Shown here one piece after another: positions 1 to 64,000 of a stretch of DNA of 64,000 bases. The notes beneath the pieces are model-generated. The model was not told the DNA's origin. It did no database searches and saw nothing but the letters and a program-made list of their open reading frames with translations. The stretch covers positions 32,001 through 96,000 of IMG/VR virus record IMGVR_UViG_3300045996_000592; one strand, written 5' to 3'. Each line of letters starts with the position of its first letter. The first letter of the stretch is position 1. The DNA comes from a virus. A program made the translations under genes and the position numbers.

Positions 1-30
1 AAAACTGCGGATGAGAAAATAGCAGCCTAA
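1..30 (+). CDS. 3' end of an upstream gene (partial, KTADEKIAA*)
   Basis: Frame 1 is open from the window edge to TAA at 28-30 and is followed by a terminator-like hairpin. Confidence 0.5.
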   Translation, partial: KTADEKIAA

Positions 31-58
31 ATCGTAAAAACCAATCACACCTTATAGT

Positions 59-82
59 AAGAGCCGGTTCGCCCGGCTTTTT
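59..82 (+). terminator. intrinsic terminator
   Basis: AAGAGCCGG-ttcgc-CCGGCTTTT stem-loop running into a T-tract. Confidence 0.7.
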
Positions 83-106
83 CTATCGGGTCTAAAGACA
101 GATGTT

Positions 107-511
107 ATGACTAACTGGATAGAAGATATAAAAGAGTTCCAGACAACCTTCGGGTTAGGAGTTAAGGCCACACCCGGTTTTCCAGAAATAGATGTTATCA
201 AACTCCGACATAAACTGATAACAGAAGAGGTCCGCGAATTAACAGAGGCTGAGTTCGGACCAGATGGAGTTTATCATGGTTATGATATCATAGAAGCAGC
301 AGACGCCATCACAGATTGTCTGTACGTTCTTCTCGGTACCGCCTGTGAGTACGGTTTAATAGACCAGATAGACGAGTGCTGGAAAGCCGTCCATACCAAC
401 AACATGAGTAAGGTAGGTCCTGATGGTAAAGTACTTCGTCGGGAAGATGGCAAGATAATAAAACCAGCCGGGTTCCAACCGGTTAATCTTGAACCCATAA
501 TCTATGGATAA
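107..511 (+). CDS. MazG-like / PRA-PH family NTP pyrophosphohydrolase
   Basis: EEVREL...DAITDCLYV acidic helices and the VHxxNMSK...REDGKIIKP C-terminal signature. Confidence 0.85.
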   Translation: MTNWIEDIKEFQTTFGLGVKATPGFPEIDVIKLRHKLITEEVRELTEAEFGPDGVYHGYDIIEAADAITDCLYVLLGTACEYGLIDQIDECWKAVHTNNMSKVGPDGKVLRREDGKIIKPAGFQPVNLEPIIYG

Positions 512-770
512 TATAACAGAAGAACTACAGAAGTACGGACCCAAGAGAGCTGCCGAGATAGTCACGGAAAACTTCCAGTGCTTGGACGGGTTAGTAGAAG
601 ACGAAGAGCTCAGGTTCTGGTTAAGAAGTCTTATCACTACCTGTCTCTCCGGCTACGCGGAAGAAGTCTGGGACAGAGCCTGTGTCGTACAGAGAGCCCG
701 CTGCCGGGAACACCGGTTTTTAGTAGAAGCGCCCCTGATACCTTATAAAGAACATATGTATTATGAGTAA
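504..770 (+). CDS. hypothetical protein
   Basis: 88-aa ORF overlapping the upstream stop and filling the gap to polA. Confidence 0.6.
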   Translation: MDNITEELQKYGPKRAAEIVTENFQCLDGLVEDEELRFWLRSLITTCLSGYAEEVWDRACVVQRARCREHRFLVEAPLIPYKEHMYYE

Positions 771-781
771 ACCCCTGTCTT

Positions 782-2764
782 ATGATTTACCTGATAACCG
801 GCCAGTCTCAGCTCCACACAGAGGGCGCGGGATATAAACTGACCACGATAGAAGAAGTAGAACGGTACTTATCCGGAGTAGAGGAAGCCTCAGTAGATAC
901 AGAGACTACTGGGTTAGACGCTCATCGGGATAAACTACATACCCTGCAGATAGGTGATTACTATAACCAGTACATTATAGACGCCTCAACAACGGACATT
1001 ACCCGGTTGAAGCCCTACCTAGAAGAACGCTTGTTACTGATCCAGAACGCTAAGTTCGACCTGAAGTTCTTGTATAAGTACGGAATATACCCGCGTAAGG
1101 TGTGGGATACCTTCGTTACGGAGCGGGTTCTTTACTGCGGAATACCCGACCATAAGGCCGGTTTAGATTCACTGGTTCAACAGTACTGTAACATTACTTT
1201 GGATAAATCAGTACAGAAGACTATAGCAAAAGAAGGGCTGGTTACCAAAAACCTTCAGTATATGGCTGACGATATAAAGTATCTGTCAGCTATCAGGGAT
1301 AAGCAGCTGGTCGATCTCAGGAAGAAATATCTAAAGGGTACCTCTAATCTTGAAAACAAGTTTGTACCGGTCTTAGCCTACATCGAATACTGTGGTATGA
1401 AGCTGAACGTACCCAAGTGGACGGAGAAGATGATCACGGATAAAGACCGGATGAATAAGGCTAGGATAACCTTGGACAACTGGATACTGAATAAAGGTAT
1501 TAAGAAGTTTATCGAGGTGCAGGGTAACCTCTTCGACCCTCCGGGATGTACTGTTAACTGGTCTTCACCTAAACAGGTAGTAGATCTGCTCGAGCACCTT
1601 GGGGTAAACTGTACGATCGTAGAGAAGGGTAAGGAGAAGAAGTCGGTGGAGGCCTCAGTGATAGAGAAACAGAAGAACGAGTTTGAGATCATCTCCCTGT
1701 ACCTGGAATATAAGAAGGCGGAAAAAATAGTTGGTACATATGGAGAGAACTTTATCCGTCAGATTAACCCGGTAACCGGTAGAATACATACCAAGTTCAC
1801 TCAGATAATGGATACTGGCAGGATGTCTTCAGGCGGTAAGGACCGCGCTACAAAAGAAGAGTTCATCAACTTCCAGAACATACCATCTGACCCGGAAACG
1901 CGATCTTGTTTTATAGCAGAACCGGGAAGTACGCTGGTAGTATCGGACTACTCCGGTCAAGAGCAGATAGTACTCGCTAATAGGTGTCTGGATAAAAACC
2001 TGCTAAAGTTCTATGATGAAGGGCTGGCTGATATGCACTCATTCGTGGCGTCTAAGATGTACCCCGAACTCGAAGGGTTAGACCTTGACGAGATAAAGAA
2101 GTTACATAAGGATAAAAGACAGGCGGCTAAATCTGCTGGCTTCGCCATAAATTATGGTGGGAGTGGCATTACCATAGCAGATAACCTCGGTATCAGTAAA
2201 GAGGATGGGGATCGGATTTATAACGCCTACTTCCAAGCCTTTCCGGGGTTAAGTGACTACTTCAAGAAGGTGAAACAGCAGGGACTAAATGATGGTTATA
2301 TCCTGATAAGTCCAATAACAGGTAGGAAGTCTTATATCTACTTCTTCGACCGGTATAAGGAACTAGAAGCCCAAACAAAAGGAGACTTCTGGGAACGCTA
2401 CCGGGAAGCTAAGAAAACTCAGTCTAAAGACTGGCCAGAACTATCCAAGACCTGCCGAGAGTACTTCCAGTTAAAGGGAGAAATAGAGCGTATGACTCTT
2501 AACTACCCGATCCAGGGAAGTTCCGCCGACGTAACCAAGATTGCCTGTGTCTACTTCTATAACTGGATTATCAACAATAACTACTTCTGGACTGTGAAGA
2601 TCCCGAACGTAGTTCATGATGAGGTAGTGGCAGAGTGCCCCGTAGACCTCGGAGAAGAGGTGTCTCAGGTGTTACACGATACTATGGGTAAGGCAGGAGA
2701 TATATACTGTAAGAGAGTGCCACTAAAGGCAGACCCGGAACTAACAAGTGTATGGAAAAAATAG
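782..2764 (+). CDS. polA: DNA polymerase family A with 3'-5' exonuclease domain
   Basis: ExoI DTETTG, NAKFDL, TGRMSS, motif A DYSGQE, motif B RQAAKSAGFAINYG, NYPIQGSSAD, motif C VHDE. Confidence 0.96.
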   Translation: MIYLITGQSQLHTEGAGYKLTTIEEVERYLSGVEEASVDTETTGLDAHRDKLHTLQIGDYYNQYIIDASTTDITRLKPYLEERLLLIQNAKFDLKFLYKYGIYPRKVWDTFVTERVLYCGIPDHKAGLDSLVQQYCNITLDKSVQKTIAKEGLVTKNLQYMADDIKYLSAIRDKQLVDLRKKYLKGTSNLENKFVPVLAYIEYCGMKLNVPKWTEKMITDKDRMNKARITLDNWILNKGIKKFIEVQGNLFDPPGCTVNWSSPKQVVDLLEHLGVNCTIVEKGKEKKSVEASVIEKQKNEFEIISLYLEYKKAEKIVGTYGENFIRQINPVTGRIHTKFTQIMDTGRMSSGGKDRATKEEFINFQNIPSDPETRSCFIAEPGSTLVVSDYSGQEQIVLANRCLDKNLLKFYDEGLADMHSFVASKMYPELEGLDLDEIKKLHKDKRQAAKSAGFAINYGGSGITIADNLGISKEDGDRIYNAYFQAFPGLSDYFKKVKQQGLNDGYILISPITGRKSYIYFFDRYKELEAQTKGDFWERYREAKKTQSKDWPELSKTCREYFQLKGEIERMTLNYPIQGSSADVTKIACVYFYNWIINNNYFWTVKIPNVVHDEVVAECPVDLGEEVSQVLHDTMGKAGDIYCKRVPLKADPELTSVWKK

Positions 2765-2770
2765 TGCCCC

Positions 2771-3490
2771 ATGAAACCGTTATCAGATCATAAAGATAAA
2801 TCAGGAATATACTGTATTAAGAATATACAGAATGGTAAAGTTTATATAGGTAAGGCCAAATGTATCTTCAGTAGGATTCAGAGTCATATTTATGCTCTTA
2901 CCGGACGAAATAGTAAGAAGTCTAACTCTTATTTAATAAACTCCTGGCATAAGTATGGTCCGGACGCCTTCACATATTCAGTACTTGAAAACGTTGATTT
3001 TACAGATGAGTCCTTAATGCGGGATAGAGAACTTTATTGGATAAATCTAATGAATGCCCTGGACCCAGACAAGGGATATAATCTAAGATCCGACTCATCT
3101 ACAGGAATGGTTACTCATGAAAAAACCTCTAAGAAAATATCAGATCGACTAAAGAAAGAGTGGGAAGCTGGGTTAAGATCTAGTCACTCAGAAAAATTAA
3201 AGAAAAAGTGGGAGGAGGCTCCCCAAAGACGGACTGAACAGGGGAAGATGCTTTCTAAGATTAAAACTAAGTACTTCTATCATATAATAAATCCATCTGA
3301 TAAAGAAGACCTAGGAAGTTCTATGGTGATGGATATGTCTCCCGGAGTTCATGGAGGGTACGATTTACTAAAGAAGTTAGGACTACAGAACTGTATAACA
3401 ACCTTTTTTAATCGTAAGTCTAATTCTATATCCTTTAAGGGGTACGATATTATAAGATTCAACCCAGATACTGCACCTGAATTTGATTAA
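2771..3490 (+). mobile_element. free-standing GIY-YIG homing endonuclease gene
   Basis: GIYCI...KVYIG, conserved R (SRIQSH), E (DRELYW) and GYN; basic C-terminal tail; visibly AT-richer than its neighbours; directly after an intact polA. Confidence 0.9.
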
Positions 3491-3559
3491 GTACACAACA
3501 TTAACAAGAAGATCACCCGGGGGTACACTCAGCTAGACCTCTTCGGGATGGCCGCGTAA
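3491..3559 (+). pseudogene. orphan C-terminal coding remnant VHNINKKITRGYTQLDLFGMAA* with a beta-clamp-binding motif
   Basis: Open frame with no ATG start, directly after the GIY-YIG stop; QLDLF matches the QL[S/D]LF consensus. Confidence 0.55.
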
Positions 3560-4116
3560 AACAGAAGTTATGAAGAAGAGAACATCTATAGATTTCAGTA
3601 AGCACGTACTAACTACGTTTGAGGATAAGTACGTCACTATTTACGAGTTTAAAATACCCGGAACCTACACCCACAGTATGAAGTTTATTAACACGTCAGG
3701 GGTGATGACGGTCACCGGGGATTGGGGTAACTGGGTCTTCTGTAGAGAGTTTCATCCGGGCCCGGAAAATGGGGTTTCAGATGGTTACTGGATAGAGAAA
3801 CTACACATCAGTTCCTGTCAAAAACCCTATAAGTATGATTCTGACGAGACTACAAGAAGATTAAAGGAACGTTTACAAGAGATCAAGGAGGAATACGAAG
3901 AGGGAAGTAGGTATGAACAGTTAAAAGAGTACTACGAGAGCTGTCTGGAAAACGTGGACGACTATTATGACTACATACAGGCAGCTCGGGACCACCCCGG
4001 TTTTATGGATGCAGAGAGTATAATAGAAGGTAAAGAACTAAACAGATGGTTAGAGGCAATCTTCGACGGGTTCGACGAGATATGTTCCCGGATGAAGGTC
4101 GCTCAGGCCGCGTAAA
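3550..4116. repeat. 11-bp direct repeat GGCCGCGTAAA (3550-3560 and 4106-4116) flanking ORF 3570-4115
   Basis: Identical copies, each containing a TAA stop. Confidence 0.55.
3570..4115 (+). CDS. hypothetical phage protein
   Basis: 181-aa ORF; VTGDWGNWVF...YWIEKL resembles a common phage hypothetical family. Confidence 0.75.
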   Translation: MKKRTSIDFSKHVLTTFEDKYVTIYEFKIPGTYTHSMKFINTSGVMTVTGDWGNWVFCREFHPGPENGVSDGYWIEKLHISSCQKPYKYDSDETTRRLKERLQEIKEEYEEGSRYEQLKEYYESCLENVDDYYDYIQAARDHPGFMDAESIIEGKELNRWLEAIFDGFDEICSRMKVAQAA

Positions 4117-4126
4117 CAAACATTTT

Positions 4127-4267
4127 ATGATAGAATTACTAATAGGAGTAGGCGGCCTCATCGTATGCTGGATAGCGTACAGAGCAGGTTACAGGAACGG
4201 TCTTGTAGCAGCAGAAGATGATGAGTATGATAACGATTATGAACCGGAAGAATTTACAGGAGTATGA
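4127..4267 (+). CDS. small membrane protein
   Basis: ATG 4127; hydrophobic helix LLIGVGGLIVCWIAY then an acidic tail; ATGA overlap with the next gene. Confidence 0.6.
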   Translation: MIELLIGVGGLIVCWIAYRAGYRNGLVAAEDDEYDNDYEPEEFTGV

Positions 4268-4731
4268 TAAACAACTTTGATATACCTACCCTAACAGACG
4301 TTATGGTAGCGGTAACAGCCTACAAACAGTTGGCCCACTATTTTCCCTCGATAAACAGGGAGCAAACAGAACAGATAAAGCCTTACTGGGACAAGTGGCA
4401 GAAAAATGTTGGCACTGATCGTACAGGTTACAGTAGGTTCCATGAGTTCTGGTCAGACATAGAGTTACACCTTGTATCCCAAACATGGGGTAGTACCGCT
4501 TGCGGGTGGGGTGGAATCGGCGGGGCTGCTATAACTACCGCATATACTCTCGTTATCACCAACAAACACCTGAATGCAGCATTCATCTACTGGGCCGGTA
4601 AACTGGCGTATGTAGTGGACATGGATAAGAAATATCAAACTCTGATAACAGGGGAGTCAGGTTACTCCGCGCTACCAGGACTGAACAGGGTGAAAGAAAG
4701 ATTAACCGTTATATACAGTGAGAGAAGATGA
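4264..4731 (+). CDS. hypothetical phage protein
   Basis: 155 aa; QTWGSTACGWGGIGGAAIT glycine motif; ATGA overlaps at both ends. Confidence 0.75.
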   Translation: MINNFDIPTLTDVMVAVTAYKQLAHYFPSINREQTEQIKPYWDKWQKNVGTDRTGYSRFHEFWSDIELHLVSQTWGSTACGWGGIGGAAITTAYTLVITNKHLNAAFIYWAGKLAYVVDMDKKYQTLITGESGYSALPGLNRVKERLTVIYSERR

Positions 4732-5258
4732 CACCAACATTAATACAGAAGTGCTGGGAGGTACATGATAGGACTACAGTAGACTGGTCGTTATCCTATG
4801 AAGCTCGTCAGCACTATACCTACAGAGAACACATACTGGCAGAAACCGCGTCTAAGGCTAAGGGTAAGTTTATAGAACACGCCCGGTTTATCGACCTGAA
4901 AGCTGTACGCTGTGAGGAGTACGACCAAGTAGAAGTAGACGGTAAAAAGATGAGGCGTAATGAGGTAGACAACTACCTTAGAAAGCAGGAGAGAAAGAAG
5001 AAGATACAAGAACTACCGGAAGATCAGCTCTACTACGTTCAGAACGGGTTCGTGGGTAACTGCCCGCTCTTCTGGGGACTCGGTAACTGCGGGTACACCT
5101 CAGACCTTGATAAAGCCCAGAAGTACACCAAAGAACAGATAGTAAAAGAGTTTTCTAACCCACGGGAACAGGATATTATCTGGTTAGCTGCAGAAGTAGA
5201 CAGTAAAGTAAAAAGAATAGTAGATCACCAGTACTTAGATTACACAAAAAGCGTATGA
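4728..5258 (+). CDS. hypothetical phage protein
   Basis: 176 aa; VGNCPLFW...GYTSDLDKAQ motif; coupled overlaps. Confidence 0.75.
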   Translation: MTPTLIQKCWEVHDRTTVDWSLSYEARQHYTYREHILAETASKAKGKFIEHARFIDLKAVRCEEYDQVEVDGKKMRRNEVDNYLRKQERKKKIQELPEDQLYYVQNGFVGNCPLFWGLGNCGYTSDLDKAQKYTKEQIVKEFSNPREQDIIWLAAEVDSKVKRIVDHQYLDYTKSV

Positions 5259-5653
5259 TAACACAGATATATCAGTTGCTCTTCGGTAAAAAGAAAGAGC
5301 AGAAAAAAGAACAGAAGCGCCCCGCTACACCTTACGGGGGTAGTTCAACCCAGTCATCTAATGCGAATGACTCCCAGAGTTCTTATGACCCGCTGCTCGA
5401 TCCGATGAACCCGGTCAGTCCTTTGTGGATCGGGAACTCAGATAGTTCTTCCAATCATAATAATAACTCTTTCGGTGGGTACGGTGGAGGGGAAAGTGGT
5501 GGCTCTGGAGCAGGCGGTTCATGGGAATCACACAGTAACCACTCTTACGATAGCGGGAGTACCTACGACAGTTCCCCCTCTTATGGCTCAGATAGCAGCT
5601 CTTATGATAGTGGTAGTTCTTTTGACAGCAGTTCATCCGGGAGTTTTGACTAA
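5255..5653 (+). CDS. Ser/Gly-rich low-complexity protein
   Basis: FGGYGGGESGGSGAGGSW followed by repeated YDSS/FDSS units. Confidence 0.7.
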   Translation: MITQIYQLLFGKKKEQKKEQKRPATPYGGSSTQSSNANDSQSSYDPLLDPMNPVSPLWIGNSDSSSNHNNNSFGGYGGGESGGSGAGGSWESHSNHSYDSGSTYDSSPSYGSDSSSYDSGSSFDSSSSGSFD

Positions 5654-5665
5654 ACCTTTGATCGT

Positions 5666-5896
5666 ATGACCTACACAGTAGACTTCCCGGATGATGTAGA
5701 TGTATTCTACTGGGACTACATCATAGAACCGACTCAGAGATCAGGGATAAATAAAATAATAGTCTTCTTCGAACACGATACCCGGCGCACTACAAAATTC
5801 GTAGGACACACTACCCGGTCTAACGCAGATTGGCGGGAGTTCCAGATAACAGAAGAAGAACAGGAAGGTAAGAGAAAACTAATATTTAAGATATGA
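5666..5896 (+). CDS. hypothetical protein
   Basis: 76 aa, ATGA-coupled to the next gene. Confidence 0.6.
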   Translation: MTYTVDFPDDVDVFYWDYIIEPTQRSGINKIIVFFEHDTRRTTKFVGHTTRSNADWREFQITEEEQEGKRKLIFKI

Positions 5897-6288
5897 AGCA
5901 CACCATAAAAACCTATGAATATAAGCGGATAGAAAAAACCGCTACCGAGATAGAGATACCCGAAGAGACTATATACTGTTTTCAAACTGGTATACGTCGG
6001 GCAGTTAAGATAGAACCTCAATGGACTACTTGGAATAAAGAGAACTACCAAAAAGATGAAGAAGTGTGGAACCTTAAAATTACCTGTGTATATAACTCTT
6101 TCGAGTGTAAAATAGAGCAGTATACTATACAGGTTTCTCAGCTTGAGGATAATATAAATCGCGGTAAAGATTCCTACAGTATTCCTAACCTTTTACTCCA
6201 CCGTGATTTTAACCTACGTACAAAAGAACAGTTTGAGGCTGACTTAAAGATAGCTCTCGATAAAATAACCGGTGTAACTGAAGATTAA
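5893..6288 (+). CDS. hypothetical protein
   Basis: 131 aa in a tightly packed gene run. Confidence 0.7.
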   Translation: MKHTIKTYEYKRIEKTATEIEIPEETIYCFQTGIRRAVKIEPQWTTWNKENYQKDEEVWNLKITCVYNSFECKIEQYTIQVSQLEDNINRGKDSYSIPNLLLHRDFNLRTKEQFEADLKIALDKITGVTED

Positions 6289-6290
6289 TT

Positions 6291-6551
6291 ATGACACAAA
6301 AAGTAGAACTACTATACCGGGACGCTGCTAACTACAAGTTCTGAGTAACAGCAGAGATAGACTGGGAATCACTTGGTTTCCCCAGCCCCCTAGAAGTAGA
6401 CCAGGATATAGAGATGGAGCAACTCAGGTTAGACCCGTACAAGTTCGTTCCGGCAAGAATGGGTTTTCCGTGGAATGAGGATGACCACAACATCCTGACC
6501 GTTGAGGAAATCCTGAAAGAAGACATAGAAGTAGAATTAACGATAAAGTAA
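6291..6551 (+). pseudogene. ORF interrupted by an in-frame TGA (6342-6344), or a read-through gene
   Basis: MTQKVELLYRDAANYKF*VTAEIDW...WNEDDH...TIK*; fills the gap between its neighbours. Confidence 0.65.
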
Positions 6552-6570
6552 ACCTTAAAAACAACAAAAG

Positions 6571-7584
6571 ATGGCTCACAAGATCAATTATAATAACGGT
6601 AAGTACGCCTTTGCCTCATCCGAGAAGGAATGGCATTCAGGGGAGACTAACCACCACATTCACGGGCGGGAGATGACCGCTGAAGAGATTATCCGGTTAG
6701 CCGGCCTTGACTACGACGTACAGAAGATGCCGATCGTGGCTAAAGTACCTTCCGGCCGGTTCAGCATGGACGTACCAGTGGATGGGAACTTCGCTACCGT
6801 AAGAACAGATACCAACCAGGTACTCGGAATAGTAGGTAAGAAGTATCAGATACTACAGAATAAAGACGCCTTTAAGTTCTTCGACTCTATCGTAGGGGAA
6901 GGTGAAGCCATGTATCATACCGCCGGCGCTCTTGGTAACGGAGAGAAGATATTCATCACAGCTAAACTCCCGCAGAAATTAGTAATAACTCCGGATGATG
7001 TAACAGACCAGTACCTCTTCCTCTGCAATAGCCACGACGGATCTGGCAGTCTTTCTGCGTACTTCACGCCGATCCGGGTAGTGTGCAACAATACACTCAG
7101 GTTATCCATGAAGTCTAATTCCTACAGGATAAACCTCAGACATACCGCGAATATCGTAAAGGCGCTGGAACAGGCCCACGAACTGATGGGGATTGTCAAT
7201 AGAGAAGGTCAGGACTTCTTGGAAGTGTGTAAGACCATGACCCGGGTATCGGTTACAGACCAGCAGCTCAGGAAGTTTATCGAGTTATCCCTCAAACCGG
7301 AGACCGAAATGATCACAGAGGATGAGTTCTCTAAAAGATTCACAAATATAGCTGACGCAGCCTATGAGTACGCACTATCTGACGAGACTCAGCTGATGGA
7401 TACAACTCGTGGTACACTATACGGCGCATTCCAGGCAGTGACCGGCTACTACTCGAATGTGAAGCAGTATAACTCTGGTGAGGATAAAACCAAGTCACTC
7501 ATCTACGGAGCAGGGTATCGCGCCTCTAATCAGGCTTACCAGATGGGAGTAAGGGCATTAAGTAACACTAACTTTTTGAACTAA
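6571..7584 (+). CDS. DUF932 family phage/plasmid-like protein
   Basis: TVRTDTNQVLGIVG..YQILQN.DAF.FFD, TAGAL..G, NSHDGS, TPIRVVCNNTL, LRHT. Confidence 0.9.
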   Translation: MAHKINYNNGKYAFASSEKEWHSGETNHHIHGREMTAEEIIRLAGLDYDVQKMPIVAKVPSGRFSMDVPVDGNFATVRTDTNQVLGIVGKKYQILQNKDAFKFFDSIVGEGEAMYHTAGALGNGEKIFITAKLPQKLVITPDDVTDQYLFLCNSHDGSGSLSAYFTPIRVVCNNTLRLSMKSNSYRINLRHTANIVKALEQAHELMGIVNREGQDFLEVCKTMTRVSVTDQQLRKFIELSLKPETEMITEDEFSKRFTNIADAAYEYALSDETQLMDTTRGTLYGAFQAVTGYYSNVKQYNSGEDKTKSLIYGAGYRASNQAYQMGVRALSNTNFLN

Positions 7585-7592
7585 CCAGCACA

Positions 7593-7626
7593 AGGAAGGT
7601 AGGTCTCAGGATCTACCTTCCTCTTT
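7593..7626 (+). terminator. intrinsic terminator-like hairpin
   Basis: AGGAAGGTAGGTC-tcag-GATCTACCTTCCT followed by CTTT, just after the DUF932 stop. Confidence 0.65.
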
Positions 7627-7639
7627 AAAACTTAACAGG

Positions 7640-7816
7640 ATGACAGAGTATAACATCAAGATATCAGGTTCTGGTACAGCCTTAGAATTAGCGCTTTCCA
7701 TGGATCTCCTTCAGAAAAGTATCATAGATAGTGTGAAGAAGGGGTATTCTCTGGAATCAGACCCCTATTATGAAGATGAGACTATCGTAGTAGAAATAAC
7801 CCAAACATCATTATGA
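7640..7816 (+). CDS. small hypothetical protein (58 aa, not in the ORF track)
   Basis: MTEYNIKISGSGT...TQTSL*; ATGA overlap with 7813. Confidence 0.6.
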   Translation: MTEYNIKISGSGTALELALSMDLLQKSIIDSVKKGYSLESDPYYEDETIVVEITQTSL

Positions 7817-8103
7817 TAAAAACCAACCTCACTCCATACAGCTACACCCGGTACTACTCCGGTAATTATTTCGATGGGATAAATGATTACTCCTACTCTG
7901 TCATAACCACAGAGACTTTCGACCTCTGCCCCGAATACCCATTACAGGTAGACTGGACGGACGGGAATATTCCCTATGGGCATGAGCGGATAGAAGCCAA
8001 AATAATACAAGATTTTAATAACAAAAAAGACCAAGAAAGAAAACAGATTGAGGATAACTACAGAAGAGAAGTCCTCGGTGAAGAAGATGAACCTAAAGAC
8101 TAA
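7813..8103 (+). CDS. hypothetical protein
   Basis: 96 aa, coupled to the upstream ORF. Confidence 0.65.
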   Translation: MIKTNLTPYSYTRYYSGNYFDGINDYSYSVITTETFDLCPEYPLQVDWTDGNIPYGHERIEAKIIQDFNNKKDQERKQIEDNYRREVLGEEDEPKD

Positions 8104-8106
8104 CAG

Positions 8107-8433
8107 ATGACACTAAACCACAAACCTAACCACTACGAAAACACTACCTGCCTTAAAACAGGAAAAACCGGGTTCCCTTCTCAAAGGGTGGCCATGGAAC
8201 AGATCCAAAAATTCAAGGCGTTCAACCGGATGAAGATCAACGGAAGACGTATAAAACACAGAGTCGGTAAACCAGAACAAACCCGCGCCTATCAGTGCCC
8301 ATCTTGTAGCCAATGGCACTTGACCAGTATGAAGGAGTCTGAGTACAAGAACAACCTTGACCCGCTGGGAAAACCAGTGAGGATCAGGATCAACCACGTT
8401 AACGAGTTTAAAAAATATTTATCGGCAGCATGA
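8107..8433 (+). CDS. putative zinc-finger protein
   Basis: C..TGK..F and RAYQCPSCSQWHLTS motifs. Confidence 0.75.
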   Translation: MTLNHKPNHYENTTCLKTGKTGFPSQRVAMEQIQKFKAFNRMKINGRRIKHRVGKPEQTRAYQCPSCSQWHLTSMKESEYKNNLDPLGKPVRIRINHVNEFKKYLSAA

Positions 8434-9344
8434 GTAAAAATATCTTAGCCCTATTTGGGGCAGCAGAGTCGGGTAAAGACACAGCCGCTAAGATCATACA
8501 ATATCTTACCGGAGTCAAATATTGGGAACAAAAGACTGAAAGAATTATCGACAACCCGATACCTTACGGGTTAGACGGATATGAGGACTGGGTCGCACTC
8601 AGTCCTTACCAGATAAAGAGGTTCGCCGGTAAAATTAAGGAGATAGCGTCCCTTATTACCGGTGTTCCTGTTTCCCAGTTCGAAGACCAGGAGTTCAAGA
8701 AGTCCTACTTACCGGATAACTGGGACAGGTGGAAAATACAGTTTACCGGGGAACACGGTAATGCTCAGTTTGGACCTAATTACTCATCAAAAGAAGAGGC
8801 TATAGAAACTGAAAAAAATGCCAGAGTTAGTTACGCGTGGCCTAAAAGTTTAAAAACCGTTATTAGAAAAGAACATATGACCTTCCGAGACCTACTTGAA
8901 GAGATTGGCGCCAAGATGAGGGAGGTACACCCTATGTTCTGGATAAACTCCCTGTTTGCAGACTATAAAGGTCATACGGAACGCTACCATAATCTTGAAA
9001 AGGATGGGTTATCTGAGATGTATCACCATCATTCTTGTGCTGAGTGTAGTCGATCCTTTAATGGGTGGAAGAGACAGTACAGATGTCGGGAGTGTATAGA
9101 AAAGAACCCAGTTGTCTACCCCTTATGGTTGATAGCCGACGGACGCCTACCCGAAGAAGCTCAGGTTGTAAAAGAACGTGGGGGCCTTGTTATCAAGATA
9201 GTCCGCGAGACAGATAACCCAGTTTACGAGTCAGAGAGAAAACTGGATCAGGTGGAAGCTGACTACGTGATCTCGAACAATAAGAACAAGGAAGACCTGG
9301 TGAAGAAGTTAAGACTTATTCTCATCAAAGAAGGCATACTATGA
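8430..9344 (+). CDS. deoxynucleoside monophosphate kinase with insertions
   Basis: P-loop GAAESGKDT, FAGKIKEIAS, R..LEEIG, IADGRLPEE, ESE; CxxC...CxxC insert. Confidence 0.85.
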   Translation: MSKNILALFGAAESGKDTAAKIIQYLTGVKYWEQKTERIIDNPIPYGLDGYEDWVALSPYQIKRFAGKIKEIASLITGVPVSQFEDQEFKKSYLPDNWDRWKIQFTGEHGNAQFGPNYSSKEEAIETEKNARVSYAWPKSLKTVIRKEHMTFRDLLEEIGAKMREVHPMFWINSLFADYKGHTERYHNLEKDGLSEMYHHHSCAECSRSFNGWKRQYRCRECIEKNPVVYPLWLIADGRLPEEAQVVKERGGLVIKIVRETDNPVYESERKLDQVEADYVISNNKNKEDLVKKLRLILIKEGIL

Positions 9345-9535
9345 CCGACTTCCTCAAACAGATAAACTGGAAAGAACTCCGGGATGACAGGTTCAACTTG
9401 GAGTATATCGCGGAGTTCGAACCACTGGATGATAAAGACATCAACTCCCTTTATTCAATAGTAGAGCTGATAGACCAGTTACAGCAGGAAGCAGTAAGGT
9501 CAGGAATAACTAAAGAAGAAGTATATGGACAGTAA
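9341..9535 (+). CDS. hypothetical protein
   Basis: 64 aa, overlapping its neighbours. Confidence 0.6.
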   Translation: MTDFLKQINWKELRDDRFNLEYIAEFEPLDDKDINSLYSIVELIDQLQQEAVRSGITKEEVYGQ

Positions 9536-9737
9536 ATTAAAAGAAGTAGTAGAATGTATCCTTGACTATCTGGAGGATACAGAAGAGCGGAGTTATCTCG
9601 AATCAGATGATAACGTCAGGGATACTCACATCTACGAGGATGTAGTAAGGCTCCGCCAGTGGCAGCAAACCGGGTGGATAGACGAGAATAAAGTACAGGA
9701 GGCACTGAACACCTTAAAAAAGAATCACGGACTATGA
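9525..9737 (+). CDS. hypothetical protein
   Basis: 70 aa, overlapping its neighbours. Confidence 0.6.
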   Translation: MDSKLKEVVECILDYLEDTEERSYLESDDNVRDTHIYEDVVRLRQWQQTGWIDENKVQEALNTLKKNHGL

Positions 9738-9997
9738 TAGACGTAGTAAACAAGAAGGTAGACGACCGCCGGCTCACTCATGATGAGGAAGAGTTACTGG
9801 AAGCCGGTCGTAAACAGGGAATGGTACAGGGGTTAGCTCTCGCCGTAGCCACCTTTATGAAATACTGGGGGGAACACGCCGGTATTCAAGAGGTGTGGGG
9901 TTCTGCAGGGATGACTATACAGGAGTGTTACAATAATGGGGTAGACGAGTACGATATAGAAACTCTTATAAAATACCAAGATTACCTCGAAGGATAA
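9734..9997 (+). CDS. hypothetical protein
   Basis: 87 aa, ATGA overlap. Confidence 0.6.
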   Translation: MIDVVNKKVDDRRLTHDEEELLEAGRKQGMVQGLALAVATFMKYWGEHAGIQEVWGSAGMTIQECYNNGVDEYDIETLIKYQDYLEG

Positions 9998-10008
9998 AAT
10001 AGACCAAT

Positions 10009-10428
10009 ATGAAACTAACAGATAAAAATACTGGGTACATTCTTATGAATGCTCAGACTCAGTCAGAATGGGATACCTGCACACATGCACTTTTATCCTT
10101 TACCCCAACTGATGTAGAAAAATGGAAAAAATACGCCCAGACAGCTAAGAATTTAAAGGAAGAGAACCCCGACTTCGCCAACCTCAGTTTTTATGAGTCT
10201 GTTGATTTCCTGAATCTGGGAGATGATATTTTACCGGAAGAAGTGGGTTGGTCTTTTGTAGAACTGGAAGAAGGTGAAAATAATTGGGACCAGGAAGAGT
10301 TACCAGAACAACGACTGGATACACATATGATGAAGGTTTATTCAAGTGGGTGCATTCAGTTCACAGCCTACGGTAAACACACTTCCGAGGAGTTCTGGAC
10401 GACACACCTTAAAGTAGAAAGCCTGTAA
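10009..10428 (+). CDS. hypothetical phage protein
   Basis: 139 aa ending in a YGKHTSEEFWT motif. Confidence 0.7.
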   Translation: MKLTDKNTGYILMNAQTQSEWDTCTHALLSFTPTDVEKWKKYAQTAKNLKEENPDFANLSFYESVDFLNLGDDILPEEVGWSFVELEEGENNWDQEELPEQRLDTHMMKVYSSGCIQFTAYGKHTSEEFWTTHLKVESL

Positions 10429-10453
10429 AAAAGTAGGCTAAATTGTAGATAAT

Positions 10454-10483
10454 GGGTGAGTTCATAGTGGGCTCACCCTTTTT
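10454..10483 (+). terminator. intrinsic terminator
   Basis: GGGTGAGTTCA-tag-TGGGCTCACCC (G.U pairs) followed by TTTTT. Confidence 0.8.
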
Positions 10484-10485
10484 AT

Positions 10486-10517
10486 TTTGGTACTCTAATT
10501 TAGATACTCTAAATTTG
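10486..10517 (+). promoter_or_regulatory. Bacteroidota primary-sigma promoter (-33/-7)
   Basis: TTTG, 20 nt, TAAATTTG: exact match to TTTG...TAnnTTTG, 15 nt before ATG 10533. Confidence 0.8.
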
Positions 10518-10532
10518 GTAAACCTCACACAC

Positions 10533-10850
10533 ATGACAGAAGAACTAACAGGTAACCCGCGTATCCCGTTCGAGTCTGATACCGTTCTCCAGGTATGGAA
10601 TACGGTAGATAAGGTAGTCATAGGAGTCTACGAGAACGGGAAAGCAGCAGCTATCAAGTTATCCGCCACCTACCAGTCAGTAGTACACTCTTACTCCCGT
10701 AAAAGGGTGGTAAAGGGTAAGATAAAGAGTGATCATTTTACATCCCCGCTCTACCCGGATATACCACTGGCTGCACGACTCATCAGGAGGACTACTGATA
10801 TGTTATTCCGGAACGGGGTGTTATATAACTCACTAAATAACGCAGCATGA
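10533..10850 (+). CDS. hypothetical protein (start revised from 10452)
   Basis: The upstream part of the track ORF is terminator plus promoter; MTEELTG...NNAA. Confidence 0.65.
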   Translation: MTEELTGNPRIPFESDTVLQVWNTVDKVVIGVYENGKAAAIKLSATYQSVVHSYSRKRVVKGKIKSDHFTSPLYPDIPLAARLIRRTTDMLFRNGVLYNSLNNAA

Positions 10851-11035
10851 CAGAAGAAGTAGACTACAACCAGATGGCCTGTCCTGAGTTATCAGAACTG
10901 ATCGACTACCAAATAGATAACCCAGTTGATGGGCGTAAGAAGAAAGAGTATAGAAAGTACCTGGAGAACTTACAGAAGATGATAGACAGTTATAATTTAA
11001 AAACCGGATTCCAGGCCTATCAAAAAGTTTTATGA
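10847..11035 (+). CDS. hypothetical protein
   Basis: 62 aa with ATGA overlaps. Confidence 0.6.
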   Translation: MTEEVDYNQMACPELSELIDYQIDNPVDGRKKKEYRKYLENLQKMIDSYNLKTGFQAYQKVL

Positions 11036-11208
11036 CATTAGAACAGACCCAGACAGATCAGAAGCCAATAAAGGTATTCATGTACCCCGGAGTAGAGGAG
11101 CTCAAGAAGATGACCCCTACCCAGCTCACAGAGACCAAAATAAAAGTAGACCAGTTATCTGACTACTTGGGATACCTCATCAGACAAAAAATATATGATA
11201 TTTTATGA
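11032..11208 (+). CDS. small hypothetical protein (58 aa, not in the ORF track)
   Basis: MTLEQTQTDQ...KIYDIL*; ATGA overlaps at both ends. Confidence 0.6.
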   Translation: MTLEQTQTDQKPIKVFMYPGVEELKKMTPTQLTETKIKVDQLSDYLGYLIRQKIYDIL

Positions 11209-11540
11209 ACAGACCGCTAATTTATATAGCTGGTAAAATCAGTGATCTACCACCCGGGGTAGCTGAGAAAAACTTCCACGACGCCCAGGTTAGACTGGAA
11301 AATCAGGGGTGGGATACCCTTAACCCTTACGCCCGGATAGAAGGGTGGAAGAAGCAGAACGAGGACTACAAAGAAATAATGAGGTTAGTTCTTCAAGACC
11401 TCGCATCCTGTAAACATGCCTACTTCCTGAGGGGGTGGGAAAGAAGTTTAGGAGCGACGTTTGAGCACTTCGTTTGTCAGAAGACCGGGATAAAGATAAT
11501 TTATGAAGAACAACCTAAGGAGGAGACCGTAGAGATATGA
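11205..11540 (+). CDS. DUF4406 family protein (nucleoside deoxyribosyltransferase-like fold)
   Basis: IYIAGKIS, NF..A...L...G...LNP, L..C...YFLRGWERSLGATFE. Confidence 0.85.
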   Translation: MNRPLIYIAGKISDLPPGVAEKNFHDAQVRLENQGWDTLNPYARIEGWKKQNEDYKEIMRLVLQDLASCKHAYFLRGWERSLGATFEHFVCQKTGIKIIYEEQPKEETVEI

Positions 11541-12370
11541 TACTAAATTTAAGCAACCCACCGGCCTCAATAATCAAGGCTAAGATCGGTAAATACCCTG
11601 ATGGTCAGCAGTATGTTATTATCGACCCACAATTTACTGTAGGGGAGAACGGAATAACGATATACTCCCGGTTCAACTCCTTCCTGGATTTAGAACTAAT
11701 AGTGACTGCCACTAAAGCGCTACAAAACCTTGATGTAAAGAAAATAAATCTATACGTTCCCTACATACTCGGTGCCCGGTCTGACCGGAAGTTTGAGTAT
11801 GGTGGAACGTCCTATCTGGTGCAGATTATAGCGCCTATCCTGAACAGTTTGGGCCTCACCAAAGTTTACTGCTTGGACGTACACAACCAGGCAGTAGCAG
11901 AGGCGTGTATTAATAACCTCGTTTGTTATGATAACTCAGAGTTTATCAAACGAGTACTGGGTGACATACAATCCAAAAACCTTGTTATTGTTACCCCGGA
12001 CGACGGCGCGTCCAAAAAGATATACCCGCTCTGTAAAAAACTCGGTTTAGAAGTACCCGTCGTCGTGTGTGCCAAACACAGGGATATTAAAACCGGTAAG
12101 ATAGAAGGGGTAGATATCCCTCACGGGACACACTTCAAAAATGAAGAGGTAATGTTAATAGATGATATCTGTGATGGCGGCAGGACGTTCATCGAAATAG
12201 CCAAGAAGTTAAAAACTTGGGGAGAACCTGCTAAAATGTACCTGGCTGTCACTCACGGAATATTTTCCGCGGGGTTTGATGAACTACACCAGTACTTTGA
12301 CCAGATATTTTCTACTAACTCCGTGAAAGATCACCCAAATATATCTGTAACTCAATATCCAGTAATATGA
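11537..12370 (+). CDS. prs: ribose-phosphate pyrophosphokinase-like protein (candidate NARP1 Adps)
   Basis: YPDGQ, PYILGARSDR, LDVH, TPDDGA, KHRD..TGKI, IDDICDGGRTF, VTHGIFS. Confidence 0.92.
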   Translation: MILNLSNPPASIIKAKIGKYPDGQQYVIIDPQFTVGENGITIYSRFNSFLDLELIVTATKALQNLDVKKINLYVPYILGARSDRKFEYGGTSYLVQIIAPILNSLGLTKVYCLDVHNQAVAEACINNLVCYDNSEFIKRVLGDIQSKNLVIVTPDDGASKKIYPLCKKLGLEVPVVVCAKHRDIKTGKIEGVDIPHGTHFKNEEVMLIDDICDGGRTFIEIAKKLKTWGEPAKMYLAVTHGIFSAGFDELHQYFDQIFSTNSVKDHPNISVTQYPVI

Positions 12371-12795
12371 TAGATAAATATATAAACAGGTTAACCGAAG
12401 AGTGGTTACAACACGGTAAGATAATAGTAGCCATAGACTTTGATGACACAATATCTCCTTGGAAGCTGAACAGTCAGGAAGAGTGCAATAAAGTAATTGA
12501 GGTTCTTAAAGATGTGTGTGCTGTCGGAGCCTATATAGTAATATTTACAGCCTGCAGTAGTGACCGTTATCAGCACATCGCAGAATACTGTACTTCTAAA
12601 GGGTTTAGTATAGATAGAATAAACCAGAACCCCATAGTCTTACCATACGGTAACCAGACTAAGGTGTACGCGAACATATTCCTCGATGACCGCGGAGGTC
12701 TGGACGAAGCACTCAATATCTTACAAGAGAGCATGTACCGGGTACGTTCATCCAAGTATGGTAAGAACCTCTCGGAACAAACAGTAGAATTTTAA
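12367..12795 (+). CDS. capless HAD-superfamily phosphatase-like protein
   Basis: Motif I AIDFDDTI, FTA, K, motif IV IFLDDRG. Confidence 0.8.
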   Translation: MIDKYINRLTEEWLQHGKIIVAIDFDDTISPWKLNSQEECNKVIEVLKDVCAVGAYIVIFTACSSDRYQHIAEYCTSKGFSIDRINQNPIVLPYGNQTKVYANIFLDDRGGLDEALNILQESMYRVRSSKYGKNLSEQTVEF

Positions 12796-12807
12796 AAACA
12801 GATACTC

Positions 12808-14361
12808 ATGTTTAAACCAAACGCTTTATACTACGTAGATGGGTATAAGATCGCTCATAAAAAGATGCTGGCAGCAGGTACCACCCGTCTATACGGAACC
12901 TGGATACCAAGGTCAGTAAAATATGCTCCTAAAGGAGTAAATAAGATAGTATCATTCGGTCAGCAGTTAATGGTACGCTGGCTGCACGATGAGTTCACGG
13001 AGAACTTTTTCAACCTTCCGGTAGATGTAGCTCACCGATTCGGTAAAGATATGTGCCTATACCTTGGGATGGACTACGACTACACGCACTTCACAGAACT
13101 GCATAATCTCGGTTATCTCCCAATCCGCATCAAATCATTACCAGAAGGAGTAGAAACTGATCCGAATATCCCACATATGACCTTCATTAATACTGTAGAC
13201 GGGTTTGGATGGCTTACTCTGTTCCTTGAAACTATCATTAGCGCCCTGGCGTGGAAGGCCCCGACTGCAGCCACTATTCAGAAACTCTATAACCGTAACA
13301 CTATGGAGTGGGTCACTAAAACCGATCCGGATAATTTATGGTTAGTACCGTTCCTTAACCATGATTTCAGCGCCCGCGGCCTTGATCCATTCTCGATGAT
13401 GGCAGTTGGTCTAGGCCATGCTACAAGTTCTTTGGGCTCAGATACACTCATAACCATCCCGGCTGCCCGTTATTATTATGACGAGCCCGAAGAGGAGGTC
13501 TGTGTGTTCTCTGTTAACGCCTCGGAACACTCAGTATCTACAACCAAAATATTTACAGTAGGGGAGCAGCAGATGATAGCAGACTGGTTACAGGATTTCC
13601 CGAAGGGAATACTATCTATTGTATCTGACACTTTCGACCTGTGGAAACTGATAACCGAGTACTTACCGGCCAATAAGGGATCCATTATGTCGAGGGAGGG
13701 TAAACTAGTCATACGTCCTGACAGTGGTGATCCGGTAGATATTATCTGCGGTTGTAAGGTTACTCAATCTGATGAAGATGAATTACTATATCGTGACCAG
13801 GATACATGGGAATCCTACCCGCCAGAAGAAGACATAGTTATTGTGAAACATAAGGTTGGTGCCAAGCCGGTATCTGAAGCGGAAAGCAAAGGGGTTATAG
13901 AAATCCTTTGGGATATATTCGGCGGTACTGTGAACACACACGGTTATAAAGTACTTGATCCTCATATTGGCGCCATCTATGGTGACTCGATAACTCCGGA
14001 CCGTCAGGTAGAAATCTATAAACGGTTAGCGGCTAAAAGGTTTGCTACTACCAACATCGTCTTGGGTATAGGGTCCTACACTTACCAGATGGTAACTCGT
14101 GATACACTAGGGTTTGCTGCTAAAGGCGCCTGGTTTGAGGCCAATGGTACGGGTTACGATATCTACAAGGATCCGGTGACAGATGATGGAACCAAAAAGT
14201 CACTAAAGGGGCTCATTAAAGTAAATCCCAACTTCACTGTTTGTACCCAATGTTCCCCGGAAGAGGAGTCAACCGGTTTACTCCAAACCATATATGAGAA
14301 CGGGCAGTATTATAACAAGACCACTTTAAAAGACGTCCGTAACAGACTTAAGAACATATGA
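12808..14361 (+). CDS. nadV: nicotinamide phosphoribosyltransferase-like protein (candidate NARP1 Namat)
   Basis: DGYKIAH, HDFSARG, GSDT, ASEHSV, SIVSDTFDLW, IRPDSGDP, IYGDSI, GIGS, RDTLGFAAK, KDPVTDDGTKKSLKG. Confidence 0.95.
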   Translation: MFKPNALYYVDGYKIAHKKMLAAGTTRLYGTWIPRSVKYAPKGVNKIVSFGQQLMVRWLHDEFTENFFNLPVDVAHRFGKDMCLYLGMDYDYTHFTELHNLGYLPIRIKSLPEGVETDPNIPHMTFINTVDGFGWLTLFLETIISALAWKAPTAATIQKLYNRNTMEWVTKTDPDNLWLVPFLNHDFSARGLDPFSMMAVGLGHATSSLGSDTLITIPAARYYYDEPEEEVCVFSVNASEHSVSTTKIFTVGEQQMIADWLQDFPKGILSIVSDTFDLWKLITEYLPANKGSIMSREGKLVIRPDSGDPVDIICGCKVTQSDEDELLYRDQDTWESYPPEEDIVIVKHKVGAKPVSEAESKGVIEILWDIFGGTVNTHGYKVLDPHIGAIYGDSITPDRQVEIYKRLAAKRFATTNIVLGIGSYTYQMVTRDTLGFAAKGAWFEANGTGYDIYKDPVTDDGTKKSLKGLIKVNPNFTVCTQCSPEEESTGLLQTIYENGQYYNKTTLKDVRNRLKNI

Positions 14362-14609
14362 CCTTCACCATTACCTTTACCCGGTACGCAGGTTTCCACC
14401 CCCGTTATTGTAAGAGAGGGGTGTGTGGCCTCGTACTAGGATGGGTCACCCTAACTTGGTATCATTACGACCTCGAGAAGGCCGTTCTAAAATTACTGAA
14501 CAATGATCAAAACCGTACAAGTGGACGAGACCCTTCAGTTGAAGATAAAGCTGAATATGGTCACAGAAGAAAAGAGGAAGGCTCGGTCACGTTACGAACA
14601 GTTGAGTAG
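14358..14609 (+). CDS. hypothetical protein
   Basis: ATGA-coupled to nadV; 3' part overlaps the next gene, so the true extent is uncertain. Confidence 0.45.
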   Translation: MTFTITFTRYAGFHPRYCKRGVCGLVLGWVTLTWYHYDLEKAVLKLLNNDQNRTSGRDPSVEDKAEYGHRRKEEGSVTLRTVE

Positions 14610-15003
14610 GCAAGAAGATAATATCCGGACTAAGATAGAAGATCTGAATCAGAAGGATAAAGACCTGTTCATAACACCTCACGCCATAACCCGGTTCCGG
14701 GAGCGGATAATGGACTTACCCAACCAGAAGATAAAGAATATACTCTCTGATGAGAGTCTGCTGAATAAGTACAAAGAGAACGGACCAGGCAGATATAAGT
14801 TACCTGAACCCTTTACCTACGTCACAGTAGCAGTTAAAGACTTCAGTGTTATTACCTGTTTTAACCAAAAGGACCCGGAAGAACGGATAGACCTTTTGAG
14901 GGCCTATATGGATAACTGGGTAGAGGACAGGTGTAAACAGGTAATTAATCCCGAGTGGAATATCATGGCTCTGGGAGCATTTAAAAGAAAGTACTACAGA
15001 TAA
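14503..15003 (+). CDS. hypothetical protein (coiled coil plus HAxxRxxER domain)
   Basis: N-terminal heptads and an ITPHAITRFRERI motif. Confidence 0.7.
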   Translation: MIKTVQVDETLQLKIKLNMVTEEKRKARSRYEQLSRQEDNIRTKIEDLNQKDKDLFITPHAITRFRERIMDLPNQKIKNILSDESLLNKYKENGPGRYKLPEPFTYVTVAVKDFSVITCFNQKDPEERIDLLRAYMDNWVEDRCKQVINPEWNIMALGAFKRKYYR

Positions 15004-15314
15004 TGGAGATAATATGTTCAGATGCTAACTTCAGTCCTGAGGCACTGTCGTTTTACGAGAAGAATAACACCATACCCCCAACACAAGACAGGATATACCC
15101 CGGTATCAGGGAGGTGATAAAGGTAGCAGCTACAGGAGAGACGGGGATACTACTGGAGGGACTGATAAACCCGCCGGTGACGTTCGCACACCCTATACTG
15201 GGCCGGGCCACAAAAGAAGTCACCTGGAATTTGAAGAGGTTCAGGACTCTATCCGGCGGTGAGATAACCCGGGAGATGATAGAAGAGATTATTAAAGAAA
15301 AGATCAAAACATGA
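15003..15314 (+). CDS. hypothetical phage protein
   Basis: 103 aa; TAATG overlap. Confidence 0.7.
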   Translation: MEIICSDANFSPEALSFYEKNNTIPPTQDRIYPGIREVIKVAATGETGILLEGLINPPVTFAHPILGRATKEVTWNLKRFRTLSGGEITREMIEEIIKEKIKT

Positions 15315-15547
15315 CAGAACAAGACATAATAGAATTCATAGAGTCCGGTCAGCCGGATATGGCTATCCTCGGGTACTTCCTGATGGACGTAGAAGATAAA
15401 TCCCCAGAAGCAGCCTACAACTACATAAAACCCATTTACGAAAAAGAGTTATCCCTGGCATTTACCAGGGATATTTTTATGGAGTACTTCAACAACCTCG
15501 TTGCCCGGGGCGCCATCTCAGAGGGACCGGATATTTCCGGTAATTAG
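15311..15547 (+). CDS. hypothetical protein; last + strand gene of this block
   Basis: 78 aa; its stop overlaps the stop of the convergent gene. Confidence 0.6.
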   Translation: MTEQDIIEFIESGQPDMAILGYFLMDVEDKSPEAAYNYIKPIYEKELSLAFTRDIFMEYFNNLVARGAISEGPDISGN

Positions 15548-18500
15548 AAGATGTGGAACTTGGTCTCCGTATCCAGGTTCAACCAGTCGTTATAGTTATG
15601 GATAAGGGGTAGCACATCCCGCCACTCCTTACTCATCTTACTCTGGTCTTTATAGGCGCCCTTCTGATAGATAGCGTCTTCTTCTGATTGGAACGGATAC
15701 TCTACTGTAGACATGATAGCTTCCGAGAAGTTCTTCAGGGTATTACTGATAGCTACCGGGTTCTTTACATACTCGTACATCTGTTTAACACCCAATACCG
15801 GATTAAAAGTAATAACTTCGGTACGTAACCTGTCCGTCTGGAATGACAGGAAGTGTACCAGTCTCTTGATACGATATTCATCATCAGGGATACCTTTAGC
15901 TAAATTACTGATCAGGGAATAAATGCCGAGTAAGGATATGATAAGTAGTATCTCCGAAAGATCCTGCATCAGGTTTTTCTTCTGTATGTCACTCATACTA
16001 CCCCACGCAGAAGTAACCCTTGACCAGTAACCGTCAAAATCACGGAGGGCTGAGAAGAACTTCACCGCTGTAACATATCTACCTTCGTACTCTCCCAGTG
16101 TCGCATGATCGTAACCACCGATAAACCGGGCGCGGAGAGCGGGGTAGATGTGTTTATGGAACTGTAATAACAGCTGTCCTACTGTATACTGCTGGAGCAT
16201 TACCCGGTCTTCCCAGGCATAGTTACCGTGGATGTGTTTATTTACCTCTTTGATATAGTTGGTGGCATTGAATTTCTCATCAGAAGACAGCTCAAACCCG
16301 TCTTTCAGTTTCAGCTCTCCGGTGTTCGGATTAAACTCGTAGGCATCATAGATAGACACCGACTCACCGGTCTTTTTATTCTTAATTTGGCGGGACATCA
16401 GTACCGCTAACCCTACCTTGCCTTGTACGTTATATTCACCGATCTCCTGACCAAGGTAAACCTTATCCATGAAGCTGACCCTACCCTGGTCCTCCTGCCA
16501 CTTGGTTATCATGTGGAAGCTGTCTATCAGGGCCTCTGCCTTACTGCCAGGTTTCCTGTTAGCGTAAGGGCCTTCTTTAGAGGAACCCAGTTTTTTAGCA
16601 AACCCGGGTAACAGTTCCGCGTTAAAGACTCCTTCCGCCCGGAAATAACTCTTACGGGAGAAGTACTTGTTAGCAGCCATCTCCAGCAGGTTATTCAACC
16701 TACCCATCGTGTAGTTGTTCAGGTTACCCTTGATGTTCAGGCCCACACCACGAAGAGACGTGATATTCTGTATCCTCTTAGCGATAATCTCCATCTGGGA
16801 GTGGGTCATAGTCTTATCGTTATAGAAGACCATGCTCAGGTAGGCGTTCAGGCGCTTTACCGTGTTCGGTAACTTGGTGTTCTTGTTCTTGGGGTCGTAG
16901 ATATAGGCCGGCTCGTCAGAACCTGCCTTGGTGATCACCTTCCCGGTAGCTGTTTTCTGGTAGTACTTACGGTTGATTACTGCGTCCTTGAGCGCCATGA
17001 TCTCCCCCTCTACTGCGGAAAGGTGAAGGAAGTTCTCGGCCATATCGGAGAACGCCAACATCTGTTTGAAGACATCCGTCTCCAGCTCAGAGTTCAGGGG
17101 TTTGGTGTTCTCCAGTCTTAGCTGCTCATTCAACTTCTTCCTCTCAGCCCTATATTCTTTCTGGCTGATCTTACCCTGTGCCTTCTGTTCGGCCAGCTCT
17201 TGTATTTTCTTCTGAAGGTTTTCCACCTTTTTCTGATTACGGAGATCCCCCATGTAGAGTTTGGGGATGACCTGCCGGGCGTTACCGGCCTCATCCGTAA
17301 CACGGGTAGAGCTAAAAGTCGTCGGGGTAAAGGAGTTGGTTATCCCACGTTTTACTACTGTCCACAGACCCTCGTTACGGGCTTGCTGTGTGAAGTTGGA
17401 CTGAAGGGTCATAAGACTTCCCTTTTTCAACCAGCGCTGCGCCGAAGGACCCATCCGGTTCGTATAACCCCCAATGATATCCATGTAGGCATTATATATC
17501 TCCTTCTGGAGTTTTCCGAGTTCTGAGGTCTGCCCCTGCAGGTCAACGTAACGCTTGTTACGCATGTCCTTACCCTTGGCTGAAAACTCCCTGATCTCGA
17601 TATGATCACGGTTCGGGAACCACCCGGTACGACGGGTAACAATACCAATTGGTTCTTTGGTTGTCCAGTCTTTGGCCATTTCCCAGTACTCCACGTATTC
17701 CTGGTATTTACGACGGAAAGAAGTATGTTCTGCCTCCGTGACATCAGGACGTTTTATCCATCTGCCGTTAATAAATTCTTCTACTTTACCTCTGGCGTCC
17801 TTGTATTCCTGTGTGTACTTATGATACTCGCCATCTTCGTAGGTCTCCCCGTTAGTGGACTCGGCTTCAGTGAATTTACGGACACGTTCCTTGATCTTGT
17901 ATAACTTACGGTTGTACTCAAGGTCTTTTGGATCAGCTGTGTGGATATCTGTTATCTGGATATATTCCATCAGTTTACCGTCATCGGTCCTTAACGCTGA
18001 ATACACCTCATCCCGGAGTTTCCAGTAATCCTGGGATATTTTCTGGAGCAGCCTAGTAGGGTTACCCTTGGCATCCAGCTCATACATGAAGTTAAAAGAG
18101 TCCTTATTCAGTTTACCTGCGAGTTTGGCGTAACGGTTACCTAACTGTTTGATACGTTCCTGTACGCCTTCCCGGGCCTCCTTACTGGTGAACATGGCCT
18201 TCTTGACACGGGTGTCGATAATACCCAGGAGTTTATCACGGGAACCGGCCAGGTCAGACGCCACATACTCGTGGAACTCTATGTCCTGGGCAGCCTCCAT
18301 CAGGTCTTCTATCTCCTTAGGGGTAAGATCAGGGTTTTGGTCTGATATCTTCTTGGTGACATACGTCCACGACTGCCGGGTGATATCATCGTTCAGGTTC
18401 TCCAGTGAGTCCAGCAGGTCTTCCAGCATCTTCTTCTGGTCATCGGTAACAAGGCCCCGGATCTTGGCAATACCCAGGTAGGAATCATTGAACTTGGCCA

Positions 18501-20025
18501 CCTCATCCAATATATGGTAATACTCCGGGCGGTCGTAGTTCTTCGGGTTATTTATAAACGCTGATATAATATTGGTCTCTTCCTGCGCGTAACGAATAAA
18601 CCTGCCATAAGCTGCTAACAGCCCACCCTTTTGTGTACGGAGCTCCGCTATGTCTGAGAGTAGTTCGTGTATCTTACTGATGGTCTCCTTACGTGGTATC
18701 AGGTTAGCCGAGTCTTCTGCCAGTGACTTGAAATAACCCAGACGGTCCTTGAAAATCTTCTCGATGTCATCCAGTGTGACAGAGAGTTTTTCTACCTGTG
18801 ACGCTGGTAACTCCGGCTCATCTGCTGTTACCTGTTCTTCCGAGAAAAACGTGCGGCTCTGGTAGTTATTATCCTTACCCCCGGTTGGTTCTTCAGATAT
18901 CACTTTGTTGATAAATTCTTCGTTAGCGCTGATCTCATGGATAATAACACCTTCTGTACCGAAGTCCTGTACCAGCTGCTCTACTTCTTCCCCCATTTTC
19001 AAGAGGATGTGGTAAGTCTCCGGCTCTTCAACATCAAGGTATCCCTGTAGCTGTATCAGTTTTGTGTAAACACCTACCTGTATACCTTGCTTCTGTACAC
19101 GATTAAGAACGCCACCGATACGGGAACCTTCCTTCACAGGATAAGCTGTGAACGCCTGGTTACTCTTTACCGAGTTCTTGGATGTCTTAAGGTCAATGAC
19201 CTTTATCCTCCCTTCAGGGCTGATCTTCACTATATCCATACTGCCGGCCACCCCTGATTTAGGATCACCAAGGGCTACCTGTGTCAAAAGTACAGAACCA
19301 TCCTTGGTCAGGTCTTCTACCAGCGCGGTAAAAAAGTCGTAGAACTTCTTACGTAAGGGCTCATTAAGAGCGGGGACGTCTGGTATCTCTTCCCCTTTTA
19401 TCACCGCCTGCAGGATACGGTCTATTGCGGTACCTATCTGGCGGGTGTGTTCGTACTGGGGTAATTGCTCCCCCTTACCTTCGATAGCCGTCGTAACCGA
19501 GGTGTATTCATTACCTTCAGAGTCAAAATAGACATGGCTCTCCGGTTCGAGGAATACAGGGTTCTTTGGGTTCAGTACCAGGTCATCTATGATCTGCTGC
19601 TGGACATGATTAGCCTGGCTCTGCTGGTATTTAGTATCTGCCTTCTTCTCTTCAGACAGGATCTCTGATACATTCTTTGGTAGTAGTTCCTTAGAGAGGA
19701 TAATATTCCGGAAGATATTAAACCGGGGTTCCCCGTTCTCATCCAACGTCATTTGTTTACGAAAGTCATTAAAGGAACTGAACTGCTCTTCCCACTCAGG
19801 GGTATAGGCCATAGACCACAGCCCTACAGCTATCTCGGGATCTGTCTTTCCCTTTATCGAACCATCCGACAGACGTTCCTGTAAGTACGGAACCTGTTCT
19901 ATGATGTCATCCAGCTTCTGGTTCTTCAGGAACTCAAGGAAATCACTATAGAGTATAGACGGTTGTTGGTTAGGCGCCAGTACTTTTTCTATCTTATTAT
20001 CTTTACGGTGGAGTTGACAGGTCAC
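15544..20025 (-). CDS. large virion cargo/ejection protein with a PD-(D/E)xK nuclease-like domain
   Basis: 1493 aa; GSMDIV...VIDLKTS...QVGVY nuclease motifs; hydrophobic helix ILLIISLLGIYSLI near the C-terminus; downstream of the vRNAP. Confidence 0.8.
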   Translation of the reverse strand: MTCQLHRKDNKIEKVLAPNQQPSILYSDFLEFLKNQKLDDIIEQVPYLQERLSDGSIKGKTDPEIAVGLWSMAYTPEWEEQFSSFNDFRKQMTLDENGEPRFNIFRNIILSKELLPKNVSEILSEEKKADTKYQQSQANHVQQQIIDDLVLNPKNPVFLEPESHVYFDSEGNEYTSVTTAIEGKGEQLPQYEHTRQIGTAIDRILQAVIKGEEIPDVPALNEPLRKKFYDFFTALVEDLTKDGSVLLTQVALGDPKSGVAGSMDIVKISPEGRIKVIDLKTSKNSVKSNQAFTAYPVKEGSRIGGVLNRVQKQGIQVGVYTKLIQLQGYLDVEEPETYHILLKMGEEVEQLVQDFGTEGVIIHEISANEEFINKVISEEPTGGKDNNYQSRTFFSEEQVTADEPELPASQVEKLSVTLDDIEKIFKDRLGYFKSLAEDSANLIPRKETISKIHELLSDIAELRTQKGGLLAAYGRFIRYAQEETNIISAFINNPKNYDRPEYYHILDEVAKFNDSYLGIAKIRGLVTDDQKKMLEDLLDSLENLNDDITRQSWTYVTKKISDQNPDLTPKEIEDLMEAAQDIEFHEYVASDLAGSRDKLLGIIDTRVKKAMFTSKEAREGVQERIKQLGNRYAKLAGKLNKDSFNFMYELDAKGNPTRLLQKISQDYWKLRDEVYSALRTDDGKLMEYIQITDIHTADPKDLEYNRKLYKIKERVRKFTEAESTNGETYEDGEYHKYTQEYKDARGKVEEFINGRWIKRPDVTEAEHTSFRRKYQEYVEYWEMAKDWTTKEPIGIVTRRTGWFPNRDHIEIREFSAKGKDMRNKRYVDLQGQTSELGKLQKEIYNAYMDIIGGYTNRMGPSAQRWLKKGSLMTLQSNFTQQARNEGLWTVVKRGITNSFTPTTFSSTRVTDEAGNARQVIPKLYMGDLRNQKKVENLQKKIQELAEQKAQGKISQKEYRAERKKLNEQLRLENTKPLNSELETDVFKQMLAFSDMAENFLHLSAVEGEIMALKDAVINRKYYQKTATGKVITKAGSDEPAYIYDPKNKNTKLPNTVKRLNAYLSMVFYNDKTMTHSQMEIIAKRIQNITSLRGVGLNIKGNLNNYTMGRLNNLLEMAANKYFSRKSYFRAEGVFNAELLPGFAKKLGSSKEGPYANRKPGSKAEALIDSFHMITKWQEDQGRVSFMDKVYLGQEIGEYNVQGKVGLAVLMSRQIKNKKTGESVSIYDAYEFNPNTGELKLKDGFELSSDEKFNATNYIKEVNKHIHGNYAWEDRVMLQQYTVGQLLLQFHKHIYPALRARFIGGYDHATLGEYEGRYVTAVKFFSALRDFDGYWSRVTSAWGSMSDIQKKNLMQDLSEILLIISLLGIYSLISNLAKGIPDDEYRIKRLVHFLSFQTDRLRTEVITFNPVLGVKQMYEYVKNPVAISNTLKNFSEAIMSTVEYPFQSEEDAIYQKGAYKDQSKMSKEWRDVLPLIHNYNDWLNLDTETKFHIF

Positions 20026-21176
20026 GCGCAGGTGTTATTTAAAGGGTTATTAGTAGTAAATGTGAAGGTTGGTGAATCTTCTGACTGATAGTAAAGAGTA
20101 CCCGGACGAGCTTCATCAGGTGTGGTCGTACCTTCTTCTGTTAGTGTCTTGATCCTATCAATGACCCTTGCAGCTAACCTATCCGGTTTACTCTTAAAGA
20201 CATCAACCAGAAACTTCATGAGCTTTCCCAGGAACGTCCGGGAAGAAGTAGGTTTCCTGTCTTTAGTGCCGGCGCGTAACTCGTTCTCGGTGAACGTCCC
20301 GAATATGTCCTGCTGGATCATCATTCGGATATACTCATCCACTATAGTCTCAGGGTTGTCGTTATGACTTCTGTAAATACTTTTGATATAACGGATCTCA
20401 TCACGGCTGAGTTCTTTATAGATCTGGTCCATCTCCTCACTGGTAACAAGAGATAAAGCAGCCAGGTGGATAAGCTCTTCACTCAGTATGATCTCAACCC
20501 CCTTGATAAAATCTTCAGCAGACTCAAACCGGTACAAGGACGGCATAAAAATCTGATGGATATTAATAAAGAGGTTCCTCTCGGTTACGTAAACACCCGG
20601 TTTATTATGAGCATTCTCTATTCTAATATAGTTCCTACCAACCATCCCTCTCTGTTCGAGAGCTGCTGCCAGTCTTCCCACGAAGTTATCCCCCTGCTCT
20701 GTAAGCCGGGAAGCAATAAAACATCCGATAGCGAACCGAGACTCAAACTGGTCACGGTCAGGGGAGTTGTAAAGTTCCTCAAGTGTTCTTCCCAGAACTT
20801 CTTCGAGACGGGAACTATCCGGTGAACCGCTAAATCGTTCAGTAATAGCCTGGTTCCTCTCCCGCTCGTCTTCGGGGAGGGCAATTCGTGTATTACCAGA
20901 AGTTCCGGAAAGGAGTAGAAACTTAGAATCTTTTGATAGTTCCGAGAGCACTCCTCCTGCTGTTCTGTTATAAGTTTGTCGAGTTCGTTCATCTACTTCG
21001 AAGTTAATGTTTTTAATCTTACCTGAGTCAGAGAAGTCTGAGGCCAATTTACCTTGGCGATAACGAGAAGGATCAGGTATATCCCCCTTTATCAGGAACT
21101 CCCGGTACGCCTCAGTGAGGCCAATCTTATTTACTAACTCAGACCACCACGGGTTTGACACGTTAGGACACTTCAT
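20022..21176 (-). CDS. virion cargo protein with a degenerate zincin-like motif
   Basis: 384 aa; MKCPN...W.ELV..IG N-terminus; EELIH plus a downstream DEY. Confidence 0.65.
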   Translation of the reverse strand: MKCPNVSNPWWSELVNKIGLTEAYREFLIKGDIPDPSRYRQGKLASDFSDSGKIKNINFEVDERTRQTYNRTAGGVLSELSKDSKFLLLSGTSGNTRIALPEDERERNQAITERFSGSPDSSRLEEVLGRTLEELYNSPDRDQFESRFAIGCFIASRLTEQGDNFVGRLAAALEQRGMVGRNYIRIENAHNKPGVYVTERNLFINIHQIFMPSLYRFESAEDFIKGVEIILSEELIHLAALSLVTSEEMDQIYKELSRDEIRYIKSIYRSHNDNPETIVDEYIRMMIQQDIFGTFTENELRAGTKDRKPTSSRTFLGKLMKFLVDVFKSKPDRLAARVIDRIKTLTEEGTTTPDEARPGTLYYQSEDSPTFTFTTNNPLNNTCA

Positions 21177-21190
21177 TATACGATAGGGGT

Positions 21191-24100
21191 TTATTTAGTT
21201 AGTCCGCAAGCCCTTAACCCGTCCTGTACTTCTTTATCAGACGGGACAGCCGGTTGGTTACCTAAGTTACCTTTTTTATTAAAATATTCCAAGACCTCGG
21301 ATGGTAACATCGGTTTTCCCATGAGATCTGAATGGGCCGGATCTACCTGGATGTTTTTACCATCCCTCATGTAGAACCATCCTATTCCGAAGGTGTAGGT
21401 ACTTACGACATCATAATTATTCTTGAGTTCGGATACCGGGTTTTGCTGAGAACTATATTCAGCTGCCTCCAGTTCATACATTTTGGAGTCACCGAGGAAA
21501 GAAGGGCTATCCAGCTCACCAATGTTATTATCAACCCCACGTTTTATCAATAGCTGGGAAGTTGTAGGAAGTTCACCGAACATCCGGCCAAGACGCCACT
21601 GTTTGTTACTCCCTTCCGGCTCAAACCTTTTGTAGACCGCCCTGACACCACGAGCCATAACCTCACCGAGCTGGATAAAAGAGTGTGGGTCACTCAACCC
21701 CTCGTTCTCCTTACCTTCAAGGGATTCGAGGATATAATACTCATGACGACTAAAGGGTCCACCACCTGCCTTCATTTTGAAGACATAGGGAAACAGTACT
21801 TCTGTCTTACCGCGTTCTATCATCTGGAATTCAGGATTATCCTCAACAACCCTAGCCTCGGTACGGTAGAACCCGAACCCTCTAGCTTCGATCATCTGTT
21901 TATTCCTGACCAGCATATGGTTCTCTTCAGAACTGAACTTTGAAGGACTGTACTTCTTACGGATACCACCGAACAGATCTATTGTTATGGTATTTCCGGT
22001 ACCACCCTCACCTTCGACCTTGAACGACTCGGCAGCTGTATATTCATCTACAACCTTAATACCGGTAGCTGTAAACTTAGGTGTGCCGTTCTTACGGAAC
22101 ATAATGTCAAAACTCGAACCTGAGTTCGTCATATAGTAGGTCATAAACTCATTGAAGAGCTCCGCCTGCCCGATACCAAACACATTTTCATAATCTTCGT
22201 CGGACCTACGGGTCTTCATCAGGTCATTAGCCAACCCTGTAGCACTCAACAGGTCACGGAACATAAAGGTTGGGATGAACTTTATAAAGCTGCCGGAACG
22301 GTACATACCACCGTCTTTTACTAATAAGTAGTGGAACAGGGCTGTAGCTACTTCTCTGCCGGAGAACTTATTACCGTTCTTGTCGGTAAACTTCTCCCTG
22401 GTTTGGTAGAGGTCCGTAAAGCTGTCCTGTAATTTGTTTACCTGATACTCGGATAGTTTGGCCCAGGTGTTCGTATCCAGTTTCGTGATCCCGTCCCTGT
22501 TGATCCTGGACGGGACAATCTCCCCGGTCACCGTGGTTTCACTGGTCGGGATAAGATGTAAGAAGTTATTTACAAGATAGTTACTCTTCTTTCCTGTCAA
22601 CCCGGACCTCACCATGTTCACAATGTCTGCTATATGGTTGTAGCCTGTGTCAGCCGTATCATATATAAGACGGTTATCCAGGCTGTTCAACGCGGAGATC
22701 CGACCTTTATCCTTCAGCATCTGTTGATAGGCCTTGATACCAAGGTAGGAAACAAGGTTATCCCTGAGGGTAGACTCAAAGCGCTCCTTGTTGAATCTGT
22801 CCGGCTCACTCAGGTTAGCCTTCACGATACCCTTGATGCGGTTAAACACGTCGGTCTTCTCAAGGAACATACTCTTCTCGAGTTCTTCCAGCTGGCCTAG
22901 TATCTGTATGTAGGCACTCATGAACAGATGATGAGGCAACTCCGGGTCTCTGCCAGTCAATACCTGCCTGAGGTCAAACGGTACAGGGGCCTTAGAGAAC
23001 TCTTCGTTAGTCATCATTAACCCGAGCTCTGTTATATTATCTTTTATCTTATCAACATCTTCGAATGATGTACCCAGCCCTTTAGTAAGTTTCAGTACCT
23101 GCGCCACCTTATTATAGTAGATCGTCTGTTTAACGACACCTTCGAATGTCTTCAGAGCAGCATACTCAGATAACTCGGAGGGGCTTTTCAGGTTCTCTAT
23201 CAGGAGATCATCCGTAATATTCGGTATATCTTCTTCAGGCACCTCACTAAACCGGGACCTGAGTTCCGTGAACACGGCCTCCGCCTTCACCTTCTTCTCA
23301 TCTGAACGGGTCACCGCTGATTTATTCAGCAGCGTCTTGGCAAAATACTCCTGTACTATGGGTTGGCGTATTAACAACAGCGCGGTTTTTAGGGGAACAC
23401 CCTGGGCGATCATGTTCGCCACATAACCGGTGGCACTGATATTCAACCCCAGCAGGGCGGCCAGGCGTTCCTTGGCGTTATCTGTCATTACTGATACAAG
23501 GTCAGATATCTGTTTGTTGATACGCTCCCCGTCAAACATACCGGTCTCAGGGTTGTAGGAGTGATAATTCGTGTAACCGGCACCTATTACCCGGTCACCC
23601 ATCCGGAACTTGAAGAACGGCACTTCCGCACCCTGATCGTTAATATAAGAGTCACGGATTTCCACCCCATAAGTACTCAGCAGGGAGTAGGTAAGCATGG
23701 CGTTTACAGCCGGACCGATGTTAGTGGCCCCTTCCTTGTTATTCTTGAAGGCATAATACTTACCCAGAAGTGAGTTGACATCCGAGGTAGCCTCTGTAAA
23801 GTACTTCTCGGCCGGCGTACCTTTGAATATCTCCTGGAACTCTTTCAGTATATCCTTGAAGCTGTCGATACCTGCCGTCTGGAATGCGATCGGTTTATTT
23901 CCCGTTACCATGTGACTGTTACCCAACAGGGCTATCTTCTGCTGTAATATCCTGTTATTCAGTACACCGTTATTGAGTTCCTTGTTAAGGGTAGCCTCCC
24001 TGTATTCTTCAGAAGAATCAGGAAGACCCATCTCCCTTAGCGCCTGAGCCTCTAACATCACATTAAGGTCGTGTACTAATTCGTTAGCCTCAGTAACTTC

Positions 24101-27100
24101 TTCTGATAATTCTACCTGTGCCTGCTTAAGATCACGTGCAGACCACTTGAATAAAGAGTCGTACTTACCGTCATCATTGGTTATCCATTTAAGATCTTCC
24201 AGTTGGGTACGTAATTCAGACTTTTTGTCAAGAAGAGACCTGAGATTTTCCTGCGCCTCCTTGTAGTGAGGGTCTGTTTTTTTAAGGATGTTGATAATAT
24301 CAGAGTATCTTCTGTTATTCTTCTTCAGCCATACTTTATACTCGTCGAACTTCTCCTGTGGAGTAACAGCTGACCCGAACGGTTGTAGCTTACCACCCTT
24401 CTTATAGAAGACCTCGGGCCAGTGGATATATAGCTTATCTATATCGAAGTCAGCTCCGGATATCTCAATCAGTTCATGTGGGAATACCGCGGACGAACCG
24501 TAGTACTCAGGTATGAAGTCCACCAGCTTCAGGTTAACGAAGGAGTGTTTATCCTGTGACGGGATACGCACACCAAACATCTTGGTCAGGAACTCCGGTA
24601 TCTTCTCCTCAGGTAAGAGTTTCAATAGGTCTTCATACATCGGCGGCATCATGAACTCGGTATAATATCCTGTGATATTACCCCGCTCGTCATACTCAGT
24701 TACGTTATGTCTCAGGTCATCTATAAAGAAATCCCCCTCCTCAATCGGTTCTTCAAACACCCGGTCGTAAGGATTATTGTACTTCTTGGCAGACTTGTAG
24801 TATTCCGGATTCTTGGACAGGTATTTCTCCTGTTCACTCCTGCGAACGATCCTGCTCCTTAACGGCCGGCCGGAACTATCCCTCTCGGAAGTGAGCGCCT
24901 GGCGTACAACCCTTGTACCGTAATTACTTACCAGCGCCACGGAAGTACCGGGCACCTTCTCACTCATCACCCCTTTCGAGAAATAGGCCAGGAATAACTG
25001 GGTATATTTCTTCAGGGTGATCGGGTTGTTCAGGTTGTATAACGGCTGACCGTCCTTTACCTCAAACAGCTCTATCAGCTGGTTATCTGCACCAGACGCT
25101 TTCAGGGTCTCAACAGCACGTTCCTGGAACGCAGCCAGTTTAGGGGTAACACTACCTGACCGGATAGAAGTACCCAGTTCCGTCATAGCCTGGTCGATAT
25201 CAAAGATGTCGTTCCTGGCCTGGTAGAAGTTGTTACTTACCCTGTTAGATGTATCTGAAAGATACATCTCCCGTATACGCCCCACAGTCCACGGGTTACC
25301 ATCACCATCAGTCTCTACCCCCATGAAGTTAACAAGGGTATCATCTGCCTGCTCAGACATGATGACGTGCTTGGCCTGTGTGGGATCGGTTATCTTTACC
25401 TTGTTAGACGGGTTCTCCAGCTGTAACCTCATATACCGGGCCGGCCTGCTCATAAAGTAACGGGACACATCCCCGTTCTTCAGGTGGGCGGCAGAGTCGG
25501 CAGCGTTCCTCTTTATAGCCTTGGCAGTAGTCAGGTCCCCAACGAACGATATCTGTTCCGGATTCTCTGCTTCCGCCTTATCCATAGCCTCCCTCAGGTC
25601 ATGGAGTTCCTCCATACCCGGGCGGGAGTGCCACCTGCCTTCTTTATCTTTAAATGATGTATACTGCTTGGACAGGAAGAACACCGACATCTTGTCATAA
25701 TCTACCCCGTCATAATACACCAGCTTCTGAGAGTTTAGCATCCTTCCTTCTGCTATTAATCCCGACTTACCGAATATCTCCCGGTCTTGGGGGTTGAGGG
25801 GGGTACCGGCTTCCATCTTGTCAAGCACCTTAGCAAGGGTTGGGGTGAGTTTACCCAAGGCGAACGCAGTATACCGGGCAGCCTTTATAGAACCGTACAT
25901 CTGTCCGTCCGCTATCTTACCGTCTTCTTTACCATACGTAGCCTTGAACTTCTGGCTCTTGATGTGTGCTACCTGGATGCTCACGTTCTTATGGTGGATA
26001 CCCAGTGATGGCGCTGTAAAAATACTTTCGATAGAAGGGCCCGAACCGTTGGCGCCCTTGGCCCTCTTAACAGCGTCCACGGCATCTTTCAGGGAACGGG
26101 ACTCATCCCCCAGTAACAGCTGGTTCATGGCCAGTGTATTCAGGTAGTCGTTCAGGAATATCTGAGCTACATTATGCTCTATATCCCCCTCGATCATATT
26201 CAGACCGTAGTCTTTATCTTCGTTCCCGAAACCCTTCTCGATAAAACCACCTAAAAGGTTATTCTGGTAGGAACCATCTTCGTTCTTCGTTATAATCTTA
26301 CCATCTTGTAGTTCCTGTAAAAACCCGTCAACCTGGCTTCTGAAGTAGGTACGCAGTTGTTTTAATACAGTATTCTTATCTAGCTTATACTCGGGATCGG
26401 CAGCAGATGACTCTATTTCAGCAGCCAGCTCACCGAGGGCAGCCCTCATCTGGTAAAAACGCTCACCGCGACCGGGGACCTTCTGGCCATCCTTCGTCTC
26501 GTAATGATAACCTTCGATATAACCTTCAGGGTATACAGCGGTCTCATTCTGTTCCTTTACCCTGCGGATACGGTCAAACTCCCTTACCACCTCGTTATAC
26601 AAGAGGTTCAGGGTGTCTTCGGTTATTTTCAGCTTACCGTTTACTTTAGATACGGTACGGATAACCGGTAACTTAACAAGATCCCCGGTAGAAGAGGCTT
26701 CCAGTACCCGGATAAGGTGCCGGGCCGTCCAGAATGTTTCATCAGCGATCTTTATCTTTTTGTCAGACTCCAGCCCCTGGTAGAGGTTCATCGTATAGAT
26801 GAGGAACTCCCTGGGGCCGAAACTACCATAAGACACCCCGTCGATCTGGTTGACTTCCAGTAGCTTATTCACTCCGCCATCATCATCTATTTTCTCGACC
26901 TTCAGACCATCCGCCCGCACCACATTAAAACCGCCAGTAGCCTGTACCTTGTGCAGGTTGTCTAGTAAGATATTATTCTTCAGGAACGGGTCCTCTTTCA
27001 GTTTATCTATCTCTGAAGACTCGTTAAAGTCTGTTATCCGGTCAAGGTGGTAGGAGGCGTTCTGGAAATCCCAGACAAGCTCTCCTTCCGCGTTCTTCCA

Positions 27101-30100
27101 CGAGGTACCCTGTACGGTATCGTCGAACAGAGCATTACCGTTGGCCATATTCAGGAACCGGGTATAAGAACCGGAGTCACTTTCCTTCACATAAGGTTTA
27201 CCTACCTGGATAGCTGTAATGATCTCCTGCAGGTCTTCGGTTTTAGCCGGGGTAACTTCGCTGTAGGCCTCGGCTAACTTCTGTTGTGTCACCGTCCTCT
27301 TATCCTCAGGGATCGTAGCAGACACAGAATATCGTATATACTGGACAGACAGTCCTATACCCAGTTCCTGCTTTAACAGGTTGGATATCTCCTGTGCTTC
27401 GTTCGTTAGCTCCAGGTCTGAGACCTCTTTACGGTTCAATAGGGTGATAAGTGCAGATATGGCTTCAGTCTTCTCCAGTAAGAAGTTCTTCCTTTTTTCC
27501 TTTGTCGTAAGGTCGGAGAACGGTATCAGGTACTTGGTCTCAAACGCCTGCGCCCATTGGTCCACCTGCGTCTTACCGCCGTCTTTCCTGTTGGCTGCAA
27601 ATATCCGGGTACGGTTATCTTCCGATGTAGGGTCTATACCCATAAACAGGTACTGGACCCGGTGTTTCTGGAAATCCTTCAACATAGCCTGTACCTGAGA
27701 CGCTACCGTGTCCTGAGTCATTACAGGGGTACCGTCAGCCTCTATAGTCAGGCCGGCGTCAGAGAACAGTTTATTAACGAATTTCCCGGTATCACTGTCT
27801 TCATTCCGTAATATGTTGAGTCTCTGGATAACCTTCTCCTGCGAGGTGATACCGGCCATCTGTTTCAGTAAGCCATTATAAACGCTGTTCACGTTCACTG
27901 ACTGCATGATCGGCTCACCATCATTCTGCCCGGTCTCCTCACTATAGAGCCGGTCGTTACCGAAATCATCCGTATATGGGAACGCGGTAGTGGCTATGTA
28001 CTTACGGGTGACCATAGACAGGGAGCCATAACCGCCTATTGAGTAGGCGTTCTTCTTAAAGTCATCAGCTCCACGGTCACCAAGTTCATCTACTACAGTT
28101 TCATACTCCTCATCCTGCAGGCTCTGGTTATAACCCATGATACGCAGATGTACTTCTACCGCTTCTTTTAACGACTGCCTGTTCTCGGGATCAGTGAATA
28201 CGTTCTGGTAGGATTTTATCTTACCGTAATAATCAGCCAGCTTCCCGAGGTTACCACCAAAGATTGCCTTAGCCTTATCCTTGTACAGGGCCGGGTCGTA
28301 GGTCTTCTTATAAACGTCAAGTAGTTTTTCCAGCTCCTCGTTCGTGTTATACTCGGCCTTCTTACTCACTACCATATGGAAACTACGGGCGAACGCGGCC
28401 GCCAGTTTATCTCCTTCCTCCTGTGTCAGGTAACGCTGAACGGTAACCGTCTGGCCGTCCTCTGTTTTTATCACCTCTTTGTGAGACTTGATAGACTTCA
28501 GTGCCGGTTGGGTGATATGCTCGTGTTCCGGGTTAGTGAACCTGTTAGCGGCCAAGGTAGCGTTCTTATACTTACCACCTTCGATTTCGGAGAACAAACC
28601 TTCGATCTCCCCGCGGGTAAACCGGTCTATAAATTTCTTTATCCACTCCAGCAGACGGGCGAAGAACGACTTGGCGACATGGGAGGTCTCGATAGACTTA
28701 TTCGTCTTCCACTGGTCGAACCTGTCCGCCAGGTATTCCTCCAACGCACGTTCTTCCAGCTCTTTACGGCTCATCCCTTTATACATCGGGTGGAGCCCTT
28801 TGAGTTCTTCTATTCTGCGGTCTAGTCCTTTACCGACTTCCCGGCGGGCTATATCCAGTAACTGGGTTATCTTGTTATCTGGTAACAGCAGGCGGAAGAT
28901 CGCGTGGAACGCCTCGTGGTATTTATAAGGACTGTCTTCTCCTACGAATATCTTACCGCCGGTAACTGCTTTCTTACCGTTCAGGATTTCCAGTGAGCGC
29001 AGGAAATAACCTACAGTCACACTCTTCTCGGCCAGGTTCTTCGTTAGTTCTTTGAGTTCTTCTACGGAAATAAAGTCCGGAAGATTGTCCTTCACCCAGG
29101 AAACGAAACGGTCATAGTTTTCTACAGATAATCCTGTCAGTTCTTCCGGTTGCAGTACTTTTAATACCTCACCCTTGAACCGTGCGGCTACTCTGTCCGC
29201 CTCTTCACGGAACTCGGATACCGCCTGTATGATAGCGTCCTGTTCTTCTATCCCTTTAGCTGTCAGTTCACCTACACGATCATTCATCCACTCTTCCTCA
29301 CGTGCTATAAAACGATCCCAGTCGTTCTCTTCTTCTTCGGCCAGCACCACCCTGGTCCCCTCAGCTACATTTTGGATACGCTCAGGGACTTCCTCAACGA
29401 CCACTGGCTCTTTTTCCTCTTTAATAGGGACATAGTTCTCGACCGTAGGAGTAACTGAGTACACCAGTCCGGCATTCTTAACGATATTTTTACTTACTGA
29501 AGTAGTCAGAAGACTAGCCAGTACATCCGGATCAGTAACGGTAGCCGGGATGTGCTGCAGCATATTATCTGGGGTCAGGGTAAGCTCCAGATTGAATGCA
29601 GGGTTACTCTGCCGTACTTTATCAACAGCCTTCTTTATAGCCTTATTGACCTCTGTGATAAAGTCAATGGAGTCTTTGAACTGTAACCCCGTTTTCCCTG
29701 CGTCCACGTAGATCGCCGGCATCTTCAGGGTTTTATCGGAAGGGTTACTCAGGTGTACCCGCAGGCCACCGTTACTCACCAGCTCCACGTCTATATACCA
29801 TCCCTTGTTCTCAAACGGTACGGACAGGAACAGGGTACTCCCAATTACCTTGTTAACTTCATCCATGAGCGCGGGATCTACTTTCTCCCCATCTTTAAGC
29901 GCTGCCGTTTTCTCAGCCAGTTTAACTGAGTTCTTATTGATCGTGTCCAGCAGGGAATTAACCGCTTCTTCCGGCAACCTATCCGGGTAACACTCCACAT
30001 AAACCACCTTACCCCCGGGGAGCTCAATGGCCATGACATAACGCCCCAGGTTCTTACTCTTGTCATCCAGTTCCGTCAGTTTAGAACGTATAGCCCGGGA

Positions 30101-33100
30101 ATCCTTTAACCCGGCGTCCGTAATAACCGTTTCCGTAGGTATGGGCCCACCATCCTCGTAACGGGTAGTCCTGCTGACAAAATATTTCTTACCGTTGACC
30201 GAGTGATAATTCAGCTCCATCGGGCTCAGGCCTTCCTTCACAAAATCAAATTCTCCGGTAGTAGTAGCAAAACTCATCAGTTCAGACAACTTTTCCCCGG
30301 ATAGGACCAGGGACTTCTTATCCTTCATCTCCGCTGCGATCAGTATGCGGAGCTGGTCAGCCTGGATAGCATTATTTACGAACGCCTTATGAAGTTCTAT
30401 GGGATTACCCCCCTTTATGTCTGTCTTGAATATCCTGATAAAATCCTTTAGGGTGATATCCCGGGCACTGATCGTCTTACCGTCTATTTTAACCGTATAC
30501 AACCCGCCGTAAGTCAGGAACCCGACCGGGGTATCATTACCGTCAAGGTGTATAGCTACATTAAAGGGGTTGGAGTTTGTGAACAGGTAGGGGTTTGACG
30601 TCTTCCTGTTGGAGTACTGGGCGCCGTTATTTGGGGTAATCCTCACAGACAATCTGCTGTTCAGTTGGTCCTTTGGTATGGCTACCAGTATGTCACTCAT
30701 CTGTTGTTTGGCTGCCTCAGTTAACACCCCCCGTTCTTCCTGTGAGAGCCCTGACCATAAAACGGTGTCAGCCATTTCAGGGATATAAGGGTATATCCTG
30801 ACCAGCTCGTGTACACGGGTCAGCTTTAGGTTTTCTTCGGGTTTTTCTACAGGTTCCTCTACGGTCAGTTTTTCTATAGAAGACACCTGCAGTTTATCCT
30901 TACTGTTCGACGGGTTGACCAGAGTGAGGTAACTATCCTTTACACCGGATACACGCCACCTGCCTTCGGGGTTGGAAACTGTTTTCTTACCGGTGAGCAC
31001 TTCTCCTACGTGTAACGTCTTACCGTCAAACTCCACTGTATCGCTCTTTATCTTACCCGAGGAATAATCATTTTTGAAGGTGTCCACGGTATAACGCGAA
31101 CCGTCTGCGAACCGAAACTCATTACCGATAACACGGTCTACTGTAACAGTCCGTACTTCCCCTTCGTCATTCTTATAAGTAAACGACTTACCCACATACC
31201 AGTTAATATCCTCCGGGGCTTCTGCAGGAGTAAGCTCTTCTTCAGGCGACGCCTCGTCAGTGATGATCTCTGTGGCGAGTTCTTCCTTGACCTCTTCTAC
31301 ACCGGCCTCTTTCATCATCTCCTCTATCCTGGCCTGCAGAAGATTACGGGCCGCCTCTTCCAGCGCCTCTGCTACTTTATTATGAACCTTAATAAACTCC
31401 ACCGGGTTTACCAGTGTGTTATACGCCTGTATGTGCTTACCTGCCTGTTTGTCCAGCTTGATGTAATCCAGCAGTTGGCCCATGGTGTCCTCTACGTCCG
31501 ACTCCGATACGATAGACTTATTGTTATTCTGGGCGTTAACCGAGTTGATATAACCCCTGTAGGAGTTCAGCAGCTTACCCCGGAAGTCGGAGCGGGCCGA
31601 TGTCTCGTCCAGGTCGGTTAGTGGGTTCTCGTGTACTTCCCTGATACGTTCCAGGTTAGCCAGTTGTTCCTTCATCTGATTACGTAATTCAGCAGACTCG
31701 GCTATCCCCTCAAGTGTCTTTATCTCTTTGGTCAGGAGTTTGATCTCTTTTTCCAGCGTATCCAGACTACCAATAATGTCGAACGCCTTGTTTACGGATG
31801 CCCCGATACCCGGCACACGGGCTGCTTCCGACTTCAGCTGGGCGGCCCTTTTAACGGCCTGCTTCATCTTGTAGTCAGAGGTAGCCAGTATCTCGATGGC
31901 CTCATCCAGCGCTCTCTTGGCTACCAGGGCCTTAAAACGATCTGATTCAGGGTCGAGTATTTTCTCACCCTTGTCGTTCGTCAAGTCTTTACCGTCAGCA
32001 TCCTTCATATAAGATGCGGCGTACTGTTCAGGTTTTACCCTGCCAGCGAACCTATCCTTCAGGTCTTCCCATACGGTATAAAAATCTTTTATCTGTGACG
32101 CGAACCCGGTCATGTACTCACGCACCTTCCCCTTACCGGCCTCTGTAAAGTCGATTCCGAACGCCTGCTTGAACTCCTCCTCGGTAAGATGTTCTCCGTA
32201 AGACTCTATTGTATCGAGTACACTGTCGAACATATTCATCTTGATGGCGGTACTGAATAGTTTAGCCGCACCGGTCTCCTTGATGTTGTTGTAGTTGAAC
32301 CTGTCCTGTGACTGCAGGGCCGCTTCCATCCCCTTAGCCGCTTCATCCTGTACTTTCAGGTTAGCGATCGCTGGGTTCAGTATGTTCTTAGGATCTTTAT
32401 AGAAGGCGTTCAGCAGCTCTATGTTCTCCTGTACGTCCTTATCAGCCGCCGTTTTAGCGTCACGGTATCCCTGGTTAAACCGGGAACGGGTAGCGTCATA
32501 TCCCTTCATCAATCCTGTCTGAATAGGGCTCACGAGCTTACCTGTTACCGCGCCCATCAGGAAGGTCTTGAAGCCTTCTTTGGATGCCTGTGCCCCCAGT
32601 CCTTTATCTACCGACTCTTCCCAGCTACCTTTACGGCCATCATACAGATCCGTATAGTAATCGGTAATTGCGGTCTGTGAGGAGTTCTGCAACAGTTCCT
32701 GTACGCCTTCCGCTACTTCCATCTTACCGGCGTGAAGACCGACAGACTTAGCTGCCTCCCAGTAGGCCTTACCGGCACCAAAGTCGTTCTTTATCTGGCG
32801 GAACGCTCCGAGTTTACCGAACCAGTCGGATTTCCTGTAGGCCTGGGTAGCTTCTTTACCTGCTATCTTACCTGAGACCTCAAATGCCTTTTCCTCGGCA
32901 TCTGTAGCCAGTTTCGACAGGGCCTTTTTTGAAGAAGAGAACTTATCCATCAGGTTACCGAACTCTATCCGGTTCATCACCGCCAGGATACCTGTATTCA
33001 CGATGAAGTTATCTGTGGCGCCGTCCTTGGCCAACCGCTCTATGCGGTTAAGGTCTTCCCCAATAGGGTCTGTACCGTGAGTGCTGACGTACTTCTCGTA

Positions 33101-34093
33101 GAGATTATTGTATAATGTTCCGTAGGTCTGTGCTGCCTCCATCCGGGCCTCGGTAGCTGCCGCGTTGAACTCGGATAACCCCCGCTTGATACCACCTGTA
33201 CCGATCCACGCCAGCTGTGCGAAGTTATGTCCTTCTTCTGCTGCCCTGGCTATATCAGCACCGGTTTCCGCCAGTGGTACGAACTTCTTGGTAGCATTCC
33301 ATAAGGTATTCACGAACCGGTCTGACTTCCAGACACTATTCAACCTCTGCATATCACGGGTTATCTCCGAAACTGTAGCCGCACCTTCACCGATTTTTGT
33401 CAACCTTGCGGCGGACAACCCGAGTTTGACGGGACTAAGCGCCCCGGCAATACCGGCGGTCATTAAGCTCTCCATCAGGAACTGGGCGCCGGCGCCGAAC
33501 GCAAACCCGGACTGCTGCACAAGGCTACCAAAGAACTCCCTGTTGAATATACCATCATGTCCTTCCTTGGTCTCGAAGATGGCATACTTATTCATGATTT
33601 CTTCTTGATCCTTTTGGAGGTCATAGAGTTCCTCTGCAGAACCTGTCAGTTTAGAAGCGTCCCAGCTGAACAGGGCGTTGGCCATATGGCCCCATCCTTT
33701 CCAGCCTTCCCAGAAGGTCTGTGAGCCAAGTTTCCACCCACCGCCAAGCGCGTTACCCATGACGTCACCCCAGGTCTGGGCCTGGCCATAACGCTCTTCA
33801 CTATTAACACCTGGGTCCATACCATAAGTCTTATAGTAGTCGCTACCCATATACCGCTCAGCCCTGATCTTATCCTTGTCATAGAACTCTGACTGACTGG
33901 CAGCCTCAGCTGTAGGGGTACGTAAAAAATTCCTGAACTCACCGTATACGTCAGTGTTACCACCCCGATTAACAGGGAGCAACGGGGTGTCATGTACCTC
34001 CGGTAACATCAGGTCAGATAATGCCGGAGCTTTAGATGTAGACAGAAATTCTGCGGGCTCGTTCTGGTTTATGAGTTCTTGAGAAAAATCCAT
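21191..34093 (-). CDS. giant virion-packaged RNA polymerase polyprotein (crAss-like vRNAP)
   Basis: 4300 aa; RIPSQDKHS and GADFDIDKL (24437-24451) as in phi14:2 gp66-type RNAPs; zincin HEAFH (28904-28918)...EEYLAD; hydrophobic N-terminal segments. Confidence 0.92.
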   Translation of the reverse strand: MDFSQELINQNEPAEFLSTSKAPALSDLMLPEVHDTPLLPVNRGGNTDVYGEFRNFLRTPTAEAASQSEFYDKDKIRAERYMGSDYYKTYGMDPGVNSEERYGQAQTWGDVMGNALGGGWKLGSQTFWEGWKGWGHMANALFSWDASKLTGSAEELYDLQKDQEEIMNKYAIFETKEGHDGIFNREFFGSLVQQSGFAFGAGAQFLMESLMTAGIAGALSPVKLGLSAARLTKIGEGAATVSEITRDMQRLNSVWKSDRFVNTLWNATKKFVPLAETGADIARAAEEGHNFAQLAWIGTGGIKRGLSEFNAAATEARMEAAQTYGTLYNNLYEKYVSTHGTDPIGEDLNRIERLAKDGATDNFIVNTGILAVMNRIEFGNLMDKFSSSKKALSKLATDAEEKAFEVSGKIAGKEATQAYRKSDWFGKLGAFRQIKNDFGAGKAYWEAAKSVGLHAGKMEVAEGVQELLQNSSQTAITDYYTDLYDGRKGSWEESVDKGLGAQASKEGFKTFLMGAVTGKLVSPIQTGLMKGYDATRSRFNQGYRDAKTAADKDVQENIELLNAFYKDPKNILNPAIANLKVQDEAAKGMEAALQSQDRFNYNNIKETGAAKLFSTAIKMNMFDSVLDTIESYGEHLTEEEFKQAFGIDFTEAGKGKVREYMTGFASQIKDFYTVWEDLKDRFAGRVKPEQYAASYMKDADGKDLTNDKGEKILDPESDRFKALVAKRALDEAIEILATSDYKMKQAVKRAAQLKSEAARVPGIGASVNKAFDIIGSLDTLEKEIKLLTKEIKTLEGIAESAELRNQMKEQLANLERIREVHENPLTDLDETSARSDFRGKLLNSYRGYINSVNAQNNNKSIVSESDVEDTMGQLLDYIKLDKQAGKHIQAYNTLVNPVEFIKVHNKVAEALEEAARNLLQARIEEMMKEAGVEEVKEELATEIITDEASPEEELTPAEAPEDINWYVGKSFTYKNDEGEVRTVTVDRVIGNEFRFADGSRYTVDTFKNDYSSGKIKSDTVEFDGKTLHVGEVLTGKKTVSNPEGRWRVSGVKDSYLTLVNPSNSKDKLQVSSIEKLTVEEPVEKPEENLKLTRVHELVRIYPYIPEMADTVLWSGLSQEERGVLTEAAKQQMSDILVAIPKDQLNSRLSVRITPNNGAQYSNRKTSNPYLFTNSNPFNVAIHLDGNDTPVGFLTYGGLYTVKIDGKTISARDITLKDFIRIFKTDIKGGNPIELHKAFVNNAIQADQLRILIAAEMKDKKSLVLSGEKLSELMSFATTTGEFDFVKEGLSPMELNYHSVNGKKYFVSRTTRYEDGGPIPTETVITDAGLKDSRAIRSKLTELDDKSKNLGRYVMAIELPGGKVVYVECYPDRLPEEAVNSLLDTINKNSVKLAEKTAALKDGEKVDPALMDEVNKVIGSTLFLSVPFENKGWYIDVELVSNGGLRVHLSNPSDKTLKMPAIYVDAGKTGLQFKDSIDFITEVNKAIKKAVDKVRQSNPAFNLELTLTPDNMLQHIPATVTDPDVLASLLTTSVSKNIVKNAGLVYSVTPTVENYVPIKEEKEPVVVEEVPERIQNVAEGTRVVLAEEEENDWDRFIAREEEWMNDRVGELTAKGIEEQDAIIQAVSEFREEADRVAARFKGEVLKVLQPEELTGLSVENYDRFVSWVKDNLPDFISVEELKELTKNLAEKSVTVGYFLRSLEILNGKKAVTGGKIFVGEDSPYKYHEAFHAIFRLLLPDNKITQLLDIARREVGKGLDRRIEELKGLHPMYKGMSRKELEERALEEYLADRFDQWKTNKSIETSHVAKSFFARLLEWIKKFIDRFTRGEIEGLFSEIEGGKYKNATLAANRFTNPEHEHITQPALKSIKSHKEVIKTEDGQTVTVQRYLTQEEGDKLAAAFARSFHMVVSKKAEYNTNEELEKLLDVYKKTYDPALYKDKAKAIFGGNLGKLADYYGKIKSYQNVFTDPENRQSLKEAVEVHLRIMGYNQSLQDEEYETVVDELGDRGADDFKKNAYSIGGYGSLSMVTRKYIATTAFPYTDDFGNDRLYSEETGQNDGEPIMQSVNVNSVYNGLLKQMAGITSQEKVIQRLNILRNEDSDTGKFVNKLFSDAGLTIEADGTPVMTQDTVASQVQAMLKDFQKHRVQYLFMGIDPTSEDNRTRIFAANRKDGGKTQVDQWAQAFETKYLIPFSDLTTKEKRKNFLLEKTEAISALITLLNRKEVSDLELTNEAQEISNLLKQELGIGLSVQYIRYSVSATIPEDKRTVTQQKLAEAYSEVTPAKTEDLQEIITAIQVGKPYVKESDSGSYTRFLNMANGNALFDDTVQGTSWKNAEGELVWDFQNASYHLDRITDFNESSEIDKLKEDPFLKNNILLDNLHKVQATGGFNVVRADGLKVEKIDDDGGVNKLLEVNQIDGVSYGSFGPREFLIYTMNLYQGLESDKKIKIADETFWTARHLIRVLEASSTGDLVKLPVIRTVSKVNGKLKITEDTLNLLYNEVVREFDRIRRVKEQNETAVYPEGYIEGYHYETKDGQKVPGRGERFYQMRAALGELAAEIESSAADPEYKLDKNTVLKQLRTYFRSQVDGFLQELQDGKIITKNEDGSYQNNLLGGFIEKGFGNEDKDYGLNMIEGDIEHNVAQIFLNDYLNTLAMNQLLLGDESRSLKDAVDAVKRAKGANGSGPSIESIFTAPSLGIHHKNVSIQVAHIKSQKFKATYGKEDGKIADGQMYGSIKAARYTAFALGKLTPTLAKVLDKMEAGTPLNPQDREIFGKSGLIAEGRMLNSQKLVYYDGVDYDKMSVFFLSKQYTSFKDKEGRWHSRPGMEELHDLREAMDKAEAENPEQISFVGDLTTAKAIKRNAADSAAHLKNGDVSRYFMSRPARYMRLQLENPSNKVKITDPTQAKHVIMSEQADDTLVNFMGVETDGDGNPWTVGRIREMYLSDTSNRVSNNFYQARNDIFDIDQAMTELGTSIRSGSVTPKLAAFQERAVETLKASGADNQLIELFEVKDGQPLYNLNNPITLKKYTQLFLAYFSKGVMSEKVPGTSVALVSNYGTRVVRQALTSERDSSGRPLRSRIVRRSEQEKYLSKNPEYYKSAKKYNNPYDRVFEEPIEEGDFFIDDLRHNVTEYDERGNITGYYTEFMMPPMYEDLLKLLPEEKIPEFLTKMFGVRIPSQDKHSFVNLKLVDFIPEYYGSSAVFPHELIEISGADFDIDKLYIHWPEVFYKKGGKLQPFGSAVTPQEKFDEYKVWLKKNNRRYSDIINILKKTDPHYKEAQENLRSLLDKKSELRTQLEDLKWITNDDGKYDSLFKWSARDLKQAQVELSEEVTEANELVHDLNVMLEAQALREMGLPDSSEEYREATLNKELNNGVLNNRILQQKIALLGNSHMVTGNKPIAFQTAGIDSFKDILKEFQEIFKGTPAEKYFTEATSDVNSLLGKYYAFKNNKEGATNIGPAVNAMLTYSLLSTYGVEIRDSYINDQGAEVPFFKFRMGDRVIGAGYTNYHSYNPETGMFDGERINKQISDLVSVMTDNAKERLAALLGLNISATGYVANMIAQGVPLKTALLLIRQPIVQEYFAKTLLNKSAVTRSDEKKVKAEAVFTELRSRFSEVPEEDIPNITDDLLIENLKSPSELSEYAALKTFEGVVKQTIYYNKVAQVLKLTKGLGTSFEDVDKIKDNITELGLMMTNEEFSKAPVPFDLRQVLTGRDPELPHHLFMSAYIQILGQLEELEKSMFLEKTDVFNRIKGIVKANLSEPDRFNKERFESTLRDNLVSYLGIKAYQQMLKDKGRISALNSLDNRLIYDTADTGYNHIADIVNMVRSGLTGKKSNYLVNNFLHLIPTSETTVTGEIVPSRINRDGITKLDTNTWAKLSEYQVNKLQDSFTDLYQTREKFTDKNGNKFSGREVATALFHYLLVKDGGMYRSGSFIKFIPTFMFRDLLSATGLANDLMKTRRSDEDYENVFGIGQAELFNEFMTYYMTNSGSSFDIMFRKNGTPKFTATGIKVVDEYTAAESFKVEGEGGTGNTITIDLFGGIRKKYSPSKFSSEENHMLVRNKQMIEARGFGFYRTEARVVEDNPEFQMIERGKTEVLFPYVFKMKAGGGPFSRHEYYILESLEGKENEGLSDPHSFIQLGEVMARGVRAVYKRFEPEGSNKQWRLGRMFGELPTTSQLLIKRGVDNNIGELDSPSFLGDSKMYELEAAEYSSQQNPVSELKNNYDVVSTYTFGIGWFYMRDGKNIQVDPAHSDLMGKPMLPSEVLEYFNKKGNLGNQPAVPSDKEVQDGLRACGLTK

Positions 34094-37020
34094 TAGGACT
34101 TGGTGTTTTTAGTACGTATTTTTTGGTTTTCTATATAGACATTTAGGCCCTGTTGTTTTAACCGGGTTAACCCTTCCCGGATCTGGGATACCTTCTTCCT
34201 TGAGTAGGGAACATATTCCGTATGTGTATCCCAATCCACGGCCCCGGTTTTAGGGTCGATGGTACGGATACGGGTTACTACGTTAACCCCGTCCCCCTGT
34301 GGGTGCATCTCCCAGTCAAGGCCCGCGGCCTTATCGACAGGCGAGGCATATTCTGATTCCCGTAAGAACTCCTTCTCCGTCTTCTGCGGCAGTTTTGATA
34401 AAACAGCAGTCATCCCGGATTTAGGGTTGAGTTCGATAAAGTAGCGGTTCATTAACCCCTTGATCACCTCTTTATCAACCTTGTTGTTACCTGTAGTGTT
34501 TATCCCTACCTCAAGAACGGGGTTACCGGTGAACCCTGCGAGATCGTAGTTGAAGTTATCCCCGAGGTACGTAGTAGCATCTTCCCGGCTAACTATGTTT
34601 CTGATCTGTTCTTCCACGGCCGGGTCTTTTACGAGGTTGTGGTTCTCATCGTATACCGCGATTTTATTATCGGGTAAAAGAGCGTCCCTGATGAACTGTT
34701 TATTATTAGACTCATCTCCGGTCATATTATAGGTGTACCTCTTTCCGATCTCGGCTGTCTGATTTTTAAAGAAAGAGAGATTAGGGATGATGTTTTCATT
34801 AATAGTCTCCATCTCAGCCTTCATCTCTCCCTGTTTTCCAAATAAGGCAGTAACAGTACCGGCAGCCGGTTTGTCGGGAGTAACCCTGAGCCCAACACCT
34901 GTGATGTATTTATCCAGCTCCCTTCTCAATTGTAACTCAGCATCACTATTTATCTGGAGCGACTGAAACCAACTTTCGGGAGTTCTCTTCTTATCGCCTA
35001 CCTGTAAAAGATCTTTACTGTTCACGATATCCCAGAACCGCCCCTCTCTCCATAACCTGGCCGCCTCAAGAGGTGTGATCTCTGTGTTATCTTTTAAGAC
35101 GATTTTTGGAAAATAATGAGCCATTTGTTCTGCACCTATAAGAGACACTTTACCATCCTTCACACTGATCGAGTATTTATATTTTCCCGGGTTACTACCG
35201 AGCTCCTTCTGTAGTTTCTCGTTACGCTCCTGTTCATCTTTCAGGTACTCATTCCTTATCCTCTTGATATCATCGTATTGTTTATTCAGCTGTTTAGCCT
35301 CCTCCAGTGAGGAACCAGTGGCTACCTGTATCTTACCGCTCAGTGTTGATGCGGAGTATTCTATAAGAAGGTCCGTCACTTCATCGAACGTCTTGGGCGT
35401 CTTACCTGTTTTAGCTGTCAGCGTCTTCACCACCTTGTAATAGTTCGCCAACTTGGGATCTTTAGTGTTTAATGCTTCCCCGGCCGCCTGACGGGTGAGG
35501 ACATCATTAAAGTCCATAATGGCTTTGGGGTCAGCCGATAGTTCCGGTGAGTACATCAGTGTTTTCATGGCTAATCCTCCCGAGTCATCCAACCCGGTCC
35601 CGTAAAGACCATTGATTATAGTATTCTTTTGTTTTTCCTTATACGCTATATAACGATCCGCAACCGGTACTACGTTAGCCAGCTCCGAGGTAGAAGAGTT
35701 CGGTATGCCGGCGGGACCGAACATAGTTGGGTATTTTAACTGTAACTCCTTCAGTTTGATCTCCCGGTCTGTTGCGTTACCCGCCAACAAACTCCTCCGG
35801 TACGTTTGTTCGTGATCCTCTTTTATCTGGTCAAACTTAAATTTACTCAGGGCGAGGTTATGATCCTGCGTCCTAAAAAAGGCGTCATCTGTCTTATATT
35901 CTACACTTGAGTTCTGGTTGGCGTACTTGTTTGCGTAGGCCTGCACATCATTCATCCGGATAGACCTGGCGTAATGATTACCGAGGCTACCGGCCATACT
36001 TTCGACAGTCTTAGGGTCATCTATGTCGATCAGATCCTTTTTAGCCTGTTTAACATGGGAGTCCGCTACTAAGAGTTTACTCTCCAGCCCGGCGAGAAGT
36101 CTTTTCTGGTCTTCTGAAAGACCGTTCTTACCTGCTTCCTTCTGAAGCATACCTATCTTTCCCTTTATCTCATCGTATTCGGCGTTAGCTGCGGTAACGT
36201 ACCCGTCATAGTGCGCTTTAAGTTCCGGGATAAGTTCCTGGGCCAGGAACTGCCGGGCCTGTTGTTCCGTAGCACCCGGGTGATCACGAAGGTACCCCTC
36301 TATCCGGTCAGCCTCCTGGTTCTTACCCAGGACCGAATACTGAGGTGTATATTGGGAACCTATCTGACCAGCAACCATAGTACGCCAACCACCGGCAGAC
36401 TCGGGCCCGTTAGTGTAATGAATAATTCTACCATCCCCTGTGACCTTATCCCAACTGATCTCCGGTTCTTCTTCAGAGTACCAGGTGTGAAGGTCTTTAT
36501 CTATCCTTCGAAATGGGGTCCACTCGGGAACAGTAATATTTTTAAGGTCTTCCGGCCGGGAGGTCTTCATCCTGTTATAAGCCCGCTGGAGAGGATATAA
36601 GGAACGCTCGTCATATGTGTCCTTGATGTCTTCATCCTGGCTATCCCTGGCTGCATAGGCTTTCTGTATCTTCGAGGTATAGTCCTTAGTAAGCTGGACG
36701 TCGGTCAGGATATTATCATCCGACCAGAACGGCGCGAATGCTCCCTGAGCCTTCTGTATCACGTCAGGTTTACCAATGTCAGATCTACTAATATCTTTTA
36801 ATGATTCCTTCGCCCTTTTGACATATTCAGCGCGGGCTATCTGATTATAGGGGTTAGTAAGTTGCGCGTTCAGTATAGATGACGCAGAAGACCTCAGCTG
36901 GTCTAACCCGGACTGGAACTGGTCGTTAGCCCGAAGGACTTGCCCCTGAAGGAAAGAATAATCAGGTTGGTAGGCTTCTACAGTAAATCTGTCTTGACCA
37001 CTTGGGAGGTAGTTACTCAT
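34093..37020 (-). CDS. virion cargo protein
   Basis: 975 aa, helical; YQPDYSFL N-terminus; TAATG-coupled to the vRNAP gene. Confidence 0.75.
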   Translation of the reverse strand: MSNYLPSGQDRFTVEAYQPDYSFLQGQVLRANDQFQSGLDQLRSSASSILNAQLTNPYNQIARAEYVKRAKESLKDISRSDIGKPDVIQKAQGAFAPFWSDDNILTDVQLTKDYTSKIQKAYAARDSQDEDIKDTYDERSLYPLQRAYNRMKTSRPEDLKNITVPEWTPFRRIDKDLHTWYSEEEPEISWDKVTGDGRIIHYTNGPESAGGWRTMVAGQIGSQYTPQYSVLGKNQEADRIEGYLRDHPGATEQQARQFLAQELIPELKAHYDGYVTAANAEYDEIKGKIGMLQKEAGKNGLSEDQKRLLAGLESKLLVADSHVKQAKKDLIDIDDPKTVESMAGSLGNHYARSIRMNDVQAYANKYANQNSSVEYKTDDAFFRTQDHNLALSKFKFDQIKEDHEQTYRRSLLAGNATDREIKLKELQLKYPTMFGPAGIPNSSTSELANVVPVADRYIAYKEKQKNTIINGLYGTGLDDSGGLAMKTLMYSPELSADPKAIMDFNDVLTRQAAGEALNTKDPKLANYYKVVKTLTAKTGKTPKTFDEVTDLLIEYSASTLSGKIQVATGSSLEEAKQLNKQYDDIKRIRNEYLKDEQERNEKLQKELGSNPGKYKYSISVKDGKVSLIGAEQMAHYFPKIVLKDNTEITPLEAARLWREGRFWDIVNSKDLLQVGDKKRTPESWFQSLQINSDAELQLRRELDKYITGVGLRVTPDKPAAGTVTALFGKQGEMKAEMETINENIIPNLSFFKNQTAEIGKRYTYNMTGDESNNKQFIRDALLPDNKIAVYDENHNLVKDPAVEEQIRNIVSREDATTYLGDNFNYDLAGFTGNPVLEVGINTTGNNKVDKEVIKGLMNRYFIELNPKSGMTAVLSKLPQKTEKEFLRESEYASPVDKAAGLDWEMHPQGDGVNVVTRIRTIDPKTGAVDWDTHTEYVPYSRKKVSQIREGLTRLKQQGLNVYIENQKIRTKNTKS

Positions 37021-37039
37021 GATAGGGTAGGGTCTTATA

Positions 37040-37094
37040 ATAATATAACCTAAACTACCTTAATTTACAAGTCAAACTAAGGTGGTTTAGGTTA
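37040..37094 (-). promoter_or_regulatory. putative promoter overlapped by a 17-bp inverted repeat
   Basis: Minus strand CTTG-N20-TATATTAT; arms 37046-37062 and 37078-37094 with one mismatch. Confidence 0.55.
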
Positions 37095-37129
37095 CCTAAG
37101 ATAACAAAAACGGAGGATACAAAAAAGGA

Positions 37130-38890
37130 CTATCTGGCCGCCTTCTTTATTTTCTTCTGGGTGGTTACACCCTTGGTAGGATCGTAAGTAGTTGTCTCGT
37201 AACCGACGTCCTGACGGGCGAATTTCATGGCTTCCCCGGCATCTAACCCCTTACCCACATAATAGGCGAACCTGTCCTCGAGAGAAGGAGCAGAAGACCC
37301 CTGCCCCGGTAATGTCTGGGTGAACACCATCTCCGGAGTAACACCCTGTTTGAGGTACGGATTACCGTTATTGGTCACACCGATCCACGGGTTAGTCTGG
37401 TTCATCCAGTTGTAGTGTTTCTGCTCATCCGAGGCGGCGTTACGCAAACGGGCGTCCTCAGCCATGTAGTCACGGAAGGAGTTATTCTTATTCTGCTGGA
37501 AAGTAGCCATCTGGTCGTTATATACCTGGGCGTTCTGGGTGTTCAGCATGGCCTGTTTGTTGGCGGTCTCTGCGTGAGCCTGCGCCTCCTGGTTAGCTAC
37601 TCCTACGTTCAGGTTGTTGTACTTACCGAAAATATCCCCGACAGCCGGCAGCGCGTTACCCCATACAGAGGACAGGACAGAAGCAGCGGACTGTGGAGAA
37701 CCGAACTGGGCAGCCTGGTACGCCTGTGTGTTAGCAGTCTCAGCCACTTTAGCCAGCTCACGGGTAGGGTCAAAGTAGGTGAAGTCGGGAGCGGTCAGGT
37801 TGGTTACTGCTCTTACTGGTCCGTAGTTGTTAACGGGGGCGCCAGCGAGGTGTGCTATATAGCTGGCCATGGCTTCCTTACTCCACCCCTTACCCTGAGC
37901 CGGGGAAGTCTTTTCCGTCTTGGTTTTACCTTTAGACCCTTTTTCCTTAACTTCCATTTCCGAGGCAACTGCAGGGCTACCTGCATAAGGAACCATTTGA
38001 GTATATGCCACATTCGGGTCTACTGCTGCAGGAACGGTAGCCAGGTCTTCTTCGAGGTTCGGGGTAGACGGATGATACTGGGGGCTTGCAGGAAGGAAGG
38101 AACGTGCAGCCCACCTGCTCATATCAGGAAGTTCCTCTGGGGTAAGATTCTGGTCAAACCGGAACTCTCCTGTAGGGGCCTGCGGTGCCTTTACTATCCT
38201 CACCTTTTTAGTGTCTGTCTTATCAGAAGGTACTAGGCGAGGACCGTAAGGGGTCATAATTAGCTTATCCTTTGACGGTGCCCCTCCATTCTTAAAATAC
38301 CCGCCGTACTTGGCCTGTACTTCACCTGTGGCATTCACGCCGATCTGGGGTAATCCGTTGGGTAGCCCCTTCATGGCCTCTGTTATAGTAGCCAGTTGAG
38401 TCAGTTTCTCCAACCCGTTCTGATAGTTCATCTCTGCGGTCTTCTTGGCTGTCGGGTCAGCGTTTTCATCACCCATAACTGCCTTATATTCGTTCATCTT
38501 GTACTGCTTCGAGATATCAGCAGGCGTCATGGGTTTCGTTTTACCGAACAACGCCAGTAACTCAGGGTCTTTTATCTTCATCTTCTTGGTCTGAGGGAAG
38601 ATATATCCTGACATATTTCCGGCCGTACCACCTTCTGAGTGGGGTTTACCGCCGAAAGTAAAGAGATTTCCATCATCGCTTAAGAGTGTTTCATGACGTT
38701 CCGCCTCATAATTCTGCTCTTCTGTACTCACTGGCTGTAACGTAAAGTTCACCCCATAAGGGTTGTTATCCGTTCTTGGAGCGAAATCAGGACGGGTATC
38801 CAGTGAATAGGTCTGGGTAGACGGATTATAGACTTGGCCCCCGTACTTTAGTTCTGGAATACCGGTTATTTTTATCTTCTTCTTAGACAT
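37130..38890 (-). CDS. virion cargo protein
   Basis: 586 aa; NYEAERHE...GKPHSEGG motif, Q/N/A-rich coiled segment, KYGG motifs. Confidence 0.75.
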   Translation of the reverse strand: MSKKKIKITGIPELKYGGQVYNPSTQTYSLDTRPDFAPRTDNNPYGVNFTLQPVSTEEQNYEAERHETLLSDDGNLFTFGGKPHSEGGTAGNMSGYIFPQTKKMKIKDPELLALFGKTKPMTPADISKQYKMNEYKAVMGDENADPTAKKTAEMNYQNGLEKLTQLATITEAMKGLPNGLPQIGVNATGEVQAKYGGYFKNGGAPSKDKLIMTPYGPRLVPSDKTDTKKVRIVKAPQAPTGEFRFDQNLTPEELPDMSRWAARSFLPASPQYHPSTPNLEEDLATVPAAVDPNVAYTQMVPYAGSPAVASEMEVKEKGSKGKTKTEKTSPAQGKGWSKEAMASYIAHLAGAPVNNYGPVRAVTNLTAPDFTYFDPTRELAKVAETANTQAYQAAQFGSPQSAASVLSSVWGNALPAVGDIFGKYNNLNVGVANQEAQAHAETANKQAMLNTQNAQVYNDQMATFQQNKNNSFRDYMAEDARLRNAASDEQKHYNWMNQTNPWIGVTNNGNPYLKQGVTPEMVFTQTLPGQGSSAPSLEDRFAYYVGKGLDAGEAMKFARQDVGYETTTYDPTKGVTTQKKIKKAAR

Positions 38891-38893
38891 AGG

Positions 38894-39421
38894 TTAGTAT
38901 TTTATAAAACCGATCAACTTAGGGTCAGACATTTTCCTTACACGACGACACACTTCATACCCATCGCGAGAGGATTCATCGTTCGTATTACCTTCTATTG
39001 TATATATATTATCTCCCTCCATTCGCTCTACGACACCGATATGTCCCGTAGTAGAAGAGTATTTCATTACGAACTCGGAGCCCGGTGTAATGGCCACCTG
39101 GTTTTTCATTACCTGCTCCTTGGTCACCTTCTTGGTTTTATCGGTCCGGTTCCAGCGGTCAAGTACACCACCGGTCTTAACTACCGGGTTAGTTACCCCG
39201 AGTTGTTTGGAAGCCTGTAAATAACACCAATACGTAAAGGCTGCACACCAGGCGTAACCCCCCTTACTACCGAGGCCGACAGCTTCCTGATACTTTATAG
39301 AGTCTCCTTTATTAGTGTGCGCCTTATCCTCGGTCACTCCAAGTTGGGTGATAGCTATTTCGAGAGCTGTTTGGGATAATGTTTTCTTGCCGGCATTACT
39401 GAGTATTGCTGCTGGGTTCAT
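38894..39421 (-). CDS. CHAP-domain peptidoglycan hydrolase
   Basis: AWCAAF (Cys), GHIGVV (His), TIEGNT. Confidence 0.88.
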   Translation of the reverse strand: MNPAAILSNAGKKTLSQTALEIAITQLGVTEDKAHTNKGDSIKYQEAVGLGSKGGYAWCAAFTYWCYLQASKQLGVTNPVVKTGGVLDRWNRTDKTKKVTKEQVMKNQVAITPGSEFVMKYSSTTGHIGVVERMEGDNIYTIEGNTNDESSRDGYEVCRRVRKMSDPKLIGFIKY

Positions 39422-39440
39422 AAGATAGGGTTATTTTGGT

Positions 39441-40709
39441 TTATAATTCTTCAATAGTATATCCGAGGGCGCGGAGACGTTTTATCTCATCTGGTGTGGC
39501 CTCAAACTCTCCGCCGAGTTCGTATTTTCGGGAGCCATCCGGGTTATACAGTTTATTACTCACCTCCTCATCACTCGCCCACATAGGTATGTTCTGACTG
39601 TTACTGTACCATCCTTTCTGTTGTATAGGAGGTAGTGCAGGAACAGGTACAGGAGACATCTGTTGTGGGGTGATAGTAGGTTGAGTTCCTATAGGTAGTT
39701 TTTGTAAGGGTTGACCTACTATTACTTTTTGTTTAGGTTGTAAACTTGGAGTAATATACCCAGCCCCTACCTTTTTAGCAGCCTCTACATACTTTTCTAA
39801 GTTTTCTTTTGTTGCTGGTAACATACCTATAGTATACGCAGAAAGACTATCCTGATAAGCCCTATATCTTGGGTCATTAGGAGAGTCTACATAGATAGGT
39901 TGTTTGGTCTTACCCCCTCCCTTGAACATACCACCCATCTCCCCGTAAAACCCGGGAGTCATCTGGTCAGGGCGGAACGCACCTAACGCAGTACCCGTAG
40001 GAACGTAATCTCCTTTAGCGCCGGGAGCATTAACTCGGGCGAAGGCGTTATCACTCATCCCGGCCTCACGTTGTGCGCCTTCATTATAACGCTGCTGTCT
40101 CATTGAGTTGAACATGTTACCCGTAGCTACTGCTGCAGCCCACATATTACCATTACCGTGAGTCCACGGGTTCCACCCCTTCTGAGGCTTACTCTGCTGG
40201 GTTTGTGGTTGTGCGTTATAGTCCTGATGCTCATTAGGATCATTGAATCCTGATGCATCCTGCATCTGGCCTTCTTCCCCTGGCTTAGAGGCGTATTCAG
40301 AAGATAGCGGCTGGCTCATCTCCCCCGGATTCTGCTGACGATACTCACTATACTTTTCAGTACGCTCCTGTGCGTTAGGGTCTGGGTTTGGTTGGCTCTG
40401 TGGAAGGGCAGGAGCTGGCTGTTCGTTAGCGAACGCACCCTGCCCCCACGGATTTACACCACCACCTTCATACTTAGGATAACCCCCGTACTTCATATAC
40501 TGCTGGAAGTTCATGTTAGAGGTGGCCGGGTTGTAGTTATTGAGGTCTACCTCACAACCGTAGTTGCCACCCATAGCGTAGTTCTTAGGGTTACGGATCT
40601 GCTTCAGATCGTTAAGGATCATGGCGGCGTAATCCGGTACCACTCCTTCGTGGGCAAAAAACCCGCCGGACTGGGGACCGTAGGTAGAACCTTTTTTCTT
40701 TTTGGTCAT
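39441..40709 (-). CDS. low-complexity virion cargo protein with repeated xxxGG motifs
   Basis: Likely ATG at 40709 (frame open to 40769); Q/P/G-rich; YAMGG, MKYGG, YEGGG, FKGGG, YELGG. Confidence 0.7.
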   Translation of the reverse strand: MTKKKKGSTYGPQSGGFFAHEGVVPDYAAMILNDLKQIRNPKNYAMGGNYGCEVDLNNYNPATSNMNFQQYMKYGGYPKYEGGGVNPWGQGAFANEQPAPALPQSQPNPDPNAQERTEKYSEYRQQNPGEMSQPLSSEYASKPGEEGQMQDASGFNDPNEHQDYNAQPQTQQSKPQKGWNPWTHGNGNMWAAAVATGNMFNSMRQQRYNEGAQREAGMSDNAFARVNAPGAKGDYVPTGTALGAFRPDQMTPGFYGEMGGMFKGGGKTKQPIYVDSPNDPRYRAYQDSLSAYTIGMLPATKENLEKYVEAAKKVGAGYITPSLQPKQKVIVGQPLQKLPIGTQPTITPQQMSPVPVPALPPIQQKGWYSNSQNIPMWASDEEVSNKLYNPDGSRKYELGGEFEATPDEIKRLRALGYTIEEL

Positions 40710-40711
40710 GT

Positions 40712-40990
40712 CTATATTAGTTTGTCCTCCTGTTTGATAACCCTCTGTTCCATTTGTACCAACTCCCAAACCTCACAGAGCTCTATGATATCGAACTCGA
40801 AGGAGTCCTCACCGTACTTATTCCAGGCGTGCTGGAGATGAGTATTTTCATGATAATTATATTTTAGAGTCTTCCTGTGGTTCCCCCAACGGGCTTTGAA
40901 GTTATTAGTATAACCAATATATCTTTTACCGTCAACCTTATTAGTAATACAGTATATACCGGACAACTTCCAGATTTCTCTTTCAGTCAT
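40712..40990 (-). pseudogene. truncated GIY-YIG endonuclease (catalytic-domain fragment)
   Basis: GIYCI...RYIG, R and E present, but the ORF ends before the conserved Asn and has no DNA-binding tail; 92 aa. Confidence 0.7.
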
Positions 40991-41002
40991 GTTGATAAGG
41001 TA

Positions 41003-41128
41003 AGAACCTAACCCACGGAGAGCTACCCGTTATCATCCAGAGAGAGAGGAAGAGAAAGGCTCCGCAGGTTAAGTCCTGAATATTTTTAGTAGGGTTATTA
41101 TCTTGTAGAAAGAGATAACGTAGTAGCT
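41003..41128 (-). ncRNA. structured 5' leader of the GIY-YIG gene (18-bp stem plus 5'-to-loop pairing)
   Basis: Arms 41060-41077 and 41003-41020 pair fully on the minus strand with 4 G.U pairs; 41114-41128 is complementary to loop segment 41021-41034. Confidence 0.55.
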
Positions 41129-41132
41129 ACTA

Positions 41133-41163
41133 ATAATATACTGAAAATACCTGGGATGTCAAA
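41133..41163 (-). promoter_or_regulatory. putative promoter
   Basis: TTTG(ACA)-N19-TATATTAT immediately after the muzzle gene stop. Confidence 0.6.
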
Positions 41164-41166
41164 GAA

Positions 41167-44100
41167 CTAACGAGGGGAGTACTGAGCCCCGCTACGAGAA
41201 AAGTACAGGATATAATTCTTTTCATCACTCACCTTCCGACGTAAAAAAATATTAACAGCACGACTTCTTATCTTAATCCTTTCGAACTCACTCTTTAAAA
41301 CATCTACGTAGAGCGGGTTAACCGTCCAGGTATAACCATTAGCGTCTGTCACGAAGGGCTCGGTAGTTACATTCCTGTCGTTAGTAATATCCCATAGCGC
41401 AGAGAACCTTCTCCAGTCTTCCTTCCACGAGTACAGGATACTGTTAGCTGAAAGACCAATGATCGGATACACACTATCGGCGTAAGGGTCGTTAGATTTT
41501 GGGAAGAGGTTCAACCACTGGCTTATTTGTGAATCGGTGAACACCAGCGCCTGGTCAAAGTTCTCTGAAGGGTACTGGTACTTATCGCTACTGTTAGCGC
41601 CGTATTTCAGGACGTCCAACCTGTACTCCACATTCCGCAGGGTAGTATTATCAACCCCTGATCTTACCGGGTATATAACTTCGAAAGGATAATCCACCCC
41701 GTAGAAATTGCAATATAGATCGGTACGTTCGTTATGGCGCCACAGACCCCTATCCTGAGTAGTGAGGAAGTGACGGGATGTTTCGATGTTATATGAGGGG
41801 TGCCAGTCATGGTAACTCGCCCACGCTTTATTCTTACATGAGTATGACACCGTCCAGCTGGCATCCTCAAAATACAAGGGGTCTCCTAACTGAACGTAAA
41901 CCGGCGCGGGCCCACCAGCAGGTCCGTAAATAACACACAGGGGATTACCCGATGAGTCATAACCGGCAAAACCTGACCCGGGAGGACACGGCCCCAGGCT
42001 GAACCCCTTACCGGGAACATAGGTCATCGGTTCCTTTGGTTTGTAGTCTTTCTTACAGATGTACAGGGTCTCGTTCATGCTGTCGTAGATACACTGTACC
42101 CCGACACCGATAACCGGGTTGTCTATGTGGGGATAGGCCGGAAACGTGGTGGCGATATAAGAAGGAAGGTACTTGGCGAACCAGTACTTCATCCCGTCTT
42201 TCGCAATCTCGTTCAGCCCTTCCCCGGAATAGTGGAACACCTTCCCTGCTTGCTGGCTTACCCAGAATATACCGAAGGGAGTAGAGATAATACTCATCCT
42301 CGACCGGCAGTTGGCGTACTGGAAGGACTTATCCGCGTTGACAATATTCTGTAACGGCTGGTTGAACAGTCCGCCGTCCCCTATGGTTATCTTGGTGTTA
42401 CCTGAGGTCTGGAGTGTGTCTGAACCATATACCATCAAAGGACTCTCTTCTTTCTGGAAGAACAGGGAGCCGGTCTTGTTGACACCCTTTATCGCTGTGA
42501 CCGGGGTATTGAAGTCTTTGTAGTTGTTGGCTAGGAACACCCGCCAGTTATCTTTACGGAACTCCTCGGACTGAGGCAGGCTGTACGCCACTCGGCGGGG
42601 ATAATACTGGAAACAGGTGTAGGCCAGATCCGGATCATAATCCCTTCCAAGTGTCCTACCAAATGATATATACTGGGTGTAGAACTTATTCACCCCGAGG
42701 GATGGGTCCAGCTTGTAGAACGGTTCCGCCTTCATGTTATCCGACCGGAACATATAATCCGTGTCCGTGAAGGTATAAGGATCGTAAAATCTCTTGGTTA
42801 TGTCGTCTTCCCAGTCCCTGTAGTGCGCCGGCGCCTCAGCTTCTACGAAGAAATCACGTACCCCATTACAGGACAGGTAGAAGTACCCCTTGGCCACGTA
42901 GAACGGGCTTACCGTTAACCCCGCGGAAATACTACCACCAAAGGTATGGACATCTAAATGTCTGTATCTATGAGCTACGTTCAGGAGGTCCGAGTAAATC
43001 TTCCGGTTATCCATCCAGTAACATGGGTAAGGGATATTAATGTAGTTCCTGTAGTCGTATGCGTAGTCCTCAGATTCTCCAAGTAACCAGTCGTTAAAAA
43101 ACAGGAATGGATTTTTCTCAGTATAACGAACCACGTATGTATCACCACCAAACAATATGTCCGTATTTACCGGTTGCGTGGGATTGGCCGGCAGTACACA
43201 GGATATTGGTAATTGGCGCGGAGAGTCTACCTGTCCGTACTGAGTAGCAAGGTTGAACTTGATACCACCATAGTAGCAGGAAGCGTCCCGATACACGGTA
43301 AAGAAAGAGCTCTTGATATTCGAAGACCCTGCAGCCAGACCATCGGTCTTTAAGGTAAACCGGGTGGTATCCTGCAGAGTTGGATCTGATAACAGGTAAG
43401 GTGTACCGGCAGTCGTAGTTAACTGTACAACCAGGTATGGGTTCCTGAACAGGTTATTTATCGTGAACTGCGAGAAGCTGGATATATGTCCGGAAATATA
43501 CTGGTAGTTACTCACTACTCCGGTTGGGGCCGTAGCCGCAGGTAGGTACCGGAAGTTATGATAAAGAGCGTGAGAGTTATACTGCGCGGAGTATTGGACG
43601 CCGGGAATCAACCCTGATATTACTCTTAATATTTGTTCAGACACAACCTTGAACTGGATCGGCGCTATTAGTGCAGCCATTATCCCGTTATACGCTACCT
43701 GGGCTAAATAGACAGGTGTAGATAAAGCTCCGAGCGCGTCACTTGGGTAGTTCGTGTTTATCATCAACGGAGTCTGCCACGGAATATCTGAGGTGCTGTC
43801 CAACTTTAGATCATACCCTGTAACAGCCGCTACTATAGGGGCTATCGCAGCCATCGTCCCTATGATAATACCAATCACGCTGTCAAAATCCGTAGGTGTC
43901 TTGAACATCGGGTGACGGTAAGGGACCGTAAACGCACCTTCACTCCTACCATTCAATTCCTGGTAGATCTTGAAACCCGGCTCCCCTAAGAACGGACGGT
44001 TGAATGTAGTATCGGGACTATGGAAGGAGAATATGTCTTTCCTGTACGCTGACAGGGGTGCGGTATTCTTATCGTTAACACTGCCTTGGTCTATCTGGTT

Positions 44101-45810
44101 CTTATCCGCTGTCAGGAACGGATCAGGTCTGAGGTCGTTAAAAGGATAGTTCTGGTATAACCCTTTTTGTGATGAGCCGGGAATATCATACTCCCTCATG
44201 TTGTTCCACATACCCTTAGCAATAACAGTCTTGTTACCTTCACGGGAACCGCGGAGTATCTCGTAACCCACTATGTTCGGGATAGGAACATTATTGTTAT
44301 CTACAGGGTGCTGTATGTTCTCGAAAAACACCCCTAGTACCCGGATCACGTTCTGGCCGGTAGGGGCCTGCATGAAGTGGGTCAGCTCCGGGTTAACCGT
44401 TTGGTCGGGAAACTTATGATGCCTGATCTTCTTACCGCAAAGGTCCCATTCCGGGTGGCCGAGAACATTCGAGTTCCACACGTTCGGTTTATCATCAGGG
44501 TAAATGTCCTGAGACTCCCAGAACCCCATGAGACCGGTAGACTTTATCACACCGCCGTCCGCGGTAGTACCTAAACCACCGGTTACGATAAGGCTCTGCA
44601 CCTGCGCGGTATTTATGGTCTGCCACCCTGTGTCCCACGCGGGGTTAAAAGCTCTACCCGGTATATGGTAAGATGCAGATTTATCACCGGTAGTGTATAC
44701 CCATCTTATCCAGTAGCAGTACTGCTCATCCCTAAGATAGGCGTAGTTATTACCGCCGTTCCTGTAGTACCGTTCGTCGTATTCTACACACGCCCACTTA
44801 GCCGTGATCTGGTTAGCTAACGGTTGGTAGTTAAAATCAGGTTTAGTGTAGATGCCGTTCCTGAGCAGGTAGTTGTTTATCGACCAGATACTGTCCGATT
44901 TTTCGTAGGCCGGCGTTTGTAACGGAATGAGGCTGATGTCTACCGTTGGTAGTGTAGCGTCTATGTTGTCTATGTAGATGGTCTTCTCATGCGTGGAGAA
45001 GATACCGAGTCTTTTAGCCTGCAGCTGGGAGTTCACAAAGGAGATAACGACTACCTCCATCTCGTTGAACTCGTCATCCGTCCCATCTACGCTAAGAGTT
45101 ACTGCACCAGCGATATTACCGTGGGCCCAGATAGCCTGTGGGTTGGATACACACAGGTAGTCTGTTACCTTGATAGAGTTTACCGCATAAGCGATCGCCA
45201 CCTGGTAAGTGCCGTTCGGAAGTGTCCCTGACCCGGCCGCTTTATTCAACCTGAGGCAGGGAATATTCAGCAGCGGGGCTATCCGTAACTTATCACAGTC
45301 GAGAACAGTCGTGTTGACACAAGTGATACATCCGCCTACTGTGGTGCAATTCTGTACCCATGGTACGTTAGCGGTATCCATCACCCTGTCGGGGTTCCTG
45401 CCGCCGTCTGACCAGTACACATTAAATCCGCAGTTATAGTTCCTGCGGGCTGCGCCGGTTATCAGGTTCTGCCGGTTAAAGTTCAGGCAAGACTGGTTAT
45501 TGGTAAGGCTGGTGTAGGTACACTGTGAGGTATCGGCTATACCGATCTCAGAGTTAATGTCGTCTGTAGTAAATACCACCCATTGGTCACCTTCTAACGG
45601 TATAGCGCCGATCAGGGTGTACGGCAGGTTCATACAGAACTTCGTGGCCTGTTCATTACTGAGGGTATAATAATCCCCGGTATGGCTGTTAACCACGGCG
45701 TTCCGGGCAAAAGAATACGCCCCCTCGGGTAAGAAGGTACCACTCTCATCTTTTCTCATTCCTTTATAGAACGAGTTTATAGGCTGACCGTTATTTGTAT
45801 TCTCTGACAA
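41167..45810 (-). CDS. tail stabilization / muzzle protein (crAss Tstab-like)
   Basis: 1547 aa, beta-rich; F.KGM.KD...AVVN...LSNE N-terminus, GGDTY, WTVSY...WASYHDW; lies between ring proteins and cargo genes; TTG start. Confidence 0.8.
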   Translation of the reverse strand: MSENTNNGQPINSFYKGMRKDESGTFLPEGAYSFARNAVVNSHTGDYYTLSNEQATKFCMNLPYTLIGAIPLEGDQWVVFTTDDINSEIGIADTSQCTYTSLTNNQSCLNFNRQNLITGAARRNYNCGFNVYWSDGGRNPDRVMDTANVPWVQNCTTVGGCITCVNTTVLDCDKLRIAPLLNIPCLRLNKAAGSGTLPNGTYQVAIAYAVNSIKVTDYLCVSNPQAIWAHGNIAGAVTLSVDGTDDEFNEMEVVVISFVNSQLQAKRLGIFSTHEKTIYIDNIDATLPTVDISLIPLQTPAYEKSDSIWSINNYLLRNGIYTKPDFNYQPLANQITAKWACVEYDERYYRNGGNNYAYLRDEQYCYWIRWVYTTGDKSASYHIPGRAFNPAWDTGWQTINTAQVQSLIVTGGLGTTADGGVIKSTGLMGFWESQDIYPDDKPNVWNSNVLGHPEWDLCGKKIRHHKFPDQTVNPELTHFMQAPTGQNVIRVLGVFFENIQHPVDNNNVPIPNIVGYEILRGSREGNKTVIAKGMWNNMREYDIPGSSQKGLYQNYPFNDLRPDPFLTADKNQIDQGSVNDKNTAPLSAYRKDIFSFHSPDTTFNRPFLGEPGFKIYQELNGRSEGAFTVPYRHPMFKTPTDFDSVIGIIIGTMAAIAPIVAAVTGYDLKLDSTSDIPWQTPLMINTNYPSDALGALSTPVYLAQVAYNGIMAALIAPIQFKVVSEQILRVISGLIPGVQYSAQYNSHALYHNFRYLPAATAPTGVVSNYQYISGHISSFSQFTINNLFRNPYLVVQLTTTAGTPYLLSDPTLQDTTRFTLKTDGLAAGSSNIKSSFFTVYRDASCYYGGIKFNLATQYGQVDSPRQLPISCVLPANPTQPVNTDILFGGDTYVVRYTEKNPFLFFNDWLLGESEDYAYDYRNYINIPYPCYWMDNRKIYSDLLNVAHRYRHLDVHTFGGSISAGLTVSPFYVAKGYFYLSCNGVRDFFVEAEAPAHYRDWEDDITKRFYDPYTFTDTDYMFRSDNMKAEPFYKLDPSLGVNKFYTQYISFGRTLGRDYDPDLAYTCFQYYPRRVAYSLPQSEEFRKDNWRVFLANNYKDFNTPVTAIKGVNKTGSLFFQKEESPLMVYGSDTLQTSGNTKITIGDGGLFNQPLQNIVNADKSFQYANCRSRMSIISTPFGIFWVSQQAGKVFHYSGEGLNEIAKDGMKYWFAKYLPSYIATTFPAYPHIDNPVIGVGVQCIYDSMNETLYICKKDYKPKEPMTYVPGKGFSLGPCPPGSGFAGYDSSGNPLCVIYGPAGGPAPVYVQLGDPLYFEDASWTVSYSCKNKAWASYHDWHPSYNIETSRHFLTTQDRGLWRHNERTDLYCNFYGVDYPFEVIYPVRSGVDNTTLRNVEYRLDVLKYGANSSDKYQYPSENFDQALVFTDSQISQWLNLFPKSNDPYADSVYPIIGLSANSILYSWKEDWRRFSALWDITNDRNVTTEPFVTDANGYTWTVNPLYVDVLKSEFERIKIRSRAVNIFLRRKVSDEKNYILYFSRSGAQYSPR

Positions 45811-45832
45811 GGGTAGGGGGTGATTTTCCCGG

Positions 45833-45863
45833 GTTGGTTATTTAAGAACTTTATTTACTTTTA
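45833..45863 (+). promoter_or_regulatory. putative promoter of the lipoprotein cassette
   Basis: GTTG-N19-TACTTTTA about 20 nt upstream of ATG 45885. Confidence 0.4.
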
Positions 45864-45884
45864 CTCTCTAAACTTTTTGTCCAC

Positions 45885-46307
45885 ATGAGGAACTTCATTC
45901 TTTTATTCTTGTTGTCAGTAGTGGTCGGGTGTACTAAAAAATCTTCTTCGACTTCACCATCACTTAATACTACAGAAACTAAACTGGTGGGAACCTGGTT
46001 CAAGACTAAGGAAATCGACACGACCGGGTTAGGTGTTCAGACTCACACTTACAGCGGGAATACTAATTACCTTCAGTTTAAAGAAGAATCCTACGGCTAC
46101 ACAAAGGACTCTAAACTCCTGATCTATGCTCCAACTTTACTGATAGACGCCGGTACTACAGGTGGTACAACAGGACAGGGTTACTGGTATTATGATGACG
46201 CTACTTCCTATCTCACTATGGTCACCAAGAAGGTGAAAATAGTTAGTATTACGAGTTCCGATTTAGTACTGCAGGTAGACCACTCGTTGTTGTACTACAA
46301 AAAATAA
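45885..46307 (+). CDS. lipoprotein with a lipocalin-like domain
   Basis: MRNFILLFLLSVVVG-C lipobox; KLVGTW and I.SITSSDLVL signatures. Confidence 0.8.
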   Translation: MRNFILLFLLSVVVGCTKKSSSTSPSLNTTETKLVGTWFKTKEIDTTGLGVQTHTYSGNTNYLQFKEESYGYTKDSKLLIYAPTLLIDAGTTGGTTGQGYWYYDDATSYLTMVTKKVKIVSITSSDLVLQVDHSLLYYKK

Positions 46308-46319
46308 AGAACTCTCCCG

Positions 46320-46877
46320 GTGACGAACTTGGTCAATATTAAGGTCTCTACACCTTTGACTCCAATAGAGGAGTTCAAGAAACAGATAGGACTGAATGTG
46401 ATTCAGTTCAATAAAACCACAAATAGTACCCACCAATTCGCTACACTACCAAACGGCCGGTCTATTTTTATGTCCACCATAGACAGTGCGAAACCCTTAT
46501 ATATTTCGGCCCTCACAGGACTTCCAAATAGACCAGACCTCATGGGTGTGCTGTGGGTAGTTAATAAGAACTCTGCCGGAGAAGGCTTTGTTTCACTGGA
46601 TGCTTCCCTTATTAATAAGATGATAGGTTTTAGGGATTACTATCGCTCAGTCGGTGGAAAAGAAGTTACTGTCAAAAGACATTTAGTACCAGGGAAGGGG
46701 TATCAAAAGCTGGTAGTACTTCAGTCCCGACTTCCTCAAACAGTTTACTTCCAGCTATCGCATACAGTTCCGACAAACATTAACTCATCCTTATTCACAG
46801 ATCCGACTTATTTTGTGTTCTTCAGTGATGACAACGGTTGGTGGTTGACCAAACAGAATCTGGGTGTTGTTTTATAA
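46320..46877 (+). CDS. hypothetical protein
   Basis: 185 aa, GTG start, co-oriented with the lipoprotein gene. Confidence 0.65.
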   Translation: MTNLVNIKVSTPLTPIEEFKKQIGLNVIQFNKTTNSTHQFATLPNGRSIFMSTIDSAKPLYISALTGLPNRPDLMGVLWVVNKNSAGEGFVSLDASLINKMIGFRDYYRSVGGKEVTVKRHLVPGKGYQKLVVLQSRLPQTVYFQLSHTVPTNINSSLFTDPTYFVFFSDDNGWWLTKQNLGVVL

Positions 46878-46880
46878 AAC

Positions 46881-47234
46881 TCAAAGAACTTCTATCTCTT
46901 TACTTTTCAGGTACCCAAACACCCTCTCAGCTATAAACCCGGCTGTCCACGCGGAAGACTCTTCCTCGAAGATATTACGGTCCCTCATTAGCTGTGTGGC
47001 CGCGTGATACAACTCATGGACAACAGTGTTATACGTGAGGTGGTTCTCATCTATCACTATATGGTAGAGGTCCATCGAGAAGGTTATCATCATCCCTGCA
47101 ACCGTGTCCTTATAAACCTGGTTGGTGTTATGTTTCCTGAATATCCGGTTGATCACCTTACGCGCATCCCGGGCTACTGTGAAGTGTACCTTAGCTGCGT
47201 ATAGCGGTATATCGAACGTTACGGATATCTTCAT
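46881..47234 (-). CDS. small HExxH metallopeptidase-like protein
   Basis: VVHELYHA...EEESSAW. Confidence 0.7.
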   Translation of the reverse strand: MKISVTFDIPLYAAKVHFTVARDARKVINRIFRKHNTNQVYKDTVAGMMITFSMDLYHIVIDENHLTYNTVVHELYHAATQLMRDRNIFEEESSAWTAGFIAERVFGYLKSKEIEVL

Positions 47235-48352
47235 TATCTGGAATAGTTAAAAACCCCGGTAGAGAAGGTCTGGTAATACCTGGCATAATGACTCTTCCTG
47301 TTAGCCAACCACTGGGTACGTATTTCACGGAAGTCAGGGGTATTTATAAAGGAAAGAGCCTGTATCTGCGCCTCATTATAACGACGTTCGATTAAAGCTA
47401 ACCTCTGGGCGAAGTCTTCTCCAGATATCCAGTTGTTCTCCAGTATCCTCAGTTTCAAGGCGTACTCGTAGAAATCGTTAACTTTCTCGTGGTCTAGGAC
47501 CAGCAGGTTACCGTCTTCATCCTCCAGCATTCCCAGATAACGGATGTAAACCTTACCGTTGGAGTAGGATGTATACAGATAGCCATCCTTTATCTCAGCT
47601 GAGTTCGGTGCCATAGTACCGAGGTGCATACACTGGGGGTCAACCCACCTGCCCGGTTTTATGGCCAGCTTCTCGAATATAGTGTACTCCCGGCACTCGC
47701 CAGTAGAAGGGGTCTTCTCAGTAACTACTACTGTACCGTTACAGGTAGAGTAAACAAGACTCTGCCTCATGGGGTCAGGGTCATTATTACAGTTCGAAGT
47801 AGATGAGATGCAGTCATCACAACCGGGTTTCGGCCGGGTACAGGTATACTCGTCATCTTTCAGCCAGCAACCGGCTCCCTTTATCAGGGTAAGACTGGGT
47901 TTAGCCTCTACGGATTTAGCACAGATCTTATGAGTACCTGGTTCGAAATAAACCGACTCAGTAGTCTCATCGCAGTAGATGACAGTTGTCTGAGCCCCGG
48001 TAGTGGTCTGTATCGTCCAGCAGGGACAGGTAGACTGGGTGATGTTCGGTGTAAGTACATCTTCCGTAACCCTTCCATGTGGATGGGGCGGGGTAGTCAC
48101 CCTGTAAGTACCGCACATTAGCGCGGCCTTCAGGGAGTAGAAATCGTTAGGTAATTTGGCCTTCCCGTTATAAACATCCAGGATGGTTTCCTTCGGTTTA
48201 TGAATCTTCAACCCGAGGTCGTAACTCACCCGCTGGGCTACCTTGATAAGGGTAGCCGGCTCTATCATCCCGTTCTCTGTAAGGCGGGACAGATCGAGCT
48301 CCACACTTTCAAGGAGTTCAGAGAAAGTTCTGAAAGACAGCTCTTTATTCAT
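47234..48352 (-). CDS. tail ring / tubular protein with a Cys-rich insertion
   Basis: GKAKLPNDFY, GKVYIRYLG...DEDGNLLVLDH..VNDFYEYALK; upstream of the muzzle gene. Confidence 0.7.
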   Translation of the reverse strand: MNKELSFRTFSELLESVELDLSRLTENGMIEPATLIKVAQRVSYDLGLKIHKPKETILDVYNGKAKLPNDFYSLKAALMCGTYRVTTPPHPHGRVTEDVLTPNITQSTCPCWTIQTTTGAQTTVIYCDETTESVYFEPGTHKICAKSVEAKPSLTLIKGAGCWLKDDEYTCTRPKPGCDDCISSTSNCNNDPDPMRQSLVYSTCNGTVVVTEKTPSTGECREYTIFEKLAIKPGRWVDPQCMHLGTMAPNSAEIKDGYLYTSYSNGKVYIRYLGMLEDEDGNLLVLDHEKVNDFYEYALKLRILENNWISGEDFAQRLALIERRYNEAQIQALSFINTPDFREIRTQWLANRKSHYARYYQTFSTGVFNYSR

Positions 48353-48356
48353 CGGG

Positions 48357-49037
48357 TTATCTTAATACGTGGTTGTTATCGTGATTTTGGTCGGAGGGTA
48401 TTTGGCCCGGGGCTATCCCAAGGGACTGGAATAATTTATTTTCCGCTCTCGAAATAATGTAGTCGGGGATATTACACACCTGCTCTTGACGGGGTAGGCA
48501 CTTCTCATCCGAGTCACACTTGTACGCGGATATGTCGTCCTCAGGAGCGCCGATAATCTTTACCGCCGGCCAGTCTATGTCAGGGAAGTAAAGATGATTG
48601 TTGAGTTCCCAGTAGTACTTGGTAGTATTCCTGAGGTACTTGAAATTACTCTGACGGGTCATCTTGGCGTACTTCTCCGGCGTGGTAGGGGAAAGTTCTA
48701 CTGAGCCATCCAGAGAGGACACACTGCGTATCAGTATCCCGTAATACCCCTCGAAGAACGCAGGTAGCGGGCACTCGGTACGCATGATCTTCACCCCGGA
48801 TTTTATCCCGGAACAGGCTGCTTCGACTTTATCTACTTCTACCAGGTCAACCTTCTCCAGGCTCTCCATGATGGAGTTATAACACAGAATACGGGACTGC
48901 CCATCGAGCTCCTTCATCACCTCGTATATATGAGGTCTCATCATATTGTATAATTCCCGGTCCGTCAAAAATGAATCGACAGACTGGGCTTTAAGTTTTT
49001 TCCGTAAACGGCTGGTTATTTCTCCGTAGGTGACCAT
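48357..49037 (-). CDS. putative tail ring protein
   Basis: T.GEI.SRLR...DSFLTDR, YYW..NNHLYFP; position in the tail module. Confidence 0.65.
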   Translation of the reverse strand: MVTYGEITSRLRKKLKAQSVDSFLTDRELYNMMRPHIYEVMKELDGQSRILCYNSIMESLEKVDLVEVDKVEAACSGIKSGVKIMRTECPLPAFFEGYYGILIRSVSSLDGSVELSPTTPEKYAKMTRQSNFKYLRNTTKYYWELNNHLYFPDIDWPAVKIIGAPEDDISAYKCDSDEKCLPRQEQVCNIPDYIISRAENKLFQSLGIAPGQIPSDQNHDNNHVLR

Positions 49038-49046
49038 TGGGTGGGG

Positions 49047-49664
49047 TTAGTCGAGGTCGAACTCGTTATAGTTCTTCAGTATCTCCTGTTCATCCTTCTT
49101 CCGGTAGTGTTTGTAGTTACGCTTCCTGAAGAGTTTTGAGATATACCGGATGTTGTCTATAATGACGTACTGCTTGTATCTCTCCGGGTAGGATCTGGCT
49201 ACCGCTCTCTTGAACTCCCGGCAGAACTCCCGGTCCATGTGCCAGAGGTCGTGGTTCCTGAATGTCCTGCGGGATACTTCCGAGAGGTCTGTGAAGCTGG
49301 TCTCGTAGTTGGTGTAAAATATCTTGGCCAGCCACTGGTTACTTTCGAAGTTCTGGTGCTGTACCTTCTGGCCGAGCTCCTGTGATTTTTGGGCGTCGGG
49401 GTTATCCCGAACCTTTCTCTTACAGGAGCCTATAAAAATATAGCCCATCTGGGCCAGTAGCTCTACGCCGTCCCGCACTCTGATGATAGTTTCGTACTGT
49501 TCTTTGTTAAAGGTGAGTACGATCTCTTTTATCAGGTTATCTGGGACATCCTTCAGCTCCGGGTGCTTATCGCGGAGCCACTTATAGAACTCAGCGTTAA
49601 GCGTGGTGGTCTTCTTTTTACGGAACCTGGGAGCGTTAAGATCTGGTTTTCGGTACGGCTTCAA
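49047..49664 (-). CDS. IHF/HU-like protein of crAss-like phages
   Basis: Basic; RDGVEL...GYIFIG; position in the tail module; TTG start. Confidence 0.6.
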   Translation of the reverse strand: MKPYRKPDLNAPRFRKKKTTTLNAEFYKWLRDKHPELKDVPDNLIKEIVLTFNKEQYETIIRVRDGVELLAQMGYIFIGSCKRKVRDNPDAQKSQELGQKVQHQNFESNQWLAKIFYTNYETSFTDLSEVSRRTFRNHDLWHMDREFCREFKRAVARSYPERYKQYVIIDNIRYISKLFRKRNYKHYRKKDEQEILKNYNEFDLD

Positions 49665-49743
49665 AATGATAGTGGTTTATAGGGGCCGGCTCCTTAATAA
49701 ATTAAGACTATTTAGGCGTTCTACCTAAATAAACTGGGGAGGT

Positions 49744-49899
49744 TTACCAGGCGTCTTCCCTGTGAAGTAGTCCGAGGATAAGGCCTATTACCGCCATCAC
49801 CAAGAGTACGTAAATCGTTGAGCCGGCGTTAAAGACAAAAGCTCCGAGTATCCATCCTGTAAAGAGGATGGCAGATACAATATATAGTAGTGATTTCAT
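49744..49899 (-). CDS. lmo0937/DUF5670-like two-helix membrane peptide (51 aa, not in the ORF track)
   Basis: MKSLLYIVSAILFTGWILGAFVFNAGSTIYVLLVMAVIGLILGLLHREDAW. Confidence 0.7.
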   Translation of the reverse strand: MKSLLYIVSAILFTGWILGAFVFNAGSTIYVLLVMAVIGLILGLLHREDAW

Positions 49900-50231
49900 A
49901 TTAGTCAGTCTTTATAAATCCATCATCCGACACCACCTCTCAAACCGGTCATATACTACCTCGGTAAGTGGTTCATAGAGTCCGGGGTTAGTGTCGTTAA
50001 GTTTATAGCCAGTCATCTTCTCGTTATCTACCATCAGCATAGTTCTCTTATCTCCTATGAAAACGTAGGCGTACTTCAACCGGTCGCGGAGTTGTTGTTC
50101 TGGGGTACGTTCAGGTATCGGTTCTCCCCATAAGACATGGCGCTCGAAATCACGGGATCTCTTAGCTGCTAACTCCTTCCAGAGCTCCGCCTCTTTTTGT
50201 GGCATCCAAATCATATTAGTCAGTCTTTATA
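49896..50231. repeat. perfect 21-bp direct repeat TCATATTAGTCAGTCTTTATA (49896-49916 and 50211-50231) flanking ORF 49912-50214
   Basis: Read directly; each copy spans a stop codon and the next ATG on the minus strand. Confidence 0.9.
49912..50214 (-). CDS. hypothetical protein
   Basis: 100-aa ORF between the repeats. Confidence 0.65.
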   Translation of the reverse strand: MIWMPQKEAELWKELAAKRSRDFERHVLWGEPIPERTPEQQLRDRLKYAYVFIGDKRTMLMVDNEKMTGYKLNDTNPGLYEPLTEVVYDRFERWCRMMDL

Positions 50232-50599
50232 GGTATAAACTCTATATTTGATATTCCTCCTCCGGTACTGTAGTCATCGAATCCGGCTTCCTGCCATCTT
50301 TCGTACCAACCTTCTTCTTCAGAGTCCTGGTTATTTAGTTCGTCCCAGAGTTCCCTCTTATCCACTGGTATCATGTACCAGTGGCCAGAATCGTCCCGGT
50401 CGAAGAAGTGATGATTACTCAGGAAGGCGCCAGCCTCGTCCAGCAGCGCCCGCACCTCGGTATGGTTTTCCCTGAATCTCAGGTACTCCTCGATGTCTTT
50501 AGAAAGGTCCTCTACGTTCATATCAACGGTAGAGGATAACCCTTTAGCTAACTGGATACACCAGTTAGCTCTTTTCAGTAGGTCTATTGTATTGGTCAT
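50216..50599 (-). CDS. hypothetical protein
   Basis: 127 aa; DRDDSGHWYMIP motif. Confidence 0.7.
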   Translation of the reverse strand: MTNTIDLLKRANWCIQLAKGLSSTVDMNVEDLSKDIEEYLRFRENHTEVRALLDEAGAFLSNHHFFDRDDSGHWYMIPVDKRELWDELNNQDSEEEGWYERWQEAGFDDYSTGGGISNIEFIPIKTD

Positions 50600-50994
50600 T
50601 TTCTCTTATTGGTTTTATACTTATAACTGCCGACGGTCAAACCCGAGTTAGGCCTCTTCTCCAACCCATCCATTATACGTTTAGCACATTCCTCTCCGTA
50701 CTGCTCAGTGAGCTGGTCTAACCGGTGGGAAACAGTTACGTACTGGAGTTTGGTGCCCGGCTCTTGTGTGATCTGATCCTGGAATCTTTCCGCCTCGTCT
50801 TTTATGGCCTGGTTAAACATTTCCAAACCGACCTTACCAGTTACAGTGCCGCCAGGTAATCTGTAAAATCCGCCCCCGAGATCTTTTACAGATAAATCTT
50901 CCAAGTCTTCGAATGCCTCATTAAATTTCTGAGTAAACTCTTCCTCGGTCATCGGGATTTTTACGGAGATCGGGTCATTAGGGCCGTAACTCAT
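50596..50994 (-). CDS. hypothetical protein
   Basis: 132 aa, ATGA overlaps. Confidence 0.65.
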   Translation of the reverse strand: MSYGPNDPISVKIPMTEEEFTQKFNEAFEDLEDLSVKDLGGGFYRLPGGTVTGKVGLEMFNQAIKDEAERFQDQITQEPGTKLQYVTVSHRLDQLTEQYGEECAKRIMDGLEKRPNSGLTVGSYKYKTNKRK

Positions 50995-51260
50995 ATTCGA
51001 GGACTACCTCCGTAAGTCTCCATACACTGAACACATAAAGCGGCGATTTTCCTCAGGTAAACCGTGGTTTTTTCATGAGGAGTAGACTCGGTATACCATG
51101 ATTCTAGCGCCTTATTTAAGTTTAGCTGAATGGCTGATAAGGTATCTCCTACATGGAGTTCTGGAATGATGTCCGGGTGAGTAGTGTCTAACTTCAGTCG
51201 ATCTTGGTAGTCCCTCTCCGAACTTATTATTTCATAAACCTGCTCTCTATTCATTATCAC
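50991..51260 (-). CDS. hypothetical protein (possible all-alpha MazG-like fold)
   Basis: I.SERDYQD...LRKIAALCVQCME. Confidence 0.65.
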   Translation of the reverse strand: MIMNREQVYEIISSERDYQDRLKLDTTHPDIIPELHVGDTLSAIQLNLNKALESWYTESTPHEKTTVYLRKIAALCVQCMETYGGSPRI

Positions 51261-51474
51261 AGGGAATTATGTCCACGTAATACTCCTTACCTTCTATCAG
51301 CTGTTCTGCAGCGCTCCCGTTGATGGTGTTAAAGTTCAGTGACCCGGCCGGGGTGTATTTCCAGAACTGCTCGTTCTCTGGGCTACCTGAGGTTACTGCT
51401 CCGAGGGTTATGTTATAACCTTCTTCTGTCTTGATGTTCTGCCATACGGAGAACTTGCACCTTACTTTAGTCAT
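51247..51474 (-). CDS. conserved-looking small phage protein
   Basis: VRCKF...ENEQFWKYTPAG...GKEYYVD. Confidence 0.75.
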   Translation of the reverse strand: MTKVRCKFSVWQNIKTEEGYNITLGAVTSGSPENEQFWKYTPAGSLNFNTINGSAAEQLIEGKEYYVDIIPCDNE

Positions 51475-51478
51475 ATAG

Positions 51479-52081
51479 TTAGTTGGTTTTATTAGATAAC
51501 GTGAATTGATAGTACTCTTTAGCCGCTCTCAGTTGATCTTCATCTTTTACATAAAACTCCCAGTTATCCTTCCCCACCTCTACGCCTATCACATCTATAA
51601 CAAAAGTTTTAGGAATAAAAGGGAAGCTCCGAACGAGGAAGTTTTTACTTCCAATTGAGTGTTTTTCATCGGGGGTGTTATTGAAAATCGCTGTCCCCGA
51701 CCATGTAGCCCCTTTTGTGTCCTTCCAGGTGATAGCGTATATATAGTGTACGGAACCGTCCGGGTTTTTGAATAATCCTCCTTCCCGGTTATTTTGGTAC
51801 AAGATTCTACCACCCATCTCCTCTGAGATATTAACCCACTCATCGTCAGTCCCCATAATAGGTGTGATAGGTTCGAAGAGACAGAGTTTCTTTATAGCAG
51901 AAGAAACAGCCCCGGCAGTATAAGGAGCAGACCCGCCTGATTGTCCTGACTCAGCGAACTTATTGACTAGTGATAATATTTCCGGAATGAACTCCTTTAT
52001 TATTGGTGGGTTGTCCTCTGTAGGGTACATGTCACAGAGAATCCTGAGTTCCTTTTCTGCGTGTTTAAGTAGATTACTCAT
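51479..52081 (-). CDS. hypothetical phage protein
   Basis: GQSGGSAPY...PITPIMGTDDEW...QNNR motif. Confidence 0.75.
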   Translation of the reverse strand: MSNLLKHAEKELRILCDMYPTEDNPPIIKEFIPEILSLVNKFAESGQSGGSAPYTAGAVSSAIKKLCLFEPITPIMGTDDEWVNISEEMGGRILYQNNREGGLFKNPDGSVHYIYAITWKDTKGATWSGTAIFNNTPDEKHSIGSKNFLVRSFPFIPKTFVIDVIGVEVGKDNWEFYVKDEDQLRAAKEYYQFTLSNKTN

Positions 52082-52084
52082 ATT

Positions 52085-52285
52085 TTACTTATTTTTTGGG
52101 TAACAGATTTTCTTTAAGTCCTTCTCAACCTTAGACTCACTTATCTTCTGGTTGGCGGCCATGTCGGGGTGAATAATCTCAAGACAGCCCATACACATCC
52201 ACTTATAGTTTACCTGCGGTACAGGTACTGTTCTGAATAAGGGAACGTCAAATACGGAGTCCTCGCAGTTATCGCACTTTAACAT
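52085..52285 (-). CDS. small zinc-finger-like protein
   Basis: CDNC...CMGC. Confidence 0.6.
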   Translation of the reverse strand: MLKCDNCEDSVFDVPLFRTVPVPQVNYKWMCMGCLEIIHPDMAANQKISESKVEKDLKKICYPKNK

Positions 52286-52297
52286 TAGATAGGTTTT

Positions 52298-53557
52298 TTA
52301 TTCGTAGTACCGGAACTCACCGGTAGATCCTTTGGTTTCAGAATGCAGCTCGATGATCCCTCCGCGGTTGTTACCAGTCCACTTGTTTGAGTAGTGGTAG
52401 TAGTCTAAGGTGGTCAGACTAGGTAAAATTCTCGAGGTAAACCCGTTAATCTCATTCTCAGTGATGTACGCGATCTGCTTCTTCTTATGGTAGTGGCCGG
52501 TATAGAGAGTACGATACTTGGTGTTCCCCCAGTCTTTGGCCCACTCAGTGGCAAACGTCAAAGGAGACTTCTGCACATCGAAATCACCGTGTTCAAAGGA
52601 TAGGAAACTGTTACCATAGACCACCACCTTCCTCTCCGCGTACTCTATGTCCCAGATGATGTTTTTGGACTGGATACACTTCGATAACGAATAGGCTATA
52701 TGCGCCTCAGTCAGGCGGCTATGGTTCCCCGGAATATAAACCACCTGTAGGGTATTACAGAACTGTTTACAGTAGTTCACAACCCAGAACATCAGGTCAA
52801 ACGCCAGTTTATATGCGTCATACGCTGACATCGAGTTGTCTACTAAAGTTTTCTGTGACGTAGTGTACCCGAGAAAGGTATCCATGTTCACGAGATCTCC
52901 ACCGAGTACCAGAATTATCTTATCCAGTTTGGCTGAGTGGTAGGCGCGACCTACGAGGTTCTGTACGCAGTTCTTCACTGAGGTCTCGATATCGTGGGGA
53001 ACCATTGTGGACTTCCCGACGTGCACATCCTGTAAACTAAGTATGGCGCATGTTTTATCAGAGAAGTTCTTGTTGATAGTGGGTATGGGGGCTGGCTTAT
53101 AACTAAACTTATATTTACTGAGGACGTCGTCTATGGCGGTAACCGGGTCAGATTTCTTCCTACCGACGTTACCGGAAATACACCAGTACCGATCTCCCTG
53201 GCGCGTCTGTTTTTCCTTGTTCCAGTAACTAACCAGTTTCCAGTTAGTTCCGGTCAGTTTTAACCTTTTTTCAATCTCTTCCGGGCTGAGGGGCTCTGAC
53301 GTAAGGTGTGCGGTGAAAGCACCTGTTCCCTTCTCAATATTCTCTGAGAACTCCACTATCTTATCCTCCAGGGCTGAGATATACTCAGTGGTCTCAAGAT
53401 TACCGGATATACCCCCGGTCCCGTAACCCGATAACTCAGTCCGGATAGACCTGAACTCTTCGGGGCTTACCCCGGATTTCTTAGCCAACCGGGTAGAGTT
53501 CAGCTTCTTATTTTTCGGGTCAGATAAGATCTCCCGTACTCTGTCTTTAGTAGTCAT
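52298..53557 (-). CDS. calcineurin-like metallophosphoesterase
   Basis: DVH, GGDLVN, PGNH, EHGD and GHYH motifs; possible N-terminal HTH. Confidence 0.88.
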   Translation of the reverse strand: MTTKDRVREILSDPKNKKLNSTRLAKKSGVSPEEFRSIRTELSGYGTGGISGNLETTEYISALEDKIVEFSENIEKGTGAFTAHLTSEPLSPEEIEKRLKLTGTNWKLVSYWNKEKQTRQGDRYWCISGNVGRKKSDPVTAIDDVLSKYKFSYKPAPIPTINKNFSDKTCAILSLQDVHVGKSTMVPHDIETSVKNCVQNLVGRAYHSAKLDKIILVLGGDLVNMDTFLGYTTSQKTLVDNSMSAYDAYKLAFDLMFWVVNYCKQFCNTLQVVYIPGNHSRLTEAHIAYSLSKCIQSKNIIWDIEYAERKVVVYGNSFLSFEHGDFDVQKSPLTFATEWAKDWGNTKYRTLYTGHYHKKKQIAYITENEINGFTSRILPSLTTLDYYHYSNKWTGNNRGGIIELHSETKGSTGEFRYYE

Positions 53558-53585
53558 GAAGTAGTCAGTGTTTGATTACGGATTA

Positions 53586-53655
53586 GGAAGTTATAGATTA
53601 ATAACTGGATAACCAAAATTATTTTTGGGTATCTAAAAAATAGTTACTAATTTAG
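53586..53655. promoter_or_regulatory. back-to-back divergent promoters
   Basis: Minus: TTTG (53617-53614)-N20-TAACTTCC; plus: TTTG (53624-53627)-N20-TAATTTAG (53648-53655). Confidence 0.6.
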
Positions 53656-53659
53656 TAGT

Positions 53660-54052
53660 ACCTTACTACTCCGGGAAGTTTAGTAACTAGTGTGACCTGA
53701 AGATATTTTTATACGTTAAATCCGTAACCCGGTCTGCCTGCACACTGATTACTACTTCTTCCCGGAATAGTACAGGTCAAGACCGGGTTTTTTATGTCCC
53801 GGCGGCCCGACCAACAAATTTGCCCTAAGAAGTCGGTATTCAGGCACGCAGCAGACCATCCCCGTAAGGACGGCGCCAGGGTACACTTCTTTTAAATGGG
53901 GAGTAAGGTCTTCTAAAGACTTGTTTCCTGCTTCCCAGCCCACTCATCAGAACTAACCGGTAAGGAGAAAATACGAGTCTATCTCTCTAAGGGGGTAGGG
54001 GGATAGACTTGTTTATTCTTACCTTCATCAGGAGTGATGGTTGGTGAGGAAG
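53660..54052 (+). ncRNA. candidate structured non-coding RNA or regulatory/origin region
   Basis: About 400 nt without a credible ORF; 31-nt 5' segment complementary to a hairpin loop; terminator-like stem 53726-53793; second long hairpin at about 53959-54023. Confidence 0.55.
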
Positions 54053-54053
54053 T

Positions 54054-54085
54054 TTTGGTTATCCAGAATATATTAGTTATCTTAG
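54054..54085 (+). promoter_or_regulatory. putative promoter
   Basis: TTTG-N20-TATCTTAG; shares TTTTGGTTATCCAG with the minus-strand promoter near 53610. Confidence 0.6.
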
Positions 54086-54108
54086 ATAACCTCAAAAACA
54101 GTAACATC

Positions 54109-54507
54109 ATGTTCGACGAAAAGTGGTTAAAAGAACTCATAACCCTTGTAAAGACAACCGACGTATCCGGTCTGTCAGAAGGAGAGATAAAGTGTTTATC
54201 CCCGGAGCTCAGTCACGGCAGTTTGGGCTGGATAAGTTCAGAGGTCTTTACCGGTATAACGAGACTGGAGAGTGGTATAGCATTACACCCCCGGTACCCG
54301 GTTAAGCGGACGTGACGAGACTCGAGCCGCCTACACTTCTATTCTTCCCGGGTCGATGAGATAGGACTGAGTATGATTAAGATTATGACTAAAGAGGACC
54401 CGCTTGTTATGGGGTCTTATAAAGGTTATGATGAAGTGATGTACTACGGAAAATGCCCCTCTATTAACGAGTTAAGAATTATTATGAGACTACTTCATAT
54501 ACAATAA
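54109..54507 (+). pseudogene. ORF interrupted by an in-frame TGA (54313-54315), or a read-through gene
   Basis: MFDEKW...VKRT*RDSSRL...YYGKCPSINELRIIMRLLHIQ*; one frame throughout, ending 4 nt before the next ATG. Confidence 0.5.
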
Positions 54508-54511
54508 CCAT

Positions 54512-54778
54512 ATGAACCATATAGAAGGAATACACGCAGATGACCTCAAACCGGAATCAGTCATCCTCAAACGCACCGTCTACGAAGAGATGATTAATCG
54601 TATCAACCTGCTAACAGACGCACTAAAGAAAGTAACAGAGGACGGTACTCACGCTTTCGTAAGACTGGAGTTTTTCGATAGACCACCGTGCGGACCATTT
54701 GGTAAGATCCGATACCAACTCCTCAGTAAAGAGGACCTAGTAAAGCTCTGTAGGAAGGAAGCTTTCCCCTTAAAGTAA
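54512..54778 (+). CDS. hypothetical protein
   Basis: 88 aa. Confidence 0.6.
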   Translation: MNHIEGIHADDLKPESVILKRTVYEEMINRINLLTDALKKVTEDGTHAFVRLEFFDRPPCGPFGKIRYQLLSKEDLVKLCRKEAFPLK

Positions 54779-54803
54779 AAACCCCGGTAGAGAACTACCA
54801 GGG
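54777..54803 (-). terminator. terminator-like hairpin between convergent genes
   Basis: CCCcGGTAG-agaa-CTACCaGGG preceded by an A-tract (U-tract on the minus strand). Confidence 0.55.
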
Positions 54804-54841
54804 CCGAGGCTAAGAATAAACCAATTAAAAATCCTAACCCG

Positions 54842-55780
54842 TTAATAGGGTGGTAAGGTTATATCCTGGGTAGAGACCAGTGTCCCGTTTGCCCAGTAGG
54901 TTTTAAAGGTGAAGGTTGAGTCTTCGTCGAGGTCTTGTGTATCTTTGGTCAGAGTAATGAACGCACTGTGCAGCCCCATAATGGACGTATCTACTGTACC
55001 TGATGTACCGATCAGATCGGCGCCATCGAATACCTTGAAGAAGGTACTACCATAAGGAGAGCCGCCCTCCCCGTACTGGGAAGAGTTTATCCAGCTCATG
55101 TAAAGTATACCCTGGGTAGCCGCGTCATTCTCGGTAACTGTAGGAGTAAACTGGTCTAAAGTAAAAGACGGGAGTTCCGCCACCGAGCCGCTCCAGGTAA
55201 CCCCGGAGTTCACATCCCAGTAGGGGATCCCGTTATAAGGAGTAAGGTCTACATCATTCCATGGTATATCCCCCTCGTTCCCGTAATCCACAGAAAAACT
55301 ATCTATATCAAGGTTGTCTATGGTAGGTTCGGCACATCCTACCTGGATCTGCGTCACCATATCCCCTATGGTCAGATAAACCGTATCCTCTGTCGTATCT
55401 GCCGAGAGTACTGCCCGGAACTGTTTCGCGGTAGTTACCCCGCTGCAGGTCTGGTCGAAGGAGCCGCTAATAACGACATCATAAGGTATCGGATGGACCG
55501 CCGTAAGCTCCCCCTGGTAATGAGCCCCGTCATGGGTTATCTCTATGCCCACGGGTACATAAAGGTTAGTACCGTATGGAACGCCGTCACTGGTACCTCC
55601 TGAGCAGCAGTCCGAATAAATCTTGCCCTCATAGGAGCCGGCCGCATCGAGTTCTATGGCGATAGTAGTACCTGAAGAGGTCACCGACGTATAAGACGAC
55701 TCACTCTTCCTGCGATAGGTGGCTATAAACCCGCAAGCCGGGGTAGGTGAAGGGGATGAAAAGGTTATGCTAAGATCCAT
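54842..55780 (-). CDS. putative virion decoration/fibre protein (Ig/FN3-like)
   Basis: Beta-rich, S/T/G/D-rich; FN3-like N-terminus (YRRKSE...YEG). Confidence 0.65.
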   Translation of the reverse strand: MDLSITFSSPSPTPACGFIATYRRKSESSYTSVTSSGTTIAIELDAAGSYEGKIYSDCCSGGTSDGVPYGTNLYVPVGIEITHDGAHYQGELTAVHPIPYDVVISGSFDQTCSGVTTAKQFRAVLSADTTEDTVYLTIGDMVTQIQVGCAEPTIDNLDIDSFSVDYGNEGDIPWNDVDLTPYNGIPYWDVNSGVTWSGSVAELPSFTLDQFTPTVTENDAATQGILYMSWINSSQYGEGGSPYGSTFFKVFDGADLIGTSGTVDTSIMGLHSAFITLTKDTQDLDEDSTFTFKTYWANGTLVSTQDITLPPY

Positions 55781-55783
55781 CTG

Positions 55784-56335
55784 TTATGAGTTGAAGGTCG
55801 CCGTTACTTCTATCGGGTCAGGGCAGGTAGCCACAGCCTCGGTAGCAAAGGCGTAAGAATATGGTTTTATGATCTCTGAGGCTATGACGTTCACCACCAG
55901 CGTATAGTTAGTAGACGCATCCAGTCCGGTAAATACGTGTTCGATCTCATCCCCGGGCGAACTCACCGTATAGGTGTCCACGACAGTCTGCGGTGAAGCA
56001 GCTTCGTAGATGTCCAGCCTGTAAGAGGTGATACTGCCTTCCGGTTTTTCGAACTGTATCCCGACCGCCTCGTTGGTAGGGGTCAGGTGTACGGTGGGTT
56101 CTGCAAGATAGGCGCTCCTGAGTGTCAGGGAGTAGGGGTTATTACCGTCTATGTTCTGCAGGCGGAACTCGTAAATGTAATTATCTTCCAGGTCTTCTAC
56201 CGTTACCTCTTCTGAGTCAGCGGCTGCCAGCCCGTGGTTGGTCCACGCGGTATCACCCGCCTGGCGGTAGTAAACATTTATCCCGGATGAGCCGAGTTGG
56301 TTTTCAAGTTGTATTCCTATATCAAAAGAGGCCAT
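55784..56335 (-). CDS. tandem fibronectin type III protein
   Basis: YYRQAGD.AW, VEDLEDNYIYEF, FTGLDASTNYTL. Confidence 0.75.
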   Translation of the reverse strand: MASFDIGIQLENQLGSSGINVYYRQAGDTAWTNHGLAAADSEEVTVEDLEDNYIYEFRLQNIDGNNPYSLTLRSAYLAEPTVHLTPTNEAVGIQFEKPEGSITSYRLDIYEAASPQTVVDTYTVSSPGDEIEHVFTGLDASTNYTLVVNVIASEIIKPYSYAFATEAVATCPDPIEVTATFNS

Positions 56336-56337
56336 CG

Positions 56338-56736
56338 TTACGGATTAGGGGTTATATAGAGTATGACAGGAACGGTACCTGTAAGCACACCGCCGGAACA
56401 AGCCGATACCAGCTGACAGAAGAGGGTAGAGAGAGCCGGCGTATTGGCTACCGTATAGAACCAGTTGTTGATGGCGTTAAACGAGGTAGGACAGTAGTTG
56501 TTCAGCTTCTTCATGATCTCTGTCAGGCTGTCCCCGGACTCAAAACCGTAACACCCGCCGTCTGTCGTGATCGTGTTGACGTTGGTCTCGCAGTACTTGA
56601 TACAGTCCGTACACATGGCATCCTCACACTCCTTGGTGGAGCAGTTGATGTCTGTTGGGGTTATGTCAAAACCATCGGGGCAGTTACAGTCAGGACAGCC
56701 GCAGTTGGGTGGTATAAAGGAACAATTACAGCTCAT
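56338..56736 (-). CDS. Cys-rich structural protein
   Basis: Many CxC/CxxC; TDCIKY motif shared with 57883-58485. Confidence 0.65.
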   Translation of the reverse strand: MSCNCSFIPPNCGCPDCNCPDGFDITPTDINCSTKECEDAMCTDCIKYCETNVNTITTDGGCYGFESGDSLTEIMKKLNNYCPTSFNAINNWFYTVANTPALSTLFCQLVSACSGGVLTGTVPVILYITPNP

Positions 56737-56737
56737 C

Positions 56738-57883
56738 TTAATCAGTTATTACGGTTGTCTTCGTACAGTCTACCGGATCTGCTCCCGTATACTGGACCTG
56801 AACGCCTATCTTGTAGGTGGTGGCCGTCGTGAGGTTATTGAAAGTCTTGGTGAACGCAGATGACGGGTTGGCCTCTTCCTGGGTCTCTATAACGGTAGTT
56901 CCGTTAGATTCGTAGATTGTCACCGAGTAAACCACGTTATCCGTTAAGTAAGGGGTGTAGGTAATCGCTACCGAGGTGGTCGATGGGTTAACCAGCGCTA
57001 TCCCCGGGCAGACCGGCGTGTTGTTGGTGATCGTCTTTATGACCACCTTACTGCAGGTTATCGTACCGTTGGTAAGGTTAGTGGTCAGTGTTACCGTATA
57101 GTCATCCGCGAAGTAAAGGTTGGAAGCGCTGAGGTCGAATACTACAGGATCGCTGCCTGACGCACCATCTACTACGTCTATAGAATTAGTGTAAATATTA
57201 CCCAGTGAGTCCATGACGCTGACGGTAGATCCCGAGTTAACATCGGTAAATCCTGCAGGTATGGAACACCAGCCGGCCAGGTAGATGTTAAGTGTCTGAC
57301 CGTTATCCACGATACTGCCGGCGAAGTTGATACCTACGTTAGCGCAGGTAACAGCAGACTGGGCCAGCGCCTGGTCGAGGCCGGTCCTGATGTCTCCTAT
57401 GGTCAGCCAGATGTTCTTTAGCGTATCCGCCACATACTGGGGGCTGGTCACCCACCCGGTTATACCGCCGAGCGTACCGCCAGCATACGCAGCGTCATTA
57501 TTCTGTACAGGCTGAATAGATACCGCGCCGTTCAGGTTGTTATCCGTCCCGGTAACGTCACGGAAGCTACAATACTGTTCGATAAACGAGGTCAGCAGGG
57601 TGTCGATCGCCTCTACCTGGTCCCCGTTGATACATCCGCCGTTTATGGTCGGGGTGGTATATTCATCCGGGATATCCTGGTCTTCGAGTTCCGTTATCCT
57701 GTTCTCGTGGTCTGTTATAGTGGCAGATGAGGTGTCAGTAGTCTTTTTGAGAGCGGCCGCTACCTTACCGAGCAGTATGATATAGTCCAGCGGGAGTAAC
57801 CGTTGAACCAGGTCGCCGTTATCATCCGTATACCGGAGATCCTTGGCTACTACGAGGTCTTTGTTTTCTATGAATCCTGCCAT
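56738..57883 (-). CDS. fibre-like protein with a C-terminal FN3 domain
   Basis: Short coiled coil DHENRITELE; FNNLTTATTY. Confidence 0.7.
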   Translation of the reverse strand: MAGFIENKDLVVAKDLRYTDDNGDLVQRLLPLDYIILLGKVAAALKKTTDTSSATITDHENRITELEDQDIPDEYTTPTINGGCINGDQVEAIDTLLTSFIEQYCSFRDVTGTDNNLNGAVSIQPVQNNDAAYAGGTLGGITGWVTSPQYVADTLKNIWLTIGDIRTGLDQALAQSAVTCANVGINFAGSIVDNGQTLNIYLAGWCSIPAGFTDVNSGSTVSVMDSLGNIYTNSIDVVDGASGSDPVVFDLSASNLYFADDYTVTLTTNLTNGTITCSKVVIKTITNNTPVCPGIALVNPSTTSVAITYTPYLTDNVVYSVTIYESNGTTVIETQEEANPSSAFTKTFNNLTTATTYKIGVQVQYTGADPVDCTKTTVITD

Positions 57884-58485
57884 TATGCTAAGTTGAATCT
57901 GACACCACCGAGGTCTATCTCCAGCCTCATCGGGTTGTACCCGGACTGGTTAACGAAGGTGTAGTTTAAGTATAAAGTACCTGACGGGTGATCTATGTAG
58001 ACCTGGGCCCTCATCGGGATAACATCCCTGTTGTTGGGGAACATATCCACGGTGGTTAGTACCGCCTGGTTGTGCTTCCAGTTAGCAGGAAAGCAGCTCA
58101 CCGGCAGGTTGACCAGCGGGATGTCAACATACAGCTTATCTGCCGAGGTCACGAAGTTCAGTACCAACCCACCCCTGAGCAGGAGGTCTCCCTCCTTGGT
58201 CCATTTATAGGATGGGTTACCGGTATTACCGACCCCGAACGTACCTATGGTCCAGCTGTAACCAGCCCCGCTGCCACTGGTAGAAATACTCGTATGGAAC
58301 GGAACCCAAGTACCTGTATAGCACTCCGCGTTATCCGGGCACTTGAAGGCAGCCTGGAGTATTTCTGTCAGGGAAGCGTCGTCACATACATTAAAACACA
58401 GATCAGCGCCAGACCACTTAATGCAGTCGGTACTGATGGGGGCATCACATCTTTGGGACTTACTCCCGGTTCTAACAGGTTTCAC
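57883..58485 (-). CDS. putative structural/fibre protein
   Basis: C.APISTDCIKWSG.DL N-terminus; LLRGG...LP beta domain. Confidence 0.65.
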   Translation of the reverse strand: MKPVRTGSKSQRCDAPISTDCIKWSGADLCFNVCDDASLTEILQAAFKCPDNAECYTGTWVPFHTSISTSGSGAGYSWTIGTFGVGNTGNPSYKWTKEGDLLLRGGLVLNFVTSADKLYVDIPLVNLPVSCFPANWKHNQAVLTTVDMFPNNRDVIPMRAQVYIDHPSGTLYLNYTFVNQSGYNPMRLEIDLGGVRFNLA

Positions 58486-58774
58486 AGCAGGGGTTTATTT
58501 CGGGGTAAATAGGACAGGTAGCAGCAGTAGCTATGCGGGTTACCCGGTGCAGGAGGTCATTTTTTAACTGGGGCCCGTGACTGAGTTCACAAAGGTTGTC
58601 CCCGCAGTCCTGTAATGCCTGCCAGTCGTGTATCCAGAGGTTATACCAGACCATCTCTTTACTGAGATCGGGACAGGAGTTATCTATTCCCCAGCCCTCC
58701 TTCATATATATTTTATAGAAGCAGGTACTGAAGTCTTTGATAATACTGTCCTTATGGTCGGTGTATCTGGTCAA
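58472..58774 (-). CDS. putative structural protein
   Basis: 100 aa in the structural run; Cys-rich. Confidence 0.55.
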   Translation of the reverse strand: MTRYTDHKDSIIKDFSTCFYKIYMKEGWGIDNSCPDLSKEMVWYNLWIHDWQALQDCGDNLCELSHGPQLKNDLLHRVTRIATAATCPIYPEINPCCETC

Positions 58775-58914
58775 GGTTGCTTAGGGGGAGGGGTCTGGAT
58801 CTTCTTTTTGTCTATGTCTACACAGGACGGGCAGCACTTTTTACTGTCAGACGGCCTGGGTTTGAACACACAACTACATCCGGCCGGTCGAAGGCAACAG
58901 GGGCATACAGCCAT
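58771..58914 (-). CDS. small Cys-rich protein (47 aa; start revised)
   Basis: MAVCPCC...GCSC...SD.KKCCPSC. Confidence 0.55.
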   Translation of the reverse strand: MAVCPCCLRPAGCSCVFKPRPSDSKKCCPSCVDIDKKKIQTPPPKQP

Positions 58915-58930
58915 ATGATAGGTTTTGGTT

Positions 58931-59506
58931 TTAACAGGTAGCGCAGCTGAACTTCGATAGCCTTTTGATAGCATACCTCAAAAGGTCCATTCCCTCGTCG
59001 GGTACATTTTCCTCTTCCACCTTAAAGTGTGCAGCCTGCACAAAAGAATCTATCAGCTGCATCTCGCGGATCTTAGCCTCTGTCTCGGCGTCCGGAGCAC
59101 ATCCTTTAGGTATGCCGCACATAACCTTGGCGTAACGGTGGTAGAACTTAACAGTACGCAGGACACGGTACTCCACATAGACCTTGTCGTTGGGGCTTAC
59201 GGAATACCTGATGTTGTAGATACCATCCGGAAGATCCGGACAACTGTCATCACAGGGAGTTGACGGAGGGGCCACGGTAGGATTATAAGGCGTACCTAGA
59301 ATACCCATACTGCAGGCGTTAAGTACCAGGTCGAAATCCCTGTCTACCGTAAGGACACCCGGGGAAGAATAACCCGGAGGGGTGATCTCCAGGGTAGCGC
59401 AGCTCACCCCTATAAGACTGCTGTAAACAGAAGAGTCCTTAATCCTGAATATACCTTTGTTGGCTGTTTCCGGAAAATCGAGGGAGAGTATGTGACGAGC
59501 TGCCAT
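58931..59506 (-). CDS. crAss-like conserved structural protein (start revised from 59587)
   Basis: MAARHILSLD...LEITPPG...LPDGIYNIRYSVSPND; the upstream part of the track ORF is promoter/terminator. Confidence 0.7.
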   Translation of the reverse strand: MAARHILSLDFPETANKGIFRIKDSSVYSSLIGVSCATLEITPPGYSSPGVLTVDRDFDLVLNACSMGILGTPYNPTVAPPSTPCDDSCPDLPDGIYNIRYSVSPNDKVYVEYRVLRTVKFYHRYAKVMCGIPKGCAPDAETEAKIREMQLIDSFVQAAHFKVEEENVPDEGMDLLRYAIKRLSKFSCATC

Positions 59507-59514
59507 TCCTAATA

Positions 59515-59546
59515 AAAATATACGCAAAAAAGAAGACTCTTCCAAA
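59515..59546 (-). promoter_or_regulatory. putative promoter
   Basis: TTTG-N20-TATATTTT just upstream of ATG 59506. Confidence 0.55.
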
Positions 59547-59548
59547 AT

Positions 59549-59575
59549 AAAAACTCCCAGGACGAACCCGGGAGT
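59549..59575 (-). terminator. terminator-like hairpin
   Basis: ACTCCC...GGGAGT stem with an adjacent A-tract, downstream of 59604. Confidence 0.5.
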
Positions 59576-59603
59576 AGTTTGGAACAAGAGTAGAGAGGAA
59601 AAA

Positions 59604-60866
59604 TTATGTGTAGGACTCGAGTGTCACATTTGAACCGGCCGCTGTCAAACAAGCTGCGAACAGGTTAGTGAACGTCGAGGTATTCGTACCGGTCGGTACA
59701 TAGATAACCAGTTCGTACTGGTCGCGATCCTGTACGGAGGTAGGATTTGCGTTCCTGTGGTCTGTATTATACAGGATGTGGATCTCGTCATAGTAAGAAG
59801 TACGGCTCACATTTGGAAGTGTGACGTCATCCTCGGTTTCCCTCATACGGAACAGGTCGATGTCCTGGCCGTCAGGAAAGTTCTCATTCTGGTAACGCTG
59901 GCTGAGTATCCAGTCGCGCAGAACGGTCTCACCGATACCTGAACCCTGGCGGGCAGCTGTCTTTACTGTGAACAGGTTACCTGTAGAGGTGTTGATCGTA
60001 GTAGTAACCTGGCACGGGTTAGAGTCTTCACCGTCATCCATACGCAGGGAAGCGAGGATAGACAGCGGCTCCAGTTCGTAGTGATCGGTAGTCGTGAACG
60101 TATTGTTCGAGAATGATGTGTTACTGTCAGCAGCAGTGATCTCAAGACCCGCCACTACAGTACCGTCACCGGTATCTACGTAGGCCGTATCAGACGAATC
60201 CAGGGACTCATCATAAGCCGAGAACACTTCTGTAGCGGTACCTGAGTCATTCCAGTATACCTTCGCGGTAACCAGTTTGCTCAACCACGGATGTTTAGTA
60301 ATCTCATCTTTGAACTGCAAGAGTACGGTTACCGGGTCAACCAATGGAGACGTACAGCCTGAGTTACAGTCTGTAGGGCAGCAGCCGGTATAGGCATCCA
60401 GGTCGTAGTATGCGTTGCGGCCGAGGAACCTCATAACAGGAGAACCCTTCAGGTCCAGGCGTAGACGGTAAGTTTTACCGCATTCGAACGTAGGGCCTAC
60501 TTCAGAACCACCCACCAGGTTCCAGCCAACCGCCACCACCTGCTTAACAGGAGTTACAGCAGCCTTCTTCCAGAAGCGCGTAACGCTCTTCAGGGGAATA
60601 GGTTGAGATTTAGTTGTCATCTTCAAACCCCCGATAAATTCGGTGATCTGGTCGATGGTGTGCCAGCTACCACCTACTACGCTTACGTCGGAAGTAGTAG
60701 ACGCACTGGTAGAAGTTCCGTAGATACCTGTGTTAGCTACAGGGAAGATACCGATCTGGCCGGCTGTCATAGAGCTGGTCGTTACGCCTGAGTTAACCAG
60801 GGCGATATTACCGCCTGAAGCAGCGGCCATGTAGACCTTACGAAATGCGTAAGTAGGGTAAGACAT
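59604..60866 (-). CDS. major structural protein, probably an auxiliary capsid protein
   Basis: 420 aa; CGKTYRLRLDLKGSP..RFL, G.GETVLRD.ILS..Y; has its own promoter and terminator. Confidence 0.6.
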   Translation of the reverse strand: MSYPTYAFRKVYMAAASGGNIALVNSGVTTSSMTAGQIGIFPVANTGIYGTSTSASTTSDVSVVGGSWHTIDQITEFIGGLKMTTKSQPIPLKSVTRFWKKAAVTPVKQVVAVGWNLVGGSEVGPTFECGKTYRLRLDLKGSPVMRFLGRNAYYDLDAYTGCCPTDCNSGCTSPLVDPVTVLLQFKDEITKHPWLSKLVTAKVYWNDSGTATEVFSAYDESLDSSDTAYVDTGDGTVVAGLEITAADSNTSFSNNTFTTTDHYELEPLSILASLRMDDGEDSNPCQVTTTINTSTGNLFTVKTAARQGSGIGETVLRDWILSQRYQNENFPDGQDIDLFRMRETEDDVTLPNVSRTSYYDEIHILYNTDHRNANPTSVQDRDQYELVIYVPTGTNTSTFTNLFAACLTAAGSNVTLESYT

Positions 60867-60900
60867 ATTAAGGGTTTAGGGTGTTTAAGGGTTACTAATA

Positions 60901-60932
60901 ATAAACTAAGTAAAAAACTCTGGTTATCCAAA
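60901..60932 (-). promoter_or_regulatory. putative promoter
   Basis: TTTG-N20-TAGTTTAT upstream of 60866. Confidence 0.5.
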
Positions 60933-61211
60933 TTATTTTTCCTGAGTACCTAATTTTTTTACATCATCCGGTAACTCCTTCTTGAAGAAGAGCTGCAGCA
61001 GGAACCCTATTACAGGAACACCTATACCGGTGGCCGTATTGATGATGGTCTGCACCTTTGCGGGGAGCAGCAGGAGAAAACCCGGGAAGGTGGTTACCGT
61101 GTAGAGATAGGCTCCGGCGACGGAGATCAGGAACCCGGTAAGAATCTGGGCCCATTTAGGGGTTTGCGCGAACAGTTTACCGAATCCGTTCTTTTTGTTG
61201 AAGTTCTTCAT
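60933..61211 (-). CDS. holin-like membrane protein
   Basis: Two hydrophobic helices, TPKW motif, charged termini. Confidence 0.6.
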   Translation of the reverse strand: MKNFNKKNGFGKLFAQTPKWAQILTGFLISVAGAYLYTVTTFPGFLLLLPAKVQTIINTATGIGVPVIGFLLQLFFKKELPDDVKKLGTQEK

Positions 61212-61222
61212 AGTGGTGGTGT

Positions 61223-62110
61223 TTAGACCGCTGACCCTATTGCCAGCAGGTATTCCTGTATTCTTCTGTAAATAATATCGTGGTTAAAAGTACCGTTACC
61301 CGCCCAGGCAGCCGCCATCTGCTTAGTAGTCCCGATACCGGATACCGGAGCGAAACCAATAATGATGTTACCCCGGCTGGTACCTGTAAAACCGGTGGGC
61401 ACCTTTCTGTCTGTATAAAGCAGGGAGCCGTTCCAGTAACATTCCTGTACTACGTTGTTCTGCCGGCGGACGCTGTACATACCCAGGGAGGAGGTTATCC
61501 CGTTCGTAGGGCCGGTAGTCGGGAACTGGTTAGCGCCGAATGCGCTGTAATCAAACCCGTTCGTAGATGACCGCACCCGAATAAACAGCGGGCCCAGATG
61601 ACTGGCGTCACAGCAGCTCATCTCGCAGGTATTACCCCCCGCCTGGTCAGTTCTGAGATAAATCCCCGCTGAATTACTGTTAGGTTGGTAATTACCCGAC
61701 TGCAGGACCGGGTTAAAGTTGGAATCAATATAATTAGTACCGGATACCCTGGCAAACCCCTGGTCTACGGTGAACGGCATAGTACCGGAAGTAATGGTTT
61801 GTACCGGGTTATACAGATCCTGCGCCCAGTTCAACAGCGCATTGGCCTGAGAACTCTGTGCGAAGATGTACAGGAAGTCCAGCACCTCGTTCAGGCGGCG
61901 TACCCCAAGGTCCGCCCGGAGCCCTGTAATCAGGTTACTTATCAACAGCTCTCTTCCCGGGGGCAGGTTGGACATCCTGTTCAGCAGCACATCTACGTCT
62001 TGATCCCCCGGGGGCAGCCCTTTTATACAGGGGTTATTCCCCCTGGGTGGTTTACCCTGAGGTACGCCCCGGATACTGCGCGGGGCGATACCGTTGATAG
62101 ATTTATTCAT
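61223..62110 (-). CDS. putative receptor-binding/fibre protein (concanavalin-like)
   Basis: LDFLYIFA...ALLNW...FTVDQGF...YIDSNFNP; beta-rich C-terminus. Confidence 0.6.
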   Translation of the reverse strand: MNKSINGIAPRSIRGVPQGKPPRGNNPCIKGLPPGDQDVDVLLNRMSNLPPGRELLISNLITGLRADLGVRRLNEVLDFLYIFAQSSQANALLNWAQDLYNPVQTITSGTMPFTVDQGFARVSGTNYIDSNFNPVLQSGNYQPNSNSAGIYLRTDQAGGNTCEMSCCDASHLGPLFIRVRSSTNGFDYSAFGANQFPTTGPTNGITSSLGMYSVRRQNNVVQECYWNGSLLYTDRKVPTGFTGTSRGNIIIGFAPVSGIGTTKQMAAAWAGNGTFNHDIIYRRIQEYLLAIGSAV

Positions 62111-62318
62111 CTGCCAGCTCCGCCTCGTAGACTGCTTTCTCTTCTGTCAGCTTGTCGGTCAAGACCTCTATAACCTCATCATACAGGCCGCTCCCGGCAT
62201 TAACCGTTACCGTTTTATCTGCGTAAGACACGGATATGCGTAACCGCCCGTAAGGTGTAGAGAGCGCGTCAATAGACGCAGAGAGATTGGTTATCTTATC
62301 TTCTAATTCCTGACTCAT
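62103..62318 (-). CDS. hypothetical protein
   Basis: 71 aa overlapping the next gene. Confidence 0.55.
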   Translation of the reverse strand: MSQELEDKITNLSASIDALSTPYGRLRISVSYADKTVTVNAGSGLYDEVIEVLTDKLTEEKAVYEAELADE

Positions 62319-62331
62319 GGTTTATAATGTT

Positions 62332-62745
62332 TTATAGGTCACCTCCTGAGATAATAAAGTCCATCTGGTCCTGAACCCCCGCGTATATGGATATGGTACA
62401 TCCCACCAGCTGCCCGGAAGCCAGTACCTCGCCCCCGGCTATCGTGATGGTCGTCGTAGCGCCAATGGCTGTATTAGAAGCTGTAACCGTGGCCAGGGCC
62501 ACCTCTTTATAGAGCCGGTAGTTGGTACCGGAAGTATCGGAGATGAATATCCGCACCACCATACCGGATGAGGCTGCCGCAGTAGCCTGGGCAGATGTTA
62601 CTGTTATTTTATCTATCCTGGACCCGGAAGACCCCGCGGTAAAACCCGTGGCTACGACCCCACTGCCATCCCTGGCTGTGTTGGCTGCAGCGAGACGGGC
62701 GAACCCCATCTTGGGTGTACCTACGAAAGAAGGGTTACTTGCCAT
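62332..62745 (-). CDS. putative tail-fibre-associated protein
   Basis: A/T/G-rich; ANTARDG, GSRIDKI, C-terminal GGDL. Confidence 0.65.
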   Translation of the reverse strand: MASNPSFVGTPKMGFARLAAANTARDGSGVVATGFTAGSSGSRIDKITVTSAQATAAASSGMVVRIFISDTSGTNYRLYKEVALATVTASNTAIGATTTITIAGGEVLASGQLVGCTISIYAGVQDQMDFIISGGDL

Positions 62746-62754
62746 AAAAAATCT

Positions 62755-63429
62755 TTAGAATACCCCGGGGTTATAACCGGAGGCGAATAAGGTGTTTCTC
62801 GTACTTGTTACCGTGGCATTGGCGCTCCAGGCGTTCTGGCCAAAGTTAGCCGTACCTGCTCCCGAACCGCCGTCGCTACAGCAGGCGGGATACCAGGTAC
62901 CCGGGGCTATACCGGTGACCGTATATTTCAGCAGGCCATTGATGTAGAACGCCAGGGTGTGCGCGTCCGCGTCGAAAGCCAGACTGCATAACTGGCCCGT
63001 AGCTGGCGCGGTACATCCCGTACCAAGAACCGACCCCCCACTGGGGCCTACAAAACAGTTGGCAGGGTTACCCCTATAACCGTAAGCCAATCCTACCGAG
63101 GCGTCCTGGGCTCCTAGCTGGTCCAGATTAGCCGAAGACGGAAGGTAGTTGGCGATACCAATCTTGGTGATGTTGCTGCTCACAAAATCAAGGTATACCT
63201 CCCAGTACCACTTCCCCGTATTTTTACCCAGAGTGGCAATACCGGTACCTGTACGGGTATTTATCCCGGAACTCTCAAACTTGAGGTTACTGTTTTTTAG
63301 CGTGATCCAGCTTGATTTATAGACAGGACTCCAGGTAGCATAGGTAGTGCCTGCGGAGGGGAAAGAAGATAATATACCGGGGCTTATGTACATGATTACG
63401 CCGCTATAAGGTTCCCGAATAATATCCAC
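62755..63429 (-). CDS. SPRY/B30.2-like domain virion protein
   Basis: LKNSNL, GKWYWEV, LAFDAD...FYING, WYPA, ANFGQ. Confidence 0.8.
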   Translation of the reverse strand: MDIIREPYSGVIMYISPGILSSFPSAGTTYATWSPVYKSSWITLKNSNLKFESSGINTRTGTGIATLGKNTGKWYWEVYLDFVSSNITKIGIANYLPSSANLDQLGAQDASVGLAYGYRGNPANCFVGPSGGSVLGTGCTAPATGQLCSLAFDADAHTLAFYINGLLKYTVTGIAPGTWYPACCSDGGSGAGTANFGQNAWSANATVTSTRNTLFASGYNPGVF

Positions 63430-64000
63430 TCATCTGTACCAATCTTTTCCAGCGTAAGGCCGACGTACTTACCGGCAGCTTTCAGTTTATCACCGTAGGA
63501 GCGTATGGTCACACCCAAGCCAGGGGCTATAGTAAGAGCGCCTTCTCCCATCTGGATGGCGTTAATTTTAGAGCCGATCGGGAAGGCCACCGAGCTGTTC
63601 GGAGGAACCGTACCCACTATTGCCGTAGACTTGTTGAACTTAACGCTCCTGTTACGGTTCGTGAGGGCGAACGTGTGGTCAGACGTCACTTCAATTGAGG
63701 CGATGTCGTCTACGTCCGTGGCCGAGATAGTCGGTGATGATATAAGACCGAGGTTCGCCAGTGCCGTCTTTATGTTACCGGACGGGCGGGCTATCGGGGT
63801 AGCGTCCCAGAATCCGAGTTTATTCGAAGTGGCCCCGCCTATGGTGAACCCTTCCCCGTTCTCTGATTCGATGACATAACCGTCGGATATATAAAGTCCC
63901 CTCAGGACCGGTCCCAGATTGAATACAACCAAAGCTGTATTATCCGCGGCACCTGTGGCGTCCGATAGCAATACCCTGAGTTGGTTGGATGTACTCTGGT
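63396..64000 (-). CDS. tail fibre protein, C-terminal part (partial)
   Basis: Frame open to the window edge; VAFPIG..I...Q.G.G...I..G.GVTI...KIGTDEWILFGNL. Confidence 0.7.
   Translation of the reverse strand, partial: QSTSNQLRVLLSDATGAADNTALVVFNLGPVLRGLYISDGYVIESENGEGFTIGGATSNKLGFWDATPIARPSGNIKTALANLGLISSPTISATDVDDIASIEVTSDHTFALTNRNRSVKFNKSTAIVGTVPPNSSVAFPIGSKINAIQMGEGALTIAPGLGVTIRSYGDKLKAAGKYVGLTLEKIGTDEWILFGNLIAA

Follow-up and report, generated by a model that had tools for sequence, protein, structure and literature searches.

A probable trace of a lost family-B DNA polymerase gene behind a homing endonuclease gene in a soil phage

In the genome of a soil phage, a gene for a family-A DNA polymerase (polA) is followed by a free-standing homing endonuclease gene (HEG) and then by 22 codons that have no start and carry a beta-clamp-binding motif shortly before their stop. 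From which gene do these codons come, and how did they reach this place? The genome has 134,155 bp; the window, meaning the whole stretch of DNA analysed, covers 64,000 nucleotides (positions 32,001 to 96,000 of IMG/VR record IMGVR_UViG_3300045996_000592), and all coordinates below are window positions on the plus strand. The order is polA, GIY-YIG HEG, 22-codon stub and the next gene at 3570, with polA, HEG and stub in one common reading frame. Two soil-metagenome runs, each from a different study, have contigs that contain region 2300-4300 with 0 differences, although either run may itself be the source of the record; the arrangement is thus not an assembly accident of a single data set. A 4300-aa ORF also lies inside the window. 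Among named phages, the nearest PolA belongs to a Leptolyngbya phage (54%), and those of Crassvirales reach 33-40%. Taken with the 4300-aa ORF, these affinities lend indirect support to the view that the phage may be a member of the Crassvirales, the crAss-like phages.

The polA gene (782..2764) is complete and encodes 660 aa with 3'-5' exonuclease and polymerase domains (Pfam DNA_pol_A_exo1, PF01612, E 5.5e-22; DNA_pol_A, PF00476, E 1.1e-62). The DNA_pol_A profile is covered from position 19 to 380 of 381, so the protein is complete to its C-terminus, which reads ...TSVWKK before a TAG stop; its relatives end in FWKK or YWKK, without extension. The GC content of the gene is 45%. PolA reads QGNLF at an internal site where many relatives show QL[SD]LF. 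Strict QL[SD]LF occurs in this internal, non-terminal form in 56 of 120 PolA relatives, and a QLDLF-like pentapeptide is therefore not exclusive to the ends of family-B polymerases (PolB). A scan of viral contigs with PolA as a single protein gave no matches, and a DNA search of named phages returned two matches only, one of 355 nt in polA (71%) and one of 83 nt (76%).

The HEG (2771..3490) begins six bases past the polA stop and encodes 239 aa ending in ...PEFD, with its TAA at 3488-3490. Its GIY-YIG domain (PF01541) scores 33.3 bits against a Pfam cut-off of 22.6, and in an alignment with 31 homologs the protein is full-length and retains every invariant column. The gene is free-standing and intact, and its product is a putative homing endonuclease. 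No close relative showing the HEG-less state was found; the nearest HEG homolog is 50% identical and the nearest PolA in a large protein collection 62% identical.

The stub (3491..3559; 69 nt with its TAA stop) reads VHNINKKITRGYTQLDLFGMAA. Its codon 1 is GTA, not a start; no ATG, GTG or TTG precedes codon 20, which is the only ATG. The pentapeptide QLDLF (3530..3544) stands four codons before the stop. It fits QL[SD]LF, the consensus beta-clamp-binding motif of Dalrymple 2001 as described in a later review (PMC11139829), of which Q-aliphatic-x-[LM]-[FL] is the broader form, and is the optimal binding pentapeptide. The 69-nt stretch, lacking a start codon and placed after the HEG stop, is best regarded as a dead remnant without present function. 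As it stands it is untranslatable, and its pentapeptide, judged from the reading frame, is a relic and not a working clamp binder. A beta clamp gene is not encoded in the phage genome. A sequence-only reading made before this analysis had reported 22 start-less codons directly after the GIY-YIG stop and a PolA ending at VWKK without a clamp motif there; the present work confirms both.

The stub belongs to neither of its neighbours, because it is absent from 120 HEG homologs and because PolA is complete, with the same kind of end as in its relatives. With a GC content of 52.2% against 35.8% in the HEG, its composition is more like that of a host gene than of the HEG, a weak indication from 69 nt only. 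Other DNA copies of the stub were sought in the genome and in the PolA loci, and only chance 10-16-mers were seen. An 11-mer, GGCCGCGTAAA, stands both at the end of the stub and at that of the next gene; this was taken as coincidence, since at least 2 matches (with up to one mismatch) arose in 17 of 100 shuffles.

Clamp-binding motifs are found at the ends of PolB proteins, in Crassvirales as well as in the wider kin of this phage, as the sequence-only reading had presumed. Crassvirales PolBs end in KQLNLFNFDEF, RQLELF or QMSLW[ND], each directly before the stop, in 4 of the 7 looked at. Among 42 unique PolB-like C-termini chosen by sequence signature, the last 10 residues contain QLxLF in 21 and a looser clamp motif in 26. 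In the terminal Q-L-x-L-F of eleven PolB C-part ORFs from the clade of the window HEG, both L are invariant and Q and F are conserved to at least 90%. The spacing also agrees, with four residues after the F of the motif in the stub and 0-5 in the PolB ends of related phages.

No resemblance beyond the motif could be demonstrated. When all 7,026 segments from the six frames of the genome were scored with a profile of 26 PolB C-termini, the stub came out on top (13.6 bits, E 0.02), mainly through the motif. Against a second profile, of 14 sequences built from the ORFs 3' of the 20 best HEG matches, it obtained 2.5 bits (E 57) and was not among the top six. With hhalign, only TQLDLF was aligned to PolB ends (6 columns, E 0.026, probability 1.9%). 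The similarity detected is limited to 5-6 residues, with no clear match upstream of them, in the last PolB helix, ...YY[LI]xxxYKEI.... The match to PolB C-termini that the sequence-only reading had called for was obtained for the motif and not beyond it. No other PolB remnant was found in the genome by tblastn with PolB N- and C-parts or by a Pfam search for DNA_pol_B.

Since the tie to PolB is confined to the motif, the stub could instead be the 3' end of another clamp-binding gene that followed polA and was truncated by the insertion of the HEG; a gene for a repair enzyme or for a small protein that targets the clamp would be an example. Clamp motifs are short and end many unrelated proteins, according to the part of the review cited above (PMC11139829) that bears on this point. 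However, 0 ORFs of at least 60 aa in the genome end in a clamp-like motif, no gene with such an end was seen in the neighbourhood of polA in 82 loci scanned (80 PolA-relative loci and two records of named phages, roughly 0.8 Mb together), and the only bearers of C-terminal clamp motifs found in the kin of this phage are PolBs. Another clamp-binding gene is thus an unlikely source, though of the alternatives it survives best.

The relationships of the HEG, too, point to PolB. Its relatives lie inside family-B polymerase genes at 74 of 80 viral-contig loci (PolB segments flanking the HEG, by tblastn with crAss002 PolB, E <= 1e-4) and at 77 of 80 metagenome loci, two counts that are not independent because the collections overlap. 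At a 75th viral-contig locus, L097, a PolB C-part ORF ending in KKTQLNLFE and a stop lies directly 3' of the HEG. In the HEG tree, the window HEG falls within a clade of 35 rows (SH-aLRT 99), made up of 31 HEGs at PolB site ~563/564 (crAss002 numbering), L097, two identical rows from behind PolA, and the window HEG itself; thus, of its 34 other members, 32 share one insertion site within polB. In related phages the present-day polB arrangement is an N-part, the HEG and a C-part of ~160 aa ending in QLxLF. The HEG stop in these relatives abuts or overlaps the polB C-part, and in L102 and L097 the two parts are separately started ORFs with the GIY-YIG gene between them. The HEG is AT-richer than the neighbouring polB parts in 9 of 9 clade loci.

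Gene order also connects the locus with polB. The window genome, its polA-type relatives and its polB::HEG-type relatives have the same three upstream genes in common: a PD-(D/E)XK nuclease (PDDEXK_1 in Pfam matches the homolog in L003), a ~190-aa protein and a ~135-aa protein. This triad spans from 2055 bases before the window start to window base 30, so that 1..30 is the end of its third gene; tblastn matched the triad to L003-L007 (polA-type) and to L099, L102/L103 and L115 (polB-type). In complete relatives with this triad, the position is held by polA or by a HEG-split polB, never by both, and among five complete relatives two have polB without polA and three have polA without polB. The two genes are mutually exclusive here. 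The alternation of polA and polB assumed by the sequence-only reading is therefore borne out by synteny, and the polB-bearing relatives it had wished to see compared at this locus do exist. It also agrees with Yutin 2021 (PMC7886860), which, in the sections relied on here, infers in-place PolA/PolB exchange in crAss-like phages from phylogeny and gene order.

The remaining genes of the region add less. Between the triad and polA lie a MazG-like pyrophosphohydrolase gene (107..511; Pfam PRA-PH, E 2.4e-10), whose homologs are found downstream of polB in L097, L102 and L115, and an 88-aa ORF without family match (504..770). Behind the stub, a 181-aa accessory gene, ORF181 (3570..4115), opens a 3-kb stretch of small genes ahead of a DUF932 gene (6571-7584). 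ORF181 is unrelated to PolB; it was considered as a diverged PolB C-part and rejected (hhalign probability against PolB-C 0.14%). Its four homologs (44-47% identity) are all in unrelated phage contexts. Matches to ORF181, ORF155 and ORF176 occur in 0 of the 5 complete relatives, and the downstream genes are uninformative on parentage.

The sequence-only reading had proposed that a cassette of polA and GIY-YIG gene overwrote a resident polB and left its last codons. The remnant itself is probable, as discussed below, and the cassette is the part that is not favoured. In support of an HEG that came together with polA and replaced an HEG-free polB, the HEG shares the frame of polA and starts 6 nt past its stop, and HEGs of the family lie directly 3' of polA in L108/L109, L168/L171/L172 and L238. 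No stub follows the HEG in these loci, so that an HEG adjoining polA is not, taken alone, a sign of an earlier polB. Nevertheless, 0 of 80 other PolA-relative loci have an HEG of this kind beside polA; the sole GIY-YIG case among them (L073) is a distant family member 4.4 kb from polA. These zero cases and the 32 of 34 clade members resident in polB make it more likely that the HEG came from the lost polB than with polA. The HEG stop, moreover, abuts the stub just as it meets the polB C-part in the relatives. A joint arrival of polA and HEG is distinctly improbable on this evidence.

Could the spacer between HEG and next gene simply happen to read QLDLF in one frame? In the six frames of the 134,155-bp genome, QL[SD]LF occurs once, and 30 mononucleotide shuffles of the genome gave a mean of 0.43 and a maximum of 2, so one occurrence is unremarkable by itself. 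Open frames of 22 codons are nothing unusual either, the motif was picked out in hindsight, and the spacer holds no promoter, terminator or RNA structure exceeding shuffles. It is the place of the motif, rather than its presence, that is unlikely to be due to chance. The 82 loci contain two short frames in which strict QL[SD]LF lies no more than 12 codons from the stop, one in L009 and one in L032, each on the minus strand. From these two occurrences in ~0.8 Mb and from the shuffles, the chance of the motif in this 79-nt spacer and on this strand is approximately 1e-4. Here it stands on the same strand and four codons from a stop, behind an HEG of the polB clade and at the locus where the kin of the phage have polB; we consider plain coincidence to be quite improbable.

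Two further alternatives are much weaker. If a group I intron close to the 3' end of polA harboured the HEG, the stub might be a second exon giving PolA a clamp-binding tail; the single frame of polA, HEG and stub, the QGNLF in PolA in place of the internal QL[SD]LF of many relatives, and the database label 'group I intron endonuclease' on HEG homologs would suit this idea. There is no room for an intron core, however, with only 6 nt between polA stop and HEG start and 79 nt between HEG stop and the next gene; Rfam detects nothing intron-like in window 2300-4300 at E <= 10, and the PolA proteins of relatives end at the same WKK without extension. In seven polB::HEG loci there is likewise no Rfam match to a group I intron at gathering scores, though Rfam may miss introns with large ORFs. 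Such an intron is very improbable. Scarcely credible is the view that the in-frame stub is the HEG's own C-terminus, cut off when a nonsense mutation created TAA 3488 or appended when that stop is read through, for 0 of 120 listed HEG homologs extend into such a tail or contain Q[LIVM][SDE][LIVM]F, all end where the HEG ends (most, the window HEG included, less than ~20 residues past the FKGY.I.R block), and no suppressor tRNA is among the 4 tRNA genes of the genome.

The stub is therefore best read as the probable 3' remnant of a lost family-B polymerase gene, a reading that draws on motif, gene order and the family of the HEG. A more detailed history, which we regard as evenly poised between right and wrong, would make it what is left, at most 22 codons, of the end of a polB that was split by this very HEG and whose N-part was replaced by polA. 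What we infer here is that the stub descends from such a gene, that most of its C-part was deleted, and in which order the steps took place. In a first step, the GIY-YIG HEG would have divided polB into an N-part and a C-part. A polA-type replication module would then have recombined with one of the polB::HEG type, which put polA in the place of the N-part, while the selfish HEG stayed intact. Finally, the useless C-part would have been deleted to its last codons, which now abut the start of the next gene. The cost of this model is a deletion of ~140 codons ending flush with the HEG stop.

A wider proposal, speculative and on balance unlikely, is that HEGs residing in polB drive, or exploit, the switching of polymerase types in crAss-like phages through double-strand break repair. 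In a mixed infection, a polB-resident HEG would break the polB allele, and repair from a polA-type genome could yield polA-HEG hybrids. The intact HEG would then cut the polymerase gene of polB-type competitors, its own non-homologous polA being immune. If the favoured history is true, the locus would be the first candidate junction of an in-place polA/polB exchange and the stub a rare physical trace of the swap, indicating a testable mechanism in which HEG-split polB genes serve as recombination partners. Two leads are independent of the stub: a large GIY-YIG clade lives in phage polB genes with a canonical terminal clamp motif, and the alternative PolA has an internal QL[SD]LF-like pentapeptide. 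Both bear on the use of the host replisome.

No description of such a polB scar, or of HEG-split polB in this role, was found in the literature searches. The exact consensus QLDLF near the C-terminus of the stub resembles the C-terminal clamp motifs of Pol II and Pol IV (PMC11139829), whereas the stub is untranslatable and carries a relic of the motif. An Aeromonas phage with a fragmented nrdA (PMC3045599) is an example of an essential gene split by a free-standing HEG, as in the polB of L102 and L097; in the window, by contrast, the split gene is gone, and HEG and stub lie beside a non-homologous polA. Barth, Dunham and Seed 2023 (PMC10448857) described HEGs at exchange boundaries, and here too an HEG stands by an essential replication gene, right at the junction of modules that differ in ancestry. 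Their 'HEG islands' involve homologous exchange, whereas non-homologous polymerases would have been swapped here. The switching described in Yutin 2021 (PMC7886860) has its counterpart in this environmental lineage, with polA or polB at the same position after a shared triad. That work terms the recurrent polymerase switches enigmatic and, in the sections relied on here, describes no physical remnant. There the exchange is deduced from phylogeny and gene order, whereas in the present locus a candidate scar and an HEG stand at the junction itself.

At the left end of the window, a MazG-like gene (107-511) and an 88-aa ORF are followed by polA (782-2764), a GIY-YIG homing endonuclease gene (HEG; 239 aa, 2771-3490) and a 79-nt spacer up to the next gene at 3570. 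Translated in the HEG frame, the spacer gives VHNINKKITRGYTQLDLFGMAA before a TAA stop. These 22 codons (the stub, 3491-3559, with QLDLF at 3530-3544) have no usable start codon in the spacer, as the sequence-only reading had described. polA, HEG and stub share one reading frame (chance probability 1 in 9), with TAG and two further codons between the first pair and TAA between the second; no recoding signal or suppressor tRNA was found. An 11-mer, GGCCGCGTAAA, occurs at 3550-3560 and 4106-4116, terminating the stub (MAA, stop) and the next gene (QAA, stop), with an ATG 10-11 nt past each copy; 17 of 100 shuffles held two matches at <=1 mismatch. The virus record (134,155 bp, rated complete) contains within the window a 4300-aa ORF of a size typical of crAss-like virion RNA polymerases, and the region is identical in contigs from two soil-metagenome runs.

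Relatives of this HEG reside mainly in polB. Eighty viral-contig loci, each encoding such a relative, were fetched and probed with the crAss002 PolB by tblastn; PolB segments adjoin the HEG in 74, and the protein is usually split around residue 563/564 or around 372/405. One further contig (L097) starts at the HEG and continues with a 163-aa PolB C-part ORF ending KKTQLNLFE. The remaining five have the HEG directly 3' of polA, after an 836-aa PolA identified by Pfam match (L108/L109) or a PolA judged T7-like by eye (L168, L171, L172). In metagenome contigs, a collection overlapping the first, PolB was found in 77 of 80, a PolA relative preceded the HEG in L238, and two short contigs had neither. 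The family thus stands at both polB and polA (in other phages, directly after polA in L168, L171, L172, L109 and L238) and has therefore moved between contexts several times. In a maximum likelihood tree of 81 HEGs, a 35-row clade (SH-aLRT 99) has an unresolved base, from which the window HEG departs on a long branch; of its 34 companions, 31 are HEGs at PolB site ~563/564 and three are L097 and the identical pair L108/L109. In L102 and L097 polB is truly fragmented: an N-part ORF closed by a stop, then the HEG, then a C-part with an ATG of its own, either overlapping the HEG stop or immediately next to it. No group I intron was detected in seven HEG-split polB loci at Rfam gathering scores. 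On one viral contig, a HEG-split polB is closely preceded by genes for a tmRNA (70.9 bits) and a tRNA (L149, 827-1375).

Q-L-x-L-F makes up the final five residues in 11 PolB C-part ORFs of the HEG clade, where neither leucine varies and Q and F occur in at least 90%. Among 42 unique PolB-like C-termini, a filtered set chosen by last-helix signature, the last ten residues contain QLxLF in 21 and a looser clamp motif in 26. Seven Crassvirales PolB ends from named genomes read KQLNLFNFDEF, RQLELF, QMSLWN and QMSLWD before the stop, with a different ending, N.[LI]F, in three Intestiviridae; the terminal clamp motif previously assumed for Crassvirales PolBs therefore holds for much of the group. 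According to the review PMC11139829, the beta-clamp-binding consensus is QL(S/D)LF and QLDLF is the strongest pentapeptide.

An upstream triad (PD-(D/E)XK nuclease, ~190-aa protein, ~135-aa protein) precedes the polymerase gene in the window genome, in the polA-type loci L003-L007 and in the loci L099, L102/L103 and L115, where polB is split by an HEG, at 29-41% identity. A DUF932 gene lies downstream of the polymerase in L003 (polA) and L102 (polB) alike. Five complete relatives (122-136 kb) have either polB without polA (two) or polA without polB (three). The alternation of polA and polB at this locus, which the sequence-only reading took as established for crAss-like phages, is thus borne out in relatives sharing the triad. 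The window genome is the odd one, combining polA with an HEG of the polB-resident clade and a PolB-like end directly behind; neither a PolB fragment nor such an HEG stands beside polA in any of 80 other PolA-relative loci. The exchange is given no direction by the window's flanking genes, which stand roughly as far from one type as from the other, or by its downstream accessory genes, which have a counterpart in neither.

From the stub to the DUF932 gene, ~3 kb of small genes (3570-6570) have no counterpart in the five complete relatives, and homologs of the first of them (181 aa), at 44-47% identity, are found in unrelated phages; the stretch has the look of a hypervariable accessory region beside the polymerase. 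A second GIY-YIG domain (40724-40966, minus strand; 49 bits, 105-aa open frame) lies amid large structural genes, shares 39% identity with residues 10-73 of the L102 HEG and could be another endonuclease gene in truncated form. Phosphoribosyl-pyrophosphate synthetase-like and nicotinamide/nicotinate phosphoribosyltransferase-like genes were matched by Pfam at 11537-14361.

The simplest account would be recombination between a polA-type module and a module in which polB was split by the HEG: polA would now stand where the polB N-part had been, the HEG would have survived the exchange, and the polB C-part would have been reduced to its last codons. The stub is probably polB-derived; that the HEG also came from that polB is an evenly balanced proposition. 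The HEG is AT-richer than the surrounding polB parts in 9/9 clade loci, and here GC is 35.8% in the HEG, 45% in polA and 52% in the stub, a composition agreeing weakly with a polB-derived stub.

Several results count against such an origin. Where the HEG family follows polA in other phages, no stub is left. A profile of 26 PolB ends placed the stub top of 7,026 six-frame segments (E 0.02); an a priori profile, drawn from ORFs following the 20 best-matching HEGs, gave it 2.5 bits (E 57), and hhalign aligned six columns with PolB and no more. The similarity to PolB does not reach past the motif, no further PolB remnant was found in the genome, and the case consists of context plus five residues. 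A chance origin of the pentapeptide is unlikely. QL(S/D)LF occurs once over six frames of the genome (shuffle mean 0.43), and a single match per genome is unremarkable. Its position, not its presence, is remarkable: the motif lies on the gene strand, within a single given spacer of 79 nt and four codons before a stop, a placement for which ~1e-4 was estimated from observed motif rates in the shuffled genome and the scanned relatives' loci. Nor is the pentapeptide exclusive to PolB ends, since it is also internal in the 120 nearest PolA homologs (strict QL[SD]LF in 56/120, a looser pattern in 91/120). The spot is the exonuclease-polymerase linker, where the window PolA has QGNLF (residues 247-251, 1520-1534) and ~16 homologs likewise have Q-x-[DN]-L-F; in this PolA clade the segment may serve internally to bind the clamp, or may simply be structural.

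A stub originating as the tail of the HEG, cut by a nonsense mutation or added by read-through, is ruled out, because the best 120 homologs lack the motif and mostly end alike, and none of the four tRNA genes in the genome is a suppressor. Alignment of the HEG with its homologs extends over the full length; in the best 120 of 269, mostly 198-255 aa with a few shorter or longer, no clamp-like pentapeptide was found, and most of those listed, like the window HEG, end within ~20 residues past the FKGY.I.R block. Many homologs (P0125-P0243; loci L097-L176) carry a conserved C-terminal extension containing ERLIIEDIVRHSEKSEI, which the window HEG lacks; its coding sequence might be conserved flanking or intron-like DNA at the site of insertion into polB. 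PolA matches the Pfam polymerase profile up to position 380/381 and ends VWKK, compared with FWKK in Leptolyngbya phage Lbo-JY46 and YWKK in two 60%-identical relatives, all three of which have the next gene immediately after. A LAGLIDADG endonuclease gene splits the Lbo-JY46 PolA (L001, 4935-7898), the nearest named one at 54% identity, and the annotation lists this PolA as two proteins. Judged by these alignments, the stub is part of neither PolA nor HEG. A group I intron with the stub as exon is rejected because only 6 nt precede and 79 nt follow the HEG, and an Rfam search for an intron found nothing even at E <= 10.

Literature searches found no paper on such a scar or on HEG-split, clamp-motif-bearing polB. 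Homing endonucleases, clamp motifs and polymerase switching are each of an already known kind, and the alternation seen here is the in situ polymerase displacement described for crAss-like phages by Yutin et al. 2021 (PMC7886860), now in an environmental lineage. What is new is the conjunction of HEG, clamp motif and polymerase switch as a candidate junction scar, together with a large HEG clade that, in relatives of this phage, splits polB genes bearing the clamp motif.

What the first reader, a model, noticed from the sequence alone, without database searches (positions are those of the whole stretch)
15544..34093. Head-to-tail terminal cysteines may chain the ejected proteins together
Seen (counted by eye): the 4300-aa vRNAP has about 2 Cys, one at its C-end (RACGLTK). 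The next protein (384 aa, 3 Cys) starts MKC and ends TCA. The 1493-aa protein starts MTC and has no other Cys. No Cys was seen in the 975- and 586-aa cargo proteins. So 4 of about 6 Cys in some 6200 residues sit within 5 residues of adjoining termini, in gene order. Established: ejected proteins such as the N4 vRNAP are Cys-free. Inference: C-to-N disulfides (or metal clasps) rebuild a redox-cleavable ~6200-aa chain for co-packaging and ordered ejection, released in the reducing cytoplasm. I know of no description of this.
Basis: partly seen in the sequence, partly recalled or inferred. Interest (0 to 1): 0.82.

Follow-up and report, generated by a model that had tools for sequence, protein, structure and literature searches.

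The report
Cysteine-tipped ends chain crAss cargo proteins
Three giant proteins that this crAss-like phage probably packs and injects, its RNA polymerase among them, are almost free of cysteine except for one at each end that faces the next protein, and relatives keep this rule at every gene break, which suggests untested end-to-end disulfide links.

Summary
The 4300-, 384- and 1493-aa proteins hold 6 Cys in 6177 residues, and 4 of them lie within 5 residues of the two facing junctions. The 975- and 586-aa proteins have none.

The pattern is conserved:
- 44 of 44 homologs of the 1493-aa protein have a Cys at position 3-5, and in 43 it is the only Cys.
- 113 of 119 homologs of the 4300-aa protein have a Cys within 5 residues of the C-end, and all 119 within 59. 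In 87 it is the only Cys in about 4500 residues.
- 32 of 32 junctions in 32 IMG/VR loci carry the pair.
- phi14:2, crAss001, p-crAssphage, cr4_1 and a Leptolyngbya phage follow the same rule at other split points. In crAss001 one partner gene lies on the opposite strand.

The best reading is head-to-tail disulfides that tie the split RNA-polymerase block into one linear chain. No chemistry was tested.

A structural precedent is in print: cyanopodophage A4, Cys1715 of gp27 bonded to Cys5 of gp26 (PMC12002296). My literature searches found no description for crAss-like phages. This scan has noted the same pattern before on other DNA, in at least 144 genomes.

The parts
21191..34093 (-). p4300, a 4300-aa giant protein with the crAss-type virion RNA polymerase catalytic motif. 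It is the first piece of the chain: no N-terminal Cys, and a C-terminal Cys at 4296.
   Evidence: ORF and Cys positions. tblastn hits to annotated Crassvirales 'RNAP catalytic subunit' genes. DFDID motif.
24437..24451 (-). DFDID (residues 3215-3219 of p4300), the catalytic motif of crAss-like vRNAPs.
   Evidence: the same motif context occurs in phi14:2 g066 (position 1361), crAss001 gp50 (1483), p-crAssphage gp44 (1433) and cr4_1 gp26 (3433). Coordinates checked.
21206..21208 (-). Codon TGC for Cys4296 of p4300, 4 residues before the C-end. It is the upstream half of junction A.
   Evidence: It is one of only 3 invariant columns in the last 400 residues of 18 upstream proteins. 113 of 119 homologs have a Cys within 5 residues of the C-end.
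21168..21170 (-). Codon TGT for Cys3 of p384, the downstream half of junction A. A 14-nt spacer separates the two genes.
   Evidence: In alignment A2, all 19 sequences that have a residue in this column have Cys.
20022..21176 (-). p384, a 384-aa middle piece with a Cys at each end (3 and 383) and one internal Cys (152).
   Evidence: Fold: mean pLDDT 78.7, with the tail 355-384 under 50. Among 68 phmmer relatives, 23 have exactly two Cys, one at each end.
20028..20030 (-). Codon TGC for Cys383 of p384, the penultimate residue. It is the upstream half of junction B.
   Evidence: The tail resembles the C-terminal tails of the type-B upstream proteins, whose Cys aligns with it in 4 of 4 tails included.
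20017..20019 (-). Codon TGT for Cys3 of p1493, the downstream half of junction B. The genes overlap by 4 nt.
   Evidence: It is invariant in 16 aligned homologs. 44 of 44 homologs have a Cys at position 3-5.
15544..20025 (-). p1493, the last piece of the chain. Its sole Cys is at position 3. It has a PD-(D/E)XK-like nuclease region, and its C-terminal half is related to the crAss 'RNAP subunit'.
29990..29992 (-). Cys1368 of p4300, an internal Cys found only in this lineage. It is not part of the pattern.
   Evidence: in 86 BLAST alignments to homologs, the aligned residue is L (81), I (3), V (1) or F (1).
20721..20723 (-). Cys152 of p384, an internal Cys shared only with the closest relative. 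It is not part of the pattern.
   Evidence: the column holds C in 2 sequences. The others have Y, L, M, A, T, H, I, F or D.
34093..37020 (-). p975, a Cys-free protein upstream of the chain and a likely cargo protein.
   Evidence: It has no PHROG or Pfam match. The cargo role is inferred from its position.
37130..38890 (-). p586, a Cys-free protein upstream of the chain and a likely cargo protein.
   Evidence: It has no PHROG match. The cargo role is inferred from its position.

Best explanation
The three genes encode pieces of the crAss-type virion RNA-polymerase block, which other lineages encode as one, two or three polypeptides split at different places. Selection has removed cysteine from the whole block. 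The exception is one Cys at each terminus that faces the next piece.

I propose that in the virion the C-terminal Cys of p4300 bonds to Cys3 of p384, and Cys383 of p384 bonds to Cys3 of p1493. These disulfides would restore one linear chain of about 6200 residues.

The links sit at the extreme ends, on tails that the models predict only with low confidence, which would fit flexibility. The chain therefore stays unbranched and could still pass a narrow tail channel when the proteins are partly unfolded, a state in which non-covalent contacts between subunits would be lost. Removing every other Cys prevents wrong cross-links.

Shown here: the positions, their conservation, and their link to gene breaks.
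Inferred: the bond itself, when it forms (probably after assembly or release), that it serves threading or fixed stoichiometry, and that it is reduced in the host cytoplasm.
For: 1. Window: 4 of 6 Cys lie at the two junctions.

2. Downstream side: 44 of 44 homologs of p1493 (25-38% identity) have a Cys at position 3-5. In 43 of 44 it is the only Cys in 1255-2291 residues.

3. Upstream side: 119 homologs of p4300 hold 544,664 residues and 179 Cys in all. 113 of 119 have a Cys within 5 residues of the C-end, and 119 of 119 within 59. In 87 of 119 it is the only Cys. None of the 119 has a Cys in the first 10 residues.

4. In 32 IMG/VR loci where both genes are visible, 32 of 32 junctions carry the pair. 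The gaps between genes run from -1 to 45 nt, and both TGT and TGC are used. Four further junctions in 3 metagenome loci also carry it, among them a three-piece chain in L045.

5. There are three different split positions. Each lineage has Cys only at the breaks it actually has. Lineages fused at A or B have no Cys there, since they have no internal Cys at all.

6. Reference phages:
- phi14:2: g067 has its sole Cys as the last residue, g066 has Cys 3 and 2179 only, and g065 has a sole Cys at 3.
- crAss001: gp47 has a sole Cys at 2339 of 2341. gp50 has Cys 5, 1334 and 2404 of 2412. gp49 has a sole Cys at 5. gp47 is encoded on the opposite strand.
- p-crAssphage gp45/gp44, cr4_1 gp26/gp27 and Leptolyngbya phage Lbo-JY46 also follow the rule.

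7. Middle pieces: 23 of 68 relatives of p384 have exactly two Cys, one at each end.

8. The motifs around the Cys differ between junction types, and only the Cys is shared. This argues for thiol chemistry and against a sequence-specific enzyme.

9. Precedent: cryo-EM of phage A4 shows a disulfide between Cys1715 of gp27 and Cys5 of gp26 (PMC12002296, passages). In the A-4L record these are the sole Cys of a 1717-aa and an 1114-aa protein.

10. crAss001 virions do contain disulfides, in tail and portal-vertex proteins. Their RNAP-associated cargo must partly unfold to pass constrictions under 50 A (PMC10172136, passages).
Against: - No bond has been observed in any crAss-like phage. All the evidence here is comparative.
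- The sequences are related to each other, so the counts are not independent events. The number of independent split events is small: three positions, recurring in several lineages.
- Virions assemble in a reducing cytoplasm, and gut crassviruses live in an anoxic habitat, so it is unclear when oxidation would happen. I found no thioredoxin or glutaredoxin gene in this genome. The Erv search was uninformative because its control did not ring.
- Cys depletion is not absolute. p-crAssphage gp44 has 7 internal Cys and cr4_1 gp26 has 6. The window has 2.
- Six of 119 upstream homologs carry the Cys 12-58 residues from the end.
- One ORF break, in L014 (966 aa | 501 aa), has no Cys pair. It lies inside a conserved domain and may be an error or a pseudogene.
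- Unpaired terminal Cys exist: p-crAssphage gp47 (C-end) and a 674-aa Lbo-JY46 protein (N-end).
- I could not map the junction peptides onto fused forms residue by residue.
Confidence: 0.6

Rival explanations
1. The facing terminal thiols share a metal ion (a zinc or iron clasp) and do not form a disulfide. This would tie the pieces together reversibly.
For: Paired Cys from two chains can form clasps. The pattern of pairs at junctions fits any thiol-based link. A metal link would form in the reducing cytoplasm.
Against: Each junction offers only two Cys. No conserved His or further Cys lies next to them in any junction type. The one solved case of this pattern (A4) is a disulfide.
Confidence: 0.1
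2. The terminal Cys do not pair with each other. Each one links its protein to another virion part (portal, capsid interior, tail plug) or to a second copy of itself.
For: Unpaired terminal Cys exist in neighbouring cargo proteins: p-crAssphage gp47 and the Lbo-JY46 674-aa protein. crAss001 has many structural disulfides.
Against: The numbers match a chain. First pieces have only a C-terminal Cys (0 of 119 have an N-terminal one). Last pieces have only an N-terminal Cys (1 of 44 also has Cys at its C-end). Middle pieces have both. The Cys appear on both sides of a break and vanish together in fused forms.
Confidence: 0.1
3. The Cys serve another thiol reaction at the termini, such as enzyme-made ligation, acylation or a processing signal, and not a simple tether.
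For: A preprint on phi14:2 proposes that fused polyproteins are cleaved and notes a zincin-like protease domain in the block (10.1101/2020.03.07.982082, passages). p384 has weak zincin-like fold matches.
Against: No intein, sortase or ligase family was found in these proteins by Pfam. The flanking motifs differ between junction types, which does not fit a sequence-specific enzyme.
Confidence: 0.05
4. The pattern is chance, a gene-calling artefact, or a nucleotide-level signal for translational coupling at gene junctions.
For: The junction genes are tightly spaced, with gaps of -4 to 45 nt. Most of the Cys codons are TGT.
Against: The random-placement probability is about 1.6e-9 for the window alone. 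The Cys is invariant while its neighbours, its exact position (3-6), the spacer length and the codon (TGT or TGC) all vary. In crAss001 the gp47 partner is on the other strand and about 11 kb away from the start of gp50.
Confidence: 0.01

Closest known systems
Cyanopodophage A4 (Anabaena phage A-4L) pre-ejectosome proteins gp27 and gp26 (PNAS 2025, PMC12002296)
   Same: Two consecutive ejection proteins are each nearly Cys-free. The upstream one has its sole Cys 2 residues before the C-end (1715 of 1717) and the downstream one has its sole Cys at position 5. Cryo-EM shows these two joined by a disulfide in the virion (passages).
   Different: It belongs to another family (Saffermanviridae, 42-kb genome) and has no RNA polymerase in the pair. 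There is no sequence similarity to the window proteins (best BLAST E 0.019 over 38 residues). The paper reports one bond as a structural detail. The word 'cysteine' does not occur in its main text, and it states no general rule.
Virion RNA-polymerase block of Crassvirales: phi14:2 gp67-gp66-gp65 and crAss001 gp47-gp50-gp49
   Same: The window proteins are distant homologs. They share the DFDID motif and show local similarity to the RNAP catalytic subunit and to the 'RNAP subunit'. The reference proteins show the same terminal-Cys rule.
   Different: The split points differ. The window fuses the first two reference pieces and has an extra 384-aa middle piece. In the texts I could search, these proteins are described as virion cargo with no mention of cysteine or of links between them. 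Those texts are PMC10172136 (0 occurrences of 'cysteine') and the phi14:2 preprint (0 occurrences of 'cysteine' or 'disulfide'). The journal version of the phi14:2 paper was not held.
Cys-free ejection proteins of Schitoviridae (N4 gp50, DEV gp71-gp73)
   Same: These are giant virion RNA polymerases and ejection proteins with cysteine suppressed: 0.00075% in gp71 homologs against 0.865% in the proteomes (PMC11445570, passages).
   Different: In those phages the polymerase is one polypeptide and no terminal Cys is reported. The explanation offered there is avoidance of periplasmic disulfide formation. Here the depletion comes with conserved terminal exceptions.
Split inteins (protein trans-splicing)
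   Same: Both would restore covalent continuity between the products of a split gene.
   Different: No intein domain is found by Pfam. The link proposed here is a reversible S-S bond and not a peptide bond.
Structural disulfides of the crAss001 tail and portal vertex
   Same: They show that disulfides exist in purified crassvirus particles (PMC10172136, passages).
   Different: Those bonds join folded structural proteins. None was reported for the cargo, which was not resolved.

Membership tests
Crassvirales-type virion RNA-polymerase block | DFDxD catalytic motif in a giant virion protein | tested here: met
   p4300 has DFDID at 3215-3219, in the same local context as phi14:2 g066, crAss001 gp50, p-crAssphage gp44 and cr4_1 gp26.
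Crassvirales-type virion RNA-polymerase block | Sequence similarity to annotated crAss RNAP catalytic subunit and RNAP-associated subunit | tested here: met
   tblastn: 79 phage records match p4300 residues 1402-4300 and 46 match p1493. All matches are partial, below 60% identity (most listed rows 22-38%), and most are Crassvirales records. No Pfam family matched p4300, and no solved chain matched by sequence.
Crassvirales-type virion RNA-polymerase block | Proteins present in the virion and ejected into the host | not testable with these tools
   Inferred from homology to proteins detected in phi14:2 and crAss001 virions by mass spectrometry. Sources are the record annotations and PMC10172136 passages.
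Head-to-tail disulfide-linked ejection proteins (A4 gp27-gp26 type) | Cys at the C-end of the upstream protein and at position 3-6 of the downstream protein, in otherwise Cys-poor proteins | tested here: met
   for the window. for relatives. for A-4L.
Head-to-tail disulfide-linked ejection proteins (A4 gp27-gp26 type) | An S-S bond between these residues observed in the particle | not testable with these tools
   This needs non-reducing gels, cross-link mass spectrometry or a structure.
Head-to-tail disulfide-linked ejection proteins (A4 gp27-gp26 type) | Homology to A4 gp27 and gp26 | tested here: not met
   BLASTP of A-4L gp25-gp29 against the five window proteins gave a best E of 0.019 over 38 residues. 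The window is therefore not filed as a member. The resemblance is in how the system may work.
Schitoviridae (N4-like) vRNAP ejection operon | Cysteine suppression in ejected proteins | tested here: met
   0.078% Cys in the five proteins against 1.56% in the rest of the genome.
Schitoviridae (N4-like) vRNAP ejection operon | Single-subunit T7-like polymerase domain | tested here: inconclusive
   No Pfam family matched p4300. The motif found is the two-barrel DFDxD type. No direct comparison with N4 gp50 was run.
Split inteins | Hint or intein domain halves at the split ends | tested here: not met
   No Pfam match of that kind in p4300, p384 or p1493 or in 24 relatives of p384. The Cys-bearing tails are only 2-5 residues beyond the Cys.

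The most novel reading that the evidence does not exclude
Cysteine-tipped termini are a general connector for crAss-like phages. Any protein that starts and ends with a lone Cys, such as the 384-aa middle piece here, can be plugged into the injected chain without gene fusion. The whole polymerase block would then travel through the tail as one disulfide-linked thread. Reduction in the host cytoplasm would release, and perhaps switch on, the RNA polymerase pieces, giving a redox-timed start of infection.
Probability: 0.3. Interest if true: 0.85.

Novelty: new variant of a known kind. Interest (0 to 1): 0.72.

Why it matters
Crassviruses are the most abundant phages of the human gut. How they deliver about 0.7 MDa of RNA-polymerase proteins through a narrow tail is an open question, stated as such in PMC10172136 and PMC13434306.

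A simple sequence rule makes a concrete mechanism testable with existing cultured phages (phi14:2, crAss001). The rule is that there is no cysteine except one at each end facing the next piece. The tests are ordinary ones: non-reducing gels, cross-link mass spectrometry and Cys-to-Ser mutants.

The rule would also:
- explain why ejected phage proteins avoid cysteine;
- give annotators a cheap marker for the members and order of the injected chain;
- show that split genes can be re-joined at the protein level without inteins.

Tried and rejected
- **Complex prediction** of p384 with residues 1-330 of p1493. The verdict was no answer (score 0.31, mark 0.32). It is not evidence either way.
- **Mapping junction peptides onto fused forms.** I built HMMs from the first or last 120 residues of 27, 17, 29 and 25 proteins. 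There were no hits, so no residue-level picture of what replaces the Cys could be made.
- **BLAST of p384 against the ORFs of 36 loci**: no hit. The word-based search for p384 found only itself. tblastn in the phage collection and the pattern scan of IMG/VR found nothing. The phmmer search then found 70 proteins, the query itself among them.
- **Direct single-protein scan of IMG/VR with p1493**: nothing. The alignment query worked.
- **Context for standalone middle pieces.** Two IMG/VR scans and one metagenome scan found nothing. The second metagenome scan gave 3 loci.
- **Fold of p384.** Foldseek against PDB gave no match at E 0.001 or better. VIA wide gave a best Z of 5.9, with several zincin-like rows below the level that can be trusted.
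- **Fold of the last 400 residues of p4300**: low confidence, mean pLDDT 53.5.
- **Sequence searches against solved structures** with the p1493 profile and with p4300: nothing meaningful.
- **Thiol oxidoreductases in the phage genome.** No thioredoxin or glutaredoxin was found. The Erv/ALR search is uninformative because its control rang nowhere.
- **Relic of split C at Cys1368 of p4300**: rejected. Split C maps near residues 1850-1900, and residue 1368 aligns to Leu in relatives.
- **Literature searches** for a crAss description gave none. Two hits for 'cysteine' were growth-medium mentions. Supplementary files were not opened and may hold relevant tables, for example the disulfide list of PMC10172136.

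Full report
**What is in the window.** Seven ORFs run on the minus strand from 40769 to 15544. The five at issue were translated.
- p586 (37130-38890) and p975 (34093-37020) have no cysteine.
- p4300 (21191-34093) has Cys 1368 and 4296, the latter four residues before the end.
- p384 (20022-21176) has Cys 3, 152 and 383, the last being penultimate.
- p1493 (15544-20025) has Cys 3 only. Its GTG start overlaps the p384 stop by 4 nt.

The junction DNA was read and the codons were checked.

If the 6 Cys were placed at random among the 6177 residues, the chance that 4 or more fall in the 20 junction positions is about 1.6e-9. A crude ORF set for the rest of the 134,155-bp genome has 1.56% Cys, against 0.078% in these five proteins. 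Only one other of 92 adjacent same-strand ORF pairs has a Cys on both facing ends, and its downstream ORF has 15 Cys in 132 aa.

**What the proteins are.** p4300 carries DFDID at 3215-3219, in the same context as the catalytic motif of phi14:2 g066, crAss001 gp50, p-crAssphage gp44 and cr4_1 gp26. tblastn of its residues 1402-4300 finds 79 phage records, nearly all Crassvirales, over genes annotated as RNAP catalytic subunit. The matches are short and below 60% identity. The C-terminal third of p1493 matches genes annotated as 'RNA-polymerase subunit' in 46 records. Its residues 126-333 match a PD-(D/E)XK exonuclease PHROG and, just below the Pfam cut-off, PF12705. p384, p975 and p586 match no family.

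The three genes are therefore a distant version of the virion RNA-polymerase block of crAss-like phages. In phi14:2 and crAss001 that block consists of three virion proteins (record annotation; PMC10172136 passages).

**Conservation on the downstream side.** The word-based search with p1493 gave 44 other proteins at 25-38% identity.
- All 44 have a Cys at position 3-5. In 43 it is the only Cys, within 1255-2291 residues.
- Sixteen begin like p1493. In their alignment C3, Q4, L5 and R7 are invariant, while residue 2 varies.
- Most of the longer ones (1863-2291 aa) begin like p384. They are forms in which a p384-like N-terminal part and p1493 are one protein.

**Conservation on the upstream side.** The search with residues 3100-4300 of p4300 found 175 proteins, of which 120 were listed. 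That is 119 besides the window's own, at 2383-6058 aa.
- They hold 544,664 residues and 179 Cys in all.
- 113 of 119 have a Cys within 5 residues of the C-end, and all 119 within 59.
- In 87 it is the only Cys.
- None has a Cys in its first 10 residues.
- The six exceptions carry the Cys 12, 25, 25, 52, 57 and 58 residues from the end.
- In an alignment of the last 400 residues of 18 upstream proteins (16-29% identity), only three columns are invariant. One of them is this Cys.

**Junctions seen on DNA.** An alignment query found 36 IMG/VR loci. In 4 of them the upstream gene is off the contig.
- In the other 32, every junction has the pair (32 of 32).
- The upstream ORF has one Cys in its 420-3316 visible residues (two in L018). 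That Cys lies 1-3 residues from the end, or 13 in L004.
- The downstream protein has its first Cys at position 3-6, and in 30 of 32 it is the only one.
- Gaps between the genes run from -1 to 45 nt. Both TGT and TGC occur.
- One further ORF break, inside the p1493 homolog of L014 (966 | 501 aa), has no Cys. It cuts a conserved domain and looks like a nonsense change or an assembly error. I report it as the single exception.
- Three metagenome loci add four junctions, all with pairs. One is a three-piece chain in L045.

**The rule follows the gene breaks.** Local BLAST places the breaks of the various phages at three positions of the block.
- **C**: between an N-terminal protein and the catalytic part, near residues 1850-1900 of p4300.
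- **A**: the p4300|p384 break.
- **B**: the p384|p1493 break.

The window is fused at C and split at A and B. One group of relatives is split only at B and another only at A. Each has Cys only at the break it has, and none elsewhere.

I could not align the junction peptides to the fused forms. So the statement rests on the absence of any internal Cys, and not on a residue-by-residue comparison.

**Cultured and reference phages**.

| Phage | Upstream protein | Downstream protein(s) |
|---|---|---|
| phi14:2 | g067, 1797 aa, sole Cys is the last residue | g066 (the crystallised polymerase), 2180 aa, Cys 3 and 2179 only; g065, 1421 aa, sole Cys 3 |
| crAss001 | gp47, sole Cys 2339 of 2341 | gp50, Cys 5, 1334 and 2404 of 2412; gp49, sole Cys 5 |
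| p-crAssphage | gp45, penultimate Cys | gp44, Cys 3, with 7 more internal Cys |
| cr4_1 (recoded stops) | gp26, Cys 4 residues from the end | gp27, sole Cys 3 |
| Leptolyngbya phage Lbo-JY46 | 1552-aa protein, sole Cys is the last residue | 2748-aa protein, sole Cys 4 |

In crAss001, gp47 lies on the strand opposite to gp50 and gp49. This rules out a signal tied to adjacent genes.

**Middle pieces.** A full phmmer search with p384 gave 70 proteins, including p384 itself and one protein seen earlier. Among the other 68:
- 23 have exactly two Cys, one within the first 12 and one within the last 10 residues, at lengths of 201-2707 aa;
- 1 has both terminal Cys plus an internal one;
- 13 have only a C-terminal Cys, and 2 more have that plus internal Cys;
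- 9 have only an N-terminal Cys, and 10 more have that plus internal Cys;
- 8 have no Cys;
- 2 have only internal Cys.

First, middle and last pieces thus have the Cys that a head-to-tail chain requires.

**The two internal Cys of the window are lineage-specific.** Residue 1368 of p4300 aligns to Leu, Ile, Val or Phe in 86 alignments. Residue 152 of p384 is shared with one relative only.

**Structure predictions.** p384 folds with mean pLDDT 78.7, and its last 30 residues are below 50. The last 140 residues of p4300 are below 50 in a weak model. These results fit flexible Cys-bearing tails but do not prove them.

**Mechanism.** Only the Cys is common to the different junction types, and the surrounding motifs differ. 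No second ligand is conserved beside them. The simplest chemistry is one disulfide per junction.

That exact arrangement has been seen. [quoted passage not shown] In the A-4L record these are the only Cys of the two proteins. They share no detectable sequence similarity with the window, so this is a functional parallel and not membership of the same family.

crAss001 particles contain other disulfides, and their polymerase-associated cargo has to unfold partly to pass constrictions under 50 A (PMC10172136). A link at the extreme ends keeps the chain linear. It would also survive unfolding, when non-covalent contacts are lost. Removing all other Cys avoids branches and loops.

This reasoning is inference, as are the time of oxidation and the release by reduction. 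Rivals are a metal clasp, links to other partners, or another thiol reaction. They are weighed in the rival section.

**Novelty.** Eight literature searches found no description of terminal cysteines or of inter-protein links in the crAss polymerase block. I also read passages of PMC10172136, PMC11445570, PMC13434306 and the phi14:2 preprint. The journal version of the phi14:2 paper was not held, and supplements were closed.

The A4 bond is in print as a single structural detail. This scan has recorded the same pattern before on other DNA: 161 notes in at least 144 genomes. Those notes gave me the A4 lead, which I checked myself.

**Verdict.** The reading as a head-to-tail chain is well supported by comparison. 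The disulfide and its purpose remain to be shown.

Noticed in passing
window 20022-21176 (-), p384 residues about 60-350: The predicted fold gives weak matches (best Z 5.9) that include several zincin-type metallopeptidases. The protein has EELIH at 233-237 where such enzymes have HExxH, so it may be a degenerate zincin-like domain. The same domain occurs in many proteins of 200-5400 aa.
   Followed up: partly
window 15544-20025 (-), p1493 residues 126-333: This is a PD-(D/E)XK nuclease-like region (PHROG 298 exonuclease, E 2.5e-13; Pfam PF12705 just under its cut-off). In crAss001 the similar segment lies in gp47, not in gp49, so domains have moved between pieces of the block.
   Followed up: partly
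L014 12895-12919: The p1493 homolog is broken into 966 and 501 aa inside a conserved domain, with no Cys at the break. It is the only break without a pair, and is probably a nonsense change or an assembly error.
   Followed up: partly
L038 (p-crAssphage gp47, 857 aa) and L040 (Lbo-JY46 674-aa protein): These are lone terminal Cys without a facing partner in the neighbouring gene. gp47 has its sole Cys at 856 of 857. The 674-aa protein has its sole Cys at position 5. They may link to another virion part or to a second copy of themselves.
   Followed up: no
L041 (cr4_1, NC_055893.1) gp23-gp27: Read with table 11, the annotated genes hold many in-frame stops (38 in gp26, 18 in gp27). This fits the stop-codon recoding known in some crassviruses.
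   Followed up: no
proteins P0174, P0188, P0199, P0207, P0211, P0212, P0225: Seven of the eight Cys-free relatives of the p384 domain (1607-5386 aa) end in a basic Arg-rich tail. They look like a separate group of giant proteins without the terminal-Cys rule.
   Followed up: no
window 38894-39421 (-), 175 aa: A lysozyme or endolysin-like protein (PHROG 9589, E 1.4e-15) lies directly upstream of the Cys-free cargo genes. It may be a virion-borne cell-wall hydrolase.
   Followed up: no
whole genome G000 (134,155 bp): No thioredoxin or glutaredoxin gene was detected, unlike p-crAssphage, whose record annotates two thioredoxin-like genes (gp37, gp39).
   Followed up: partly

Follow-up and report, generated by a model that had tools for sequence, protein, structure and literature searches.

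Genomic setting of the locus

The 64,000-nt stretch of DNA analysed here, referred to as the window, comprises bases 32001-96000 of a virus record of 134,155 bp that is rated 100% complete. The phage carries a 4300-aa ORF and has PHROG matches to virion proteins, features that would be consistent with a crAss-like phage. Its sequence is present in two soil DNA runs and in no listed RNA run, and the contigs of both are identical to the window; this identity between the two soil samples is uninformative. The putative RNA unit that is the subject of this analysis sits in a 476-nt gap between an exonuclease-like gene on the minus strand and small ORFs on the plus strand (Table 1). This gap is the largest non-coding one, and it adjoins the nuclease gene. 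Together with the ORFs that follow it, the unit makes up a 1.2-kb plus-strand cassette in which P2, the RNA, T1, T2, P3, and the ORFs succeed one another, oriented opposite to its surroundings and bounded at its right edge by the terminator of the upstream minus-strand operon.

Table 1. Coordinates (window numbering) of the features at the locus and of the leader used for comparison
Feature	Position	Strand	Description
Exonuclease-like gene	52298-53557	-	metallophosphoesterase-type "DNA repair exonuclease", 419 aa; phrog_704, E 1e-41
P1, candidate promoter of the exonuclease-like gene	53585-53616	-	TTTG 53616-53613, 20-nt spacer, weak -7 box TAACTTCC 53592-53585
P2, promoter	53624-53655	+	-33 TTTG (53624-53627), 20-nt spacer, -7 TAATTTAG (53648-53655)
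Outer 10-bp repeat	53641-53650 and 53680-53689		TAGTTACTAA / TTAGTAACTA; around the short repeat; 10 nt, 100%
Short inverted repeat	53654-53670		AGTAGT-N5-ACTACT; across the inferred start; by eye
Long imperfect hairpin	53660-53777	+	31 bp; antiterminator state; minimum-energy fold
T1, terminator	53726-53793	+	10+5 bp stem (one G.U), 32-nt loop, tail TTTTTTAT
33-codon ORF, doubtful gene	53794-53895	+	begins with the transcript's first AUG, immediately past the U-run
T2, hairpin/terminator	53959-54023	+	17-bp G.U-rich inner stem 53973-54012, 8-bp outer stem, U-rich tail
P3, promoter for the cassette ORFs	54054-54085	+	same type as P2; ATG 23 nt downstream
Cassette ORFs without assigned function	54109-54778	+	54109-54507 (one in-frame TGA) and 54512-54778 (88 aa)
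Canonical terminator	54777-54803	-	9-bp stem, 4-nt loop, T5; ends the upstream minus-strand operon
41-kb comparison leader	41003-41163	-	18-bp hairpin, 39-nt loop complementary to the 5' segment of the leader; 12 nt before ATG 40990

In terms of synteny, the upstream gene lies on the same strand as the exonuclease gene in 77 of 80 IMG/VR relatives, with gaps of 96-185 nt (one of the 80 loci, L048, has no usable gap). An N-terminal homologue of the 312-aa gene is found just upstream of the exonuclease gene in four of five relatives, and the 88-aa ORF is absent in all five relatives checked. These observations together indicate that the cassette is a lineage-specific insertion at an operon boundary, so that there is no orthologous locus with which it can be compared. 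The minus-strand terminator at the right edge follows directly after the 312-aa gene and overlaps the region in which the convergent 88-aa ORF has its stop codon.

In a search of 5.8 billion protein clusters, the exonuclease has its nearest relative in P0002, at 61% identity, and a further relative, P0004, stands at 60%. For the cassette proteins, no match to a Pfam or PHROG family was obtained. The same 5.8 billion clusters contain no match to the 88-aa ORF other than itself, an Atlas search gave no lead, and its AlphaFold2 model has a pLDDT of 54. The other cassette ORF has a frame of 132 codons that is interrupted by a single in-frame TGA (54313-54315). When this ORF is read through the TGA, its C-terminal part is 66% identical to a 163-aa relative (P0124), and the alignment begins six codons past the TGA and 14 residues upstream of an internal ATG, so the stretch after the stop looks coding. 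The TGA could reflect read-through, recoding, a broken gene, or a sequencing error; no suppressor is found among the four tRNAs of the phage (Cys, Trp, Asp, and Phe). The two IMG/VR loci found via P0124 are distant, tightly packed operons with no upstream RNA.

Promoter and probable start of the RNA

The promoter of the form TTTG-N20-TAATTTAG that had been proposed in the first-pass annotation is present as P2. It fits the Bacteroidota sigma-ABfr consensus of TTTG near -33 and TAnnTTTG at -7 (PMC7366714). The pattern TTTG-N19/20-TAnnTTWG occurs three times in the window, compared with 0.54 expected, a count reached in none of 100 shuffles. With a looser spacer of N17-23, 12 sites are found in the genome, and the spacer is 19-20 nt long in 10 of them. 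An ATG lies within 30 nt at seven of the 11 sites other than P2, and the motif sites thus behave as real promoters. The -7 box reads TAnnTTAG at nine of the 12 genome sites, as against TAnnTTTG in the Bacteroides consensus, a difference that could reflect a preference of either the host or the phage.

Near-identical copies of the -33 half of P2 lie at genome positions 31582 and 120026. The decamer TTTGGKTATC is found exactly three times in the window, each time in the gap: in P2, in P3 (at 54054), and on the minus strand at 53608-53617, where TTTGGTTATC is an exact match. We take the minus-strand copy to be the -33 element of the putative exonuclease promoter P1, so that P1 and P2 would stand back to back. 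The -7 box of P1 was read by eye, and the ATG of the exonuclease-like gene lies 27 nt past it, as at other promoters. The -33 elements of P1 and P2 (53605-53633) form a near-palindrome, GATAACCAAAA-TTAT-TTTTGGGTATC, and P3 (54053-54066) carries the same 14-mer inverted, 434 nt away. Similarity to related phages is limited to short matches to the -33 motif, which may be a shared regulator site in addition to its promoter role.

The usual distance between a -7 box and the start of transcription would place the start of this RNA near 53660. P2 ends 5 nt before the long hairpin, and the predicted start coincides with the first paired base of that hairpin. A short inverted repeat over the likely start had been pointed out earlier, and both of its halves, AGTAGT (53654-53659) and ACTACT (53665-53670), are found there. 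The 10-mer of the outer repeat that surrounds it is not enriched in the window (eight matches, compared with 7.3 expected).

Among the 12 promoter sites, P2 is the only one for which the next 140 nt are strongly folded (z = -5.1, compared with -1.1 to +2.1 at the others). No ATG occurs after its -7 box until +138, directly past the U-run, and there is no leader peptide, as the sole GUG codons (53690 and 53692) meet UGA at once or after one codon. The 33-codon ORF that begins past the U-run has no Pfam match and no comparative support. The structured 140 nt, the lack of an early ATG and of a leader peptide, and the unsupported ORF argue for a non-coding transcription unit, to which prediction assigns the attributes of a small RNA: a promoter of its own, an intrinsic terminator, and no coding capacity.

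Two mutually exclusive folds

The long hairpin consists of a 5' arm (53660-53694), a 46-nt A/U-rich top (53695-53740), and a 3' arm (53741-53777). It had been noted that 53664-53694 is nearly the reverse complement of the 32-nt loop 53741-53772 of a terminator-like hairpin; this pairing holds and is extended by four more pairs outside it. The resulting fold of 31 pairs contains two C.A mismatches, one U.G wobble, and one 2x3 internal loop. The duplex between the 5' segment and the loop has a predicted energy of -33.4 kcal/mol, compared with -11.3 ± 2.8 kcal/mol for shuffled loops, and is reached by none of 2000 shuffles, a count that overstates the significance because this locus and the 41-kb locus described below were both picked by eye. 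The 141-nt fold has an energy of -44.7 kcal/mol, compared with -29.6 ± 3.7 kcal/mol (z = -4.0), and none of 200 dinucleotide shuffles is as good. The further pairing of TGACCTG with CAGGTCA that the first-pass annotation had listed is exact, 53693-53699 being the complement of 53773-53779.

The terminator-like hairpin itself, designated T1, is also as claimed. Its perfect 10-bp stem is formed by AACCCGGTCT (53726-53735) and AGACCGGGTT (53780-53789), is continued by five more pairs between GCCTG (53736-53740) and CAGGT (53773-53777), and runs into T6 (53788-53793); taken alone, it has an energy of -27.1 kcal/mol (z = -4.3). In a survey of the terminators of this genome, 13 of 37 candidates combine stems of 8-12 bp with loops of 3-7 nt, and five of the 37, T1 among them, end in TTTTTTAT. 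The standard terminators have a G+C-rich stem of 8-13 bp and a tail of the form TTTTT(T)AT, to which the stem and tail of T1 conform, whereas its loop of 32 nt (44 nt if the 10-bp stem alone is counted) lies outside the standard range of 3-7 nt. The abnormal part of T1 is thus the loop alone, which is exactly the piece complementary to the 5' arm. Elsewhere in the window, a terminator-like hairpin on the plus strand at 39685-39740, with a 15-bp stem and a 26-nt loop followed by TTTTTGTT, is antisense to the minus-strand gene 39441-40769.

Both folds draw on 53741-53777, and only one of them can exist at a time: with the stem closed, the 32-nt loop is unable to extend into a 31-bp helix, and the hairpin also takes up 53774-53777 of that stem. 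A terminator and an exclusive alternative helix are therefore contained in one leader. When the alternative states are folded, the hairpin has an energy of -44.2 kcal/mol, compared with -31.7 kcal/mol when the terminator stem is enforced, a gap of 12.5 kcal/mol, and the ensemble pair probabilities are 0.99-1.0 for the hairpin and 0.0 for the terminator. In predicted folds of the growing chain, the hairpin zips between 53748 and 53778, before the 3' half of the terminator exists. The dominance of the hairpin in both energy and chain growth implies that T1 should be masked by default; indeed, with a gap of this size and the same outcome in the growing chain, T1 may never be used. A CCGGG/CCCGG core is common to all four pairing segments (at 53671, 53728, 53761, and 53783), which permits the transient 1:2 and 3:4 pairings that are typical of attenuators.

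Strand assignment and the probable downstream terminator

The hairpin folds better on the minus strand (-50.1 kcal/mol, compared with -44.7 kcal/mol on the plus strand), because its two C.A mismatches become G.U pairs there and its one U.G becomes A.C. As the hairpin carries no plus-strand signature, the assignment of the unit to the plus strand is drawn from the promoter, the U-runs, the G.U pair of T1, and the strand bias of T2. The G.U pair of T1 (53736-53777) would be A.C on the minus strand, and the U-run follows the T1 stem on the plus strand only. The region of T2 (53955-54030) has an energy of -34.0 kcal/mol (z = -5.1) on the plus strand, compared with -18.8 kcal/mol (z = -2.6) on the minus strand, where T2 is weaker because several of its pairs are G.U. 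This bias is the clearest sign of selection at the level of a plus-strand RNA. In a GC-corrected scan of 4468 segments of 140 nt covering the whole genome, in which no plus-strand segment is in register with the hairpin, 53921-54060 on the plus strand ranks first and 53656-53795 on the minus strand ranks fourth; the gap region supplies two of the four most structured 140-nt segments of the genome.

Downstream of T1 lie 240 nt of non-coding sequence, then T2, and then the ORFs with their own promoter P3. The stretch 53810-53955 is no more structured than expected by chance (z = -0.3). No other plus-strand promoter motif is present in 53660-54050, so the transcript that bears T2 should come from P2 and pass through T1, which fits a masked T1. 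T2 is probably the 3' end of this read-through RNA.

Searches for homologues

A search of the whole window against Rfam 15 returned no match. With E values of up to 10 admitted, the region 53500-54150 gave three Rfam matches of 13.8-17 bits, compared with cut-offs of 37-110 bits, and none of them falls on 53624-53793; the unit is therefore not identical with a known Rfam motif. As regards a riboswitch, there is no match to an Rfam aptamer, and the sole unpaired part of the RNA is the 46-nt A/U-rich top.

Comparison of 53560-54040 with 50,697 phage records by blastn gave no match, and exact 21-mer, exact 20-mer, and gapped stem patterns gave none in IMG/VR. The gapped pattern has one match in JGI metagenomes, which proved unrelated on alignment, and six in GTDB genomes, the best of which has an E value of 0.44 under covariance model R1. 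A search with nhmmer of the 80 loci around exonuclease homologues found nothing. Among 33 related phage records, the best match of R1 has an E value of 2.3, and BLAST of 53558-54108 yields matches of 14-31 nt with E values of at least 0.0155, the best of which lies in the promoter -33 motif. At 29% GC, another related record (G002) is so A/T-rich that the promoter pattern is not informative in it.

Comparison with the leader at 41 kb

The first-pass annotation had ascribed the same architecture to a leader at 41 kb. A promoter-like sequence precedes the hairpin of that leader on the minus strand, and the inverted repeat reported at 41121-41132 (TAGTAGCTACTA) is a perfect palindrome. The duplex between its 5' segment and its loop has a predicted energy of -20.2 kcal/mol, compared with -7.6 ± 2.4 kcal/mol, and is reached by none of 2000 shuffles, a count to be discounted for selection by eye as above. 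The connectivity is thus common to the two loci, each of which stands apart from all 2000 of its shuffles, whereas the scale and the likely consequence differ. The 41-kb hairpin is not a terminator and is not followed by a U-run, and its loop pairing of 13-16 bp could form alongside the stem, as a pseudoknot, whereas the folds at 53.6 kb exclude each other.

In the phage genome, model R1 finds only 53660-53795, which indicates that the two loci are not homologous. What survives of the proposal of an undescribed family is therefore the shared connectivity of a 5' segment with a loop; the two members are not homologous by R1, and the searches described above found no homologue. It appears rather unlikely that the unit is the extreme member of an undescribed but widespread class of phage riboregulators whose 5' ends engage the loop of the terminator or gate hairpin in the same transcript, a principle that this phage would use twice (at 53.6 kb and at 41 kb); the change between short and long RNA would then be timed during infection by a phage or host factor capturing the 5' arm.

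Proposed mechanism and alternative explanations

We tentatively regard the unit as a non-coding RNA gene that stands alone, has its own promoter, and contains a conditional internal terminator, a reading that has a real though limited chance of being correct. A host-type RNA polymerase would start near 53660 from P2. On leaving the polymerase, 53741-53772 would zip onto the 5' arm (53664-53694), and the 31-bp hairpin so formed would stretch the T1 loop into a rod and take CAGG (53774-53777) from the T1 stem. With T1 blocked, transcription would by default proceed to T2 (about 54012-54023) and produce an RNA of about 360 nt. Were the 5' arm occupied by an RNA-binding protein or a complementary RNA, or removed by cleavage, the 15-bp terminator would form, and an RNA of ~130 nt ending at the U-run (53788-53793) would result. 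As the folds are strongly one-sided, this model requires a factor acting in trans for the unit to be a switch at all. The pairing on which it builds is real and well beyond chance, and its interpretation as an RNA switch is plausible.

No trigger is visible in the form of a leader peptide, an antisense promoter, or a convincing complementary site in the phage. The minus strand of 53660-54050 contains in silico no TTTG/TAnnTTWG motif, strict or relaxed. Because the cassette ORFs have P3 as their own promoter, nothing obvious would be under the control of the unit. Pairing of the 5' arm with the start region of the exonuclease gene was rejected as a candidate interaction: its energy of -11.7 kcal/mol is matched by 1193 of 3000 shuffles and ranks 155th of 265. 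An exact 15-mer complement between 53752-53766 and 20237-20251, in the coding region of a 384-aa gene, has an E value of 0.014 and no extension and is treated as a chance match. A duplex scan for targets with the whole RNA was uninformative. A retron, a DGR, a type I toxin, and a TnpB-type RNA were dropped from consideration, as no gene for a reverse transcriptase, nuclease, or hydrophobic peptide of the respective kind lies nearby.

The full dominance of the hairpin in the ensemble and in chain growth and the lack of a trigger would also be accounted for by a constitutive structured small RNA that does not switch but ends at T2, with the 120-nt hairpin as its functional body or as a 5' stabiliser. 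RNase III requires a substrate of a certain length, and the nearly continuous 31-bp duplex is long enough; the hairpin might serve as a substrate of RNase III or as a decoy made of double-stranded RNA, with T1 vestigial or irrelevant. It is T1, however, that makes such an RNA somewhat unlikely, as one would expect a terminator that is not in use to decay, whereas T1 is intact and canonical, retains a perfect 10-bp stem and the usual tail of the genome, and lies exactly where the hairpin can mask it. A functionless by-product, namely a recent inverted duplication in a recently acquired junk cassette that merely has a promoter and a terminator as neighbours, is distinctly unlikely. The cassette and its 88-aa ORF are without relatives among 5.8 billion protein clusters, one cassette ORF contains an in-frame TGA, and nothing is conserved anywhere that was searched; a cassette without relatives could indeed be recent, unselected DNA. 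A by-product would nevertheless have had to place the duplicated segment exactly in the loop of a terminator and its copy exactly at the inferred transcript start. It also sits poorly with the CCGGG/CCCGG core in all four pairing segments and with arms that have diverged by indels while retaining their pairing.

We also considered a role at the level of DNA, in which the inverted repeat with its A/T-rich centre (53700-53722) would be an origin of replication or a site of protein binding or recombination near replication and repair genes. In favour of this, the repeat is at least as good on the minus strand as on the plus strand. Its position in the largest non-coding gap, beside a nuclease gene, would suit such a role. 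The arms, however, carry bulges and mismatches, the locus has no iterons, the cumulative GC skew has no extremum there, and the absence of the whole cassette in relatives would be odd for an origin. A matching promoter 5 nt before the hairpin, a U-run on the plus strand only, and the strong plus-strand specificity of T2 likewise point to an RNA, and a DNA element is very unlikely.

Comparison with known systems

The conditional-terminator reading can be set beside several known systems. The first-pass annotation had likened the locus to P4 CI, P1 C4, and plasmid replicons, and this likeness extends to the pairing logic but not to a countertranscript, for which no promoter was found. P4 CI and P1/P7 c4 are short phage RNAs from a promoter-proximal leader in which pairing within the same transcript decides termination; they are released by processing, and their targets are separate sites upstream of the genes under immunity control. 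Here, in contrast, the segments that pair with each other form a single hairpin as its two arms, and the unit has no match in Rfam. In the Bacillus subtilis trp leader, which is controlled by TRAP, the antiterminator forms first, and the factor on its 5' strand frees the terminator. The phage RNA resembles this leader in that the antiterminator is the default state, but it has no repeated triplet array and no known binding protein, and the cassette proteins match no family.

In the countertranscript-driven attenuators of the plasmids pT181, pIP501, and pAMbeta1, an upstream antiterminator blocks an intrinsic terminator by default, and sequestration of the antiterminator allows the terminator to form (PMC4878617). 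The phage unit shares with them the 5' leader, the two exclusive folds, and the antiterminator as default. It differs from the pT181 type in that its antiterminator engages the loop (53741-53772) together with 4 nt from the 3' half of the terminator rather than the 5' half of the stem, and in that it has neither an antisense promoter nor a downstream replication gene; the host phylum is also different. The Bacteroides RNA GibS is a non-coding intergenic RNA of about 130-145 nt with a sigma-ABfr-type promoter and an intrinsic terminator (PMC7366714). The phage unit is similar to GibS in having its own promoter and a terminator, in size, and in being non-coding, whereas GibS has a long single-stranded 5' seed and the 5' end of the phage RNA is buried in a 31-bp helix, and the two show no sequence similarity.

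Literature searches returned no paper on non-coding RNAs or attenuators in Bacteroidota phages or crAss-like phages, and RNA-level control in these phages is almost unexplored. The unit described here is a well-formed single example without relatives, whose putative function is that of the model given above. In kind, it would belong with the terminator/antiterminator leaders or with the small RNAs, and its new element would be the pairing of the antiterminator with the loop. If real, an antiterminator that invades the loop of a terminator rather than its stem would constitute a new design of transcription switch.
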